Shown one piece after another: positions 1-64,000 of a stretch of DNA of 64,000 nt. Below the pieces are notes generated by a model. That model worked only from the letters and a program-made list of their open reading frames with translations, was not told the DNA's origin and made no database searches. A program made the translations under genes and the position numbers. How positions within the stretch are numbered: the stretch's first letter is position 1; each line of letters opens with the position of its first letter. Origin of the DNA: Fimicolochytrium jonesii (lineage: Eukaryota); assembly GCF_025526975.1 (NCBI RefSeq), contig NW_026515669.1, positions 1 to 64,000 of the forward strand. Reading direction: 5' to 3'.

Positions 1-1056
1 GGTATCGATCTCCCTGCCCTTCCCCTTCCCCCCTTTGGCAGCCTCCCTCTTTTCCTCAGCCCTCTTATGCGCCCATTCCCTCTTTGCCTTCACGGCTTTG
101 TCCTCAGCAAGCGTAAGGTCTATGGCCTTCAGCGGCTTCGACGTTGACGCTGAGGCTTTTGGCTTTGGCTTTGGCCACGACGACGACGACCACAACCTCG
201 TCCACGCCTGCTGGGTCCTCTTCAATTCGATCAGATGTTGACGTTTACGGTATTTGCTCCGCTCCAAAGTACTCAGCAGCTTCCGGAAGTACCGGACCAT
301 CCGAAACTATTTGTCAAAAAGAGAATCAATCATTGTGGAACACAAGCCAAGCTGAAGATTAACGGCTTTTTGAACGTCCCCCTCCCCGGAGACGTCAAAA
401 ACGGCTTTATCTTCAGCTTGGGTAACTGGAATGCGTTGAATGACAAACAAGTACTCACGTCGTCCTTGTTCAGAGTCAGACCCTTTGCATGCCGTTGTTG
501 CATGATGGAGTCTGAGAAGAGGGCGCTGATGTACGTCTCAGCGGCCTCCTGCAGGGCATCGACTGCCTCTTGGTACCAGCGATGCCTTTCAGAGAACGGC
601 GTCGCCTCCGGGGTTGTCGCGATGCTCTGATTGTGAGCCCGGGACACTTCATAGTCGATCTCCTCTATCAACTTCCTGAAGGGCAACTTCAGGATCACCG
701 ACCCATATGTATGGGCATAGTGTTTGATCTCGGCCTCTGCCGACTCGCCCGACCGATATCCGCCCCTTCTTCGTCGCAGAGTCAGCGCCTTCGGGAACGT
801 GGACTTTGGTGGATAACCAACCTGACGTACCAAGCTGAAGATTAGTGCCATTTTGAACCCTCTCCAGACCGGGGACGGCGAAAATCAAGGTTCTCTCAGC
901 TTGTTCAAAACCCACCTTCCAAGTTCCTGTGACATTATCAATTCTAGATTGGGGAATTAATGCAGGTCGATCTGGGCGATTTGGAAGACGGCGTGGAGCA
1001 TCCAAGGCCAGTTTCCTGGCAGAACCGGGCGGGGCAGGGGGTCGTGGGTTGACCAT
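1..1056 (-). CDS. Divergent histone H3-like (CenH3-like) protein with long basic C-terminal extension; 3' end runs off the window
   Basis: Predicted exons 1056-916, 821-459 and 306-<1, joined by phase-0 introns (GTGGGT..CAG 915-822; GTGAGT..TAG 458-307). Spliced protein: tail SARKLALDAPRR; core YRSGESAEAEIKHY..KLPFRKLIEEI..RWYQEAVDALQEAAETYISALFSDS..HAKGLTLNKDD|FRMVRYFR. This aligns with H3 YRPGTVALREIRRY..KLPFQRLVREI..RFQSSAVMALQEA.EAYLVGLFEDT..HAKRVTIMPKDIQLARRIR. Confidence 0.85.
347..421. repeat. Palindromic ~75-bp element, copy 1 (intron 2 of the H3-like gene)
   Basis: Arms ccaagctgaagattaacggctttttgaacgtc and gacgtcaaaaacggctttatcttcagcttgg are near reverse complements. Confidence 0.85.
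831..903. repeat. Palindromic ~73-bp element, copy 2 (intron 1 of the H3-like gene)
   Basis: caagctgaagattag...ttctctcagcttg; same termini and length as copy 1, with a more degenerate interior. Confidence 0.75.
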
Positions 1057-1134
1057 ATTCTGATGTTAATTGAGAAAAGGAAAGAAGAGGCCAACGATCG
1101 GAATATATTCAAAAATGGTATGATATGGAACATA

Positions 1135-2047
1135 TTATTCATCGGCTTCAGCATCCTTGGTCCTCTTCCGGCTATAGTATTCGGCCATTTGCTTCCGCCA
1201 TTCCTTCATCTGCTCCGTATTTTCGAAGATGTCCTCAGCCTCATCGATAACCTCGGACGAAGGGTTACGCATTCCCTCAACAACCGTGTCCTGGAAGGAC
1301 AACCATGGCTGGGAGTAGTCGCCTGGGGAGGGGGCGGTGGCTGCGGCGGTTGCGGTTGGGCCGATTGGCGGTGGCGGAAAGATGGGAGCATCCCATGTCT
1401 GATGGATGCTGTGTGCGATGGAGGCGCCTTTGCAGAGATGGCCAAGGGGGCATAGTGCGGTGTCGTCCCATGCTGGCAACATCCAATCCCTCAGCCTCTC
1501 TGCGTCCAATGGGTGGATCCTCAAGCAATCTGAAAGAAGAACACGGTTATTGTTATTGCCCTTCAACGCAGCAACAAAACAAAGACAAGCTGAGGTTTAT
1601 GCGATTTTTCGACGCGCGCACGCCGGGGACGTCGAAAAACGCATTAACCCTCAGCTTCTCGAGAAGATACAAACCCCCGACCCAATCCTTCCTCAGCATC
1701 ACCCCGTTGACCTGCTTCCCCTCGTGGTAGATGCGCGCCTCTGAATGCACTCGACAGAGGCTGAAGGCCGCCGCCGAGCGGGCACGCCTCTGCAGCGTCC
1801 TGATGTGCCTCGATTGGTCGAGTGACCACCAGTAAAACTCGACCTGGTGGCCATCGACCATGCGGGTAACGATCACTGGGTCGTAGAGGATCCAGAGGTA
1901 ACGGAAGACGGCGATCGTCGTCTCCGTCTCCTCCTGCCCCATCTGCCAGTGCATTTCTGACAGGTCGTACATGGCCATCCCCATATCCCCCTCCCCGTTG
2001 TCGTTGGGTCCCCGTCCCGTCGCCGAAGAAGAAGAAGCCATACTCAC
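1135..2047 (-). CDS. Hypothetical protein, probably two exons (~270 aa)
   Basis: ORFs 1553-2047 and 1135-1566 can be joined by a phase-0 intron ending TTGAAG at ~1561; the donor is uncertain. TATA-like TATATA at ~2331-2337. No recognisable domain. Confidence 0.5.
1586..1657. repeat. Palindromic element, copy 3 (predicted intron of the 1135-2047 gene)
   Basis: aagctgaggtttatgcgatttttcgacg...cgtcgaaaaacgcattaaccctcagctt. Confidence 0.8.
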
Positions 2048-2130
2048 TTATGATGAGGGCAGGGTGTGTTGGTATACCTAAACTTTCGAACAAACGTCAG
2101 TCACGTCAGTCAAGCTGTCGAAACTCCGAC

Positions 2131-2201
2131 AAGCTGAGAATAACGCCGTTTTTCGACGCTTTCCAGCCCTTCTGGTTCAAAAACACAATAATCCTCAGCT
2201 T
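2131..2201. repeat. Palindromic element, copy 4 (directly after a minus-strand GTAAGT donor; probable 5'UTR intron)
   Basis: aagctgagaataacgccgtttttcgacg...ttcaaaaacacaataatcctcagctt; acttac (= GTAAGT) at 2202-2207. Confidence 0.75.
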
Positions 2202-2686
2202 ACTTACAGTGCGTGGCGTTGCAAGGAGAGAAGAGAGACGGGGTGATGTGTGTGTGATGTGTTGAAGATGGCGTAAAAGTGCTGTGGAAAGCATAGGGAA
2301 AACGTGAGGGGGAGCGTCTGCAGGCTGTGTTATATATGACATCCTTTAATTGGGGGAGTGTGTGGAAGCTATTCATGAGGCTAATCTGTTGCCATAAAAA
2401 ATGAAAAATCGATTCCCCTAATCAATTGTTAAGTGTTATCATCAAAATCGAATTCTCTGTTAAATTGCGCGCATTGACGCGTCCATTCATATGGGATCAT
2501 ATGTGGTGTACTATGGGAAGCGTGTACTGTGAAGGCCAGTAACGCAAGACCAGTAACGCTTCTAGTAACGCAGTGTGACTCACACACATCGCGCTCACGC
2601 GCATTTCATTGTACCTACTACTAGGGCTTGTGCCCGCCGCTACGCCGCGGATTTAAATATATTCACAATGTAATAGTCAGAACTAA

Positions 2687-5600
2687 TCACAACAAAACTT
2701 CCTGATAGACTACATTACGGGTGCAATTCTGCAAGTGGGGAGAGGTACGGGGCGTAACTGGGAGCACACGCAATCCTTGAGCAGATGTTGTCCGGGAGAC
2801 AGCAACGTACAGCTGCCCATGGGTGAAAACAGGAGTTGGGAGATAGATTCCCACCCTCGCCAGGGTTTGGCCTTGGGATTTGTTGATGGTCATGGCGAAT
2901 GCTAACTGCACAGGGAATTGGCGTCGCTGTAGTGTGAATGGGAGTATTTTGGTTGCAGGCGCCAATGTAATCCTTGGGATGAACACCACATGACCAACAT
3001 GGGTGCCAGTGATGATCTCAGCTTCAATAACCCTCTGGCCGAGGCGCCGGACTTCCAGCCGGGTGCCATTGCAAAGTCCTGCAGCCTGGTTGAGGTTGCG
3101 GAGGAGGATGATCGGGGCGCCAACCTTAAGCTGCAGACAATGGGCAGGTAATCCAGGGAGGGTGACCGTATTGAGGAACTCGACAGGGTATAAGGCTTCA
3201 TGATTTTCCGGGCACTCCGGGCCGCTTGAAGGGACGGTGTCCGCACTGAAGTATTCTTGAAGGTCTCCTTCCGTTCTGTGCAGCATGGATGTGTTAACAG
3301 CGTGCACATCTTCATTCCTTGGGGACAGAATCGCCCTGTCTGTCCAGTACGTAGGAGATTCCTTTGAAGGCAGGTCACCATAGACATAGTGCAGAAGCCC
3401 GTCCAGAGTTCTGCCAGTCTCTGATAACAACACCTCCTCCGGGAGCAAAATCTAGTCATCCTCATGATCACCTTTCACAGGCTGTGCGGGTATCTTGCCA
3501 TCCCCTATATCCAGAATCCACTGTGGGAATGCTTTGGAAAAATCTGTTTCGTTGGCGTGAGCTGTTGAAGCGATGCGCATGTTTTGCGTCAACGTGAAGA
3601 CCTGGACAGTGTGCCAGAAGTTGGATCGTTGCACACTTGCTCCTACAGTTTCTTCACACCCGCCCTTGTAGATGACAGGGGGAATCTGGCGAAAGTCTCC
3701 CCCAAGCAGAACAACCTTCCCGCCCATAGATGCACTGCACTTGGTGATGTCTTGCAAGGTTCGTGAAACAGCTTCCAAAGCGTGCTTGTGCATCATGGGT
3801 GCCTCGTCCCAGACTATGAGCTCCGCCTCCCTTATCAATTCCGCATGATCAGATCGTGGGGAGATAGAGCAGGTAGATGTTTCCGTCAGGTCGATTGGGA
3901 TCTTAAACCGGGAGTGAGCAGTTCTACCCCCGTCCAGAAGCAGCGCAGCAATTCCTGACGACGCAACAGCAAGAACGATCTTGTTTTGGCTGCGAAGATT
4001 TGCGATGATTGTCTGGTACAGGAATGTCTTGCCAGTGCCCCCACTGCCATTGACAAAGAATATGTTTGGGGCTTTCTGCGTTACGGCGGAGGTGACATCG
4101 TTGAAAATTCTAGTTTGTGCCTCGTTGAGACATGGGATGGCCGTCTCAGCAAAGGCGGCCAGTTGCAGAATGTCGTACAATGTTTCCTCTTGTATCACCC
4201 TTGCAATTCTCCTACCCAGCATGGGTTGTCCTGTGAGTTTCGGGAGGGTTGGGAAGTCGCCAAGGTTCTTGCCGTTGCGTCGCAGTGTGCGATCCAGGTC
4301 AGCCAGAGCTTCATTCTCAATCTCTGGTGCTGTTATGGACCTGAATGCATATCCAGGGAGGAGGCGTATACGGTGTTCAATGTCGTCGCTGAGGTCCATC
4401 AAGAACTCTGCCCAGAGTTTTCCTGGTTGTGATACTTCGTTGAAGAGTAAGATTGCTGCGAAGAGCTCACGCAAACGGGCCCCTGATGCCCATGTGGCAG
4501 CTTCTCGTAAGGCATCAGCCCACTCCCGGTCATCTTGCAGCAGGCCTCTCGCTCGACAGGCATCTTTGAACGTGGAGTAGAGTTGTCCGTGCATACTGCG
4601 GAGATTCTCAAAGGAAGTAGCTCCCGGAACGTTGTTGAGAAGCAAGCGCAGGTAATATCGCTCCCCAGACGTTGGATGGGCAAAGTAAAGCCTGCCAATG
4701 GCAATGCCCTGCTTGCGGGGGTGCCATCTCTTGGCCTGCGCATCCCAGGTGTAATTCTGGGGAAAGTTAGGGTACGTTATGGTGCGATGTGCATTGTCCC
4801 CTTCAGCAGGAGTAGAATTGTAGGTAAACCATTCGGTCAGCGTGGTCTTCGCTGTAGCTGCACGGGCAAGGATGTCGTCTAACTGGTCGTCCTCAGTGAA
4901 GACAACATGGTGCTGCCCCGGTAAGTGCACTTGCAATCGCATCACTGCAGGATGTCGTCCATGCATCGGAAACTTGAACAGATGCCATGAGGCTTCCGCA
5001 GCTGAGACGTATCGTGAGTCAATGAACTGTTCAAGTTCATCAATGGGCTCTGGCGCTGAGGGCTCAGAGGTGTTCTCGGGATCAACACGCCTCTTCTTCT
5101 TCTTTGGGTTGGATGATTGAGAGAGGACCACCGTTGCCTTGTCATGGCCCTTGTATATGTATGTGAACAGGTATTTGACAGCAGTGATCTGGGTACATAT
5201 CTCCACATTGATGTGTGCGTCGTACCTCTCCAGGAGATACTTGTTGTGTGGGACCACCCAAGAGTTGTTGAGTTCAACACCTTGGACCTTCACAGTGCGA
5301 CCATTGTCCCTGCGCCGATACAAAGGGTATCCATTCACGTCGTTTGATGTTTCTTCCCTCAAAACCCTTGGATAGCGCTTTGAACACTTTCCTTCCTCCA
5401 TGCAGGGTGCGTGTGGATTGGCGGGACCACACGGGCCGTGCATCATCAAGGAGGCAACCCTGTGATAGTAGGCAGGAGAAGCGTCAGGTTCCGGTATCTC
5501 TGCGGACACAAATCTGTCCACATCCGCAGGTGTCACTGGTTGAGCATCCTTGTGAAGGGTGATCAAGATGTGTGCATGAGGTAAGCCACGCTTCTGGAAC

Positions 5601-7396
5601 TCGATCGTGTGGATGTCTGCAATGTGTAGACCGAAGATGTTCTTCTTTGTGAGGTCCTCCATCAACTTCTCTTGCTTCATTCGGAAGACCCGTGCGGTAA
5701 GGTCTGGCCTGTCGATATTTGTCTGTCCTTCCAACAGGGCGTCCTTAATTTCAGGCCATTGAGCGTTGCAGGTGAACGTTATCAGCAACGTTGGCTTCCC
5801 ACCCCAGCGTACTATGGCCATGGCATCTTGATAACTCTGCATCATCTGGCGTGGGCTGCCTTGGAAAGAAGAAGGCAGCACAATACGCTTGCCAAGGTTG
5901 GCAATGTTTGTTTCCCCGGATTCAAAGGCATCCTCAAGTCCTTGGTACAGATCAGCCCTTATGGTAGTCTGATTGTTGCGAATCCAGTTCAAGCGTCCCT
6001 GCTCGACAATCGCATAAGCATCCACAATGAATTGTTCCAGAAGTCGTCCACCACGGAGCAGAGCTATTCCATCTGCAACTCGGCGTTGCAACCGGTAGGA
6101 ATAGAACTCCGTAGCGGAAACGGTCCGTCGTTCCTTGCCTTTGCGACCTGGTGTTTTCTCACCCTGGCGGGGGCCAGGGGTTGAGTTTCGGAGAGGAATC
6201 AAGTGGTGCCATCCGTCTTCTCCGTGTGGAAAGAGCAACGGATATTGCAGGGGCATGTAGGCAGGGTGGCGCTCGGAAATCTCTTGTAGACCTCCTCCCT
6301 GCTTCTGAACAATGACTTGTCTTTTGGACACTGCCTCTGCACCATCTCCAACCATGATGGCGGCAACCTCGTCTGCAGTTGGGCAATTGTATCTTCGGCT
6401 GTCTGTTGTGCGCTCCAGAACTATCCTCATGGAGATATCGATGGCAGGATTTTCCGCAAGGATGTTGCGGACGGATCGGTAGACATGTGCGTATGGGTTC
6501 ACCTCATAAAGCATGTGTTGTAGTTCACCGATGATGTTGATGTCTGGTTTCTTTCCATCAAAGTGGCTGGCACGGTTTTCAGCTTCATGTTCTGTGTCGT
6601 AGATGTACATCTGTGCAAAGCGTGGTCGCTTCCCTGTTGCAATCTGTTGTTCGGATGGGAGAAGGCTTCCGATGTGGTGACATATCTGACCATGAACGCG
6701 GAAGGAGTACACTCCTTGGGTGCCGGTGACGCTCAAGTCAATGTCCGCACCAAGAGAGGTCCAAGCCAAGGATGAGTTGTATGAGCGTATGGCTTCCCGA
6801 AACTTCTTTGCGTGTGGTGAATTGGATGTCAGGAGATCACATAATGTTGCGGGAGTCGTCGGGAGTGGTGGTAAGAGGACTGTGCCTCTTTCACAGCAAA
6901 GGGAGAACTTGGGGTGTGCTTTTGAGGATGTCGCACAGCGCTCCAAGATCCACATGTGTGCGCCACAATCGATGCAGACAGTGTCGCAGCTCCCAGCTGA
7001 CCAATAATCGGTAATCAAGGTCGGGCGCAGAGCTGGTGGCAATGGCATGGGTTTTGCTGGTCGCTCTTGTCGCCTTTGACTCTGCAGTTGAGTTTGCCGA
7101 CGTGTGGTGTGTTTGAAGACATCGCTTAAATGTGTGAGGAGGCGATCCATGCATTGCCAGATGTATTTGAGACGTTCCTGTGATAGTGTGGGTGTGGTCG
7201 ATGCCTGTAGACTGGCACGGGCTGCCGCAACAACATCACCACCATGCTGGATCAGAAGTTCTTGCCAAAGGAGGGTGATGCGGTCTTGAACGTTTGAATG
7301 CAGGTGTGGACTTGAGGACACAAGAGTGCGGGCAGAAGAAGGTGTACTGATGAACATGAAGTATTGAATAGAATTGGAAAGAAATACATGGATCAA
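2687..7396 (-). pseudogene. Helitron Rep (HUH-Y2)/PIF1-like helicase with one in-frame stop
   Basis: Motifs [56 protein letters not shown] and [13 protein letters not shown] at 3452-3454 splits the same-frame ORFs 3452-7396 and 2687-3448. Confidence 0.93.
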
Positions 7397-7405
7397 TCTA
7401 ATGCT

Positions 7406-8948
7406 CTACATCAGGTCTAACTGGTATGACATGAAGGCGTCCACATCCAACATCAACTTTTGCGACGCCAGCAGCCTCTCAGTGATGCGGTTCTCATAAA
7501 CCTTCCGCAAGACAGCTGGGAGGACTTCGACCTCAGTTTTATGGACAGTCGCAGATGTCCAGCCGTCTAACTCTTCAGGCATGTAAACCCGGAAGGTGAT
7601 AGCCCCCAGTGGTAAGACGTATTCCCAACCAAGGTGCTTGTCGAAAAACCACATCCCACCATTTTCATCTAACATCTCCCACCCCACCTCACTGTCTACC
7701 CAAGACGGATGTTTGGCCGTGATGACAATGTCCGTGCTTGCCACACTGAGTACACACCTCAGAATGGGACCTGCATCAAATAGGCGACGGAAGTGGAGGG
7801 GGTCCTCATCTGGAGTGCTGTCGATACGTCTCTCGGGAAGGGGGTCAAGCGTCCAGGTTGCGGCAGGCATCTATCAAATGGAATCCAGTCAATGCATTGA
7901 ACAGTTGTAATTCACACAATCATATTTATTTTAGGAGAACTTCACACGTACATGGCCATTATTGTTTGCTTTGATGTAGTCAAGACAGAGACCTCTCGTA
8001 ATATCAGCTAAGTCGGTCTTCTGCTTAGGTTTGAGGGCAAGGGGGGTCTGTTTGAGCAGAACAGCTCCAATCTGGCGAAGCGTGTACCACAGGTCATTGT
8101 CGTTCTCAGCCGCCTTGCAGAGTTCCAGGAGGGATTGGCCAAACTCAGACTTGGGATCGAAGAGTTGCTTGTCCGACATTTCGGAAGACTCGGGAGGTCT
8201 GGGTGGCACTGTTGACAGCTGTATGTTCAGTCGATGAGGCCGCAGGGGTCGCCGCAGTTGTCGGGCTGGATTCAGTGGTGGTCGATGTGGTGATGGTACT
8301 GACAGAGGGCATATGCTGAGTAGTCTTGTTGGAGGGTGCATTGCGACGACGGGTCTTGGCAGGACGGGCAGGTGCGGTGGCAGTGGATGTTGGGCTGGTG
8401 GGAACTTTGCTGACAGGGCGAGGCGGGACAGAAGTTCCTGAAGAGGAGGCTGCAGGATCGGTGGTGGCAGAGAGTTTACGCTTGCGAACAGGCATAGGTC
8501 GGGTAGGCGAGGTAGGAGTAATGGGTGAGGTAGGAGTAATGGGCGAGGTAGGCAGGGTGGAACTATGTCGACGAACAGCATTGGCTTGGTCAGGGGTAAG
8601 CGACGGCGTAGGCATGATGGTGTTGGTGAGGGTGTTGGCAGCAGGATGATGGTCTGGGGTGCGGGGCGGGTTGGTGGTAATAGCAGGATTGGCGCTGGTG
8701 TGGTGATCTTTCGGAACGGGTGTGTTGGCGGATTTGACAGTGTCGGGAACGGTGATGTCAGCACTGTCAACAGTCATTCCGACAGGTGACAGTCGATTGG
8801 GAGGTCGAAGGTGGGCTGTCTGCGGAGGGCGATAGAAGTCTCCTTTGGTGGTAGGAATGGTGGGCGAGGGAGATTTGCATCTTTTGGGCATGGTGGAGGC
8901 TCTATGTGAAGAACAGAAAATATTAGCAAAAATATCCATCATTCGCAT
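7406..8948 (-). CDS. Helitron-borne accessory ORF(s) of unknown function
   Basis: T/P/S-rich ORF (8145-8948), then a helical-looking segment (7931-8200). A GTACGT..TAG intron links it to ORF 7406-7870. A frame change near 8170-8230 is unresolved. Confidence 0.4.
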
Positions 8949-11900
8949 ATGTCAATTCAAACACACACACACACACGTACACACACGCACACAGACAGAA
9001 ACAGACATACCTGGAGGTGTGGGCAATGGAGAGGAAGATGGGTGGGAAGGTGATGTTGGTGGATGTAGAAAGGGAGGGGGGGAAGGTGGAGAGACAGTCT
9101 CCTTTTATACATTTTCAAAGTTATAGTACAGAGGGGGGGGGGGGGGGGGGGTACACTACACACAGGGGAGCTTCATGAAGGGAACTGCTTGGTCAAACTC
9201 CTGTTTGGTCTGCACTGGCTCCAGTGCCTGTGAGAAAAGAGAAAAAGAGTGAAACATGATCAGGATCAAAAAAAAGTTTGCACCAGTCAAAAAAGAGAAA
9301 TTTACCTCAATGTACCCATCAATAGTAGCCACCCACTCCATAAGGGCAGCCCTGACCTGCTGGAGCCGGCGGTAGAGGTCTCTTTTCCACTCAGGGGTTG
9401 GTAAGATAAGGTGAGGCATGGCAAATTGTAGTTGGAAGATGGGATCTTGGATCAAAAAGATGTGATCTGATAGGTAAAGACCTGAGATTGGTGATTGATT
9501 GGGTCATCTGAGGGGCCCAGGGGACGCCCAAAAGGCCCTTTTATAATCAAGTTTTCATCCCCAGATCTCCATCTCTTCTGGGGGAAGAGAAAAAGCAAAT
9601 CTCCATCTCCAAACCAAAAAGGTCACCGGAGAAGAGAGCCACTGACAGTTTCAGTGTCAAACAGCGTGTCAAATTTAATCCAGTCACTCACAACGCGTTT
9701 CATTCATCAGCTGAAGAAGCCCCGCTGCACGCGCCGCACCCGCAGCCGCACCCGCACCCAACAACCACAACTCACCTGACCCGCACGTCAAAAACGGACA
9801 CCTTTTTCAATTAACTATAAGATATACTCTCACTCACTCGACTGCACAGATCTTCTCAGGGCAACCCAGCACAGCCACCCGGACTGTCGGACTTGCAGAG
9901 CTTGCGCCGTCGCCGTTCAACCCAGCTTCTCCCAACACCACCATTGCAGACATCATTGCCACGGAATTCAACACCAGACACATACAACCCCTCCGCCGGC
10001 CACAGCAGCCTTCCCAAGTGGCTGGACTTCGCCTCCCCACTCTCCTTTTCGCTTTTGACTTACTCTGGACTTGGCAATCAGCATGCAAAGGTATGTCATG
10101 GCTGTCCCGCGGGCATTCCTACACCCCATCGTCGGCATGGCCACGTTCCCCGAGCCTGCTCCATGTACCAGTGAGCTGGGAGTATGTTACAGAACAAGAC
10201 TGACTCTTCCTTTGCCTCTAAATACCCACAGACAAAAACCCGGGCCCAACGGGGGCAAAGGGCTCGCCAGAATCAACTATCCTGCACGCTGGAAGCATGG
10301 AAAACACTACATTCCCGGTTGCATTGGCTGTCGGAAACACAGTTCCTCGAAGTTTCAGCGAATCTCAAAGGATGCTTACGTGACGCTGATGGAATATGGT
10401 TATTATCCAATGATGGGGGTTGGGGCATATGAGCCATATGCGTGCAAAGCGTGCGTTGAAAACTGGAGGAGGATGAGCTGGATGACGACGGCAAGTGGAG
10501 GAGCGCAGAGACAGAGAGCTGATGGATCTGGGGCAGCGGAGGGGGTGGATGATGATCTTTACGTGCGGGTGGACGATATGGACGTGGAGAACCCTTCTTT
10601 CGAGGTTATCCAGAACCCCGACGAGGAGTTGAGGCAGCCTTGTTTGCGGCAGCCTCCTCCCGTTGGGGGGGATGAGGAATATGGACGGAAGCTGATGCTC
10701 TTTGTGCAACGGCCGTACAAAGGGCAAGCATTGGAACCGGAGGCAGCAGAGGACGTGATCATGTATATGGATGCAGAATGTGATGGGCTTTTTGCTGCGA
10801 CGGCAAAACAGCTGCAGAAGCCAGTGGAGCGCTTGCACATCCGTGACAAAGCGGCAATCATCTTCCTTATTTGCTACAAGGCAGCGCTGATTGATCCAAA
10901 GGTACGTCAGTCTTTTCCAGTATTATCCACACCATCCACACCGCTGACACTTACGCATTTATCATGTGCAGGTCTTGTTTGTTAAGGACTATTGGTCGCA
11001 ACACCTCAACAAAGCCAACGTCTCGCATTTGTTGAAGAAGCTGTTCTCCCGCTTCAACCTTACCTATCACCCGTCAAAGGAAAAGGCGCGTCTGAATAAA
11101 ACCATTGAGATGTCGTTTGCACAGCTGTCGCAGGACGTAAAGACCACAATGGGAACAATCGTCTTCAAGGTTGACGACTACAACTGGTTGCATTGTACCC
11201 CGCTGCCAGCTGCTGCAAACAGCAAACTGCGCACACAACGGCAATCATTGCTCTCAAAATTCACGGTGCAGTGCCGCCGCCTCCTTCGACCATCGCTGTG
11301 GGTTTCACTGACCATATCCTTGAGCATTGTCACGACTGGATGCGCTCTGCGTTGAAAACTTCAACGCTTTCCGATTCGCTGATTTATCAGATACGAGATG
11401 CGAGTCTCAAGCCGAGAGCACGATACTTTGAGATCCGACAGCATGTGGCAGCTAGCAAGCGGTACGTTGTATACAACACAATATTTGCTCTCCAATTCTA
11501 AAGCTGTTGTTGGTCTAGGATGTACAACTGGTCCGTTGCCACCAAAGCGGGTTCCCTGAAGGGCTTTCGCACTGTTGCCTCACTCGAGAACAACATGAAG
11601 AAGGAAACGGATATGAATCAGATCTTGGAGCGCATCGCTCATTTTGTGGAGACAACAGGGTATGATGGGAACGTGTTCCTTGTTGGTGACTTCTATGTCT
11701 GGAAGAATGCCATGAAATCGTATTATGCCGGCAATATCTTGGCAAACCGCATCATCATAATGCCCGACGCTCTGCACATTGCAGTGGATGCGCAGGAAGC
11801 CCTGATGCGGCATGCATTTGAGGTACGTGAGCTTGTCGCCTCCATTATCACGCTCTTTGCTCAACTGTTCTCCATGTAGGTGCTCCACCAGGTTTGGGAG

Positions 11901-12026
11901 CGTGGCTTTCCAAATGCCAAATGGTTGCCATTCAAGATGCGTCCGCAGCGTCGCGTTGCCATCCTTGTCTACATGCCGGATGCATGGGCACTCGCTCGTC
12001 CCACTGTGCAGGAGTGGGTTGACAAT

Positions 12027-12565
12027 TGTTATGGACGACGCGCCCATACCATAAGCTTACCTACTGACAGCCGCCAATGTCAACCGCCAAATGTCAAACG
12101 CCAATGTCAATGTCAATGTCAGTGTCAATGTCAGTGTCAATGTCAATGTCAATGCCACTCTCCCTCTCTCCCCTCATTTCGCCAATCCTCCCGCAATATC
12201 GCCACTCCTCCTCTCTCCTCTCATTTCGCCAATCCCCCCTCGGCTTCTCCACACCCCCCACTACTTCCCCATAGCCAGCAGCTGTAGCAATGCTCTCTAC
12301 GCTCGCCACGCACGCTCTAGGAGCATAGCTGGCGCCCCCCCAGTCCCCTCTTGTTGTTGTTGTTCTCTGATCTGCTGGGTTGCCTATCTATAAATAGCCG
12401 GCCTCTCTTCGTCCATTCCCTTCCTCCCCAGCAGATCAACACCAGTTCTTCTCATCTCCTGTTCTAGTCCTTGTTTCTTGTTTCGCCAATACAATCTCTT
12501 GTCGCCTATCACTCTCGCCCTGTCTTCTCTACTTTGCTTCCGCCTCCGTCGTCGAGATCATAACA
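12027..12565 (+). repeat. 5' LTR of element A
   Basis: TGTTATGG..CATAACA; (TGTCAA/TGTCAG)n tract ~12077-12153; TATAAATA at 12389-12396. Confidence 0.97.
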
Positions 12566-13550
12566 GTTTGATCTGCTCCAACACTGCGAAGTTCAGAACC
12601 CGTCCAGCCCTGCACCCGACAAACCTTTTCGCCATGTCCCAACCCGAATCCATACCTTTCACCGCCAAGCAATGGAACGATATGTGCCAAGCGATCGCCG
12701 CCTTGCAAAGCCAAAACGCCAACTTGCAGGCCAACCTCGCGCAAGCCCAAGCCGACGCACAAGCTGCCCAGAGCATCGCCGCCCAGGTTCAAGCCGATAC
12801 GTACACCCGTTTCCAAGTCACCAACCCTGCTCTGGAGCCAAGAATCAGCTCGCCCGAGAAGTTTGATGGTACCCGCAGCAAATTCCGTGGGTGGTTGAAC
12901 AACATCCGGTTGATGTTTGCTCTCCAGCCCAACCGCTACCCCATGTTATGAATGGGCGGAGCCGATGGAAATAGAGGCGACTTGTGGTGCAGGTTGTTGA
13001 CAGGTAATGGTATTCAGACCGAAACAAGAACTAGAACAAGACTAGGAAGAACTGGTGTTGATCTGCTGGGGGATCAGGAAGTGGGGAGCTCAGGGGAGGC
13101 GGCTATTTATGTTTTTCTGGGAAGGCTGGGGAAGCGTGGGGAAGCAGAAGGGTACGGAATGAGAGGGAAGCCAAGAGAAGCGCCAAGGGTGGGGGAAGCA
13201 TAGAAACAGAAGACTGGGGATGGGGTGGCTACGCCGAGGCTGTGGGCGGGTACGTGGGGAAGTATGGAAACAGAAGACTGGGGATGGGGTGGCTACGCTG
13301 AGGCTGTGGGCGGGTACGTGGGGAAGTATGGAGAAGGGTTTGTAAGCGCCGAGTGTTGGGAGGTGTGGCTACGTGCGGCTGCGTGGAGAAATGAAGGCAG
13401 TGGCAGGTGTGGGGTAGCGCGGCTGCGTGCGGCTGCGAGGTTTGGCAGATGTCAGGTTTTGACAGGGAATTGACATTGACTGACTGTTGGGATGCTGTCA
13501 TGAGGTAAGCGCATGGTATGGACGCGTCGTCCATAACATCACCCCCTCCT

Positions 13551-16500
13551 TTAGCCACGGCGTCCGGATGTTGTTTTGATGTTGGCAGGCTTTGGTCGGG
13601 GTTTGTCGGGGTACTTTTGGTGGAACTGGGCAACAAGCTCTTGACATCGGGCAAGGTGTTCCACTGGCTCCCATGTGTTCTCCGAGCTTGGCCAACCCTG
13701 CCACTTGATGAGGTACTTAAGGTGCGTGCGTCGAATACGGGAGTCAAGAATGTCTTCCACAATCCATTCCTCCTGTCCTTCGACTTCTTCTGGTGGGGTG
13801 GGTTCTGGCTCAGTTCGCTCCGGAATGGTGAAACGTGGTTCAAGAAGGGAGACATGGAAGACGTTGTGAATTTTGTAGGATGGGGGAAGCTTGAGGTGAT
13901 ATGTGACCGAGTTGATCTTCTCCGTGATTGTGAAGGGGCCAATCTTACGGTGATCAAGTTTCTGGGAAGGTCGGAGAGTCTTGAGATTCCGCTGTAAGAG
14001 CCAGACACTGTCCCCGGGTTTCATGTCTGGGCCAGGTGCCCTCTTAGCATCGGCAAAGCGCTTCATGCGTCCTTGGGCCTCCTTGAGCTCAGTGGCAAGC
14101 TGTTCATGGATTTCCTTGAGATGGTTGGCACGAGCTTCGGCTGCAGGATTAAGGGATTCGGTTGTGGTGGCGGAAGCCAGACTGAATCGAGGATGGAACC
14201 CATAGTTGGCATAGAAGGGGGTTGTCTGGGTGGCGGAGTGGATGGTGTTATTGTAAGAGAACTCAGCAGAAGACAAGAGTTCCTTCCAGTTATCTTGTTG
14301 ATAGTTGCAAAAGCAGCGAAGGTATTGCTCAAGAATCTGATTGGTCCGCTCGGTTTGTCCATCGCTCTGGGGATGGAACGCCGATGAGAGGTTGACCTTG
14401 GTTCCCAGGAGAGCGAAGAGACGTTTCCAGAAGTGGGAGTTGAACTGTGGGCCACGGTCAGATACAATATCGTCGGGGAGTCCATGGAGCCGGATGACAT
14501 GGTGCCAGATCAGATCTGCAGTTGACTCAGCGGTGGCAGTTTTCCTGCACGGTACAAAGTGCGCCATCTTGGTGAACCGGCAGATGACAACGAGCACAGA
14601 ATCAACCCCATCACTGGCGGGTAGATCCGTGATGAAGTCCATGGAAATTGACCCCCAGGGGCGGTCAGGGACCTGCAGGGGTTGGAGGAGACCGTAGGGC
14701 TTGTGTCTGCTGGTCTTGGCTTGAGCACATACGTCGCAGGACCTGATGTAGGACTTGACAAAACGCCACTGGCTGGGCCACCAGTAGTTGCGTGAGATGA
14801 GCTCCAGGGTCTTTGACATGCCGTAGTGTCCTGCCAAACGCGTGTCATGCATGTCCCGGCAGATCTCAGCACGGAGCTTGTTGGTGGGGACGTAGACAAG
14901 GTTGTCGTACAGCAGAACCCCATTTTCCTCGGAGAATCGCTTTATCCGTTCTTGGTCTTCTTGAGATTGCTGGGCAATGGGGGCCCTAAGCTGTCGCCGG
15001 ATGGTTTGCGCAAACACATCGGATGCCAGGGCAGCTTTGATTTGGTCAAGGAGTGAGGAGTCCAGTGGGGTCAGATAAGTGGCGGCCAGGCGGAGATGGT
15101 CAGGGGTGAGGATCGTGGTTTCCTGGGAGCGGAATGCTTCTTCCCCCTCCCTTAGCTCGTATTCAGAGCGACGAGAGAGGGCAGTCAGCTTGGTGTTGCT
15201 GGGTACCAGGGGCGGTATGTGATGACAAAGTCGAAATCAGCAAAGAAGATTGACCAGCGGGATTGGCGGCGGTTGAGGGTACGGGTAGTCATGAAGTACT
15301 GGAGGTTCTTGTGGTCACAGTAAACGATGACCTTGTGGCGGGCACCAATGAGGTGGTGTCGCCATTGAGCAAATGAGTCTTGGATAGCCAGGAGTTCCTT
15401 GTCGTAGATCTCATAGTTGATTTCCTCAGGAGTAAATTTGCGGGAGTGAAAGGCCACGGGGTGGAGTTGATCTGTGTCATCGGGTTGAAGGAGGACGGCG
15501 CCAAGGGCAAAGTCGGAGGCATCGGATTCGACAATGAAGGGCTTGTCAGGGTCGGGGTGAGTCAGGATAGGTGCGGAGGTGAAGGCTTTCTTGAGGGTTT
15601 CAAAAGCTAGGTGTGCAGCGTGGGTCCATTTGAATGGCAAGTCTTTGCGAGTGAGCGTGGTCAGGGGTGCAACGATCGCAGAGTACCCTTTGATGAATCG
15701 CCGGTAGAAGTTGGCAAAACCAAGGAAGCGCTGGATGCCTTTGACATTCGTCGGGGGTTCCCATTCGGTAATGGCAGCCGTCTTCTTTGGGTCCATGGAA
15801 ATGCCTTGCTGGGAGATGATAAACCCCAGGAACTCAACAGAGTCACGGTTGAATTCGCATTTTTCCGGTTTCGCATACAGCCCGTGCTGGCGGAGTCGTG
15901 AGAGCACCTCTCGGACGTGGTTGGGGTGGTCTTCTGGGTTTTTTGAGAAGATCAGAATGTCGTCAAGGTAGACCACAACAAAAACGTCGAGAATGTCACG
16001 GAATATGTCGTTCATGAGGTGTTGGAATACTCCAGGGGCATTGGTGAGCCCAAACGGCATGACATTATACTCGAATAGGCCGTAGCGACATCGGAACGCT
16101 GTCTTCCATTCATCCCCTGGCCGGATCCGAAGAAGGTTGTAGGCTCCCCGGAGGTCAATCTTGGTGAGCCGGCGTGCCCCTCGAAGACGATCCATGATGC
16201 TGTTAATCAAGGGCAAGGGATAGCGATTCTTGATGGTGATATTGTTGAGTCCACGATAGTCGACGCACAGACGGAGGGAACCGTCCTTTTTCTTGACAAA
16301 GAGGACTGGGGCACCGGCGGGAGACTTGGAGTGCTTGATGAACCCCTTAGCTAGGTTCTCTTCAAGGTAGTCACAGAGTGCCTGCATTTCAGGCTCGCTG
16401 AGACTATAGATCGGGCCGAACGGTGGCTGTTTGCCCTCTTCTAAGTCGATGGGACAGTCGTAGGGTCGGTGCTCTGGGAGGGTATCCGCGTTCTTCTTGG

Positions 16501-17407
16501 CGAAGACGTCCGCAAAATCTTGGTATTCTTCAGGAATGATGGCCTTCGGATCTTTTGGAGGAGTGGTCGCCAGGGCTTGGGAATCTGACTTGGTCGGATT
16601 GGCGTAGGCAATGAATGCCTGGTCATGCCTTGCCGCCACACGGAAAGCTGGGGCGCTGATAAACGATACGTGGATCGGTGTGGGTGCTGGGTCCAGTGTG
16701 TTGGGTGTCTGGGCTAGGGAGACTGAAATCTCGTCTTGATGGATACGGATCAGAGGTTCAGGGGTTTTTGAGGGCTTCGGGCTAGGTTCTGTTGGCAGGG
16801 CATCCCAGGAGGCGTATTGTCCAAAACCGCAATGGCAGCGGACGCAAAGAGTGCGAGTCTTCCAGTGTAGCTCCACATCATGGAGCTCAAACCAGGGAAG
16901 CCCCAGGATGATTGGCGCATGCGGGGAACATGTCACATGGAATACCACCTCCTCAAAATGGTCGTTGACCCACATGCCCAAAGGTTGGGTGTGATGGGTA
17001 ATGGAGCCCGCATGGCTGGGACGTCCGTCAACCAGTTCAAGCGCAATGGGGTCCTCCTTCTTGACAAGTGGGATGCGGTGCTTGCGGGCATAACTTTCGT
17101 CGATGAAGCACGACATCGCACCGGTGTCGAGTAGTGCTGAAAGCTGAACTGGAGCTCGCTGGGCCGATATCTGCAGGGTAACAGGGTACTCGAATGGTGA
17201 GGATGGGCCCAAAGTCCGCATGGGTGAGGGTATCTCAGATAGGAGATTGACATTGTTGGTGGTCAGGAGAAGGGTGTTGCTGGAGATGCCAGGATCGGAG
17301 CAAGGTTTTGTGGCTTCTCCCTTGGCAGTACTTGCGTGGTGAGAAGGCCCAGGACAGGTGTTGCCCAGCTGCTCGGCCTTTACTGCAGCTGGACTTGGGC
17401 AAAATCC
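13551..17407 (-). pseudogene. pol: Element B pol (protease, RT, RNase H, integrase, chromodomain)
   Basis: LLDTGA, YLDD, ESDASDFA, HDTRLAGH..CDVC, DFITDLP/SDRG/ERTNQ, WIVEDILDSR..YLIKWQGW..NTWEP; one frameshift near 15190-15210. Confidence 0.95.
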
Positions 17408-18309
17408 TGGATGGGTGCAGGTTCCTTAACCGCGACATTCGCCGTGCGTATCTTGTTCGGGCAGAGTTTGGCTATGTGGCCGGGTTTACCACAGTAGAGG
17501 CAAAGTTTGTTTGTGATGCGGTGTTGGCGCTCTAGCGGTGTGAGGGGTCCTCGCGGACGAGCAGCGTCAATGATCATAGGGTCGTCTGGGCGGTTGTCGG
17601 GGCTCATGAGGGTGGGGCTAGTGGTAACTGGCACATATGGCTGTCGGTTCCTGCTTCGCTCTAGACGGCGCTCAAACAATCGGTTGTCACATTGGATGGC
17701 CTGTTCCATCACGGTGTCGATTGAGGCGGTAGGGGGCATCGTGAGCATTAAGTCCTTGACGTCTTCTTTGAGGCCGCGACGGAAGGTGGCAATCAATGCC
17801 TGGTCATTCCACGACACATCGCATTGCAGCTGTTCGGAATTCAGCTACATACTCTGTTGCTGCACGGGTTTGTCGAAGGTTCTGGAGCTTGTTTTCGGAC
17901 TGTGCGGATCCTGTCGCTGTCTCCAAAGACTGCTTGCATTTGCTGGATGAAATCATCCAGGTTCGTAAGGGAATGATGGTCTTGTTCGACAAGGGGCGCC
18001 AGCCAGGCCTGGGCGGTGCCAGTGAGGTAGGTGCCAATAGAGTCGTATCTTGGTCTGATCGTTGGGGTAGCGCCTGGGTTGGAGGGCGAACATGAGCCGG
18101 ATCTGGTTGAGGAACCCACGGAACTTGCTTCGGGTGCCATCAAATTTGTCTGGGAGACTGATTTTGGGTTCGGGGGCGTGAGTGGCAGGGGCAGTGGTCT
18201 GGGTTTGCGCTAGTTCGGCTTGTAGGGTGGTATTCTGTGCTCGAAGTTCGTCAATCGCATTGCACATGGCTTGCCAGGCTTCGGCCGTGAGGGGAAGGGC
18301 GTCGGACAT
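17380..18309 (-). pseudogene. gag: Element B gag (frameshifted)
   Basis: PDKFDGTRSKFRGF and CLYCGKPGHIAKLC; spread over several frames. Confidence 0.9.
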
Positions 18310-19621
18310 GGTGATTTGGCGTGGAGGTACAGCGGCTGGGGGTTGTTGAGCAGATCAAACTGTTATGAATGGGCGGAGCCGACGGAAATAGAGGCGACTT
18401 GTGGTGCAGGTTGTTGACAGGTAATGGTATTCAGACCGAAACAAGAACTAGAACAAGACTAGGAAGAACTGGTGTTGATCTGCTGGGGGATCAGGAAGTG
18501 GGGAGCTCAGGGGAGGCGGCTATTTATGTTTTTCTGGGAAGGCTGGGGAAGCGTGGGGAAGCAGAAGGGTACGGAATGAGAGGGAAGCCAAGAGAAGCGC
18601 CAAGGGTGGGGGAAGCATAGAAACAGAAGACTGGGGATGGGGTGGCTACGCCGAGGCTGTGGGCGGGTACGTGGGGAAGTATGGAAACAGAAGACTGGGG
18701 ATGGGGTGGCTACGCTGAGGCTGTGGGCGGGTACGTGGGGAAGTATGGAGAAGGGTTTGTAAGCGCCGAGTGTTGGGAGGTGTGGCTACGTGCGGCTGCG
18801 TGGAGAAATGAAGGCAGTGGCAGGTGTGGGGTAGCGCGGCTGCATGCGGCTGCGAGGTTTGGCAGATGTCAGGTTTTGACAGGGAATTGACATTGACTGA
18901 CTGTTGGGATGCTGTCATGAGGTAAGCGCATGGTATGGACGCGTCGTCCATAACACCCCAGCGACATCATCAAGATCCAAACTATTGGAACCTACCTCAC
19001 CGGCACTGCGCAAGCCTGGATGGCGCCCCTAGTCGAACGCCAAGATCACAGCCTTCAGGACTTCGATAGTTTTATCAGCCAGATGCAATCGGTCTTCGGA
19101 GACAGCGACAGGGTCCGCACCTCTGAAAACAAGCTCCAGAACCTTCGCCAAACCCGTGCAGCAACCGAGTACGTTGCTGAGTTCCGCCAGCTACAATGCG
19201 ATGTCTCCTGGAACGACCAGGCCCTGATTGCTACCTTCCACCGTGGCCTCAAAGAAGACGTCAAAGACCTGATGCTCACGATGCCCCCTGCGGCCACCAT
19301 TGATGTGGTGATGGAGCAGGCTATCCAGTGCGATAACCGGCTGTTTGAGCGCCGCCTGGAGCGAAACAGAAGCCGCCAGACCTTCCCGGTTCCCCATACC
19401 TCGTTTACTACTACCACCACTGTCGACCACAGCGAGCCTATGCAGATTGATGCCGCTCGTCCCCGCGGCCCTCTGAGCCCTCAGGAACGCCAACGCCGCA
19501 TTTCCAACAACCTCTGCCTTTACTGCGGTGGCGCGGGGCACATTGCAAAAGTCTGCCCCGTCAAGAACAAGACCACCACCCGAGCCGCCAACGTCGACAT
19601 CAAAGAACCCTCCACCGAACA

Positions 19622-22600
19622 GGGTTTTCCCAAAGTCCAGCCGCAGTAAAGCCCCAGCGACTGGACAACACACACCGCCCCGGGCCTCCTAACCTCGCAG
19701 CTCCTGCAACGGGAGAGGCCACCCCCCTGGTTCCCGACTCCGTTATAGCCAACACAACCCTCCTAGCCGCTGCCCATGTCGAAAACTCCGAAATTAACCC
19801 CCGCGCCATGCTTGCGCTGGGTCCCCTCAAACCCTTCAACTACCCCGTTACCATCATGGTATCATCCAGCCGCGCCCCGGTACCTACCTCAGCCATGATC
19901 GACAATGGTGCCCTGTCCTGCTTCATCGACACAGACTTTGCCCGCAAACACCGCATCGCCCTAGTCCCGCATCAGCGTCCACTGACGATCGAACTCGTTG
20001 ACGGTCAACCCAGCTCTGCTGTGCCAATCACCCATCACACCCAACCAGTAGGCATGTGGGTCGACGACCACTTCGAAGAACTCGTCTTCCATGTCACCAA
20101 ATCACCCCATGCTCCAATCCTCCTTGGTCTCCCCTGGCTCCGCCTTCACGACATTAACCTTGACTTCAAGAACCTTTCGGTCGGTTTCCGTTGCGACTGT
20201 CTGTATCATGAATTCGCAAATTGGGACAACTCTCCAGCACCCCCGAGCCCAGCACCCGCCAGAACCCCCGAGCCCTTGATCCGCATCCCCCAGGATGAAG
20301 TCCCCGTCGACGAAACATGGTCGATTCCAGTACCCAAGGTATCTCGCTCCAGCACCCCAGAACCGGCTCCCACGCCGCTCCAAGTCTCGTTCATCTCCGC
20401 CCCAGCCTTCCGGGTCGCAGCAAGGCATGACCAGGTCTTTGTCGCCTACGCCAACCCTGCGAAACCCAATCTCCCGGCCTCGCCTAGCCCCAGTAAACCC
20501 CCGACACCCGAGAAAGACATCAAAGACTTCCTGCCCCCCGAGTATCGAGACTTCGCCGACGTTTTCGAAAAGAGAAATGCTGACACTCTCCCCGAGCACC
20601 GGCCCTACGACTGTCCAATCGATCTGGAAGAAGGCAAGCAGCCACCTTTCGGCCCGATCTACAGCCTCAGCGAACCAGAAACTGAAGGCACTCTGCGAAT
20701 ACCTCGAAGAAAACCTCGCCAAAGGATTCATCAAACCCTCAAAGTCCCCTGCCGGTGCGCCAGTCTTATTCGTGAAAAAAAAGGACGGTTCTCTCCGCCT
20801 CTGCGTCGATTATCGAGGCCTGAACAGCATCACGGTGAAGAATCGCTACCCCCTGCCCCTGATCAACGGTATCATGGATTGTTTGCGCGGCGCCCGCCGT
20901 CTCACCAAGATCGACCTCCGCGGCGCTTATAACCTCTTACGCATGCGCCTGGGCGATGAATGGAAGACCGCCTTCCGCTGCCGCTACGGCCTATTCGAAT
21001 ACAATGTCATGCCCTTTGGACTCAGCAATGCTCCTGGCGTCTCCCAGTACCTGATGAACGACATCTTCCGCGACATTCTCGATGTGTTTGTTGTCGTCTA
21101 CCTCGACGATATCCTGATATTCTCCAAGAACCCCGAAGATCACCCCAAACATGTCCGCGAAGTCTTGTCCTGCCTCCGACAGCATGGGTTGTACGCCAAA
21201 CCCGAGAAGTGCGAATTCAACCGCGAATCCGTTGAGTTCCTAGGCTTCATCATCTCCAAGAAAGGCATCCAGATGGACCCCAAGAAGATCGCTGCCATCA
21301 CGGATTGGGAACCTCCCAAGAATGTCAAAGGCGTCCAGCGGTTCCTCGGCTTTGCCAACTTCTATCGCCGATTCATCCAAGGCTATTCCAAGATCGCTAC
21401 CCCGCTCACAGCCCTGACCCGGAAAGACATCCCGTACGCCTGGACACCCGCCGCAAACACCGCCTTCGAGAACCTGAAGAAAGCATTCACCACCGCCCCC
21501 ATCCTTGCTCACCCTGACCCAGAGAAGCCCTTCGTCGTCGAAACTGACGCCTCCGACTTCGCTCTTGGCGCAGTTCTCCTCCAACCTGACCAGGACAATC
21601 AGCTCCACCCCTGTGGCCTTCCACTCTCGCAAATTCACGGCCGAAGAGATCAACTACGAGATCTACGACAAGGAACTTCTGGCCATCCAAGACTCCTTTG
21701 CCCAGTGGCGCCACCATCTCATTGGCGCCCGTCACAAGATCACCGTTTACTCCGACCACAAAAACCTTCAGTACTTCATGACCACCCGCACCCTGAACCG
21801 CCGCCAAGCCCGCTGGTCGATATTCTTCTCGGATTTTGACTTTGTCATTACCTATCGCCCCGGTTCCCAGCAGCACCAAGCCGATGCCCTCTCCCGACGC
21901 TCCGAACATGAGCTAAAAGAGGGGGAAGAAGCGTTCCGCTCCCAGGCAACCACAATTTTGACTCCCGAACGCCTTCGACTCGCGGCTGCCTACCTCACAC
22001 CCATGGATACCACGCTGCTTGACAAGATTAAGGCCGCCCAGGCCTCTGATCCCCCTCGCTAAGACCATTCGCGAAAAGCTCAAGATACCCCTCGCCCAAC
22101 GAACTGAGGAAACCCAAGATCGTATCAAGCGGTTCTCAGATGAAGATGGGATCCTGCTGCACGATAACCTGGTCTATGTCCCCACCAACGAGCTCCGAGC
22201 TGAAGTCTGCCACGACATGCACGATACTCCCCTAGCCGGCCACTTTGGGATGTCCAAGACGCTCGAACTCGCCTCCCGCAACTACTGGTGGCCCAGCCAG
22301 TGGCGCTTCGTCAAGGCCTACGTCAAGTCCTGCGATACCTGTAGCCAAGCGAAATCCAGTCGACACAAACCATACGGCCTACTCCAGCCCAACAGTATCC
22401 CTACCCGCCCTTGGGGATCTTGGTCCCTGGACTTTATCACCGGTCTGCCTCCCGTGGACGGGTACGACTCCATCCTGAACGTCAACTGTCGCCTCACCAA
22501 GATGGCCCACTTCATCGCCTGCAGCGAGTCAGAATCCGCCGAATCCACCGCCGACCTAGTCTTCCACAACATCATCCGTCTCCACGGCCTCCCCGACGAC

Positions 22601-23536
22601 GTCATCTCTGACCGAGGACCCCAGTTGAAGTCCCGGTTCTGGCGTCGACTTCTCGAACTCCTTGGGGCAAAAGCCAACCTCTCCTCGGCCTTCCACCCCC
22701 AGAGCGATGGCCAGACGGAACGCACCAACCAGATCCTGGAGCAGTATCTCCGATGCTTTTGCAACCACCAACAGGACAACTGGAAACAGCTTCTGTCGTC
22801 CGCCGAGTTTGCCTACAACAACACCCATCAGTCCGCCTCCCAGACCACCCCCTTCTACGCCAACAAGGGTCTCCACCCCCGCTTCAGTTTCGCGGCCTCT
22901 GCTACCTCCGAATCCGTCAACCCCGCCGCTGAAGCCCGCGCTAAACAAATCAGGGAAGTCCATGAACAGCTCGCCCTCGAGCTCAAGGAAGCCCAAGATC
23001 AAATGAAGCGCTACGCCGACGCCAAACGAATTCCTGGACCGGACTTCAAGCCTGGCGACCACGTCTGGCTCCTCCGCAAAAACCTCCAGACAACCCGGCC
23101 CTCTCAGAAACTCGACCATCGCAAGATTGGGCCATTCCCCATCGTTGAAAAAATCAATCCCGTCGCCTACCGGCTCAAGCTCCCGCCTACGAACAAAATC
23201 CACGATGTCTTCCATGTCTCGCTCCTCGAACCCCGCTTCACCATCCCCGAACGACACGAACCCGAACCCGCGCCCCCAGAGACCGTTGAGGGTCAAGAAG
23301 AGTGGATTGTCAAAGCCATCCTTGACTCCCGCATCCATCGTCGTCGCCTTCAGTACTTGGTCAAATGGCAGGGCTGGCCTGACTCTGAGAACACCTGGGA
23401 GCCCGTGGAACACCTCACCCATACCGATGCACTCCTCCAGGACTTCCACAGCGCGTACCCCAACAAGCCTTCCTCTGTCCCTGTAGCGCCTCCTCTGCGG
23501 CCACACCAAACTCGGCACCGCCGCCGCCGCCGCTAA
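19622..23536 (+). pseudogene. pol: Element A pol (protease, RT, RNase H, integrase, chromodomain)
   Basis: [25 protein letters not shown] core and chromodomain; frameshifts near 20680, 21610 and 22050. Confidence 0.95.
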
Positions 23537-26500
23537 AGAGAGGGGTGATGTTATGGACGACACGCCCATACCATAAGCTTACCTACTGACAGCCGCCAAT
23601 GTCAACCGCCAAATGTCAAACGCCAATGTCAATGTCAATGTCAGTGTCAATGTCAGTGTCAATGTCAATGTCAATGCCACTCTCCCTCTCTCCCCTCATT
23701 TCGCCAATCCTCCCGCAATATCGCCACTCCTCCTCTCTCCTCTCATTTCGCCAATCCCCCCTCGGCTTCTCCACACCCCCCACTACTTCCCCATAGCCAG
23801 CAGCTGTAGCAATGCTCTCTACGCTCGCCACGCACGCTCTAGGAGCATAGCTGGCGCCCCCCCAGTCCCCTCTTGTTGTTGTTGTTCTCTGATCTGCTGG
23901 GTTGCCTATCTATAAATAGCCGGCCTCTCTTCGTCCATTCCCTTCCTCCCCAGCAGATCAACACCAGTTCTTCTCATCTCCTGTTCTAGTCCTTGTTTCT
24001 TGTTTCGCCAATACAATCTCTTGTCGCCTATCACTCTCGCCCTGTCTTCTCTACTTCGCTTCCGCCTCCGTCGTCGAGATCATAACAACAATACACGCTC
24101 CCCGGTGAGGCAGATCTTCTGGAACGCTATGCTTTGGTTATTCGACAAGGCCATCCCGCTAGCTCTCGATCCATCCACCCTCTTGGCTGGTGTCTCCACG
24201 GATCCGTATAAGGATGTTTTGAGACGCCTTCTGACTATGTTTGTACGCTTTCAAAAGCGTAACTACATCACCTTGACGTACTTTTTGCTTGGCTCATTGG
24301 GTATGTTGGTAATATTCCATTTCAATGCTTCAACTTGGCTAATGTATGCCTTCATGTCCAGAGTCTGGAAGGCTGCCCCCCAAGATTATTCCGCACCTAT
24401 CCAGCGAGGATATGGAGGTCTTCAACTCCGTACTCCGTAATGCAACACGACATCAGGATACTCACGACCAAGTCGCCCGGAAAGCTCTCTACCTCACGGC
24501 GACAAACGTCTCCGTCACTCACAGCCTTGCATCATTCACGAATGTACAGCAACTCGAGAGCGCGCTCGAGTTCGAACAACTCGGTCTCACAACTTACCGT
24601 CGACGTTCGGGCTCGGACAAGCGCCGTTCTGATTTTGAGCACACAGATTCTGACGCTGTGCAACAAAAGAGGCAATTCTTGACATCTTTGATGGCTTGAA
24701 GGGGAAGTTTGAGATTGCGTGCGGGCAGGGATCAAAAGACGTGGTGCTGGATGGGGATCAACCGAAAGAGCGACAAGCAGAGTCCTCCGTTGATTTCAAA
24801 GGACGTTTGGTATATGAGTTGCGCCCAGCATCTGCGGGTGGTCAAGGGAAGCGACCTGCACTCATTTTTTCCATCCCAGAGGCTCTCCTTCCACCACAAG
24901 TCTGGTGCGCATCCAAGGTACGCGGAAACACATTCATCGACATCGAAAAGTTTCAGTCACGTCCTCCGTTGGCCATGCGGGAGCCAAGGCCGGTCCGTCC
25001 CCTCAGAACACCATCGGCAACTCCAACCAACTCCCCAGCTCATGCAGCAACGCCGATTTGTCTCGTCTTGAGGGGCAATACAGTACGCAAGCTCCCTGCG
25101 GGCATGCCGTTAACTCCATCGCCATCCGATGCGTCGACACCGAAAACACCCCCTACCCAACAATCCCCGTTGGACATCCCAAACCATACGGCCTACTCCA
25201 GCCCAACCGTATCCCTACCCGCCCTTGGGGATCTTGGTCCCTGGACTTTATCAACGGTCTGCCTCCCGTGGACGGGTACGACTCCATCCTGAACGTCAAC
25301 TGTCGCCTCACCAAGATGGCCCACTTCATCGCCTGCAGCGAGTCAGAATCCGCCGAATCCACCGCCGACCTAGTCTTCCACAACATCATCCGTCTCCACG
25401 GCCTCCCCGACGACGTCATCTCTGACCGAGGACCCCAGTTTAAGTCCCGGTTCTGGCGTCGACTTCTCGAACTCCTTGGGGCAAAAGCCAACCTCTCCTC
25501 GGCCTTCCACCCCCACAGCGATGGCCAGACGGAATGCACCAACCAGATCCTGGAGCAGTATCTCCGATGCTTTTGCAACCACCAACAGGACAACTGGAAA
25601 CAGCTTCTGTCGTCCGCCGAGTTTGCCTACAACAACACCCATCAGTCCGCCTCCCAGACCACCCCCTTCTACGCCAACAAGGGTCTCCACCCCCGCTTCA
25701 GTTTCGCGGCCTCTGCTACCTCCGAATCCGTCAACCCCGCCGCTGAAGCCCACGCTAAACAAATCAGGGAAGTCCATGAACAGCTCGCCCTCGAGCTCAA
25801 GGAAGCCCAAGATCAAATGAAGCACTACGCCGACGCCAAACGAATTCCTGGACCGGACTTCGAGCCTGGCGACCACGTCTGGCTCCTCCGCAAAAACCTC
25901 CAGACAACCCGGCCCTCTCAGAAACTCGACCATCGCAAGATTGGGCCATTCCCCATCGTTGAAAAAATCAATCCCGTCGCCTACCGGCTCAAGCTCCCGC
26001 CTACGAACAAAATCCACGATGTCTTCCATGTCTCGCTCCTCGAACCCCGCTTCACCATCCCCGAACGACACGAACCCGAACCCGCGCCCCCAGAGACCGT
26101 TGAGGGTCAAGAAGAGTGGATTGTCAAAGCCATCCTTGACTCCCGCATCCATCGTCGTCGCCTTCAGTACTTGGTCAAATGGCAGGGCTGGCCTGACTCT
26201 GAGAACACCTGGGAGCCCGTGGAACACCTCACCCATACCGATGCACTCCTCCAGGACTTCCACAGCGCGTACCCCAACAAGCCTTCCTCTGTCCCTGTAG
26301 CGCCTCCTCTGCGGCCACACCAAACTCGGCACCGCCGCCGCCGCCGCTAAAGAGAGGGGTGATGTTATGGACGACACGCCCATACCATAAGCTTACCTAC
26401 TGACAGCCGCCAATGTCAACCGCCAAATGTCAAACGCCAATGTCAATGTCAATGTCAGTGTCAATGTCAGTGTCAATGTCAATGTCAATGCCACTCTCCC

Positions 26501-29500
26501 TCTCTCCCCTCATTTCGCCAATCCTCCCGCAATATCGCCACTCCTCCTCTCTCCTCTCATTTCGCCAATCCCCCCTTGGCTTCTCCACACCCCCCACTAC
26601 TTCCCCATAGCCAGCAGCTGTAGCAATGCTCTCTACGCTCGCCACGCACGCTCTAGGAGCATAGCTGGCGCCCCCCCAGTCCCCTCTTGTTGTTGTTGTT
26701 CTCTGATCTGCTGGGTTGCCTATCTATAAATAGCCGGCCTCTCTTCGTCCATTCCCTTCCTCCCCAGCAGATCAACACCAGTTCTTCTCATCTCCTGTTC
26801 TAGTCCTTGTTTCTTGTTTCGCCAATACAATCTCTTGTCGCCTATCACTCTCGCCCTGTCTTCTCTACTTCGCTTCCGCCTCCGTCGTCGAGATCATAAG
26901 AACAATACACGCTCCCCGGTGAGGCAGATCTTCTGGAACGCTATGCTTTGGTTATTCGACGAGGCCATCCCGCTAGCTCTCGATCCATCCACCCTCTTGG
27001 CTGGTGTCTCCACGGATCCGTATAAGGATGTTTTGAGACGCCTTCTGACTATGTTTGTACGCTTTCAAAAGCGTAACTACATCACCTTGACGTACTTTTT
27101 GCTTGGCTCATTGGGTATGTTGGTAATATTCCATTTCAATGCTTCAACTTGGCTAATGTATGCCTTCATGTCCAGAGTCTGGAAGGCTGCCCCCCAAGAT
27201 TATTCCGCACCTATCCAGCGAGGATATGGAGGTCTTCAACTCCGTACTCCGTAATGCAACACGACATCAGGATACTCACGACCAAGTCGCCCGGAAAGCT
27301 CTCTACCTCACGGCGACAAACGTCTCCGTCACTCACAGCCTTGCATCATTCACGAATGTACAGCAACTCGAGAGCGCGCTCGAGTTCGAACAACTCGGTC
27401 TCACAACTTACCGTCGACGTTCGGGCTCGGACAAGCGCCGTTCTGATTTTGAGCACACAGATTCTGACGCTGTGCAACAAAAGAGGCAATTCTTGACATC
27501 TTTGATGGCTTGAAGGGGAAGTTTGAGATTGCGTGCGGGCAGGGATCAAAAGACGTGGTGCTGGATGGGGATCAACCGAAAGAGCGACAAGCAGAGTCCT
27601 CCGTTGATTTCAAAGGACGTTTGGTATATGAGTTGCGCCCAGCATCTGCGGGTGGTCAAGGGAAGCGACCTGCACTCATTTTTTCCATCCCAGAGGCTCT
27701 CCTTCCACCACAAGTCTGGTGCGCATCCAAGGTACGCGGAAACACATTCATCGACATCGAAAAGTTTCAGTCACGTCCTCCGTTGGCCATGCGGGAGCCA
27801 AGGCCGGTCCGTCCCCTCAGAACACCATCGGCAACTCCAACCAACTCCCCAGCTCATGCAGCAACGCCGATTTGTCTCGTCTTGAGGGGCAATACAGTAC
27901 GCAAGCTCCCTGCGGGCATGCCGTTAACTCCATCGCCATCCGATGCGTCGACACCGAAAACACCCCCTACCCAACAATCCCCGTTGGACATCCCAAACCA
28001 TACGGCCTACTCCAGCCCAACCGTATCCCTACCCGCCCTTGGGGATCTTGGTCCCTGGACTTTATCAACGGTCTGCCTCCCGTGGACGGGTACGACTCCA
28101 TCCTGAACGTCAACTGTCGCCTCACCAAGATGGCCCACTTCATCGCCTGCAGCGAGTCAGAATCCGCCGAATCCACCGCCGACCTAGTCTTCCACAACAT
28201 CATCCGTCTCCACGGCCTCCCCGACGACGTCATCTCTGACCGAGGACCCCAGTTTAAGTCCCGGTTCTGGCGTCGACTTCTCGAACTCCTTGGGGCAAAA
28301 GCCAACCTCTCCTCGGCCTTCCACCCCCACAGCGATGGCCAGACGGAATGCACCAACCAGATCCTGGAGCAGTATCTCCGATGCTTTTGCAACCACCAAC
28401 AGGACAACTGGAAACAGCTTCTGTCGTCCGCCGAGTTTGCCTACAACAACACCCATCAGTCCGCCTCCCAGACCACCCCCTTCTACGCCAACAAGGGTCT
28501 CCACCCCCGCTTCAGTTTCGCGGCCTCTGCTACCTCCGAATCCGTCAACCCCGCCGCTGAAGCCCACGCTAAACAAATCAGGGAAGTCCATGAACAGCTC
28601 GCCCTCGAGCTCAAGGAAGCCCAAGATCAAATGAAGCACTACGCCGACGCCAAACGAATTCCTGGACCGGACTTCGAGCCTGGCGACCACGTCTGGCTCC
28701 TCCGCAAAAACCTCCAGACAACCCGGCCCTCTCAGAAACTCGACCATCGCAAGATTGGGCCATTCCCCATCGTTGAAAAAATCAATCCCGTCGCCTACCG
28801 GCTCAAGCTCCCGCCTACGAACAAAATCCACGATGTCTTCCATGTCTCGCTCCTCGAACCCCGCTTCACCATCCCCGAACGACACGAACCCGAACCCGCG
28901 CCCCCAGAGACCGTTGAGGGTCAAGAAGAGTGGATTGTCAAAGCCATCCTTGACTCCCGCATCCATCGTCGTCGCCTTCAGTACTTGGTCAAATGGCAGG
29001 GCTGGCCTGACTCTGAGAACACCTGGGAGCCCGTGGAACACCTCACCCATACCGATGCACTCCTCCAGGACTTCCACAGCGCGTACCCCAACAAGCCTTC
29101 CTCTGTCCCTGTAGCGCCTCCTCTGCGGCCACACCAAACTCGGCACCGCCGCCGCCGCCGCTAAAGAGAGGGGTGATGTTATGGACGACACGCCCATACC
29201 ATAAGCTTACCTACTGACAGCCGCCAATGTCAACCGCCAAATGTCAAACGCCAATGTCAATGTCAATGTCAGTGTCAATGTCAGTGTCAATGTCAATGTC
29301 AATGCCACTCTCCCTCTCTCCCCTCATTTCGCCAATCCTCCCGCAATATCGCCACTCCTCCTCTCTCCTCTCATTTCGCCAATCCCCCCTCGGCTTCTCC
29401 ACACCCCCCACTACTTCCCCATAGCCAGCAGCTGTAGCAATGCTCTCTACGCTCGCCACGCACGCTCTAGGAGCATAGCTGGCGCCCCCCCAGTCCCCTC

Positions 29501-30807
29501 TTGTTGTTGTTGTTCTCTGATCTGCTGGGTTGCCTATCTATAAATAGCCGGCCTCTCTTCGTCCATTCCCTTCCTCCCCAGCAGATCAACACCAGTTCTT
29601 CTCATCTCCTGTTCTAGTCCTTGTTTCTTGTTTCGCCAATACAATCTCTTGTCGCCTATCACTCTCGCCCTGTCTTCTCTACTTCGCTTCCGCCTCCGTC
29701 GTCGAGATCATAACAACAATACACGCTCCCCGGTGAGGCAGATCTTCTGGAACGCTATGCTTTGGTTATTCGACGAGGCCATCCCGCTAGCTCTCGATCC
29801 ATCCACCCTCTTGGCTGGTGTCTCCACGGATCCGTATAAGGATGTTTTGAGACGCCTTCTGACTATGTTTGTACGCTTTCAAAAGCGTAACTACATCACC
29901 TTGACGTACTTTTTGCTTGGCTCATTGGGTATGTTGGTAATATTCCATTTCAATGCTTCAACTTGGCTAATGTATGCCTTCATGTCCAGAGTCTGGAAGG
30001 CTGCCCCCCAAGATTATTCCGCACCTATCCAGCGAGGATATGGAGGTCTTCAACTCCGTACTCCGTAATGCAACACGACATCAGGATACTCACGACCAAG
30101 TCGCCCGGAAAGCTCTCTACCTCACGGCGACAAACGTCTCCGTCACTCACAGCCTTGCATCATTCACGAATGTACAGCAACTCGAGAGCGCGCTCGAGTT
30201 CGAACAACTCGGTCTCACAACTTACCGTCGACGTTCGGGCTCGGACAAGCGCCGTTCTGATTTTGAGCACACAGATTCTGACGCTGTGCAACAAAAGAGG
30301 CAATTCTTGACATCTTTGATGGCTTGAAGAGGAAGTTTGAGATTGCGTGCGGGCAGGGATCAAAAGACGTGGTGCTGGATGGGGATCAACCGAAAGAGCG
30401 ACAAGCAGAGTCCTCCGTTGATTTCAAAGGACGTTTGGTATATGAGTTGCGCCCAGCATCTGCGGGTGGTCAAGGGAAGCGACCTGCACTCATTGTTTCC
30501 ATCCCAGAGGCTCTCCTTCCACCACAAGTCTGGTGCGCATCCAAGGTACGCGGAAACACATTCATCGACATCGAAAAGTTTCAGTCACGTCCTCCGTTGG
30601 CCATGCGGGAGCCAAGGCCGGTCCGTCCCCTCAGAACACCATCGGCAACTCCAACCAACTCCCCAGCTCATGCAGCAACGCCGATTCGTCTCGTCTTGAG
30701 GGGCAATACAGTACGCACGCTCCCTGCGGGCATGCCGTTAACTCCATCGCCATCCGATGCGTCGACACCGAAAACACCCCCTACCCAACAATCCCCGTTG
30801 GACATCC
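22366..30807. repeat. Tandem triplication of a 2814-bp unit (integrase 3' part + LTR + transposase 3' part)
   Basis: Units 22366-25179, 25180-27993 and 27994-30807; junction ..ttggacatcc|caaaccatacgg.. occurs twice. Confidence 0.95.
23549..24087 (+). repeat. 3' LTR of element A (further copies at 26363-26901 and 29177-29715)
   Basis: Near-identical to 12027-12565; two differences spotted. Confidence 0.97.
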
Positions 30808-31259
30808 ATCCTGCCAACAGGCCACGAGGCAGCCGCCCGCCGCTTTCTGAGGATAGCAAACTTCCCACGCTGCAGTTCGTGGGTGCAAAGACTTCCGAAA
30901 ACAACGCAGGGGAATGCTCGAACTGTGTCGCCCTTCTGGAACACATTGGAGTACAATCTCTCCAATGGCTGCAAGGAAATTTAGGGGGCAAGGGCCGCAG
31001 GGTGGCAGAGCAACATGTAGCAAAAGACAAGGAAAATGTCCCCCCCCCCTTTAGATAGGTCAGCAGCCCCTTAACATAGTCAAAAACGCTTTTTTCACGT
31101 CTTCGTCAATCGTGTTTTTATTAGAAGAAGTTTACGTACCTTTCCCATGTACCGCTGCGACGGTTACCCCTTTTGTATTGCACCCAACTTCACAAGTTTC
31201 ATTACAATCATATGCATATTAACGGCGGCCCAACCATGCTACACAAGTTTTGAGTTCAA

Positions 31260-31410
31260 CGATTTTGCCCAAAAAATCAGATCGTCTATGGAGAAGTCAC
31301 AAATGCACATATGAAAGGTGCCTCAAATTTCGCTGGGAGTCAGAATCATAAGCCAAAAAGGGCTCCCAAGCATTTGATTGCAAGTTAATATGTACGTTAT
31401 GAAATGGCTA
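31260..31410. mobile_element. Candidate right terminus of the Academ-like element
   Basis: AT-rich non-coding stretch after the transposase ends ..GAAATGGCTA (5'-TAGCCATTTC on the minus strand). No partner terminus found in the window. Confidence 0.3.
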
Positions 31411-31957
31411 GCTGGCGGGGTTTGACGGCAAAAGGGAAACCCAGAGGGAGCATCGACTGACAGCACTCGCGACGCGCTCTGGGTGGCTATGCTGGGTTGC
31501 CCTGAGCAGATCTTAGAACAAAACAGGCTAAGCGCACACCCTGTTCACAACATTGCACTCTCATTTTGCATCAACAATTGACCTAATTCATCGCTCTCGA
31601 CACAGGTACGTCAAAATCTGGTCTCCAGGGTGATTTCTGTCGTAAGAACGGAAAGGGGATTCACCGGGAGCCGCTCTCGCGAGCGGCAACCGGTTTGGGT
31701 TTTCACCCAGCGCATCTAGCCGCAGAAAACCAGGAGACCTTGAATTCTGCTTCCGATGCCTCTAAGTCCTCCCCGCCGGCCCCATCGGTTTTATCCGTTA
31801 TCTCTACCACAATCTACCCTAGCATCGTCGATCCTGGTTTTTAGCCAGTGTATGCGGACCTGATGGTGTGGCATCAACTGAATTTATGAAGTCTTATACC
31901 AAGAAAATGTGACGGGGCAGAGACATTGAATGGGAAACCGTCCAGTCTTTCCACCAA

Positions 31958-34900
31958 CTACGGCTGGAGACTGGCTGTCGCCGCTACGGTAGATTTAGGG
32001 CCGATCGCCTTTGCACCGGCCTTCAAGGCGGTCATCCAAGCATCTTTGTGCTCTTTGTCTCCAAATCTGAGTTTGATATGCTCACCATCTTGCGTGGCAA
32101 GAGAGATGGTGGTATCGTTGACTGTTTTCACACTGTTTTGCTGATACACATAGTAATTTGACGTGCTTTGTCGATACTAAAGAGGGGAGGAGAGGGTTAG
32201 TAGGGAGCGCGTTCGCGATGATGTGCAGAATCCCATAGATGTCATACCTTCCGTAAAATGATAGCCCCTTCGTTAGCAAGATAAAACAACGAATGTGCTG
32301 AAAATGCGCCAAGAATCCCGGTGCCAATTTGAGCTTGAACCAGCGTGACCTGCACGGAAATAACCTATCAACGCCCACTTGTCAACGAAAGCAAAGCTGC
32401 ATGAAGTCTTACCGATAAACACATGCATTTCTCCATTTGCTGCTCGTGCGAAATGCTTTCAACGCCAAAGGAGTTTGTTTGGTTGCTGTCCTCCAAATCG
32501 TTGGCTGAAGGTTTATGGGATGGGCTCCTATTCCTGGATTGTGTCCCTGAATCGGCATCTTCTTTATTGTCGCGCGTTTCCAAAGCCCTGATAGCGATGA
32601 GCTTCGGGATGAAAAGCTGGGTGGATACGAAGACGGAGCCAAAAATGAGCAGGAATGCAACGAAGAGGCTGCGGACTTGAAATCCAAACAGTTCGACTGC
32701 GTAGTTCATCGGTAGAAGGATGACTGAAACCAGCATAAGGGTGTAGATGCAGCTAATGATATGCTGAGATTCGTTGAAGGCCGATTTCACATTGCGCACT
32801 TGAACCGCGGAATAAATGCCGAGAAGCAACCAAAGACTGTTGTACACAATCAGAGTTGTCGAGAAAGCTTGAGCAGTAGAAGAATCATTCGAAGTGCAAC
32901 CCCCTAAAAAGGAAGATGCGAGTTGGCAAAGCTTCCCTGAGAAGTATATACGGACAGCACGGACATACAGTACAATGAACCGCCAACATCCGTTAGCAGT
33001 TGCGGCCGAGGTTTGTCCTGTGCGAACCAGGCTATCAAAATGATCTATAGCAATTGATCAGTTCTTCCTCCAAGCGGACCTTTGACAAGCCATTCGTACC
33101 CAATCAACTGCGACCGCTGCTCCAGAGACTGCGAAGAGGAACCTGTCTCGCAGGGCCCAGCGAAACCGCTTGGCGGTGAAAGGAAAGTTGCTATACCGGA
33201 AGTATAAGCTTGGTTAACAATGCAATGGGACACAGGTGTCGGAATCATGAAAATGTAGACTTACAATAAGATGTGAACACGTAGCGTCTTAATCACGAGG
33301 CTCCTACAGCATACAAAGCATTAAGCTATTAGTCGACAGGCTGCGTCAAGGCAATGGTTTGTTGAGGAGTTTTCTCACCCGATCGCGATTGTGAACCCAA
33401 CAGCAACGAACAAAGGCTGCAGAATGCACGTAGTGGCATTTGGAATGTCGATGTAGGTGTATACGTCCAACAGTCCAAGAATGCTTCCGAAGATAATTTG
33501 AAAAGAGAACCCAGGGCTGGTGGCCCGAATTATCTTGCTCTTTCTGTATGTGATGACCGCTATGGCCAAGACACACACGTATGCCAATGCCACCGTGTTG
33601 ATAGCGGCGACCACTCCGCCGAGGCCAGACTTCCAGACAAAGTTCGAGTAGCGCACACACTGATTCTGGAATCCGCTGCCTAGCATATACTGGCCGTGTG
33701 GACAGTCTTCGCAATGGTTTGTTTCAAGGTTCAAGGAAGTTCCAGGAGGACATTTGACGTGTATAGGCACGGTAGCTTGCTTGGATGCCGTGTCCAATCC
33801 GTCGGAAACGAGATAAGTAATTTGTGATGCCGGCTTCCCGCCTTCATACTCGTTGGGATTGTAAAAGGTAAGCTCAGTGCCCGCGAGAAATTCATCCCCA
33901 GCAGCTACAGCCTTGCCGCTACTCGTGTAGAATGCGCCTGGTTCCGGAACAGTGACAATTTTGATCGTCAGGACGTCACCATCAGGATCGAAAGCCGTTA
34001 AGGACACGGTAGTGTTGATGCCTGGCTCTACCAGAAGTGGGGCCAAATACCCTCCGACGGGAGCATTGGACAGGTACAGCGCCGGTAGTGCCGCGGCTTT
34101 CTGTGTGCTCCCATCCTTGTCCCAGCAATCTGCCTGAGGCACTTCTGTCGCTGTGCATTGCCCGGCACCCAGTGGGCAATAAGGAAGCTTATTGGGAACA
34201 CATCCACCTGGGACAAGGTCGTTTTTGAAAGGACTTGAATCCTTGAGATACCGGTTTGGCGAATAAGGCTGTTGGAACGCTATGGCATCGGCATACTGAT
34301 CAAAGTTCCTGAAACCAAAACCATTTTGATTATCACGAGCACCCACAGAACTATTCGACTGTTTCCATACCAGTAGCCTTTGAGTCCCTGTTCGGTTCCC
34401 GTCAGACTGGTGTGCATGTCGGCTTGGATTTCATTCCGGCTTCGCGCGTAATTGAAGACTCTAAACTCGTCAAGGAACCCCTTCGGAGAAGCACGCGTTA
34501 AGATAGCTGGACCTTCCGCAGGACACCGTCGTTTCCGGCACTCACTTTATAGTAGTGGTAATTTCCCCAGAATGGCCTATTGCATGTTTTTTTAAAAGAT
34601 GTTGGGAGGCATTGTTTGAAATATTCTTTATGCCTCTCACGTACCAATGACACAAGTACAACCCGTCCCGCTTCCCGAAAAACGGCACATTCGCGATCTG
34701 TCCAAGAAGTTCGCCGCTACAAAAATGCCAACCTCAGAGTCTGAATCACGTGGATTGAGCGTTGCCTATATGATACTCACTTCAGATACACCCGCAATGT
34801 TGTGTTAGTTGAAACGATTGCCATGTGTTTCCTGAAAAAAGAGTTCGGAAGCTACGTGGGTATATTTTCCGAACCTCTTGATCCGGGTATACGTTGGGAA

Positions 34901-37550
34901 GTGAACGCACCATTGCTCAAAGACCGGCGTAATATCAAGACTCAGAAGTCCGTTTCCGGTAGTGGATCCCATCTGTCAGACAGGAAGACAAGGTCAAACT
35001 TTCTGCAACACCCGTCGAATTGTTTGCTTCAGCTACTTACGAGTTGTAAGCTTCCGCTTTCTGATTCGGCGAGTACTGATCGAATTTAAACCGGCCAATG
35101 CAAAAGTCTGATTTTGACCAGCGACTTTCTTTTTGAAGACACCAATTGCCTGTGTAATTTACTCCAATCTCGTTGTTTCTGTGGGGTTCAAAGGAAACCC
35201 CCGTTAGCGTTTATTCCAAGTCCATTGCGCCTGGAAACCAACCCGAAAGAGAACAGGGTGGCTACTGGGCCGTCCGAATAGAAATGGTATGACCAAAATT
35301 CAATCGTCTCATGTAATAAAGCGATGATTAATGTCAACTTCTTGGGGGAATTATTGCGTTGATTCTCTCTTACGTATTCTCCGTAATCCGCAGTATCGAA
35401 AGAAAAATCCTGGAAAGCAGCTTTCAGTCAGATATCCTCCAATTTGAGCAAAACTGCTTTGCAAAAGCTACCTTGGCGTATGCGTAGTCATCCCCTGCCA
35501 TGTAGATTACAACGTTAACTGATTTATGACAGATTTATGACTGATTTATGACGTAGCTTTTATACTTACCGTCGCAATAGAAGACTCCGCCACCATCGCC
35601 TACAATGGGTTTGCGATTCGTCTTGACGTAAGCGTTTACGGTCATTACCGAGGACGTCGTGGAGCCGTCCGACACAGTGTACTGAAATCTACATATGTCC
35701 GAGACTGGTGCACCGCTGGGAGCCGCGGGAGATATCATATTGACTTCTTTGTCGGCTGAGAAGGTGCTGGACACAGTGGACAGTGCAGTGCCCCCAGATG
35801 CTTGCAACGTCAATACGGTGCTACCGCTCCCACAGCTCGGCAGTGATGTAAGCCTGATGGTGAGTCCAGAGGCAGCACCTGGTTGTACCAGCGATATTTG
35901 AGCTACATGTTGGAAAAGAGATGACCGACTCTAAGCCATGACATGATCGTCCTTGTTCTGTCCTGAAGCGCAAGGGCCCATTCACACCTGATCCTGCTGC
36001 CGCTGATGTCCTCGTAACACTCGCGACAATGCTGCTCCCTCGGATTGGGGCTGTAGACGGCACATATTTCGGTGCGCCTCGTATTGTGTTTGACTGTTCA
36101 TATCGTCAGCATCCTGTCGATTTGGAGGGACTCGGATGATCCTTACCATTTTCATATTATAACGTTGCGCAGATAAGTCCTGAGAAGGGGGAAACGGTTG
36201 TGGGAGACTGTTTAAAACGTCCCCGAGTCCGGATTCAACCTCAACTATATGGAAAGACCAGTATCCTACAGTCAGCCAAAATTCCCGAGCAGGGTCGTAA
36301 TTGTCGAGGTTGTAATAAAACACAGTGTTCGTAATTTCGGAGGTGGTTAATGGACGGTTCATCGCCGCTTGAATTTCGCTCTGCGGGCATGAATAATGCG
36401 CTTTCAAAAATTGGTATAACGACGAAAACAATCATGCAGAGAATCAGTGCGGCAACCTGAGTCCGAGGTACATTCCAGAGGCGAATCTCGTCCATCTCCC
36501 CATCAAATGGTGAGAATGGTGTGCTTCTCTTGGACAAGCCTAAAAGGAAAGTGATTAATCTCTTGTACCATCATCAGAATTCAGAATCGACTTGCCTATT
36601 GAGAACGACCCGCCTGCGATCCTGAAAGGGGACGTTGACGTCAAAGTGCACGTGTACGATTCCAGTACGTTTCCGTCTCCATATAATGTCATCTTCTTGT
36701 TGAAAGCGTCAAAAACGGCAGCAACGTGACTGCAACGTTGCAACGTTGCTGGGGATGAGCAACAACAGCAACCAACATCTTTCACACTACATAGCGCATA
36801 CTCACTGCCAAGCTGGGGCCCAAGTTTTCCCTGGAGGTACCGGAAGAACATTGCCAAATGTGCTCCAAACGCTGGAGTTAGATCGCAGTTCGCCTCCACA
36901 GGGATCGGCCCCCGCTGCCAAACTAGTTGTCGAGAGAGACAATGCGCCTTTATCGGCGACCTTGAAGACCAGCTGGGGAGAGGTTGCTAGAAGATTAATA
37001 AGTTAGCAAGAGTTCCTGGCAGGCTACCGGAATGTATCTCTTACCATCGTCGGTATTGTACGTTTCGAAAATGGTCCAACAACAGTCTCGGTCTTGGTTG
37101 TGGCCAGGCTTCACCCACGCTTCGATAGTGAATGCTAAACGGGGATGGCGTTATCCAGAATGCTGCACAGTGTGAAATGTGTCGATGCTTACAACTGAGG
37201 GCGGACCATAAGTCCAATGGGGATTCCCAAGCCGCCTGCACAGAATCAAAGTTTTCGAGGAAAATGATAGAATTTTTTGCGGTTGTCATTATTGGAGAAG
37301 TGGCCCCAATTTTCTTGACAGCAATTTTCGAAAAACGTACCTTTTGATATATTTGATTTCCATCTTGCCCGGCAAAAACTCCTTTCAACATCAAGGTGCG
37401 ATACGACAGTTCTTGCGAATAGACATCCTCCGATGAAAAGGAGAGTGCCCAACCGGCCCCACCAACGAGAGAGGGGTTCAGGGCCGCTTGGCTGCTTGCC
37501 ACTGAAAGCCAGAATATCACGATTCCGCTCACCACCGCTCTGGCCACCAT
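31958..37550 (-). CDS. Multi-exon class C (7TM_3, GABA-B-like) GPCR with LamG-like and cadherin-like ectodomain, Cys-rich linker and C-terminal PH-like domain
   Basis: Signal peptide [22 protein letters not shown]; LamG-like [40 protein letters not shown] and [79 protein letters not shown]. Confidence 0.85.
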
Positions 37551-38177
37551 CTTGGTAGACACCGATGATAGCGAGTTAATGACTATTGTACGCTGTGTCT
37601 TTCAGTTTCCCACAAAGGAGTTCTTTCCGGGGAAGACGACACTGGTTGAGAACTATCAATTCGTCAAGAACCGGAGGACGAATTGACGGCATTGGCCTAT
37701 GATTACGGAAAACCGACAGCGCGATTTATCTCGTAAGCAATTCTCCGGTACTCCTTTCTCGGGCTTGGTGACGCTGATGACTAAACTTGACAATTGAATG
37801 CCGATCGTGGTATTACAACTTCATACTCTTCCCCGTCAAACTCTGGGCCACTAGTCGCATTCCTGGTGCTACCAGACGAGTGATCATGCAGTCCGGTCAA
37901 CAATCAACCCGTCAGATCAGGGTCTAGCATCTACCTACTGTTACCTACTAGTACCGACGTACCAGCGTAGGCGGTTTAGCTGGCTGCCCGACCAAAGACA
38001 TTGCCGTGGTCCGACGTTTTTCAAACCTTATTTGCAAATAATACGCCCTTCCTGTGGAAAACTTGCCCTAAAACCCACCGCTCCACTTCCGCGTCTCAGT
38101 TTCCTTCTATTAATCGACTTGTTTCTGCGAAACTGGCCGAACACGAGTAGAAAGAGAACGAATTGAAGCCGAGAGAT

Positions 38178-40646
38178 ATGGAGAGCTCCAGCAAAGTCAG
38201 CCTGAAAGAAGGCCCTAATATTGGCGAACTCGCGCAGGAATCAAGTCATAGAAACAAGGGAACTTGGGTACCGGCCATACCTTTGACGCTATTGGCGCCT
38301 GTGTTGATTGGTCTTGCTTTGTTGGGCGTATTGCTTCCGGTGAGACTGTTAGAGGGGGTTAGCGACCACTTCTTCGTCTCCCAGGTTCTGATGAGCTCAC
38401 GTCTGGACTACGCACCTATAGAATACTATCATCTTGACCAATGCAAGTAACGAAACTGCAGCCCTTGTTACCGAGAAGTATTTTACATCTGTTATTTCAG
38501 ATGTAAGCGCTATTTGACGTTTTAGGAAGGAAAATATCACAAGGTTGACCTACTAACTTTGAATTTCTTCTTGCAAGGTCACCTTTCGGTGCAAAGCGCC
38601 TATCAGCGCCCTTTTGCCAATCGTCCAGATCGCGACTACCATACCTGACCTTGCGGACATGTTTGCAGCACGTAAGTAGCGGACAATATGTTTCCAGTTC
38701 TAATGCCATACCTTTGACGCTATTGGCGCCTGTGTCGATTGGTCTTCCTTTGTTGGGTAGCAACATGGCGCGCTTTCCAGACTGCGCGCGGCGCTCCCGA
38801 ACAACTCGCCATCTTAAGGGAGAAGAACGGCATCGATGTCCTGGTATGCTCAGGGGCTCGCTACAGATCCGGATGCAATAATGCGTAGGTGCACTATGTG
38901 CCACAACCACTACCGCATTTTATTCTCAGCAGTGCTCTCACATTCAGAAATACCCCGATTTTGAACGACACATGCGTTATCCGAGGCATGGTACGAGAGA
39001 GAGCAAAACTTTCGGTCGTAAAGGCATTCCTAAAACCTATTTCCAGATGCAATCTATCGAACACCCAGCGACCCACAAGGGTGCCATTGCAGTAGTGGAC
39101 GACGATCCTCGTAAGTTCGATCATCGTATCACTCCTTTTGCCGTCCGGCGAGCCCATTAACGTGATGCAATCCGCAGCGATATCCAATTTCGCCATGCGC
39201 GGATACACATTGGATCCAACCAGTATGATTGGAGCGTTAAATCGTTACATGTAATCTGTTGCTGAAGCTTGGCCCTTCTCCTCGATTAGCTCGGAAAGTG
39301 ATGAACCCCGCAGAAAATGACACGTTCCCATTCACCGACTATTCGCCTGTTATGATCATGATGTTGAACAAATCTATTGTAGTCCCGCAACCGTTTTTCT
39401 TCAGTAAGATCGGAAGCTGAAGTCTTCGGCTGGGCATGGTTCGCGAATCTCTACTGACCGGTCATCTATCATAGTCAACAAAGTCACTGGACTTGGGTTG
39501 AAAACGGCATACACGATTCTCGTTCGGATGGATTCTGTCACCGGCCTTCCGTCCTACGGGTGCGGTGCTGGAGTCAATGTGGATAACTCCTGGATCACGA
39601 TGCTTCAAAAAATCAAGCCCATGGAACAAAGCAGTACGTGTCCGCTAGTTGAAGATATGAGACTTCGTTGAGCGGGATCTAACCGTCACGTCCGGTAGTC
39701 GTAGCACTGTTGGAGCTTCAGGACCTCTTCCGTGCCACCAATTTCTCAGTACTGTCCAGTAGCGAAATGATTACGGCGGGTGTCACTTTTGATGCCAGTG
39801 GAAATCCCAAGTACGGCACGGCCGCTGTGGATGAAAGGACGGCCAAGCTTCGGCTTGAAGTCATGCAAAAGTTTCCCACCATTGCAGCTGCTACGGCAGC
39901 TGCCGCGCAGCAAGCGAGCTTCGAGATTGACCTCGACAATAAAAGATTTATAACTACGCTGGGAATGGCTCAACTGGCATTTAACTACAAAGTGCTTGTA
40001 GTCGTTACGCTACCCAGAGACGAGGTGAATTTCTTTGACGATTTGCACAGCTATCTTTACAGGTTGTAATAGGAATGCTGATCCTTCCCATGCGCGAATT
40101 GTAGATTTATGGCAAGATCGACGCTGCACGCACTAAAAGCAGCACTACTTCTATCGGCATCAGTATTGGAGTGACTTTGGCGATTGCCGGGATCTTTGTG
40201 GTAGCCGTACTTCCGCTGTTCTCGCTGGCTAAGCAGATGGAAGGCTTGACAAAGCTGGACTTTGGAACTCTCGAATCGTCTGGAGCTCTGGACGCTCGCT
40301 CATGGGTGTGGGAGGTAACGCACTTCAGGAATCCGTAGCCATCATGGATTTGGCTCGCAACTAACTATCGTCTCCACATGTACACCATAGTTACGCAAAG
40401 TCCAGATTGTTTTTGGAACCATGGTGAAAGCATTGTAAGTCGCTTCCATTGCATATGCGAAATTGAGGCGGTTCGGCGAGGTTTCTAATCCCATTACCTC
40501 GTCAAATCAGTGCCGGGGCCATCAAGAAAAACAAAGCAATGATGGGCAAACAAAGCGGCACGAGCGGAACCACATCAAAGCACGGTCAAGGTAACGCAAG
40601 CGATCAAAAGAAAGCTCCCCCGCTGCGTACAGCCGATAACGTGTAG
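38178..40646 (+). CDS. Multi-exon membrane sensor: TM - extracellular (Cache-like) - TM - HAMP - short tail
   Basis: TM1 AIPLTLLAPVLIGLALLGVLLP; VLVVVTLPRDE|IYGKID; TM2 IGISIGVTLAIAGIFVVAVL; HAMP-like PLFSLAKQMEGLTKLDF..WE|LRKVQIVFGTMVKAF; TAG at 40644-40646. Middle exons are uncertain. Confidence 0.65.
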
Positions 40647-41439
40647 GGCTGAGGACATAAAGAGCGGAAGAGGGCGAAAGCTGTCTAAACCCTCCCCTCC
40701 CCATTACAAAAGCAAAAGCACACATAGATCTTCTGTTCCCAGTGATTTTACATCCCTACCTGATGCTCGCAAATAACAGAAATGAACCCCCAGACGCTTC
40801 CGGAGTACCTGGAGCAGGGCCAGTCTTACTTTCCGTTCGAAGTGGGCTGGCATCTTGAGTTATCAGTATATCTGAGTGGATTCAAGCTCTTCGCTCAAAA
40901 TTCAAGGCGAATGATATTCGCTCTGATGCATGCCGCTTTGTTCAGTCAGTTCAGCGGCTTAGCAGGCTGAGTGTTGCTGGAGAATGCTCAGCGAGGGAAT
41001 TTTTCGACAGGAGAGCCGTTACTTCATCGACGACACCATCGTCAGCACAGTTTCCAACACAACCAAATTCAAACACGAGAAACGCACACCAAACTCCAAC
41101 TCCGTGACAGAGTCATGCTGCATGCAGTAACGGAAATGGATTGCGTATACACCAAGAGAAAGGGGCAGAAAAGGGCTGTGCCAGTTCAGGCATATGAAAT
41201 TGCAAACAAATATGGATATGAAGGAAGGATGCGCGACAGAAATCAGCAAATGCACGAGAGAATACCCCCATCATACGCCAAACGGATCTAGCTATTAGCA
41301 GCAAGGTGGCACGGGCCCCGTTGAAGGCAACCAGATTGAGCCTCAACGAGGCAGAAGGGTGAGTACGTCTTCTTGTCCCTCCCAATACGCCACATTTAAC
41401 ACACTGAGATCACGGGAGCACTATGGGGCCGATCCAGTG

Positions 41440-43850
41440 ATGTCCAATACCGGATCTGGTGCATCAACCGTACTAGTACCCTCCCCTCCAATGCTTGGAC
41501 CTGTTGCACTTGTTCATGCGATGTCTACGGCATCGGAGCTCGAGGGGGTGAAGCTACGATACGGCCAACCAAGCGTGTCCTTGCCTTCGAACCGGCGCCT
41601 CGCGGTGCATTGGGACCTACACCTGGTCTCTTCTCGGCGGGTGGCTTTTTGGGAGCGGATGCCTCTTTGCGGCCGGTCTCTTCTTTTTCTCGGATGCTTC
41701 GCCAGTCGCGGAGGCGGCGACGGATGCTTCAGCGGTCACTGCCAATGGTTCTGCCGATGGTGATTCGTTGCGGCAGGTTCGGTGGTAATTCGGCAGGTTC
41801 GGAAGGATTCGGCGCGCGCAACCTTCAGACCTTCGCGCGGTCGTTTCGACGCCCTTTTCCTCAGAATTCAACGCTCAGATCTTCACTTCATACGTGTAAC
41901 TTTACCTAACTTTGTTTATTCTTGTGTTTCCCTTTTAAACTCCGACGCGTATTAGTAAGCCACAGCACAAGTCACGTGTCGATCATTGTTTTTAACCACT
42001 GGCGGTTTCCTCTCTTCCGCTTTTTGGCAGGGAAGAAGAACCCTCTTTCTCTTCGTCCCTCCTCCGTCCTGCATTTCAAGTATTCCCCTCAACAGTATGT
42101 CAGTTTCTGCGATCCTTACCGTCACCGCCTCCGAATATGGGAACCGCACAGGCAACGTAATCGATCCCGCCCAGGCCAATTTTGACACCGTCGTCTTTTG
42201 GTTTGCCCTTGACAAACTGCGACGTCATCGTCACTGGAAACTAGACGGCCATGTACATTTCGTATACCGCGGCGCAACGTCGGAGACGCCACGTCCGTCT
42301 ATGGATAATGTGATTCTTACCCCTCCGACAACGGTCAATTTGACAGGACGGCATCGTGCGATTTTTACAGCCATAAGAGACCCCCATATACAGGAAGACT
42401 GTTTTCTTTGTCACAACTCTCGAAGTATTCCCGGCTGGCATGGTAATGAATATCTATAAAGGTGTTTGCATATGCTTGTTTTTGTGTTTCCGAGAAATTG
42501 ACTCTGGCTTCTCACAGCTTTTGACACCATGAAAGCTGCCGAGACTGAGAGCCAAGAGGAACCGGCTCCGGCCACTGAAGTTAAACCTACTCTGGCGGTG
42601 GGGTTTGTACGGAGAATGTCCGAAACCGCCGTGCAGGATATTATTCCTGTTATCCAAAGCATAGCCGGCACCCCGGGTGCGGTAGCCAGTGCAGTTGCGG
42701 ATACGTTTCGTCACCCTATCGGAACGTTGCAAGAAGTCCAAGCCGCCGTGCAGGATATTCTTCCTGTTATCCAAGATATAGCCAGTTCCCCGCTACAGGT
42801 GGTAACTCAAGCGTACGACAACGTATCTGCCACAGCTACCAGGCTTGGTGCTCTGAGGATCAGTGCAACGGAACCTTGGGTAAGAACGCCGTTTCCGGTC
42901 ATGTTCCCAATTTACGTTTTTGACTGACGTGTTTTCATTCAGAGTTTTCTCGACGACCTTGTTGAAGATACTGGGGCAGAAGACCCAGCCGAATCGGACA
43001 ATGAATTTGAAGACGCTCTTCCATCTGCCCCCAACATCAGTGCGGATTTGCAGGTGTTGTTTACGTCGCTGACCACGTTCATCGACCATCGTCTCGGAAG
43101 ACTCCGGAACGATATTGGGAGTTTGTTTGAATACGTTGCACGAGGCCAAATCTTGACTCGTGTTCAGAGCATTTTCGGCATTGAGACAATGAACCCGGAG
43201 GGAGTCAGAGTGCAAGGACGGGAATTCACATGGGAAGGTAATGTACCTCAAGTGACATCTCACTGCCCTGCTTGGAATACTCAATATCGTCTGGGTTAGA
43301 TAATATGTCCTCTTTCCGACTACTTTGGACGGCCTTAACACAAAAGTATCAAGCGCAATGGGGAACGAACGAAATCCCTGTCAAGTCTAGACCTCGGAGC
43401 CTTGAGATAAACTTTTTGTACTTTTGCTATCATTCCGGCACGCCAGGCAAACCCATAATTTCCCCACCTACGGCTGTTCCACGCACCCCTCTTGACCAAG
43501 ACTTTGAGGCGTCCCGTTCGGTAACCGGCATGTCAGCTATAATGAAGGCCGTCGGAAAACAAGAACCCAACGTAGTCATGGTCGGAGAACTTACCACGAG
43601 CGAACTCCTTCTAAATAACAAGGCTACAAGAAGAAAGCTTGGACAATTGGAACGTGGTATCGTCTTCCTTTGCATTCATTATAAGATCAAGCCTAATCGG
43701 ATTTTTGCATTCCTTCACACACTTCGACCCCTCCGGCAGGGCGCCCGTGCGTTCCGTGACGAGCTGTTTGGACCCGATGGATTTGGGTTATCATTTCCCA
43801 TACTTGCGCGAATGAGTAGGGAAGAAAGGTTTTTGGTATTGCCCCCGTGA
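41440..43850 (+). CDS. Multi-exon hypothetical protein with a possible C-terminal PD-(D/E)xK-like domain
   Basis: GT-AG introns link the ORFs at 41986, 42529, 43048 and 43272; C-terminal LEINFL..VMVGELTT..KLGQLER. Start uncertain. Confidence 0.45.
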
Positions 43851-44019
43851 AGTTGTGTGTGTGCATGTAGTTAGTTCTAAACACGGGATATGTCCTTTGC
43901 GAGATTGTACAACAATAGTTTTTTGGTTACTTCCTGCTCCTCTTGTTTTCTTATACTCTATACTCTGGCAAAACTAGACTCTTACCAGCATTAATCGTCT
44001 ACTTTAGCGTGTGTTCGCA

Positions 44020-44165
44020 GCAACCAATCAGACGCGTTCTTACTCTTACCAACCGGTAGCACACGCATACGGTGCAGAGAGCGCCCAACGCGTCCGTACC
44101 ATCTCGTACAGCAATCTACTGACCCCGCCCGGAATCTACTCGATCTACCTCTCTCTCCTATAAAC
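44020..44165 (+). promoter_or_regulatory. H2B promoter elements
   Basis: AACCAATCA (CCAAT box) at ~44022 and CTATAAA at ~44158, upstream of ATG 44186. Confidence 0.45.
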
Positions 44166-44185
44166 TACTATCCACCCTGACAACC

Positions 44186-44955
44186 ATGCCTCCCAAGGAA
44201 ACCAACACCGCCACCGCTCCCGCCAAGGGCGAGAAGAAGGTACGTTACTGCTGTGCCCGAAATTCTCGTGGACACCGCCAATCTGCGCCCATTTCCCCGA
44301 ATTCGATCTAGATTAGCCACCTAATAGACTCACTTTACTCACTTCTTCCATCCTTTTTCTTTCGCTTTCCTCTCATAGCCTGCTGGAAAGGCCCCTGCTA
44401 AGAGCACTCCCTCCTCCGGCGAGAAGAAAACTGGTGGCAAGAGGAAGACTATCCGTCGGGAGACCTACTCTACCTATATCTACAAGGTCCTTAAGCAGGT
44501 TCGTGTCTGGTCCCTTCGTCCAATTTTTTTCTTCAACTTTGGAGAATTAGTATTATCCTTTTTCGGTTTTCTTCAGTTCCAATTCGAAATTTCGATTTCA
44601 ATTTGCTGACTATCTATCTGGAAATTTAGGTCCACCCCGACACCGGAATCTCAAACAAAGCAATGTCCATCATGAACTCCTTCGTCAACGACATCTTTGA
44701 GCGTATTGCCGGAGAGGCCTCGAAGCTCGCCGCGTACAACAAGCGTTCCACCATTTCCTCCCGCGAGATTCAGACTGCTGTGCGTCTCATCCTCCCTGGA
44801 GAACTTGCCAAGCACGCTGTTTCTGAGGGCACCAAGTACGTTTTCTTTCGTTCGTCGGCAAGTTATCACATGACCTTATGGACTCACCTGACTTCTCCTA
44901 TTTCCTTTGATCTTCTGCTGTCAGGGCCGTTACCAAATACCAGAGCTCCAAGTAG
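44186..44955 (+). CDS. H2B: Histone H2B, 4 exons
   Basis: Exons 44186-44239, 44379-44498, 44630-44835 and 44925-44955; [58 protein letters not shown]. Confidence 0.98.
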
Positions 44956-45549
44956 TGACGGGGATATATATCCGAAAGTTTTGAGATATGCACTCGTGTT
45001 TTCTTCAGCACGTCAGAGGTGCTTCTTGTTGTTGTAGATATGGTCTTTGAAAAGTCTTTGGAATGAAAGAGAGAATGCCAAAATTGAGCATCTTGGGAAG
45101 ACCGAAGATCAGAGCACAACTTGGGATGAAAGTGTGTGCTCCTGCGTCTAAACACAACGTCGGCCGCGCGGTATATGACCAATAGAAGCGTCCCACCACT
45201 CTTGAGCGACTGGAAGATGCCAGACAGCATCGGGAATGCCAATGGGAGTGGGCGTGGGATCCAGGGTGGAGGGGTGGGCAGCCCTTGGACGAGGACCAGG
45301 CATCGGATGTGGGTCTGGGTATGGGAGACAAGGTGGATGGGGCGGGAGGAGAGGCAGGTTCCAGTGCAGGTGGAAGACGAGGAGGAGGAAGACGATATGT
45401 TTGCGTAGATTTGTGTGTTATATGCGGGATTTCTTTGCGCGCTTTTAGAGTTTTGGATTTCGCCGGAGGGAATTGTGTATGGTACAGTTGAGTGGGTTCG
45501 AAGGCGTTGCCGCCCGACGTATGTGCCATGTTGATGTTTTTTGGACATC

Positions 45550-46884
45550 CTACAGTTTAGAAAACACAGGCTTAGTCTTGCTCAACGTCGCTTGCATCGC
45601 GATCGGAATGTCCTACAGAAGATATAATGAGAAAGGGATTCATAACCCCGCTTTCTCCCCCTTCTCAACCTGACAAACCTCAGTCTGCGTCATAGCCATA
45701 TTCCACACCGCGACATACTTCAGCCCCTCGGCAACGGTATGGTCGCGCGAGTAGTTGAGCACCTCTTTTGTGCCTAGGACCGCGATCGGGGATTTGGACG
45801 CTATGAGGGTTGCCAGCTTTACTGCTTCCGCTGAGAGCGAGAGAGAGACAGGCAAATCATTACAAATGAGATTAGGCGCAAACAAAATATATGATTGTAA
45901 CTCACCCATAAGTCGATCCGGACCCCCTTCAACAACCCTCGCCAACCCCATCCGCTCCGCCTCCGCCGCATCGAAATTCCTCGCAGTATACGCAATCTCG
46001 CGCACCCAGCTGTCGTTGCCGACGACTTTCGGTAACCGTTGGAGCGTCCCGACGTCTGCGGCGAGCCCAATGTCGACTTCCTTGAGGGAGAAGAAGGCGT
46101 CGGGGGAGGCGAGGCGGATGTCGCAGGCGGTTATTAGGTCGAGGCCTGGGGGAATCGAAGACAGGGAGGTGGGATGAGTGAGGGATGAATGATGGACGGG
46201 CGACGGACGGAATGAATGATACCCCGCTCCCTCCGCTCGCGACAAGGGGGTTGCGCTGCTCTCCATCGCGATACATACCAGCCCCAATACAAGCCCCCCT
46301 AACAGCCGCAATCACCGGTTGCGGACACCTCTCAACCGCCGAAAACGCCTCCTGCATCCCCTCCACAAGCTCCTTAAACACCAACGCCCTCCTCGCCCCA
46401 TCCTTGTCCTCTCCATCACCAGCTAGACTCGCGAAATCTTTCAGGTCGAGGCCAGCGGTGAAGATGGGGGAAACGCCGCCGGAGATGATGATGCAGCGTG
46501 TGGAAGTGTCGGTGCGGAGGCGCGTGAAGAGGTGCAAGCATTCGCGCCAGAATCTGGGAGGGAAGTGGGAGGGTGAGATATGACGAGGGTGGGTGACGTT
46601 TGGCTCAGGGGGAGGAGGTCGTTTGCGTTGCTTTGGGAGCCCAGGCCGTGCGCGATAACTGTGAGGGGGCATCGAGCGGTTCTCTTCATCACACTCGCCC
46701 CTGTTGCCCTCCGCAGCCACTCCCCATCATCGTGTATCGCCTCCCAGTGTCACAATAAACACACAATACTCCATACCTACACTTTATTCATAGCATTCCG
46801 CTGAGCGGGCCTGTTAAGCGCGACGTGAAGCACGCCCGGCGCGACGGTCGAGGTGAGGAGGGTGGTGTAGCTTGCGTCTGACAT
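45550..46884 (-). CDS. ECH1: Delta(3,5)-delta(2,4)-dienoyl-CoA isomerase (crotonase fold), peroxisomal
   Basis: LNRPAQRNAMN, FTAGLDL, GACIGAG|LDLITACDIR, KEVDIGLAADVGTLQRLPKVVG; last exon ends PVFSKL* (PTS1). Confidence 0.92.
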
Positions 46885-47210
46885 TGTGTTGCTGAGAGGG
46901 TAGTCGGTTGTTGCGTTTATGCGCCGTTGCGATGGGTAGGATGGGATAAGGGATGGTGAGGACGAAGGCTTGTCGCTCGATCTCTTCTCGGGATGGTGGG
47001 TTGTCCTTTTATAATATATATGACGGTTGAGACTTGGGAAGTTGGGAGGTTCTCACCCGCGACGCGTGACATCTTGCGGAAGCGGCTTCCCCTTCGGAGA
47101 GCAAGCAGGCATAACCCCCCGGATATATGGTTTCAACAGGGGTACACACCCGCCGGGTATATCATATACACAACGTAACACCGTACGGTCGTATCCTATG
47201 CACGGATCAT

Positions 47211-48864
47211 CTACACAGCAGCAGCAGCAGCAGCACCAGCCTCCTTCTCCCGTCCTCCGCTCCTCGACGCAGACCCCGCCATCCGCCACATCCCCACCGT
47301 CGACATGAAAAACACCACCGCCATCCCGACCAACAGATAAATCACCAGTCGGCGCATCGATACCCTCCCCCCACTGCCATCAAAACCATGGATTAGCATT
47401 CATGTTTTGCGCAAGCAGTGGTATGAGATAGATACGCACCAATTTAAATTCCCACCGCCACTCATCGGATGCAAACTCGTCGTCCGTCGTCCATACTTAT
47501 CCGCATCGCTGTCTATCCTCAACATGCTCGATTTGCGCGATAACGTGTTCGCGGAATGTGGGGCGGAGCGGGATGATAGGGGTGTTGTTGGAAGCGAGGA
47601 GGAGGAGTGTGGCGGTGGTGGGTAGGTGGATAGGGCGGGGGGTTTAGTTGTGATGCGTGGGATTGCGGGGGATGTTGGGTTGGATACCGATGGGGGGGCA
47701 GGTGTCTGTGTATCATAGGAGACGGATGAGTTTGATGCGGTTGGGGATGGCGGTGATGAGCGGTCGTGACTTTTCTTACCAGGGATGAGGAACGGAGAGT
47801 ATATGGTGATCCGTTCCGGAGATGAGTGTCGCCGAGTGTGTCGCGGATGTGGTGCGCGGTGGGGGTGGTTTTGTCGGGGGTTGGCCATATCGGGGACTGA
47901 AAACGATGATAGGTGTCAGAGGACTGTTGGGACGGGACCAGATCCAGGACATCAGGCGGGTGCGTTCTTTCTTGCCTATACGGCTCGCTGTCCGCTCTGC
48001 ATGCGTCAGGAATTCTTGCGCCTACGGTGCTCGCCTTTCCTCTCTTCCTCCCTCCCACTCCATCATTCTCGCTCCCTCTTTAGAGCGCGGTCGTTCATCA
48101 ACCATCCCTCAACCACGCATCAAACGAATGATACCCTGCTCGCTCCGCTCGCGACGAGGATGTTGGGTTGCGGTGGGCGGAGCGTAGCTCTCCTTGCTCG
48201 CAACAGATCTGACGCTCGCTGAGCTCGCCAAGAATCGTGGTTAGAGGTCGCGCTCGCTGTCAATCGCGAATACGTTCGCCTAGGGCTCGCCAGCCTCAAG
48301 CATCCCATCTGTCCCACTCGCTCCGCTCGGCCTCTCGTCATTCCAAACTCACCATACATTCCGGACACCCCCCACCTCCATCCCCGTTCCCAGCCGATAT
48401 CCACCCCTTCAAACACCCCACATGAAACACATGCAAACAACATAATCGCAGACACTGCTGTCCTTCTAATCGATTACTGCATATCCCGCAGTTGGGGGAA
48501 TAGTCGGAGTTTTCGAGCCAGGCCAGGTAGGGGCGGACAATGCACGATGGGTGATCTGTACGCGGAGGGGGGGATTAGACATGAGCTGATGGCCCGGGAC
48601 GGACGCGGGCAGGCAAGGGAAGACAGATAATGGGAGGAGATATGATTGTTTGCCGTACCTGTAAGCATACACCTATCGCAGACATTCTTGCGGTGGTTGA
48701 AGCAGACTGAAAATAGCGGACGGAGTTGGGTCAGTTTCGCATCTCGCACCGACGGCAGCAAATGAATAGACATCTTCGCGCAAAGTGCGAGCAAGTGGGT
48801 ATTTTGCGTTGAGGTGGTGCTTACATAGGTTTGTGACCTTCCTGCAGCCGCTGCATAGACCCAT
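47211..48864 (-). CDS. ZFPL1: ZFPL1-like Golgi zinc-finger protein
   Basis: Spliced MGLCSGCRKVTNL..CFNHRKNVCDR..HPSCIVRPYLAWLENSDYSPNCGIC..CLHVFHVGC..CPEC..PIWP..DADKYGRR..C-terminal TM. The RING exon is missing from the ORF track and was translated by hand. Confidence 0.88.
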
Positions 48865-49451
48865 GTTGGTGGAAGGCGGGGTATGTGTTCCAAGTGTGGG
48901 AGGTGTTCCAAGAGTGGCTGGGTAAGTGGGTGCGGGTGTGTTTCTGCGCGGAAGGTAAGGAGTGTGCGGCGGCTGCTCCCGCTGGTGCACCGTTGATTTC
49001 AAGCTGACGACGAAAGGTGGTTGGTGTAAGTGATGATGCCGTTGCCGTTGCCGTTGCTGTAATTGGACGCCCTGTCAAGAGCGAAAGCGGCCGCAGAAGG
49101 AATCTGAATTTGAAGGACCCACGCGTTCAACGTCGCGTTGGTTCTGTCTTGTTTCTCGCTCCAAAAAATGCAGTGCGCTGGGCCAACGGTCTGCCTCCAT
49201 GAGGACGAAAACCACCTTCTCGGCTCAACCTATGCGCCCCTGTGGCACATACGGATGATGTGGCCCATATGCAAACAGCAGGCCAGGTAATTTGACCACA
49301 TTCGGCTCCTTGAAGGAAATGATATGTGATCTTGTCTATTGTAAACGACACCAGTCTCGTCTGAGCAACCCGCATAATAAAGTCTGATGGCAACCAGACA
49401 TATTTTCTCTATACGAAGCACTGTTCTGAGATCTTCCTACGTACACGCTAT

Positions 49452-50883
49452 CTACGCCTTAGTCTGACTGACCTTTCCCTCGCTCGCAATGCTCTCCATA
49501 ACCGCCTCACAAAACGCCACATACGCCTTCACATATAGCCCATCCTCAACCTTCAACTGCTCCCTCGTCACGTGCATCTCAAAGTAGTGCTCGCGCGTAT
49601 CCTCCGGCTCCACGGGCGTCCGTCCCGCATCCACCTCCTCCTGCCTCTTAGTCCGCGCGACAATCGCCTGCTTCTTCTCCTCCACGCTCTCCGTCCACGG
49701 CGCAAATCTCGCCGCGATTCGGATACGGTGCTGCTTCTCCACCAGCGCAACGGCGTCTTTGAGCTGCTGGGATGTTGCACCGTGGAAACGGATCACGGTT
49801 TGCGAGCAGGTTGGGATGGAGGGTTCAAAGACGATAAAGCGGGAGCCGTCTGGCGCGTGGAAGGGGGAGGTGGCTTGTGTGATGGCGGCGGCTACGGATT
49901 TGAGCTTGGCGTATTTTTGCGCGAACGTGCCGATGTTTTCGTTGAACCCTCGTTCGCAATCGATGGTTTCTTGGTAGGATGTAATGGGGTTGACGCCCGC
50001 GCGTCTCCGCCATGTTTTGGTGGCCGCCATGAAGCTTTCGTTATCGCTGGCGAGTATCGCGCCCGCGTGTCCTCCCAATCCTTTGTAGAGGCTGACATAG
50101 ACAGAATCGAACAATGCGGTGATATCCTTGATCGATTTCCCGCTTTGCTCTTGATAGTAAGGCTCAATCTCCCACAACCTTGCGCCGTCCAAATGCAGTG
50201 CGACCCCAGCCGCGCGGCAGAGTTTCGAAATGTGCACTAGATCCTCGAAAAGGAATGTCCGGCAAGCCAGCTCGCGGTTGGGTACTTCCAGCAGAATCAC
50301 AGCAGGACGCTCCGCTTCGGGGAGAGTCGTTAAAGTTTCGATATCCGCGACCGTTGGCACCTTTGTGGGTTCGCCGATGAGTGTGCGCCGCAAGCCCCAC
50401 AAAGTGTCGAAAGCACTCTCTTCATGGCCTTCCAAGTGCGATAGATGGTGCCATGCGGCAAGATTGTTGCCCTTTCCGGTGCAATGCTCTTTCAATGCCG
50501 ATAGTTGTGCGGCCACGCCTGTGAAAACCAAAAGTCAGACATCTTGCAGCGAAAAAGAGAGAATTGAGTATAGCACGCTTACCAGTCCCAAAGAACAATC
50601 CATGCTTCTTCCCCAACACCTTCTCCGCCACATGCCCCTGGAATTTCTTCATATGCCCACCAGCCCCGTACACATCCATCTCGACGTCGGGTTTCCCCAC
50701 CTCCGGCAAACAGAACAGATGCTCCCGGTCGGTAAATGTCTCGGCGCCAAGCACATTCTCGAGATACTTCCGAGGATGCTGAGCGTAGTCGAGGGAACGC
50801 TGCATGCGCTTAACCCCGGAGCACTTGAAATCGGGTGTGAGCAGGGTCAGGGGGGTGTCCTCGGTTTCAATCGGGGCGGTCAT
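49452..50883 (-). CDS. GLY1: Low-specificity L-threonine aldolase (PLP-dependent), one intron
   Basis: DVYG, LHLDGARLWE, SVYVSLYKGLGG; phase-1 intron GTAAGC..CAG near 50520-50582. Confidence 0.85.
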
Positions 50884-51615
50884 CGTTGGTGTTCTTTTCG
50901 AGTAAGTTCCAAATGAGGACGGTGCTTCCGATGGAAGGGTTGGGGGGGAGCGGGAAGCGAGCTGTACTTATGCGGTCGAGAGCGCACTCGGGTGGCGGAT
51001 TGGTGGACAAGCCCTGTGGGTGGAGTGGAATCTGTGGAGATGTCTGTCCTACCAAGTCTCTGTCTGGCTTATGGCATCCATGATCCTACGCGTACGCAAT
51101 GGGCTTCTACTAGCGGACGAACGCGTTCCAACTTTCCCTGCGTCCGTTAGACTCTTCCCACGATGTTTACTGGCGGGACTGCGGTGGCCCTACCATCCGC
51201 CGGTATGGCTGCAAGACGTGTTCACCTTACAAATGCGAAGATTGCAGGCTTTACGTCATGATGAAGAGGGACGTTTCAGGCAAACGTCTCTGTGCCGACT
51301 GCAATCCCTACTTGCAAACGTCGAGACGAACGAGCACGGGCACCGGAACTACGAGGTGCTGCAGTCATTCGGTCATCCACCAATAAATCAAGAGCGCAAG
51401 CAGTTCCCAGACCAGTTAGGCCGGACGACTACTATCAGCAGAACACGCGCTCTGCTTCGAGCAGTACACCGATGTCGTCCGCGTGAATTCGTATAGGGGT
51501 GCACGGCAAAGCGCATGCACATGGCCAATCAACGGTGACGGCGTTATCTGTTTCGCACTTGAAATGATAACTGCCAGAAATCACGCGTCCGTTTGCATAA
51601 GAATAGGGGTGTCCC

Positions 51616-53063
51616 TCATTCGCGCCGGGGTTCGGATAGTGTGCGCTGTGCTGAAGAGAAGCGATGATCTAGCTCAAGGGCCGTTGCCCGGAAGTCCCGT
51701 GGCGGTCGTCTTGTGGATCGAGGATAAGATACTGGCCCGTAAGATACTGGCCCGTAAGAAACGTGGTCTCTGGCCTCCGGCGCCCTAAGAGTCTCAAACC
51801 GCATCCGTCCAACCAAGTTATCCGTTGTCGCCATATGGTTCTGCATCGCTAGCACCGCACAAGCGAAATCGAGCCTCTGATCGCTCCAGAGCAAGTCAAA
51901 TGTACGGCTCCGTTTGAGAAGTACGTGCACGTCGGAAGGAAGGTTGACACTTGTTTGGATGGCGTCGAGGTAAGTTGCTGGGAAGAAGGTGTGGACGATA
52001 TATGCTTCTCGGCGGTGGATTCCAATCACGAACGCCTGCACAAGAACGAAATCGCGCACTTCAGTAAATGCTATCTCCGATGCAAGTTGGATGCAAACTA
52101 AAGCTGACCTCCTGATCGCCGGGGGCTTTCTCCCGGTTCTTGACAGCAATTGCTAAACATCCGGCGAAAAGCCTAGCATTGAGGTCATCGTCTCCAGAAT
52201 GTCGCTTTGCCTAGAAGCATCCTTTAGCTTATCGTTTTTCAAGATGCCCTAATTACTCAAAAGCTCCACACACCTCGATGTCACATAGCGCAATCCCACC
52301 AACAAGCTTTCCTCGTTTCGAACCTCTGAGCCGCCGTGGAATGAAACGCCCATCTGTATTGACAGCGGCCTGTAATCCACCGCAGAGTGATAAGGTGCTG
52401 TGAAAACGTCCTCGACTGCATGAGGGTTACAAAATCAGTCAGCCGCAAACTCGGCATTGGAACCGCATTAAAGAGGCAAGGAACGTACCACAACTCGATA
52501 CCATAGGGCTTGTTATCCCGGACAACAGTCGGTCCCAACTCAGTAACGAGTAGGAGAAAAAACCTCAGGAGAGTTCCCGCAAAGTGGTCCACCTCGTTTT
52601 CCGCCACCTCGTCTTCCTCCACCTCGTCTTCCTCCACCTCGTCTTCCTCCACAAGGGCCGTCGTGGAAGCACTTGGAATCGTGTCCGTCCCATATTCATC
52701 CACGGCGGCCTGTAGCTGCCGGTAAAACCAATAAGACTCAGACCGTAGCGCAGTCTTGATAACCTGGTCGTCCGGTAGTCTCTCGACATCCTCGGCACAC
52801 ACGACGTCTCCGTCAAGAGCAAAGAGGGACTGTCGACCGGCCCTAACCAAGTCCCGCGACGGTATCAGGTGGAGAGGCACCACGGCTTCGACCGGTAGGT
52901 TTGCCTTTGTGACGACATGAAAGGCAGATAAGTGGTTTGGGCCCCATTTGGAAGCGGAGCCCAAGGATGCGGGAGGCGGCTGGCGGAATGCGTACGAGCG
53001 AAGCTCTTCGATTCCAAACGGAAAGTTAAGATCACCGGCTCTCTCTGCGAGGTGGGAGGCCAT
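51616..53063 (-). CDS. Multi-exon hypothetical protein, PD-(D/E)xK-like
   Basis: SASKWGPNHL N-terminus, (EEDEV)n repeat, spliced CDIE|AKR motif, C-terminal AFVIGIH..YLDAI..RSRTFDL. Confidence 0.55.
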
Positions 53064-54152
53064 GCTGCTCTAACTGCTGTACATATGTGTATGTGCGAGA
53101 GCGAGGTTTGCGTGTGGGTGTGTGGTTAGGGCCTGATGAAGTGGAGAGCTTTGCGTGGTGTGCTGAGAATTCCTTGAGAATTTGAAAACTCCTTCCCGTC
53201 TATCTCTTTTTCGCTCGAGCAAACTGACTCCTAAGGATCATCGGACGCACAACGTCCTACACTCTCCAGACTAAGCATTTGCTCTCATCCTTTCACAATT
53301 AGCCTGTACTCACGGACAATTCTGCCTTCACGCACAGAATCCCTTACAAATACACACGGTACGGGCAGCGCCGCAAACGGCGTTCGAAAGGGTTTTCACG
53401 GAGCATAGCGCTGCGAGATGCATACACACACGGCGGGCGGGCGGGGCGGTTGAAAGGGCTGTTGGGGTTACAGTTGGTTGTTGTGGGGGGGCAATGGCAG
53501 CGTAAGGTGAGTGGAAGTCACATGTGGGAATCCTTCTAGCTTCTAGAAACCTCAGAAAGCGGGTATCCTCGCCCCGCCGCGTGGACGTCACAGTCCAAGG
53601 CAAATAGCCGTCAATTTTGCACGCGTTATCTCGCCCCCCCGCCCCCCCCCCCCCCCCCCCCCCCTTGCTGGCGAAGCGCTGAAGGCGGGTAGGGATGTGC
53701 GGGCTTCTTTAAGTGCACGACTTTGACGGCCATTTTTCGACACTCCTCCCTTGCCCAAGTACGCCGCCTCGATGGAGCCATGTGCGAGCCTGTGTTTTGC
53801 ACATACAGTTGAATAGAAGCGTTTGGGCGAGTTCCAATGACAGACGCAGATGGACATACACACGCAAATCATCATTCTGATCTGTTCGACGACCGAAGAT
53901 TACTCTACATTGTTTATCGTAAACGGCGTAAGAACAAGCCAAGCACATACGCCGTGGTACTGCAACACTGGGACCCATAGTCCGCCTGATGCGTTTCCAA
54001 CCACTACGTTTCCACCCGACAGATTCCCCCCTCCTTCCACCTCCCCTTCTCTATTTTTCCCTTATGCACTCTGTTTCCCGTCTCCAAAAGTCCCTCCTGT
54101 TCGATCTGACATCGGGTGAAAAGTTCAACATGGTGTGATAATCCATCCACTG

Positions 54153-56212
54153 CTACGAAGTCAACTTGATGACTGTTTTCCGCTGGCGTTTGGTGTCAAC
54201 CTTCAGCGGCGTTGGCGGGAGTCTCGATGGGGAGTCTTCTTGTCCTGGTTTGCGGGAGGCTTGTGCGAGAGCGTACTGTTTGATTTTCGAGATTCTATCC
54301 ATCAAGACTTCCGTAGATAGAATGCTTTCCGTGATCGCTAGTGCCGAGCCGTTGCCCAGGTCCCTCGGGACCGTCATACGCCCAACCTCTACGGCAACAA
54401 ACATTTTCGGCAGCATGTACACTTCATACACCCTGCCTTCAAGTCCTGTCAAATGTACCGCCACCTTTGGTATCGTTAAGTCATGAAAATAAAATCTGTG
54501 TGGACAAACAAAGATTTTAGCGACTTGTCCCGTAGTACACTTCCACTCTCGTTTGCAGCTCACCCATGATATTCGTGTTTGAACCAATCCACGCAATGTA
54601 GAACCGATCGCGCTTTGTCCTTCTTCTTCTCAAGCGGAGAAGCCCACGGCGATTTGATCTCACACGCCATCAGCGCGCGTTTTGATAAGCAAGTTCGCCG
54701 CCGCATGTGGATATTGACGTCGGGGCGTAGGTTACTAGCCTCAGTTGCGTTATCAATATTGTAGTCAAGGTGTGGATCAATCAACATGCAGAGCAACGGG
54801 ACAACATGTTTCACGGTCCATGTGGGCTCCAGCAATCTCTCTGGTTCCTCCTCATCGAGGTGCTGTTGGAGGTTTTGCAGGGTGAGAGCACGAGCGCACT
54901 GCGTGGTGTCTCGGTCGTCCGGCATGCGTGGTGTCCAGCGTCGTCCGTCTCGGTTCGCCTTAAGCATGGCTTTCACGTCAGGTAATAGACTAGTCATGTC
55001 GTCTATCTCCGGTAACAGTCGCGGCTCAAAATGGCACCATAGCTTGGCCCAATCCTCAGCGGTAATGTGATTTTGATATGCGATTGGTCTCAGCGGTGTG
55101 ATCAGAAGACAACTGAAAACGCCCAAATAGTCCTCAGTGTCCTGCAGCGAAATGTCCGCATCTTCCTTCAGTATCCTTCTTTGAATATCCTGCAGTAGTC
55201 GCCCAGCATCGACTCCATTGATAAGAACCTCCTCCGATTCTAGCTCCAGTATCGACGCGCTAAGCCTTTCAGAGACAGTGGAGACGGCCAAATTGTCCCC
55301 TTCCTGCACACACGGGCCGTCGAGTATCGAAGATATTGCTTTGATAGGCGTGCTCGGTAACTGAATGTTATGAGTTCGCTTCGGTTGCTTCGAACGAACG
55401 TTTTCTGGGCATCCGGGAAGGGGTCGCTTCTCGCCGATCGGTGATCCACCCATGAGCTTTTTGCGCGCAATTTGGGCATCGTCGGCGGATGATTTCCTCT
55501 CGTTGAGGTATTGCAGTTTGGCGGCCTCGAATTCGGATTTTCTCTAGGATAAGGCAGCGGGAAAAACACGTTCACATCAGTAATGGCTTCCGTGGGTGGA
55601 ACCTCCGTTTCACCAACTGCACATTGCGAAATCCTGGCACCCAAGCAGACGAGTGTTGTGGCTCTGCAGACTCCCAAGAGTGGATTGGATAGCAGGCTCT
55701 CCCGTCTCCAACCGGACAAGTGCACCATTGCTCAAGGCACACGACACCATTGCCTAGGATGCTTCCTCAGACCCTTTTGGTAAGGATGCCGATTCGCACA
55801 CCCCAGCCACAACGCTCGGGAAATCTGCTTGCAGGATCCGCCCAAATAAAATGCAGAGACAAGTGCACCATTGCTCAGAGCACAAGATGCCATTGCCCAG
55901 AACGCCTCATCAGACCCTTGCGGATGCCGATTAACACGTCCCGCCGCGGTACAAGCGGCTCGTAGCACTTTTTACCAGAATCTCGTTAACCGTCAAAGAT
56001 TGACTTACCACGAGCAGCGTCTTCACCGCATCCTTCCATCGGGCCTTTTTCTGCACGTCTGGTGCTCCCAGCGACGAATCCGCGTACGTGTCCAAGTCAT
56101 CCGAAAACCGATACAACTCGTTCTTCCACGAGTTCCAGTCAATTGCGGCCGCGTTCGCAAAGTACGTGTTCAGAGTTGGGAACTCGAGAGCTGATAAGGT
56201 CCGCCTCGCCAT
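54153..56212 (-). CDS. Multi-exon PD-(D/E)xK restriction-endonuclease-fold protein (Crinkler-effector-like)
   Basis: EPTWTVKHVVPLL..RPDVNI..MACEIKSP; an intron joins ORFs 54560-55453 and 54153-54596; probable first exon 56212 to ~56009 ending at GTAAGT. Confidence 0.6.
55715..55932. repeat. Imperfect direct repeat of ~75-80 bp
   Basis: gacaagtgcaccattgctca..tcagaccctt..ggatgccgatt at 55715-55794 and 55858-55932. Confidence 0.7.
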
Positions 56213-57062
56213 TGTGCTGGCAGCTGGTCTGGAGGCTGCAATGGATGGCGATTCGATTCTAATCTACCGCTCTAAGGAAATGTTAGGTCTAGCCCAGTAG
56301 ATCTCGTCCGCCACGGCCTCGGCTCTCAATATGGGGGGGGCTTGGCACGCGTCTTTCACGCGTCTTTCAATGGATGAGAAGGTTTTCAATGGATGAGGAG
56401 AAGGTTAGATTTATTCGAGCTCTTGACTATCGGGACTGGATGGGACTCTTGACTATGGGACTGGGATTACATATCCTGAAGGCATATTCAGTTCCAACGC
56501 TCAAAAAAAACTTCATATTGCAGCTGACGGGGTTCATACCTCTACCATTTACACTTCCTACGGTGGCCTATTGAGATCATCCGCTTAGATCCCAGCCGCA
56601 TCCGCACTACGTCATTCAAGTTCAAACGGCTACTGTTCGAGCTTCACACTTTCGCATCCTTTTTCACACGCGTGCAGCTTGTTGGCACAATAAATGGACC
56701 GAATAATGGAGTTCACCTCCTTAGGACGATCTGATATGCGGCGTATGAACTTGGATGGGAACCCGTATGAACTTGATTAGGTAGTTGCGTATGAAGTTAT
56801 GAAGACACGCTTGCTTTTAATCCGGAAATAAACTGAGCCCTCCATCACGTGCCCGCTGGGCCGTCCGCGAACTTCGGGGACAACGATCAAGGGACTGCCA
56901 CTTCACTGATACTGGAGAGTTATTGGTGCCGGAACAAAAGCAGGTCCCCAACGGATTTAGATATATACTAGGGTGCTAACACAGATCCCATTGCGATTAC
57001 TTCTATCGCTTCATGTGCGAATCTCGCCGCTATCAAGTCAACCGGATCCCGTCGCAAATAAC

Positions 57063-60000
57063 TCATTGCCGCTCGTGAAGTTTCGCAAACGCCGACGATT
57101 TATTCACCAGTAGGCGGCGAGGGTCGTCGAACTCCTGGATAGTACCCGCATCCAGGACCAACACTTTGTCACTTGCACAAATGGTATCGATTCGATGAGC
57201 GATGGAAATGACCGTCTTGCCCGCAAACCGGGTGGTGATGATGCGCTGCATGGCCGCGTCGGTGGCGGAGTCGACCGAGGCAGTCGCTTCGTCCAGGATG
57301 ATGATCTTTTGAGAATGGAGATCAGGTTTAGTCAAGCCGTGGATTTTATGCTGGCGTTCCATGTGGGATATGCTTACCTTGGCATCCCTGAGAACGGCGC
57401 GACCGAGACTGAGGATCTGTCGCTGTCCTACGGAGAAGTTCGACCCTCCCTCCTCGACCTTATGATCCAGGCCTCCTTCCAGGTCCTGCACATACTTTTT
57501 GAGGCCGATATCTTCCAGCACAGCCCAGATGGCCTGGTCCGTATGCTCGTTGAAAGGATCCATGTTGAATCGAATCGTTTGCGAGAAGAGGACAGGCTCT
57601 TGAGTTACGAGCCCAACTTTCGAGCGCAGCGTGGAGGATGGGATGGAGTCAATGTCGATACCATCGATCAGGATGCTACCGGATAAGAGCGGCTCGGAGT
57701 TCTCTCCTGAGATATCGACCGTCGTAGAGCGGGCCGCGCTCGCTCGATAGTCGATGAAGTGCAGCAGCGCCTGCGCAAGGGAGCTCTTCCCAGCGCCCGT
57801 TCTACCACACACTCCAATCTTTGAGCCGGCCTCAAAGACCAAGGTCAAATTCTTCAACACCGGCTGAGCATCCTCCGTGTATCGCAGAGAGTAGTCGCGG
57901 AACTCGATCCTGCCTTCGGTCGGCCATTGCGCCGGAATATCGACAGCCGGTTCCGTCAAATCCTTCTCCTGAACAAGATCCATGTACTCGATAACCCGAC
58001 CAAACGGCGCAGTCATGGCACCTAAGAAGGAGAACAAGACGACAAACATATTCAAATCTTGCGTGATGGACATGAGGTACGTGAGCATCAGCCCGGCCGA
58101 GGCCGACGACACGGACGATGGCGAAAGCACAGCTACGATTCCGACGGCAGCGACCAGGAAGGCGCCACATAGCTGGGTCAGGATCGAAAGCCATGCTTGG
58201 AGAGAGACGTTGAGGAAAGCGTAGCGCTGGCGGTCAGATACTTTTTCGAGCACTTTGTCGAGGAAGTGGGATCGGAGGCCAAACGCACGGATGGTGTCGC
58301 TGCCCTCGGCGACTTCGATGAGGGAGCTGGCGATGGGGGACATCATGATCATGGAATGGCGGTTGACCGGGGTGGATATGTTGAGGAAAATCTTGGCGAG
58401 GAAGCCGAAACCAATGGCTATATCAGAGGGAGGAGGAAGCGATTGATGAGCAGAGTAAACGATGAGGTTGAAAGCGCAGGGAGAGCATAAATACATACCG
58501 GTAACAGCGACAGGCAGCAAGACAATCGGAAGAGTGATGATGGCCGGCAAAATGTCGATCAGAAGTATGAGAAGTAAAGCGGCCGTCATATGGACGTTAG
58601 GAGGTATATATATGTCGACATACTCGAGGTCATCCGACAATCGGTTGGCAATACGACCCAGTGGGTTATCGTCGAAGAAGCGCAGTGGCATGTGGATAAG
58701 TCGCCGGAACATGGAGGCGTGAATCGTAGCCGAGGCTTGGATTCCGGCAAATCCCATGAAAATATACATAGGGACAAAGCTGAGGATCGACGCAACTATG
58801 GTCAAGGCGCCGAAACCGGCCAGGTAGATCCCGAGAGGCTTCTCGAACGTCCCGCTAGCATTGATATCGTTTTGCCAGTATGCCAAGAAGAATCGAGAGC
58901 CGAGAGTAATACCGGCGTTCAGTAAGTTGGTGAAAATCCAAGCGAGTCGAACAGGGGTTGAGCTTCGGACATGGAAAGAACGGATGCGCATGAGTATTCA
59001 GCCTACAATAGCGACCCACATTCGGAAGTTTCGCGAACACAAACGACTTACCAAGCCTTGAAGTAACGAAGGTATGCGCTCCACTGATTCGCTTTGCTCG
59101 AAGCTTTCTCGACGTTTGCATCTTCCTTGACCTCGGAAGCATTCCATTTGACTTGATCATCCGGAACGTCCCCAGAGGCGAGATCAACGGAGGCATTCAC
59201 AACGGCAGGTTCAAGGCCCAAAGAACGTGGGCTACCATGTTCACTGACGCTGCCGTCCGTTATGCGAACGATCTGATCGGCGAATGGGAGGAACTTTTCA
59301 GCGTGGGTGACCAAAACGACGGTCTTCCCGGAAAGCAAACCGCCCTTGCCCAAGAGCTGGTTGTAGACATGCGTGGCGACATGTGCATCCAGCGCGGAGA
59401 ATGGGTCGTCCAATAGGTATATGTCGGCGTCCCTTCGGTATACAGCACGCGCAATCGATAGTCGAGCTTGCTGTCCTCCCGACAGCGTGCCTCCCTTATC
59501 CCCCACTGACGTGTCGACACCATCCGATAGTGCGTGGATGTCTGGAACGAGACCGCACGCGCGGGTGACTTTACGAAACCACGCTTCGTCATACACTTCG
59601 CCGAGAAGGATGTTGCCTTTGACGGTGTCGTTGAGAATCCAGGGTTTTTGAGCAACGTACGCGATGCGGCCGGAAACGTGAACTACACCAGTGCTCGACT
59701 CAACATCGCCCAGGATGGATGCTAGTAACGTGGATTTGCCGGCTCCAGTAGGACCAACGACGATTACGAGTTCACCTTTGTTGACTGAAAGGTTGATGGA
59801 CGAAAGGGTTGGGGAAGTGATGTGGGCCCACGAGAACGTTCCTGTCACGATCGAGATGGCGATATTGTCGTTGTGATTGGGGACTTTCAGAGTAGCATCT
59901 ACAGATGTGATTTCATCGGTGAGGGTATCACGACTCGACACTTCGGAAGCGACCAGCAGGTTCTGAACGCGTTTGAGGGATGCGAAGGCACCGCGCAGCT

Positions 60001-61755
60001 CTCCATACTTGTGCGGCATGTGCGACAAGGTCGTTTGGAACAGTTGAAAGGCGACGAGAGACACGAAGACCCTGTTGGCATCGAGGGTAGGTAGGGTCGA
60101 CACGGAATAGACCACGAGCATGATGAGGTATGCCACCGTCGGGTACCCGGTGCCGAAGAAGAACATCAACATGTTGGCTTTCGCTCGGGTCTTGATAGGC
60201 ACGAGCTCCTTGCGACGGATCTCCTCGACTTTGGCCGTGAAGATGCCCTCGAGGGTGGCCGCCTTGACCATCTTGATGCTCCGGAACAACTCCTGGGTTA
60301 AGGTCATTCGGGTGTCCATTATGTCGTTCTTTTTGCCCATCCAGTACCCCACCTTCCCCCCCACTTTCGTCGATAGCGGTCCGTTCAAGAGTAACAAGCC
60401 AATACCCACGAAGGTGGGCCATCTGAGCTGCGTGTACACGATCGCAGTGCCGAAAATGATCTGCCAGAAGCCGGTCCAGATCGTAGCTACGTTGTTGAAA
60501 GCTCCGGCTAGGGTCGACACATCGGCAGTGACGCGGGTCATGATGGCGCCGGCGGTGAACTCTTTCTTGGCTGAGGGTGACAAGATCATGCTTTTCTGCA
60601 CGATCAAGGAGGTGAGAGCAGATTGCGCCGTGATTCCCAACTTCCCTCCCAGGTACGAAGACCAAGTGGTCAGGAGAATAGTGAGCAGGTTGGCGAGCAG
60701 GCCTGCGACGGCAATGGTGACTCCAACTTCCTTTGGTTGCGGAACGCCGCCATCACCGTACGACGCGAAGAAGCCGAGGAAGGAGTCTAGCAGCACGGGC
60801 TGCACATAGGTTGCGATGGCGCCCAAGAGGGAGATGGCGAGCAGGAACAGTGCGGAGGGCCACCACGCGTAAAAGATGGCGAAAGCCAGCTCATTCTCCG
60901 ACAACTTCTCTGCTCGGGGTGGCCAGCTGCGGCCGATTACGTTCATCGCATTGTGCGGCTGTGCGGAAGCTTCAGGGGCCAGAGGTGGAACTGTCTCTGG
61001 GACGAATCCGGCCTTGCGCTGCGCCCACAGATACGAAGTAATCCAGCCGAAAAAGAGATTGGGAACAGGGGCGTATCCGGCATCGGTTATGGTCGGTTCA
61101 GAGCGTTTCCACGAGGCGACCTGCTCCAGCGTGACGAGGACGATTACCAGCGCCAGTTTGATCAGGATAGTCCATGCGATAGGACGATACGCGTCGGTCG
61201 CGAGGAAAGTAGACCGGAAGGCAATAGCTGACTCGACAGCCACCGCAGACCAGTAAACCGTCAGCATATACGGTATCGGTGTGGCGGACAGGAAATATTC
61301 GACGATTATTAGCAGAATCGCCGGCACATGCCCGAGGAGCGGTCCGATCAATGCTTGCGACGGAGCTGTGACAAGGCCAGCGAAACCGCCCTCATCATCG
61401 CCGTTGGGGCCTCGAGAGCAGATGGTTGCCACAAGAGCAATACCCGCGGCAACTTTGAGGCCAAGCGTCGGCAAAGATAAGGAAGACCGTCGCCACACAT
61501 TAAACGTTTTTGCGGCGGCACGCTGGGTTCTATCTCTTGACGCGAGAATGATGAAGACAAACAGTACGAGCCAGAGTAGTAACGTCGTGGCGAGAGGGAG
61601 AAGGACCACCGAAGAACAGACCGTCAAATCCCATGGCCGGAGTTGACTGACCGGCCCCTGAGTGAAACAGAGAAATTGCGAACGTTAGGATCAGATATGA
61701 ATGCAACACTGACGCAAGACCATCTTACCCATCCATCTCGATCGAGGCATAACAT
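57063..61755 (-). CDS. ABCC/MRP (YCF1-like) transporter with TMD0
   Basis: MLCLDRDGW|GPVSQLRPWDLTVC; NBD1 GPTGAGKS, LSGGQ, LLDD; NBD2 GRTGAGKS, FSVGQRQ, ILDEATA, IAHR. Confidence 0.95.
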
Positions 61756-62829
61756 GGCTCGTATCTCTGGGGGCTCCCAGAACGAATCGAGCTCGCGAAC
61801 TTTTCTTCTTCACAAGTACAAATGGGATCCTGACACGATCTTTCCATTTGGAAGTTTTGTTGCATCTGAGCGGTCCCTTCTTATTCTTTGGGATGTCGGT
61901 CAGACTGCATACATCTGTACATAGAGCAGTCCGCATGGGAGGGTCCGCATCCCGGCCTAAGGTCCGCATCGGGTGTCGGAAATTGGGAAGCGGCAGGATT
62001 TTCCGATTTCGAGCTACACATTGTAAAAGGGGGCCACGAAGCCGTGCGCGTTTTCGTGCTCCATGAGTTGTCCAGGCACCTGTTCGTAGTAGTACGGCCA
62101 CTCAGCCGGTCCGTTGATCTCGCGTCCTCCCCGCGGCTACTATATCTGCATAGATGATTAACTGAGAGTCTGAGACACAGTTCCTATAATCGAATTTTCT
62201 CGATAGTTAGTACCGGCCAACACGATTGTGGTCAACCAAGCTGCGCAACCCAAAGATGTTGCACGGGGAGTATTGGTATACCTCCCAGTCGAGGGCGATC
62301 CTCAGCTGCAATGCAAACTTGCTCTGGCTCTGGCAGAATTGACAGTACAAATCAGCTGTGGCCAACGGCCTAATTTGAGGACATACTGTAGGTGGCCAGA
62401 TATCTGGGTACGACGGGTTCTGCGCCCTGTCTGTGGAACCCAAAAGTCAGCGACCAGCTGCCGTCAATTCCCGTACAGTACTTCTTCAGGTGTGCAGGCA
62501 TCGGAATGATGTGTCTTTGGGGCGTCGTACCCAGATAGATATGTCGCCACCGACTGTAAAGCTGAATGTCGTGTAGCGGATACGCGACACGAATACGGAC
62601 ATTCATTGCCATTCGCGCGGGGGTTGGTGGGCTTGATACTGGTTGCCCGGTGAACGATCTACGTTCTTTGCAACGGCCGGAGGTGACTGATGAAACCCGA
62701 AGGTTGGCTCGTCGTCGAGTCGTCGAGCATAAAAAGGTTGCCTCGTCCAGAGCTCCCTCCATCCCTGAAACTCGAGTCCCGACGACTCGCCAGAGTTATA
62801 TACCCGGGCTTACAGCCTCCTTCTCGCCT

Positions 62830-64000
62830 ATGCCAGGCACTCCTCATAAAGCATCGGCGATGGTGTCAAACGAACCCTCCTGTTGCGACCGGTAAATTAA
62901 AGCCACAGCTTTGTGTTCATGATCGTAGGTGGGAAGGAGTGAGACTGACCTTTTCATCCGGCTATTCCAGGTGCAGAAAATCACATCGCGCGTGTGATCA
63001 GGGACGTCCCTGCGGACGGTGCGCCCTAAAAGGAAGCCAATGCATATATACAAAGCAGAGGTAAGCAATGAAGCGGCGGCGTACGATTTCATATGGGAAC
63101 TGAGATTAATTTCGGCCCTCAGTTTCAAAAGTAAGGCCTACAAAGCAAGTCGCACTGCCCGCAAGGAGGCTACCGTTGTGAACCACACCGCCTTTCACAG
63201 TGATCCTGCAGAACAGTGTGATAATGCACTTACCGGCCAGGAATCTCATCAAGCACCCATGATGGACGCATACATGCCAACATCAGACGAATTAGCAATA
63301 CTTTCTTCCCTCGATCAAATATGCACCGATGCGGAACTCGCAAGTTCCATGGGCTTCCCTTTTCAGACGTTCACGTTATCGCCATGCAGATATTCAGAGG
63401 GTCCACTGGATACTACCCCTTCCACGCACTCGATGGAAGCCCCTACATATGTCCCTTCCTCTTCCGACGATGCAAGCTGCAGTTCCCCATCCCGCACACT
63501 CTCCCCGGCATCCTCATCTGCGGAACACGAAAGCCCTCTGCCCACAAGACCCTCGCACAGCCGCGAGTGTGTTTGCGGCTCTCTGAGTGACACAGTGAAC
63601 AAGTTTCCTATACTTGATGCATCATGGCAACAGGACGCAAGGATATCAACAGCATCGCATCCCATGCAACGCACAGACGCAAGCAGGTCTTCCCTCGAGA
63701 GCGTCCTGGTTCGTGTGGCGTTTGTTGCCGACGAGTTGCAACAGCTTGGAGGATTGTTTGGCGCAGTGCGGAGCGTGCTGCCCATTATAAGTCAATCCGA
63801 TGCTCCGTCTCAGCAGCCGTCATCTGTCACACGATCATGGTTACAGATCTGCAGGCGCCCGGTTTATCGTCTCCGGCAGATGTTCTCAACATCGGCCTCG
63901 ATCAGAGCGGGCTCCTCATCGACGAGATGACATCGTTCGTCTCGGACTTTCAAGGGACAGAGCCTCCGACGACACCTCCGTTCCTAACATCATACGTCGC
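62830..64000 (+). CDS. Zn(II)2Cys6 transcription factor (start and 3' end uncertain)
   Basis: SCCDR|CRKSHRACDQGRPCGRCALKGSQC across an intron at ~62892-62970, followed by an S/P-rich region. Confidence 0.85.

Follow-up and report, generated by a model that had tools for sequence, protein, structure and literature searches.

Positions 1-31514 of a contig from the chytrid Fimicolochytrium jonesii (GCF_025526975.1, contig NW_026515669.1, forward strand 1-64,000; these 64 kb are called the window) raise the question of whether a DNA transposon carries its own histone gene. The original prediction joined a histone H3-like gene, an orphan gene and a transposase-like gene into one Academ-type element ending at position 31410. 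Our reanalysis recovered all parts of this nest, namely the H3-like gene, the orphan, a Helitron, two LTR elements, tandem units and the transposase, and the start codons of the orphan and the transposase are about 0.84 kb apart after Helitron removal, close to the 0.8 kb first described. The headline claim, an Academ element carrying a histone, does not stand. We read the region, with a probability of roughly 0.7, as a nest of separate insertions, in which a 3.96-kb cut-and-paste transposon (9855-31506) holds only the transposase gene; it does not include the multi-copy H3-like gene and the orphan, which are likely carried by another mobile element that would extend past the left edge of the window.

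Ends of the transposon and layout of the nest

The left terminal inverted repeat (TIR) starts with CTCAGGGCAACCC and spans 29 bp on the plus strand (9855..9883), and the right TIR on the minus strand (31478..31506) matches it at 27 of 29 positions (blastn E 1e-6). The pair is flanked by a target-site duplication (TSD), an exact 8-bp direct repeat CAGATCTT on the plus strand at 9847..9854 and 31507..31514, which is present only in this register; 2,000,000 draws of two random window 8-mers gave 35 identical pairs. Among 21 seeds found when 1-12026 was compared with 29716-36000, the 9855/31506 pair was the sole exact inverted match longer than 12 bp. With TIRs and a TSD, the element has the features of class II, and its ends are CT..AG. 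Without nested DNA it measures 3958 bp, which the transposase gene fills with no cargo. The TSD includes the palindrome AGATCT, so an alternative reading gives 36-bp TIRs and no TSD, and it too leaves out the histone. The transposon would have used DDE cut-and-paste and cut its target with an 8-bp stagger. This TIR/TSD pair had been overlooked earlier; it sits inside the "intergenic" 0.8 kb, between the transposase and the histone gene.

The proposed right end at 31410 fared differently. Its reverse complement had no partner anywhere in the window with up to five mismatches allowed, and this end was not accepted, although a partner may lie further to the left. The histone and the transposase were thought to form one element with this end, but the TIRs and 8-bp TSD at 9855/31506 leave out both the histone and the orphan, and the transposase introns lack the palindrome described below, so a single element is not supported. 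One large element with all three genes could still move by outer ends, with the 9855/31506 repeats being internal or the result of a later re-insertion. Without the insertions the layout is compact and divergent, several copies of the H3-like gene exist, the left end would fall outside the window, and hAT elements with a transposase, an orphan ORF and an H3-like gene (H3L) are described in the published excerpts cited at the end. A transposase may also stand next to the other four H3-like copies. However, the exact 8-bp duplication at the inner TIRs is the footprint of an independent insertion, position 31410 has no partner in the window, and the palindrome is restricted to the left unit. Furthermore, no other annotated copy of the transposase N-terminus was seen among proteins of 470-2000 aa, and its 90% cluster has one member, although this absence is weak because only that length range was covered, the 50% cluster of P0004 could hide copies and repeat-masked genes may be unannotated. 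We consider the single large element unlikely, and the nest of separate insertions is preferred.

The insertions themselves agree with the first description. The Helitron (7202 bp, 2621..9822, minus strand) was confirmed by TC...CTAG termini between A and T; its RepHel frame has one stop codon (3452-3454), and it ends 24 bp left of the 8-bp duplication. The two nested Ty3/chromovirus-type LTR elements were likewise confirmed by 5-bp TSDs and both have chromodomains. The outer one (12027..29715, plus strand, 539-bp LTRs, TSD ACAAT) is inserted in a transposase exon, and the inner one (12944..18955, minus strand, 595-bp LTRs with 2 differences, TSD CCCCA) in the outer gag. The extra tandem copies proved to be three units of 2814 bp (22366..30807, plus strand), each comprising an integrase end, an LTR and a transposase 3' piece; they differ pairwise by 6-13 positions, and the triplication may be real or assembly-derived.

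On the Helitron's own strand, its 3' end is followed directly by the orphan and H3-like genes, and Helitrons are established to capture DNA by 3' read-through. Rolling-circle transposition could have continued beyond the CTAG end at 2621 and carried both genes along as far as another 3' end outside the window on the left. Against this, the Helitron has an intact end at 2621 and sits in a canonical A|T site, as it would equally after a simple insertion; the CpG ratio is 0.65 in the Helitron versus 0.92 in the left unit, and our literature search turned up no Helitron-borne H3. We give the Helitron little chance of being the carrier. CpG depletion does not separate the left unit (0.92), the transposase (0.79 and 0.91) and the host side (1.02). 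Within the nest of separate insertions, the Helitron is one more insertion.

A chytrid transposase family with a predicted DDE fold

By tblastn of full-length relatives, we found that the transposase-like gene is real but split. Its 5' part (10083..12026, plus strand) encodes a Cys-rich N-terminus, the first and second acidic motifs and a DxxH motif, with one frameshift near 11220-11240, and its 3' part (29721..31058, plus strand) encodes the conserved glutamate motif. All matches of five full-length relatives fell within 10218-30653, inside the TIRs, and the window copy is interrupted by both LTR elements and by the tripled tandem unit. The motifs DD, GDF, DxxH and E are conserved in the family, which has near-identical relatives on several contigs of Phlyctochytrium arcticum, in clusters of 3-5 members. 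A relative locus from a metagenome (3075 bp, the one such locus) is filled by the transposase and shows no ends, so it bears neither way on cargo. No usable match to a transposase exon was obtained in the ESM Atlas, and viral contigs scanned with the transposase core gave no match.

The transposase is a member of a chytrid family whose DDE fold is predicted to resemble those of Hermes and the P element. The AF2 model on which this is based is that of a relative, not of the window copy (P0006 on alignment A1, pLDDT 73.6, pTM 0.76), and in it an RNase H-like fold, an acidic triad and a large helical insertion are predicted, as in hAT and P elements. Hermes (Z 11.1, rmsd 6.3, 286 aligned) and the P element (Z 11.1, rmsd 6.8, 356 aligned) tie as best matches. 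In contrast to hAT, P and KDZ elements, none of 40 family sequences scanned contained a Pfam hAT, P or KDZ domain, and identity in the structural alignments to Hermes and the P element is 9-11%. Foldseek returned nothing at E 0.001 in the pdb or viral libraries, a PDB sequence search with the family profile returned no match at E 1, and a single-sequence fold of the window transposase core reached a pLDDT of only 35.5. Membership in hAT was not accepted: there is no match in PDB sequences or to a hAT Pfam family, the hAT dimerisation and DUF659 domains being those expected, and the agreement is limited to the 8-bp TSD and the general fold.

The prediction of a DDE transposase with a faint signal of DUF6589, which we take to be the Academ transposase, holds in the form of the predicted fold and recurring matches below the cut-off. 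None of the five window transposase pieces matched DUF6589; two of 24 relatives matched at E 0.028-0.036 and a further three of 16 at E 0.036-0.075, one of them in a different profile region, and all scores were 12-14 bits against a cut-off of 27. An assignment to Academ was not borne out. In the excerpted text of PMC10045372, the TSD is 9-10 bp for AcademH and 3-4 bp for AcademX, whereas it is 8 bp here, a length taken from one insertion; no helicase or nuclease gene lies between the TIRs, although the element could be a non-autonomous deletion form. Academ membership is therefore unproven, given the TSD length, the absent helicase or nuclease gene and the sub-cut-off DUF6589 scores. What the element shares with Academ is a TIR structure, a DDE transposase and the recurring sub-threshold DUF6589 matches. 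P elements make an 8-bp TSD. The same length is found in papers on hAT, Zisupton and Dileera.

The H3-like gene, the orphan and their intronic palindromes

The H3-like gene predicted on the minus strand is real (Pfam Histone E 2e-13; 1..1056). It is divergent and lies outside the TIRs at 9855/31506. Exons are predicted at 1056-916 and 821-459, with a third running from 306 off the left edge of the window; exon 2 carries the histone fold, and no stop was found in the modelled exons. These exon models, like those of the orphan, rest on splice signals, and the deposited model P0045 agrees with ours in intron 2 and differs at the start and end. In the aligned fold, identity is about 42%; loop 1 has a 17-residue insertion (19 residues versus 2), the substitutions Q68>R, F84>W and T107>S appear in the alignment, and at least 102 further residues, basic in character, are predicted at the C-terminus. 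In a PDB sequence search, chains of histone H3 and Cnp1 were the best matches, with Cnp1 ranking third and fifth.

Five annotated copies (KAI8825556, KAI8821330, KAI8819536, KAI8815532 and KAI8824525) are found on five contigs of F. jonesii. The other four, on contigs of 814, 690, 72 and 1788 kb, are 92-93% identical to the window copy, and such dispersed, closely related copies are a feature of transduplication. The original prediction named single-copy status as evidence against itself, and this is not what we found. Its view that the gene is on mobile DNA is probably right, since five copies on five contigs make it likely that the gene rides on such DNA. Among the private differences of the four other copies, 13 of 17 are C>T or G>A and 8 of 17 lie at CpG; the differences were deduced from protein onto window codons, and one change common to two copies was counted twice. 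From these sequence comparisons, the four copies are apparently decaying by C>T changes, and the H3/orphan copies would now decay by methyl-C deamination.

A lengthened loop 1 and the absence of Q68, F84 and T107 distinguish CenH3, and all of these traits are seen here. A host variant such as CenH3 or a stage-specific H3 could have been amplified by segmental duplication, with the nest adjacent by chance or through heterochromatin. The loop-1 insertion and the three changes, which we take to be diagnostic, fit this, as do the ranks of the Cnp1 chains, the chromodomains in both LTR elements and the stop-free window copy. On the other hand, the gene's five copies are dispersed, with missense changes mostly of the deamination type, and so resemble repeat copies, no relative beyond the species was found among 27 and 493 candidates (searches of low sensitivity), and a long basic C-terminal extension is, to our knowledge, not a CenH3 trait. 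A CenH3 assignment was not adopted: CenH3 is single-copy and conserved in relatives, whereas this gene has five copies and the same low-sensitivity searches gave no relative outside the species. We regard amplification of a host gene as improbable, and cargo of a mobile element remains our preferred reading. A word-index search of long proteins with the H3 exon gave no match, nor did viral contigs scanned with it.

As predicted, an ORF pair lies immediately upstream of the H3-like gene on the same strand. This orphan gene (1135..2207, minus strand, predicted 253 aa) has exons 2041-1675 and 1529-1135 and a 5'-UTR intron (2207-2078), and its stop codon is 79 bp upstream of the H3-like start. A splice acceptor at about 1060 might allow an orphan-H3 fusion. 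It matched no Pfam family below E 0.06. Exon 2 found only bacterial YkuD-type matches in the ESM Atlas; with all of them under 0.9, this weak lead was not accepted. Three copies of AGTAACGC (2538..2571, plus strand), the only ones in the window, are a candidate promoter or subterminal motif of the left unit, for which no terminus was found in the window.

All four predicted introns of the two genes contain a 71-bp imperfect palindrome, AAGCTGA-N57-TCAGCTT, which is absent from the five transposase introns and from the rest of the window. The copies are located in H3-like intron 2 (349..419), H3-like intron 1 (832..902), the orphan coding intron (1587..1657) and the predicted orphan 5'-UTR intron (2131..2201). 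Their length is fixed at 71 bp while their identity is 55-69%, and they lie 6-39 nt from the 5' and 10-57 nt from the 3' splice sites. A length of 71 bp is about that of the DNA held by an (H3-H4)2 tetramer. Such a fixed-length palindrome in each intron of the H3/orphan unit is new. The pattern had no match in metagenome or viral contigs, and Rfam gave none in 1-2700. Two further copies likewise read across the palindromes of the introns, so the H3/orphan unit would have spread as one piece.

Several natures of the palindrome were compared. Its ends are not at splice sites as in introners, and the terminal AGCT can be read as a 4-bp TSD of a MITE; a MITE reading is hard to sustain, because all four neighbouring introns would have been hit while the remaining 62 kb of the window received no insertion. 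The A/T profile of the eight half-sites follows a 10.2-bp phase (r 0.39, column-shuffle p 0.009, uncorrected for relatedness or autocorrelation), and 14% of window 35-mers match this phase as well as the palindrome consensus, which gives only a hint of nucleosome phasing. For a possible reading as RNA hairpins, the z-scores were -5.7, -1.2, -6.5 and -3.7, non-Watson-Crick pairs comprised 7 G-U versus 3 A-C, and positions 15-18 were unpaired in 14 of 16 cells. We tentatively propose that the palindromes are putative binding sites for a protein of the element or the host, and that the putative H3 variant would pair with host H4 and act on the element's own chromatin. A more far-reaching and more doubtful version is that the H3/orphan unit belongs to a chytrid mobile element, so far undescribed, that has an H3 variant of its own and a 71-bp dyad-symmetric mark in every intron, where the variant or the orphan protein would be loaded to shield the element's chromatin from host silencing; the neighbouring transposon, with its CT..AG ends, 8-bp TSD and lack of cargo, would then be the first fully described element of an unclassified chytrid DDE lineage.

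Comparison with known systems

Ascomycete hAT elements are already known to carry H3-like genes, according to excerpts of PMC3538342 and PMC6710886. The excerpts on Pyrenophora tritici-repentis describe a hAT element with H3L, a central ORF and the hAT transposase between one TIR pair (Manning et al. 2013, PMC3538342). Like this H3L, the F. jonesii gene is divergent, fits neither H3 nor CenH3 fully, lies beside an ORF of unknown function and is dispersed in many copies; unlike it, the gene is outside the neighbouring TIRs, has a chytrid host and encodes a protein whose loop is longer by 17 aa and whose C-terminus is predicted to be long and basic. Dhillon et al. 2019 (PMC6710886) report, in the excerpts on Pseudocercospora fijiensis and relatives, hAT-amplified copies of canonical host H3 that RIP inactivates at CpA. 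H3 copies decaying by C>T and spread by transposons, probably so in F. jonesii, and elements with an 8-bp TSD are common to both cases, whereas the F. jonesii gene is strongly diverged (about 42% identity) and its changes are CpG-biased. Much more diverged, and dispersed in a chytrid, the H3-like gene would add a case independent of the ascomycete ones, and the neighbouring transposon defines ends and a TSD for a chytrid transposase family without a Pfam model above the cut-off.

The fixed-length palindrome in each intron is a concrete, testable candidate cis site, and the excerpts on published transposon-borne H3 cases make no mention of one. In the sister (stw)introns of Hypoxylaceae, terminal repeats of 45-55 nt occur across many genes (excerpts of Fekete et al. 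2021, PMC8469720). These too are related fungal introns with internal inverted symmetry, but the palindrome here floats 6-57 nt from the splice sites, has an exact length and belongs, in the window, to one two-gene unit. In VANDAL elements, excerpts of Hosaka et al. 2017 (PMC5735166) describe VANC binding to 9-bp motifs in tandem arrays. The likeness is that a specific motif gathers in the element's own introns or non-coding DNA and that a chromatin-acting protein is encoded, putatively so in F. jonesii; the difference is a single 71-bp dyad-symmetric candidate site per intron. If true, a self-encoded H3 loaded at intronic sites would be, by analogy, a histone-based counterpart of VANDAL/VANC.

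Boundaries of the transposase element and its nested insertions

The original prediction tentatively placed an H3-like gene (1..1056, minus strand), an orphan gene (1135..2207, minus strand) and a transposase gene in one Academ-like element ending at 31410. No partner of that end was found in the window, even with up to 5 mismatches allowed. We found instead that positions 9855-9883 pair with 31478-31506 as inverted repeats (27/29 match; blastn E 1e-6), the sole exact inverted match longer than 12 bp among 21 seeds when 1-12026 was compared with 29716-36000. The exact 8-bp direct repeat CAGATCTT lies on both sides of this register, while adjacent registers gave either no match or only 2-6-bp matches explained by the internal palindrome AGATCT; identical random 8-mer pairs arose in 35 of 2,000,000 draws. 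Since AGATCT is located inside the direct repeat, a pair of 36-bp TIRs with no TSD is an alternative reading. With either the 8-bp TSD or the 36-bp TIRs, an element boundary falls between the histone and the transposase. The transposase unit of the window copy ends before the histone gene, one of the two outcomes that the original prediction named as refuting it.

Once nested DNA is taken out, the TIR element measures 3958 bp; 200 bp separate its left TIR from the transposase start codon, and 420 bp lie between the stop codon and the right TIR. An outer LTR element (12027-29715; 539-bp LTRs, TSD ACAAT) sits within a transposase exon, and an inner one (12944-18955; 595-bp LTRs, TSD CCCCA) within the gag of the outer. 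Each LTR pair has just 2-4 differing positions, indicating that both insertions are recent. The two elements are related (73% identity in opposite orientation, 13494-18068 versus 18955-23593), share 45 bp at 87-89% at their LTR starts, and both carry a chromodomain in the integrase. Three tandem units of 2814 bp (22366-30807), each made of an integrase end, an LTR and a transposase part, bring the outer LTR to four copies; integrase DNA is fused there to transposase DNA with scant visible microhomology, and the triplication may be an assembly artefact. To the left, a Helitron (2621-9822, minus strand) with TC...CTAG termini is inserted between A and T, and its RepHel frame contains 1 stop codon. 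Its 5' part (7406-9700) holds additional predicted exons with frames of 154, 268 and 280 codons, possibly a captured or accessory gene; the two frames scanned gave no Pfam match. The removal of the Helitron, both LTR elements and the extra tandem copies in the original prediction was right to this extent.

The insertions of the Helitron and the TIR element are only 24 bp apart (9822-9855), in a TATA/initiator-like stretch. When both are removed, this stretch runs on into 31515-31850, which may still be part of the H3-like/orphan unit; a short inverted match GGTCTCC / GGAGACC surrounds two GC-rich hairpins at 31620-31740, just right of the TSD. Right of 31514, ordinary genes of the host, the Spizellomycetales chytrid Fimicolochytrium jonesii, encode a family-3 GPCR-like receptor, an enoyl-CoA hydratase, a beta-eliminating lyase and an ABC transporter. 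The receptor gene (31850-37600), of the seven-transmembrane type with Ig-like and LamG-like extracellular domains, adjoins the transposon's right side.

The transposase family

The window transposase showed a 99% match to the deposited F. jonesii protein P0004. A phmmer search of 1.84 billion representatives at E 0.001 gave 24 relatives, 17 with chytrid names (F. jonesii, Phlyctochytrium arcticum, Nowakowskiella, Quaeritorhiza and Thoreauomyces); the other 7 include metagenomic records. P. arcticum has four clusters of 3-5 near-identical members, mostly on separate contigs, the pattern expected for a mobile family. Conserved in the family alignment are a DD motif following a strand, the motifs GDF and DxxH, and a glutamate motif late in the sequence. 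The AF2 model of the relative P0006 (pLDDT 73.6, pTM 0.76) matched Hermes (Z 11.1, rmsd 6.3, 286 aligned) and the P element (Z 11.1, rmsd 6.8, 356 aligned), followed by ISCth4, RAG1 and Transib; the best E in a Foldseek search was 0.02. The DUF6589 profile expected for an Academ transposase left a faint signal in 2/24 and 3/16 relatives, at 12-14 bits in two profile regions, but did not reach the cut-off of 27. In its predicted mode of action the 9855-31506 element resembles DDE TIR transposons. The window copy is dead or nearly so, broken by the two LTR elements and by a single frameshift near 11220-11240. Among the relatives, that in a 3075-bp metagenome locus (L001:200-2950) is apparently intronless, with frameshifts, and P0006, P0007 and P0011 lie on contigs of 3.7-4.8 kb, comparable to the 3.96-kb TIR element.

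The H3-like gene, its possible carrier and the intronic palindrome

Exon 2 of the H3-like gene encodes a histone H3 fold (~42% identity to H3 across 80 aligned residues). Loop 1 has 19 residues versus 2 in H3, and Q68, F84 and T107 are replaced by R, W and S; the longer loop and these substitutions are CenH3-type traits. H113 is retained, and R49 and R63 are lost. At R116 the window copy has G, whereas the other four have R. No canonical H3 start is present in the predicted tail. A third exon, likewise predicted, would lengthen the protein by 102 residues or more, including 29 K/R; the deposited model of this gene (P0045) has the same intron 2 and differs at both ends, so tail and extension are predicted only. 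The orphan stop codon lies just 79 bp upstream of the H3-like start, and 1057-1134 contains a pyrimidine tract, a branch-like motif and CAG immediately ahead of the start codon; the two sets of exons might be spliced into a single transcript or protein. Orphan exon 2 (1138-1527) gave weak ESM Atlas matches (0.78-0.83), below trust level, to bacterial L,D-transpeptidase (YkuD) clusters.

When proteins of 66-212 aa were searched, H3-like relatives appeared in 3 clusters among 27 candidates, all from F. jonesii. These clusters have five members, on contigs of 2155, 1788, 814, 690 and 72 kb, so the gene is not the single-copy one that would have spoken against a mobile histone. Four differences set the window copy off from all others; the other copies have 17 more changes of their own, 13 of them C>T or G>A and 8 at CpG (nucleotide changes inferred from protein, one counted twice), a pattern of decaying repeat copies. 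Histone and transposase are linked by adjacency only. Against linkage stand the TIR/TSD boundary between them, the different intron types of the two units and, weakly because annotation-based, the one-member 90% cluster of the window transposase; no annotated copy of the transposase N-terminus was found among 470-2000-aa proteins, an equally weak absence. The H3-like/orphan pair is a dispersed unit adjoining, not inside, the TIR element. We favour a separate carrier that would extend left of the window; Helitron 3' read-through and an outer composite element are less likely candidates.

Every predicted intron of the H3-like and orphan genes, four in all, contains one imperfect 71-bp palindrome (AAGCTGA-N57-TCAGCTT), starting at 349, 832, 1587 and 2131; all five transposase introns lack it. 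A pattern derived from the four palindromes matched these 4 sites and no others in 64 kb, even with 3 mismatches allowed, and had no match in 100 shuffles; built from the palindromes themselves, it tests absence elsewhere only. In all 8 half-sites the first 7 bases and TTT at 20-22 are invariant, while whole copies agree at merely 39-49 of 71 positions. Two other H3-like copies are annotated with intron read-through that reproduces the palindrome's translation, which makes the palindrome part of the repeated unit and older than its spread. The constant length and variable spacers suggest a putative protein-bound DNA site; it may alternatively form a hairpin in RNA or descend from an old MITE/introner, and Rfam, viral and metagenome scans returned nothing resembling it.

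Comparison with known systems

H3-like cargo is reported on hAT elements of Pyrenophora tritici-repentis (PMC3538342) and of Pseudocercospora fijiensis and relatives (PMC6710886), and TET/JBP genes aboard fungal transposons of 11 lineages (PMC12730594). VANDAL introns contain motifs bound by VANC proteins (PMC5735166), and symmetric introns proliferate in Hypoxylaceae (PMC8469720). Top-ranked titles and abstract openings, which did not cover subscription journals or Repbase, yielded no chytrid mobile histone or 71-bp palindrome. Academ distribution among fungi is treated in PMC5751038 and PMC10799480. According to PMC10045372, AcademH has a TSD of 9-10 bp and AcademX one of 3-4 bp, each tied to a helicase or nuclease, whereas the element studied here has an 8-bp TSD and neither enzyme. 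Academ membership is not established, and an Academ element carrying a histone is not supported; the original observation is confirmed in part and its interpretation supported in part. The TIR element is better described as a 4-kb DDE transposon without cargo, from a chytrid transposase family that is still unclassified, and may be a distant relative of Academ.

Follow-up and report, generated by a model that had tools for sequence, protein, structure and literature searches.

Does the H3-like gene at the edge of a 64,000-nt stretch of the Fimicolochytrium jonesii genome (the window) encode an unusual CenH3 of the host, or a histone carried by a mobile element? Both readings had been offered in the original prediction. 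The copies of the gene, its partner gene and the CpG skew of the differences among copies fit a mobile-element origin; an unusual host CenH3 fits poorly, with a profile score of 87 bits. The reading that we prefer, with a probability of roughly 0.55, is that the gene is cargo of a dispersed mobile element and that its protein may pair with H4 and help the element to resist silencing. The two parts of this reading differ in strength. Carriage by a mobile element is likely, because at least five near-identical copies lie on five contigs and the same orphan gene stands beside three of them, from which we infer that the unit is mobile; the chromatin role as stated is a tentative proposal, which we hold to be less likely than not.

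Gene models at the window edge

Two annotated F. jonesii proteins, P0007 from the H3-like gene and P0010 from the neighbouring partner gene, are reproduced exactly from the window DNA (Table 1). The H3-like gene runs past the window edge at position 1. Predicted splicing out of 915-822 and 458-307, both bounded by GT..AG, leaves 270 codons free of stops. It was to these two introns that the original prediction attributed the absence of the gene from the list of open reading frames. The intron 2 junction is also used in the public model P0007, while intron 1 and exon 1 are absent from that model, which starts at ATG 851 inside the proposed intron 1. P0007 also splices out a 65-nt intron (272-208) whose GTACTT donor is weak, and its product of 176 residues does not include the basic tail. 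Exon 1 and the basic C-terminal tail are thus given here as predicted features. The predicted exon 1 is favoured because the 78 nt before ATG 1056 end like an intron acceptor, with 20 of 24 pyrimidines, TTAAC, and CAG at 1062-1060.

As first described, the frame remains open past helix 3 to the window edge and is rich in Lys and Arg: 102 codons of exon 3 are free of stops, with 29 K/R against 11 D/E. An open frame of this length was retained in 62 of 5000 base shuffles. The short remnant of the H3 tail that had been recognized in the N-terminal region does not withstand comparison, as its best local alignment score to the H3 tail was reached by 35% of 5000 shuffles and is at chance level. None of the motifs ARTK, ARKS and GVKK occurs in the predicted N-terminal tail.

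Table 1
Features of the two-gene unit and of the adjacent Helitron in the window.
Feature	Position	Strand	Description
Exon 3, H3-like gene	1..306	-	Helix 3 and basic extension of at least 93 residues; open at window edge
Intron 2, H3-like gene	307..458	-	152 nt; GTGAGT..TAG; contains a palindrome
Palindrome copy 1	349..419	.	71 nt; in intron 2 of the H3-like gene
Exon 2, H3-like gene	459..821	-	H3-type fold from helix N through helices 1 and 2 to loop 2, with a 25-residue loop 1; PF00125
Predicted intron 1, H3-like gene	822..915	-	94 nt; GTGGGT..CAG; CTAAT branch site; contains a palindrome
Palindrome copy 2	832..902	.	71 nt; in intron 1 of the H3-like gene; weakest fold, z -1.4
Predicted exon 1, H3-like gene	916..1056	-	47 codons; Pro-rich tail
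Gap between partner and H3-like genes	1057..1134	-	78 nt; resembles an intron 3' end before ATG 1056
Partner gene	1135..2041	-	253 residues; exons 2041-1675 and 1529-1135
Palindrome copy 3	1587..1657	.	71 nt; in partner gene coding intron 1674-1530
Palindrome copy 4	2131..2201	.	71 nt; in partner gene predicted 5' UTR intron 2207-2078
Three direct 10-nt repeats	2536..2571	-	Between Helitron end and predicted partner start
Neighbouring Helitron	2621..9822	-	5' end A/TC; 3' end hairpin and CTAG/T; Rep-helicase

Histone fold and diagnostic residues

The histone fold that had been proposed is real. The exon 2 region matches PF00125 with an E value of 6.6e-13 (9e-14 in a second profile search), and the fold comprises helix N and helices 1-3. 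In the ESM Atlas, histone clusters were found at 0.88-0.92 for P0003. Single-sequence AlphaFold models were of low confidence, with pLDDT values of 40.7 for P0007 and 41.9 for the partner domain. The expansion of loop 1 also holds (25 residues versus eight in H3), and a loop of at least 24 residues is present in 11 of the 148 outside matches used for comparison.

Alignment to canonical H3 (P0141, taken from the search matches) reproduces the three substitutions Q68R, F84W and T107S, which the original prediction took as CenH3 diagnostics; they are three of about 60 changes. Arg is found at position 68 in 6% of the 148 matches and Trp at position 84 in 49%, and only W84 of the three is a common CenH3-type residue. 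Thr107 is retained in Cnp1 and is Ser in the H3-like protein; that this is the diagnostic threonine was an assumption of the original prediction, which took its number to be 107. The available text of PMC4359364 numbers the diagnostic threonine 118, and the threonine at position 118 is kept in the H3-like protein and in 148/148 matches. The features by which CenH3 is recognized in the accessible parts of PMC4359364 and bioRxiv 10.1101/706580 are that Q68 and F84 are missing, that loop 1 is long and that the tail has diverged; according to the accessible part of PMC2995078, a CenH3 need not have a long loop 1. The H3-like protein has Arg and Trp in place of Q68 and F84, a longer loop 1 and a divergent N-terminal tail, the tail being predicted.

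The columns that make up the core of the fold (those shared by roughly 90% of the matches or more) are kept at 20 of 25 positions, compared with 15 of 58 other columns (p = 7e-6). This contrast argues for long-lasting purifying selection on the fold in the past.

A co-model with H4, one of the checks suggested at the outset, gave an ipSAE of 0.80, compared with 0.01 for the best control, with contact agreement of at least 77% between runs and a partner pLDDT of at least 65. Such a mark is attained by 51 of 78 solved and two of 108 mismatched microbial pairs, and among eukaryotes by 71 of 105 and two of 126, respectively. Because H3 and H4 form a solved pair known from textbooks, the score speaks for likeness to H3 and not for binding. 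At 12 sites that we take to be the basic DNA-facing positions of H3, the H3-like protein keeps five basic residues, compared with at least seven in all 142 complete matches. The fold carries 15 basic and 16 acidic residues versus 17 and 10 in H3, and residues 110-112, presumably near the H3-H3 contact, are QQR.

Relationship to H3 and CenH3

The fold is 35% identical to H3, a value equal to the lowest among the 148 matches (median 70%). It is at most 41% identical to any of these matches, which come from a search of 1.84 billion representatives, and no close relative from outside F. jonesii was found among them; the best outside matches are ordinary H3s and CenH3-like proteins. In a weak search of longer proteins, none of 493 candidates scored. 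The search of the representatives had returned 149 matches, of which one was dropped as too short before counting; merging identical rows left 143 for tree building. Sorted by their features, the matches comprise 48 H3-like, 61 CenH3-like and 39 mixed proteins, and profiles were built from the first two classes with the diagnostic sites left out.

The H3-like protein scores 63 bits with the H3-like profile and 87 bits with the CenH3-like profile. When each of the 61 CenH3-like matches was scored in leave-one-out fashion with its own profile, the lowest value was 138 bits and the median 250 bits, so that the query falls below all of them. The lean of 24 bits towards the CenH3-like profile exceeds that of uniformly mutated H3 (0.4% of 500), but it is equalled by divergent H3-type matches (for example P0052, +25) and is therefore not specific. 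A search of the PDB with exon 2 only ended in a tie (38.3 bits for Cnp1 versus 37-40 bits for H3), whereas a control CenH3-like match prefers Cnp1 by 20 bits.

The phylogeny called for by the original prediction unites the five copies in a single clade with a long branch and without a well-supported sister, in an alignment of 83 columns that gives weak resolution. P0029 was considered as a sister (FastTree support 0.88) and was dropped, as IQ-TREE gives no starred sister and the path length is 1.58. Grouping with CenH3 was thus found neither in the 83-column tree nor by PDB similarity or profile score, with matches labelled by their features. CenH3 ancestry is possible, as W84, the long loop and the 24-bit lean would suggest; a working host CenH3 is unlikely.

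Copies and the partner gene

The H3-like gene is represented by five records on five contigs (814,245, 72,465, 690,402, 1,787,891 and 2,155,284 nt) with 92-100% identity; exon 2 is identical to P0007 and 92-93% identical to the four paralogs. Copies were counted among annotated proteins, in which broken copies and synonymous changes are invisible, and five is hence a lower bound. Three records exist for the partner gene, each with an accession adjacent to that of the H3-like copy on its contig (KAI8819535/6, KAI8824524/5 and KAI8825557/6). Because the accession numbers adjoin on three contigs, the two genes have been duplicated together on at least three occasions, adjacency being read from the accession numbering. 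The other two of the five H3-like copies have no recorded partner.

The partner protein matches no family in Pfam, PHROG, the PDB or the ESM Atlas. A likeness to SUMO that had been guessed by eye found no support. No related locus was found for the histone in metagenome or viral contigs, or for the partner in viral contigs. An origin of the H3-like gene from a giant virus was considered and set aside, as the gene has no viral match. In the accessible text of PMC13533422 a lone capsid gene is reported for F. jonesii and a histone is not mentioned, and those of PMC12730594 and PMC12130899 do not mention chytrids. Our literature search found no description of the present gene family.

Changes among the copies

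Among the H3-like copies, eight of 16 transition-type changes fall at CpG, compared with an expectation of 31/228 (p = 5e-4); in the partner gene the corresponding values are seven of 12 and 65/484 (p = 3e-4). In exon 2, 18 of 242 codons differ, compared with eight of 98 in read-through intron or off-frame sequence (p = 0.82). Purifying selection among homologues, the absence of which was to count against the gene if the predicted splicing were absent too, is accordingly not seen among the copies, in a protein-level comparison of low power that takes the palindrome region as its neutral standard. Because the changes are skewed to CpG and exon 2 is as variable as the read-through and off-frame sequence, recent drift of the copies under CpG methylation seems probable. 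CpG, however, is not depleted in the unit (observed/expected ratio 0.92-0.93). For F. jonesii, 6mA is reported in the available part of PMC11258239.

The window copy carries R116G at a site that is kept in 98% of the matches and in all four paralogs, and the four paralogs share L65S. Each copy may be impaired because of these substitutions.

Palindromes in the introns

Each predicted intron of both genes contains one 71-nt palindrome (four of four). A scan of the window gave these four exact matches, all in the two-gene unit and none elsewhere, and two matches with two mismatches that were judged to be chance. The palindrome consists of two head-to-head 28-nt arms in which the first seven bases are invariant and a T-run occupies positions 19-23; the middles of the arms vary and are mostly unpaired. 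The copies share 39-49 of 71 bases without gaps. Invariant positions account for 14 of 14 at the ends and 14 of 57 inside (p = 2e-7, a value inflated by the use of the ends in finding the copies). The palindrome of intron 2 is also present at two other loci, as judged from read-through in the paralog models.

In its sequence features the palindrome resembles a two-part DNA-binding site more than it does a stem in RNA; an old MITE is a reasonable alternative. An introner or MITE would be expected to span the whole intron, or to show a target duplication and many copies. The intron flanks are instead variable, at 6-39 and 10-57 nt, and no target duplication was seen by eye at the palindromes. 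The pattern has no match in viral sequences and one in metagenomes (an AT-rich, bacterial-looking contig), which was judged to be chance, and it matches no Rfam family and no tRNA.

Genomic surroundings

The two-gene unit lies at the edge of a 30-kb nest of transposons. No transposase, terminal repeat or target duplication belonging to the unit was seen in the window, off the edge of which the gene runs. The neighbouring Helitron appears to be complete (7.2 kb, with Rep and PIF1 domains), and its end motifs agree with what we take to be the consensus. Its two or three accessory open reading frames (7870-7406, 8891-8145 and 8179-7931) belong to no known family, and exact look-up of the Helitron open reading frames matched a record for none of ten. 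This copy of the unit was rejected as cargo of the Helitron, as it lies beyond the Helitron 3' end, which is 580 nt upstream of the partner ATG. The three 10-nt repeats in the interval are possible promoter or subterminal sites.

Further along, an inverted-repeat element (9848-31513) is delimited by 36-nt inverted repeats at 9848-9883 and 31478-31513 that are 92% complementary. These bracket a broken set of open reading frames with a Cys-rich N-terminal part, which is interrupted by LTR retrotransposons at 12027. The set has no Pfam match below an E value of 0.01, and a motif in it recalls what we take to be transposases of the Kyakuja-Dileera-Zisupton type. Region 12027-29476 holds nested Ty3/Gypsy-like elements in both orientations with chromodomain-like integrase ends, and within it a 2814-nt unit occurs three times at 99% identity, possibly through recent tandem amplification or as an effect of assembly. 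A class C GPCR-like gene follows on the minus strand (32368-37600; 7tm_3, E value 9e-12), in which a bacterial Ig-like domain and a Cys-rich repeat precede the membrane part. Ordinary-looking host genes occupy 45640-61684, namely those for an enoyl-CoA hydratase, a beta-eliminating lyase and an ABCC-type transporter, the last identified by eye.

Alternative explanations

The drift of the copies raises the possibility that the cargo is dead: a captured and amplified histone gene that is now decaying and is unmade or inert, with palindromes that are old miniature inverted-repeat insertions surviving in introns. The CpG-skewed and apparently neutral differences would fit, as would R116G, L65S and P66S, which strike conserved positions in particular copies; in Mycosphaerellaceae most of the H3-like copies have been inactivated according to the available text of PMC6710886. 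However, long selection after the gene's split from H3 or CenH3 is implied by a divergence of about 65% from H3 with the core kept, by a 17-residue insertion that preserves the frame and by the intact introns, and the palindromes are of exact length with the (inflated) conservation of their ends and no target duplication by eye. We regard death of the cargo as possible, with the odds well against it. The gene could instead be a lineage-specific host H3 variant, for example one that packs zoospore chromatin through its basic tail, which was multiplied with its neighbour by segmental duplication. Its spliceosomal introns, intact fold and strongly basic extension are what such a variant might have, and it is positioned outside the Helitron ends. 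A host variant is improbable, given that no ortholog was found in other species, that the copies drift with a CpG skew, and that the unit departs from the other genes of the window in its 78-nt gene spacing and in having palindromes of its own.

Least probable of these explanations is that the gene works as the CenH3 of the host after unusual remodelling and a recent multiplication. CenH3 duplications do occur, as the accessible part of PMC7463522 describes, and the replaced Q68 and F84, the long loop 1, the divergent tail and the 24-bit lean outside the diagnostic sites would all be accommodated. The fold, however, is at the bottom of the 148 matches in identity to H3, its profile score is below those of all CenH3-like matches, and the lean recurs in divergent H3-type matches. 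It lacks both the preference for Cnp1 that the control has and a supported sister in the tree; basic residues facing the DNA that every complete match retains are lost, and purifying selection among the copies is not seen.

Comparison with known systems

H3-like genes amplified by transposons are known, and the chytrid case is far more remodelled, with introns, palindromes and a predicted tail. Most such genes described from Dothideomycetes are either dead or little changed from H3, and an action on chromatin is left open in the available text of PMC3538342. The same text describes the hAT-borne H3L of Pyrenophora tritici-repentis, with TIRs, a hAT transposase, 26 copies and ESTs; H3L groups near true H3 in that of PMC6710886. 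The F. jonesii unit resembles H3L in its dispersed, near-identical copies beside an open reading frame of unknown function, in being neither H3 nor CenH3 and in the proposed effect on chromatin. It differs in its chytrid host, 35% identity to H3, 25-residue loop 1, predicted basic C-terminal extension, palindrome-bearing introns and the lack of a visible transposase. The hAT-captured H3-like sequences of Pseudocercospora fijiensis share repeat-borne amplification, and some copies there have a 16-residue insertion; in that species and its relatives, however, the accessible part of PMC6710886 describes hundreds of intronless retrocopies destroyed by RIP, whereas the five visible chytrid copies have introns and open frames.

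With CenH3/CENP-A the protein shares the missing Q68, Trp for F84, the long loop 1, a divergent N-terminal tail and a C-terminal tail that lacks conservation. It differs from CenH3/CENP-A in a much lower conservation of the fold, the absence of grouping with CenH3-like matches, dispersed and drifting copies, missing basic residues at DNA-facing sites and a predicted C-terminal extension of great length. As a working analogy only, Arabidopsis VANDAL/VANC likewise combines an accessory protein with element-specific noncoding motifs (accessible text of PMC10398659). VANC is a non-histone with tandem-repeat motifs in that source, whereas the chytrid motifs are head-to-head palindromes and putative binding sites.

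Proposed model and implications

In the preferred reading, a dispersed mobile element would carry the two-gene unit. Both genes may be expressed from a single promoter near 2.3 kb through alternative splicing, and the H3-like protein would be made and loaded with host H4. The resulting nucleosomes would be expected to be loosely wrapped and to be without the usual modification sites of H3. Contact with DNA could be supplied by the basic tail or by the partner protein, perhaps at the palindromes, which might serve as binding sites for an element-encoded protein, and the altered nucleosomes could then help the element to resist silencing. A more specific version, which we consider speculative, is an element chromatin kit in which a palindrome-recognizing partner loads a possibly CenH3-derived H3 as a decoy histone on the DNA of the element. 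If true, this would be sequence-specific anti-silencing, or hijacking of centromere chromatin, by a transposon-encoded histone.

Long selection on the fold together with the loss of DNA-facing residues and tail motifs is the look expected of a functional selfish histone, and the chytrid family offers a concrete pair of proteins and a defined DNA motif. A multi-copy, repeat-borne gene can show the sequence features by which CenH3 is usually recognized, a caution for surveys that record the loss of CenH3 in early-diverging fungi. If the H3-like gene is mobile cargo, an element might be able to change its own chromatin through it.
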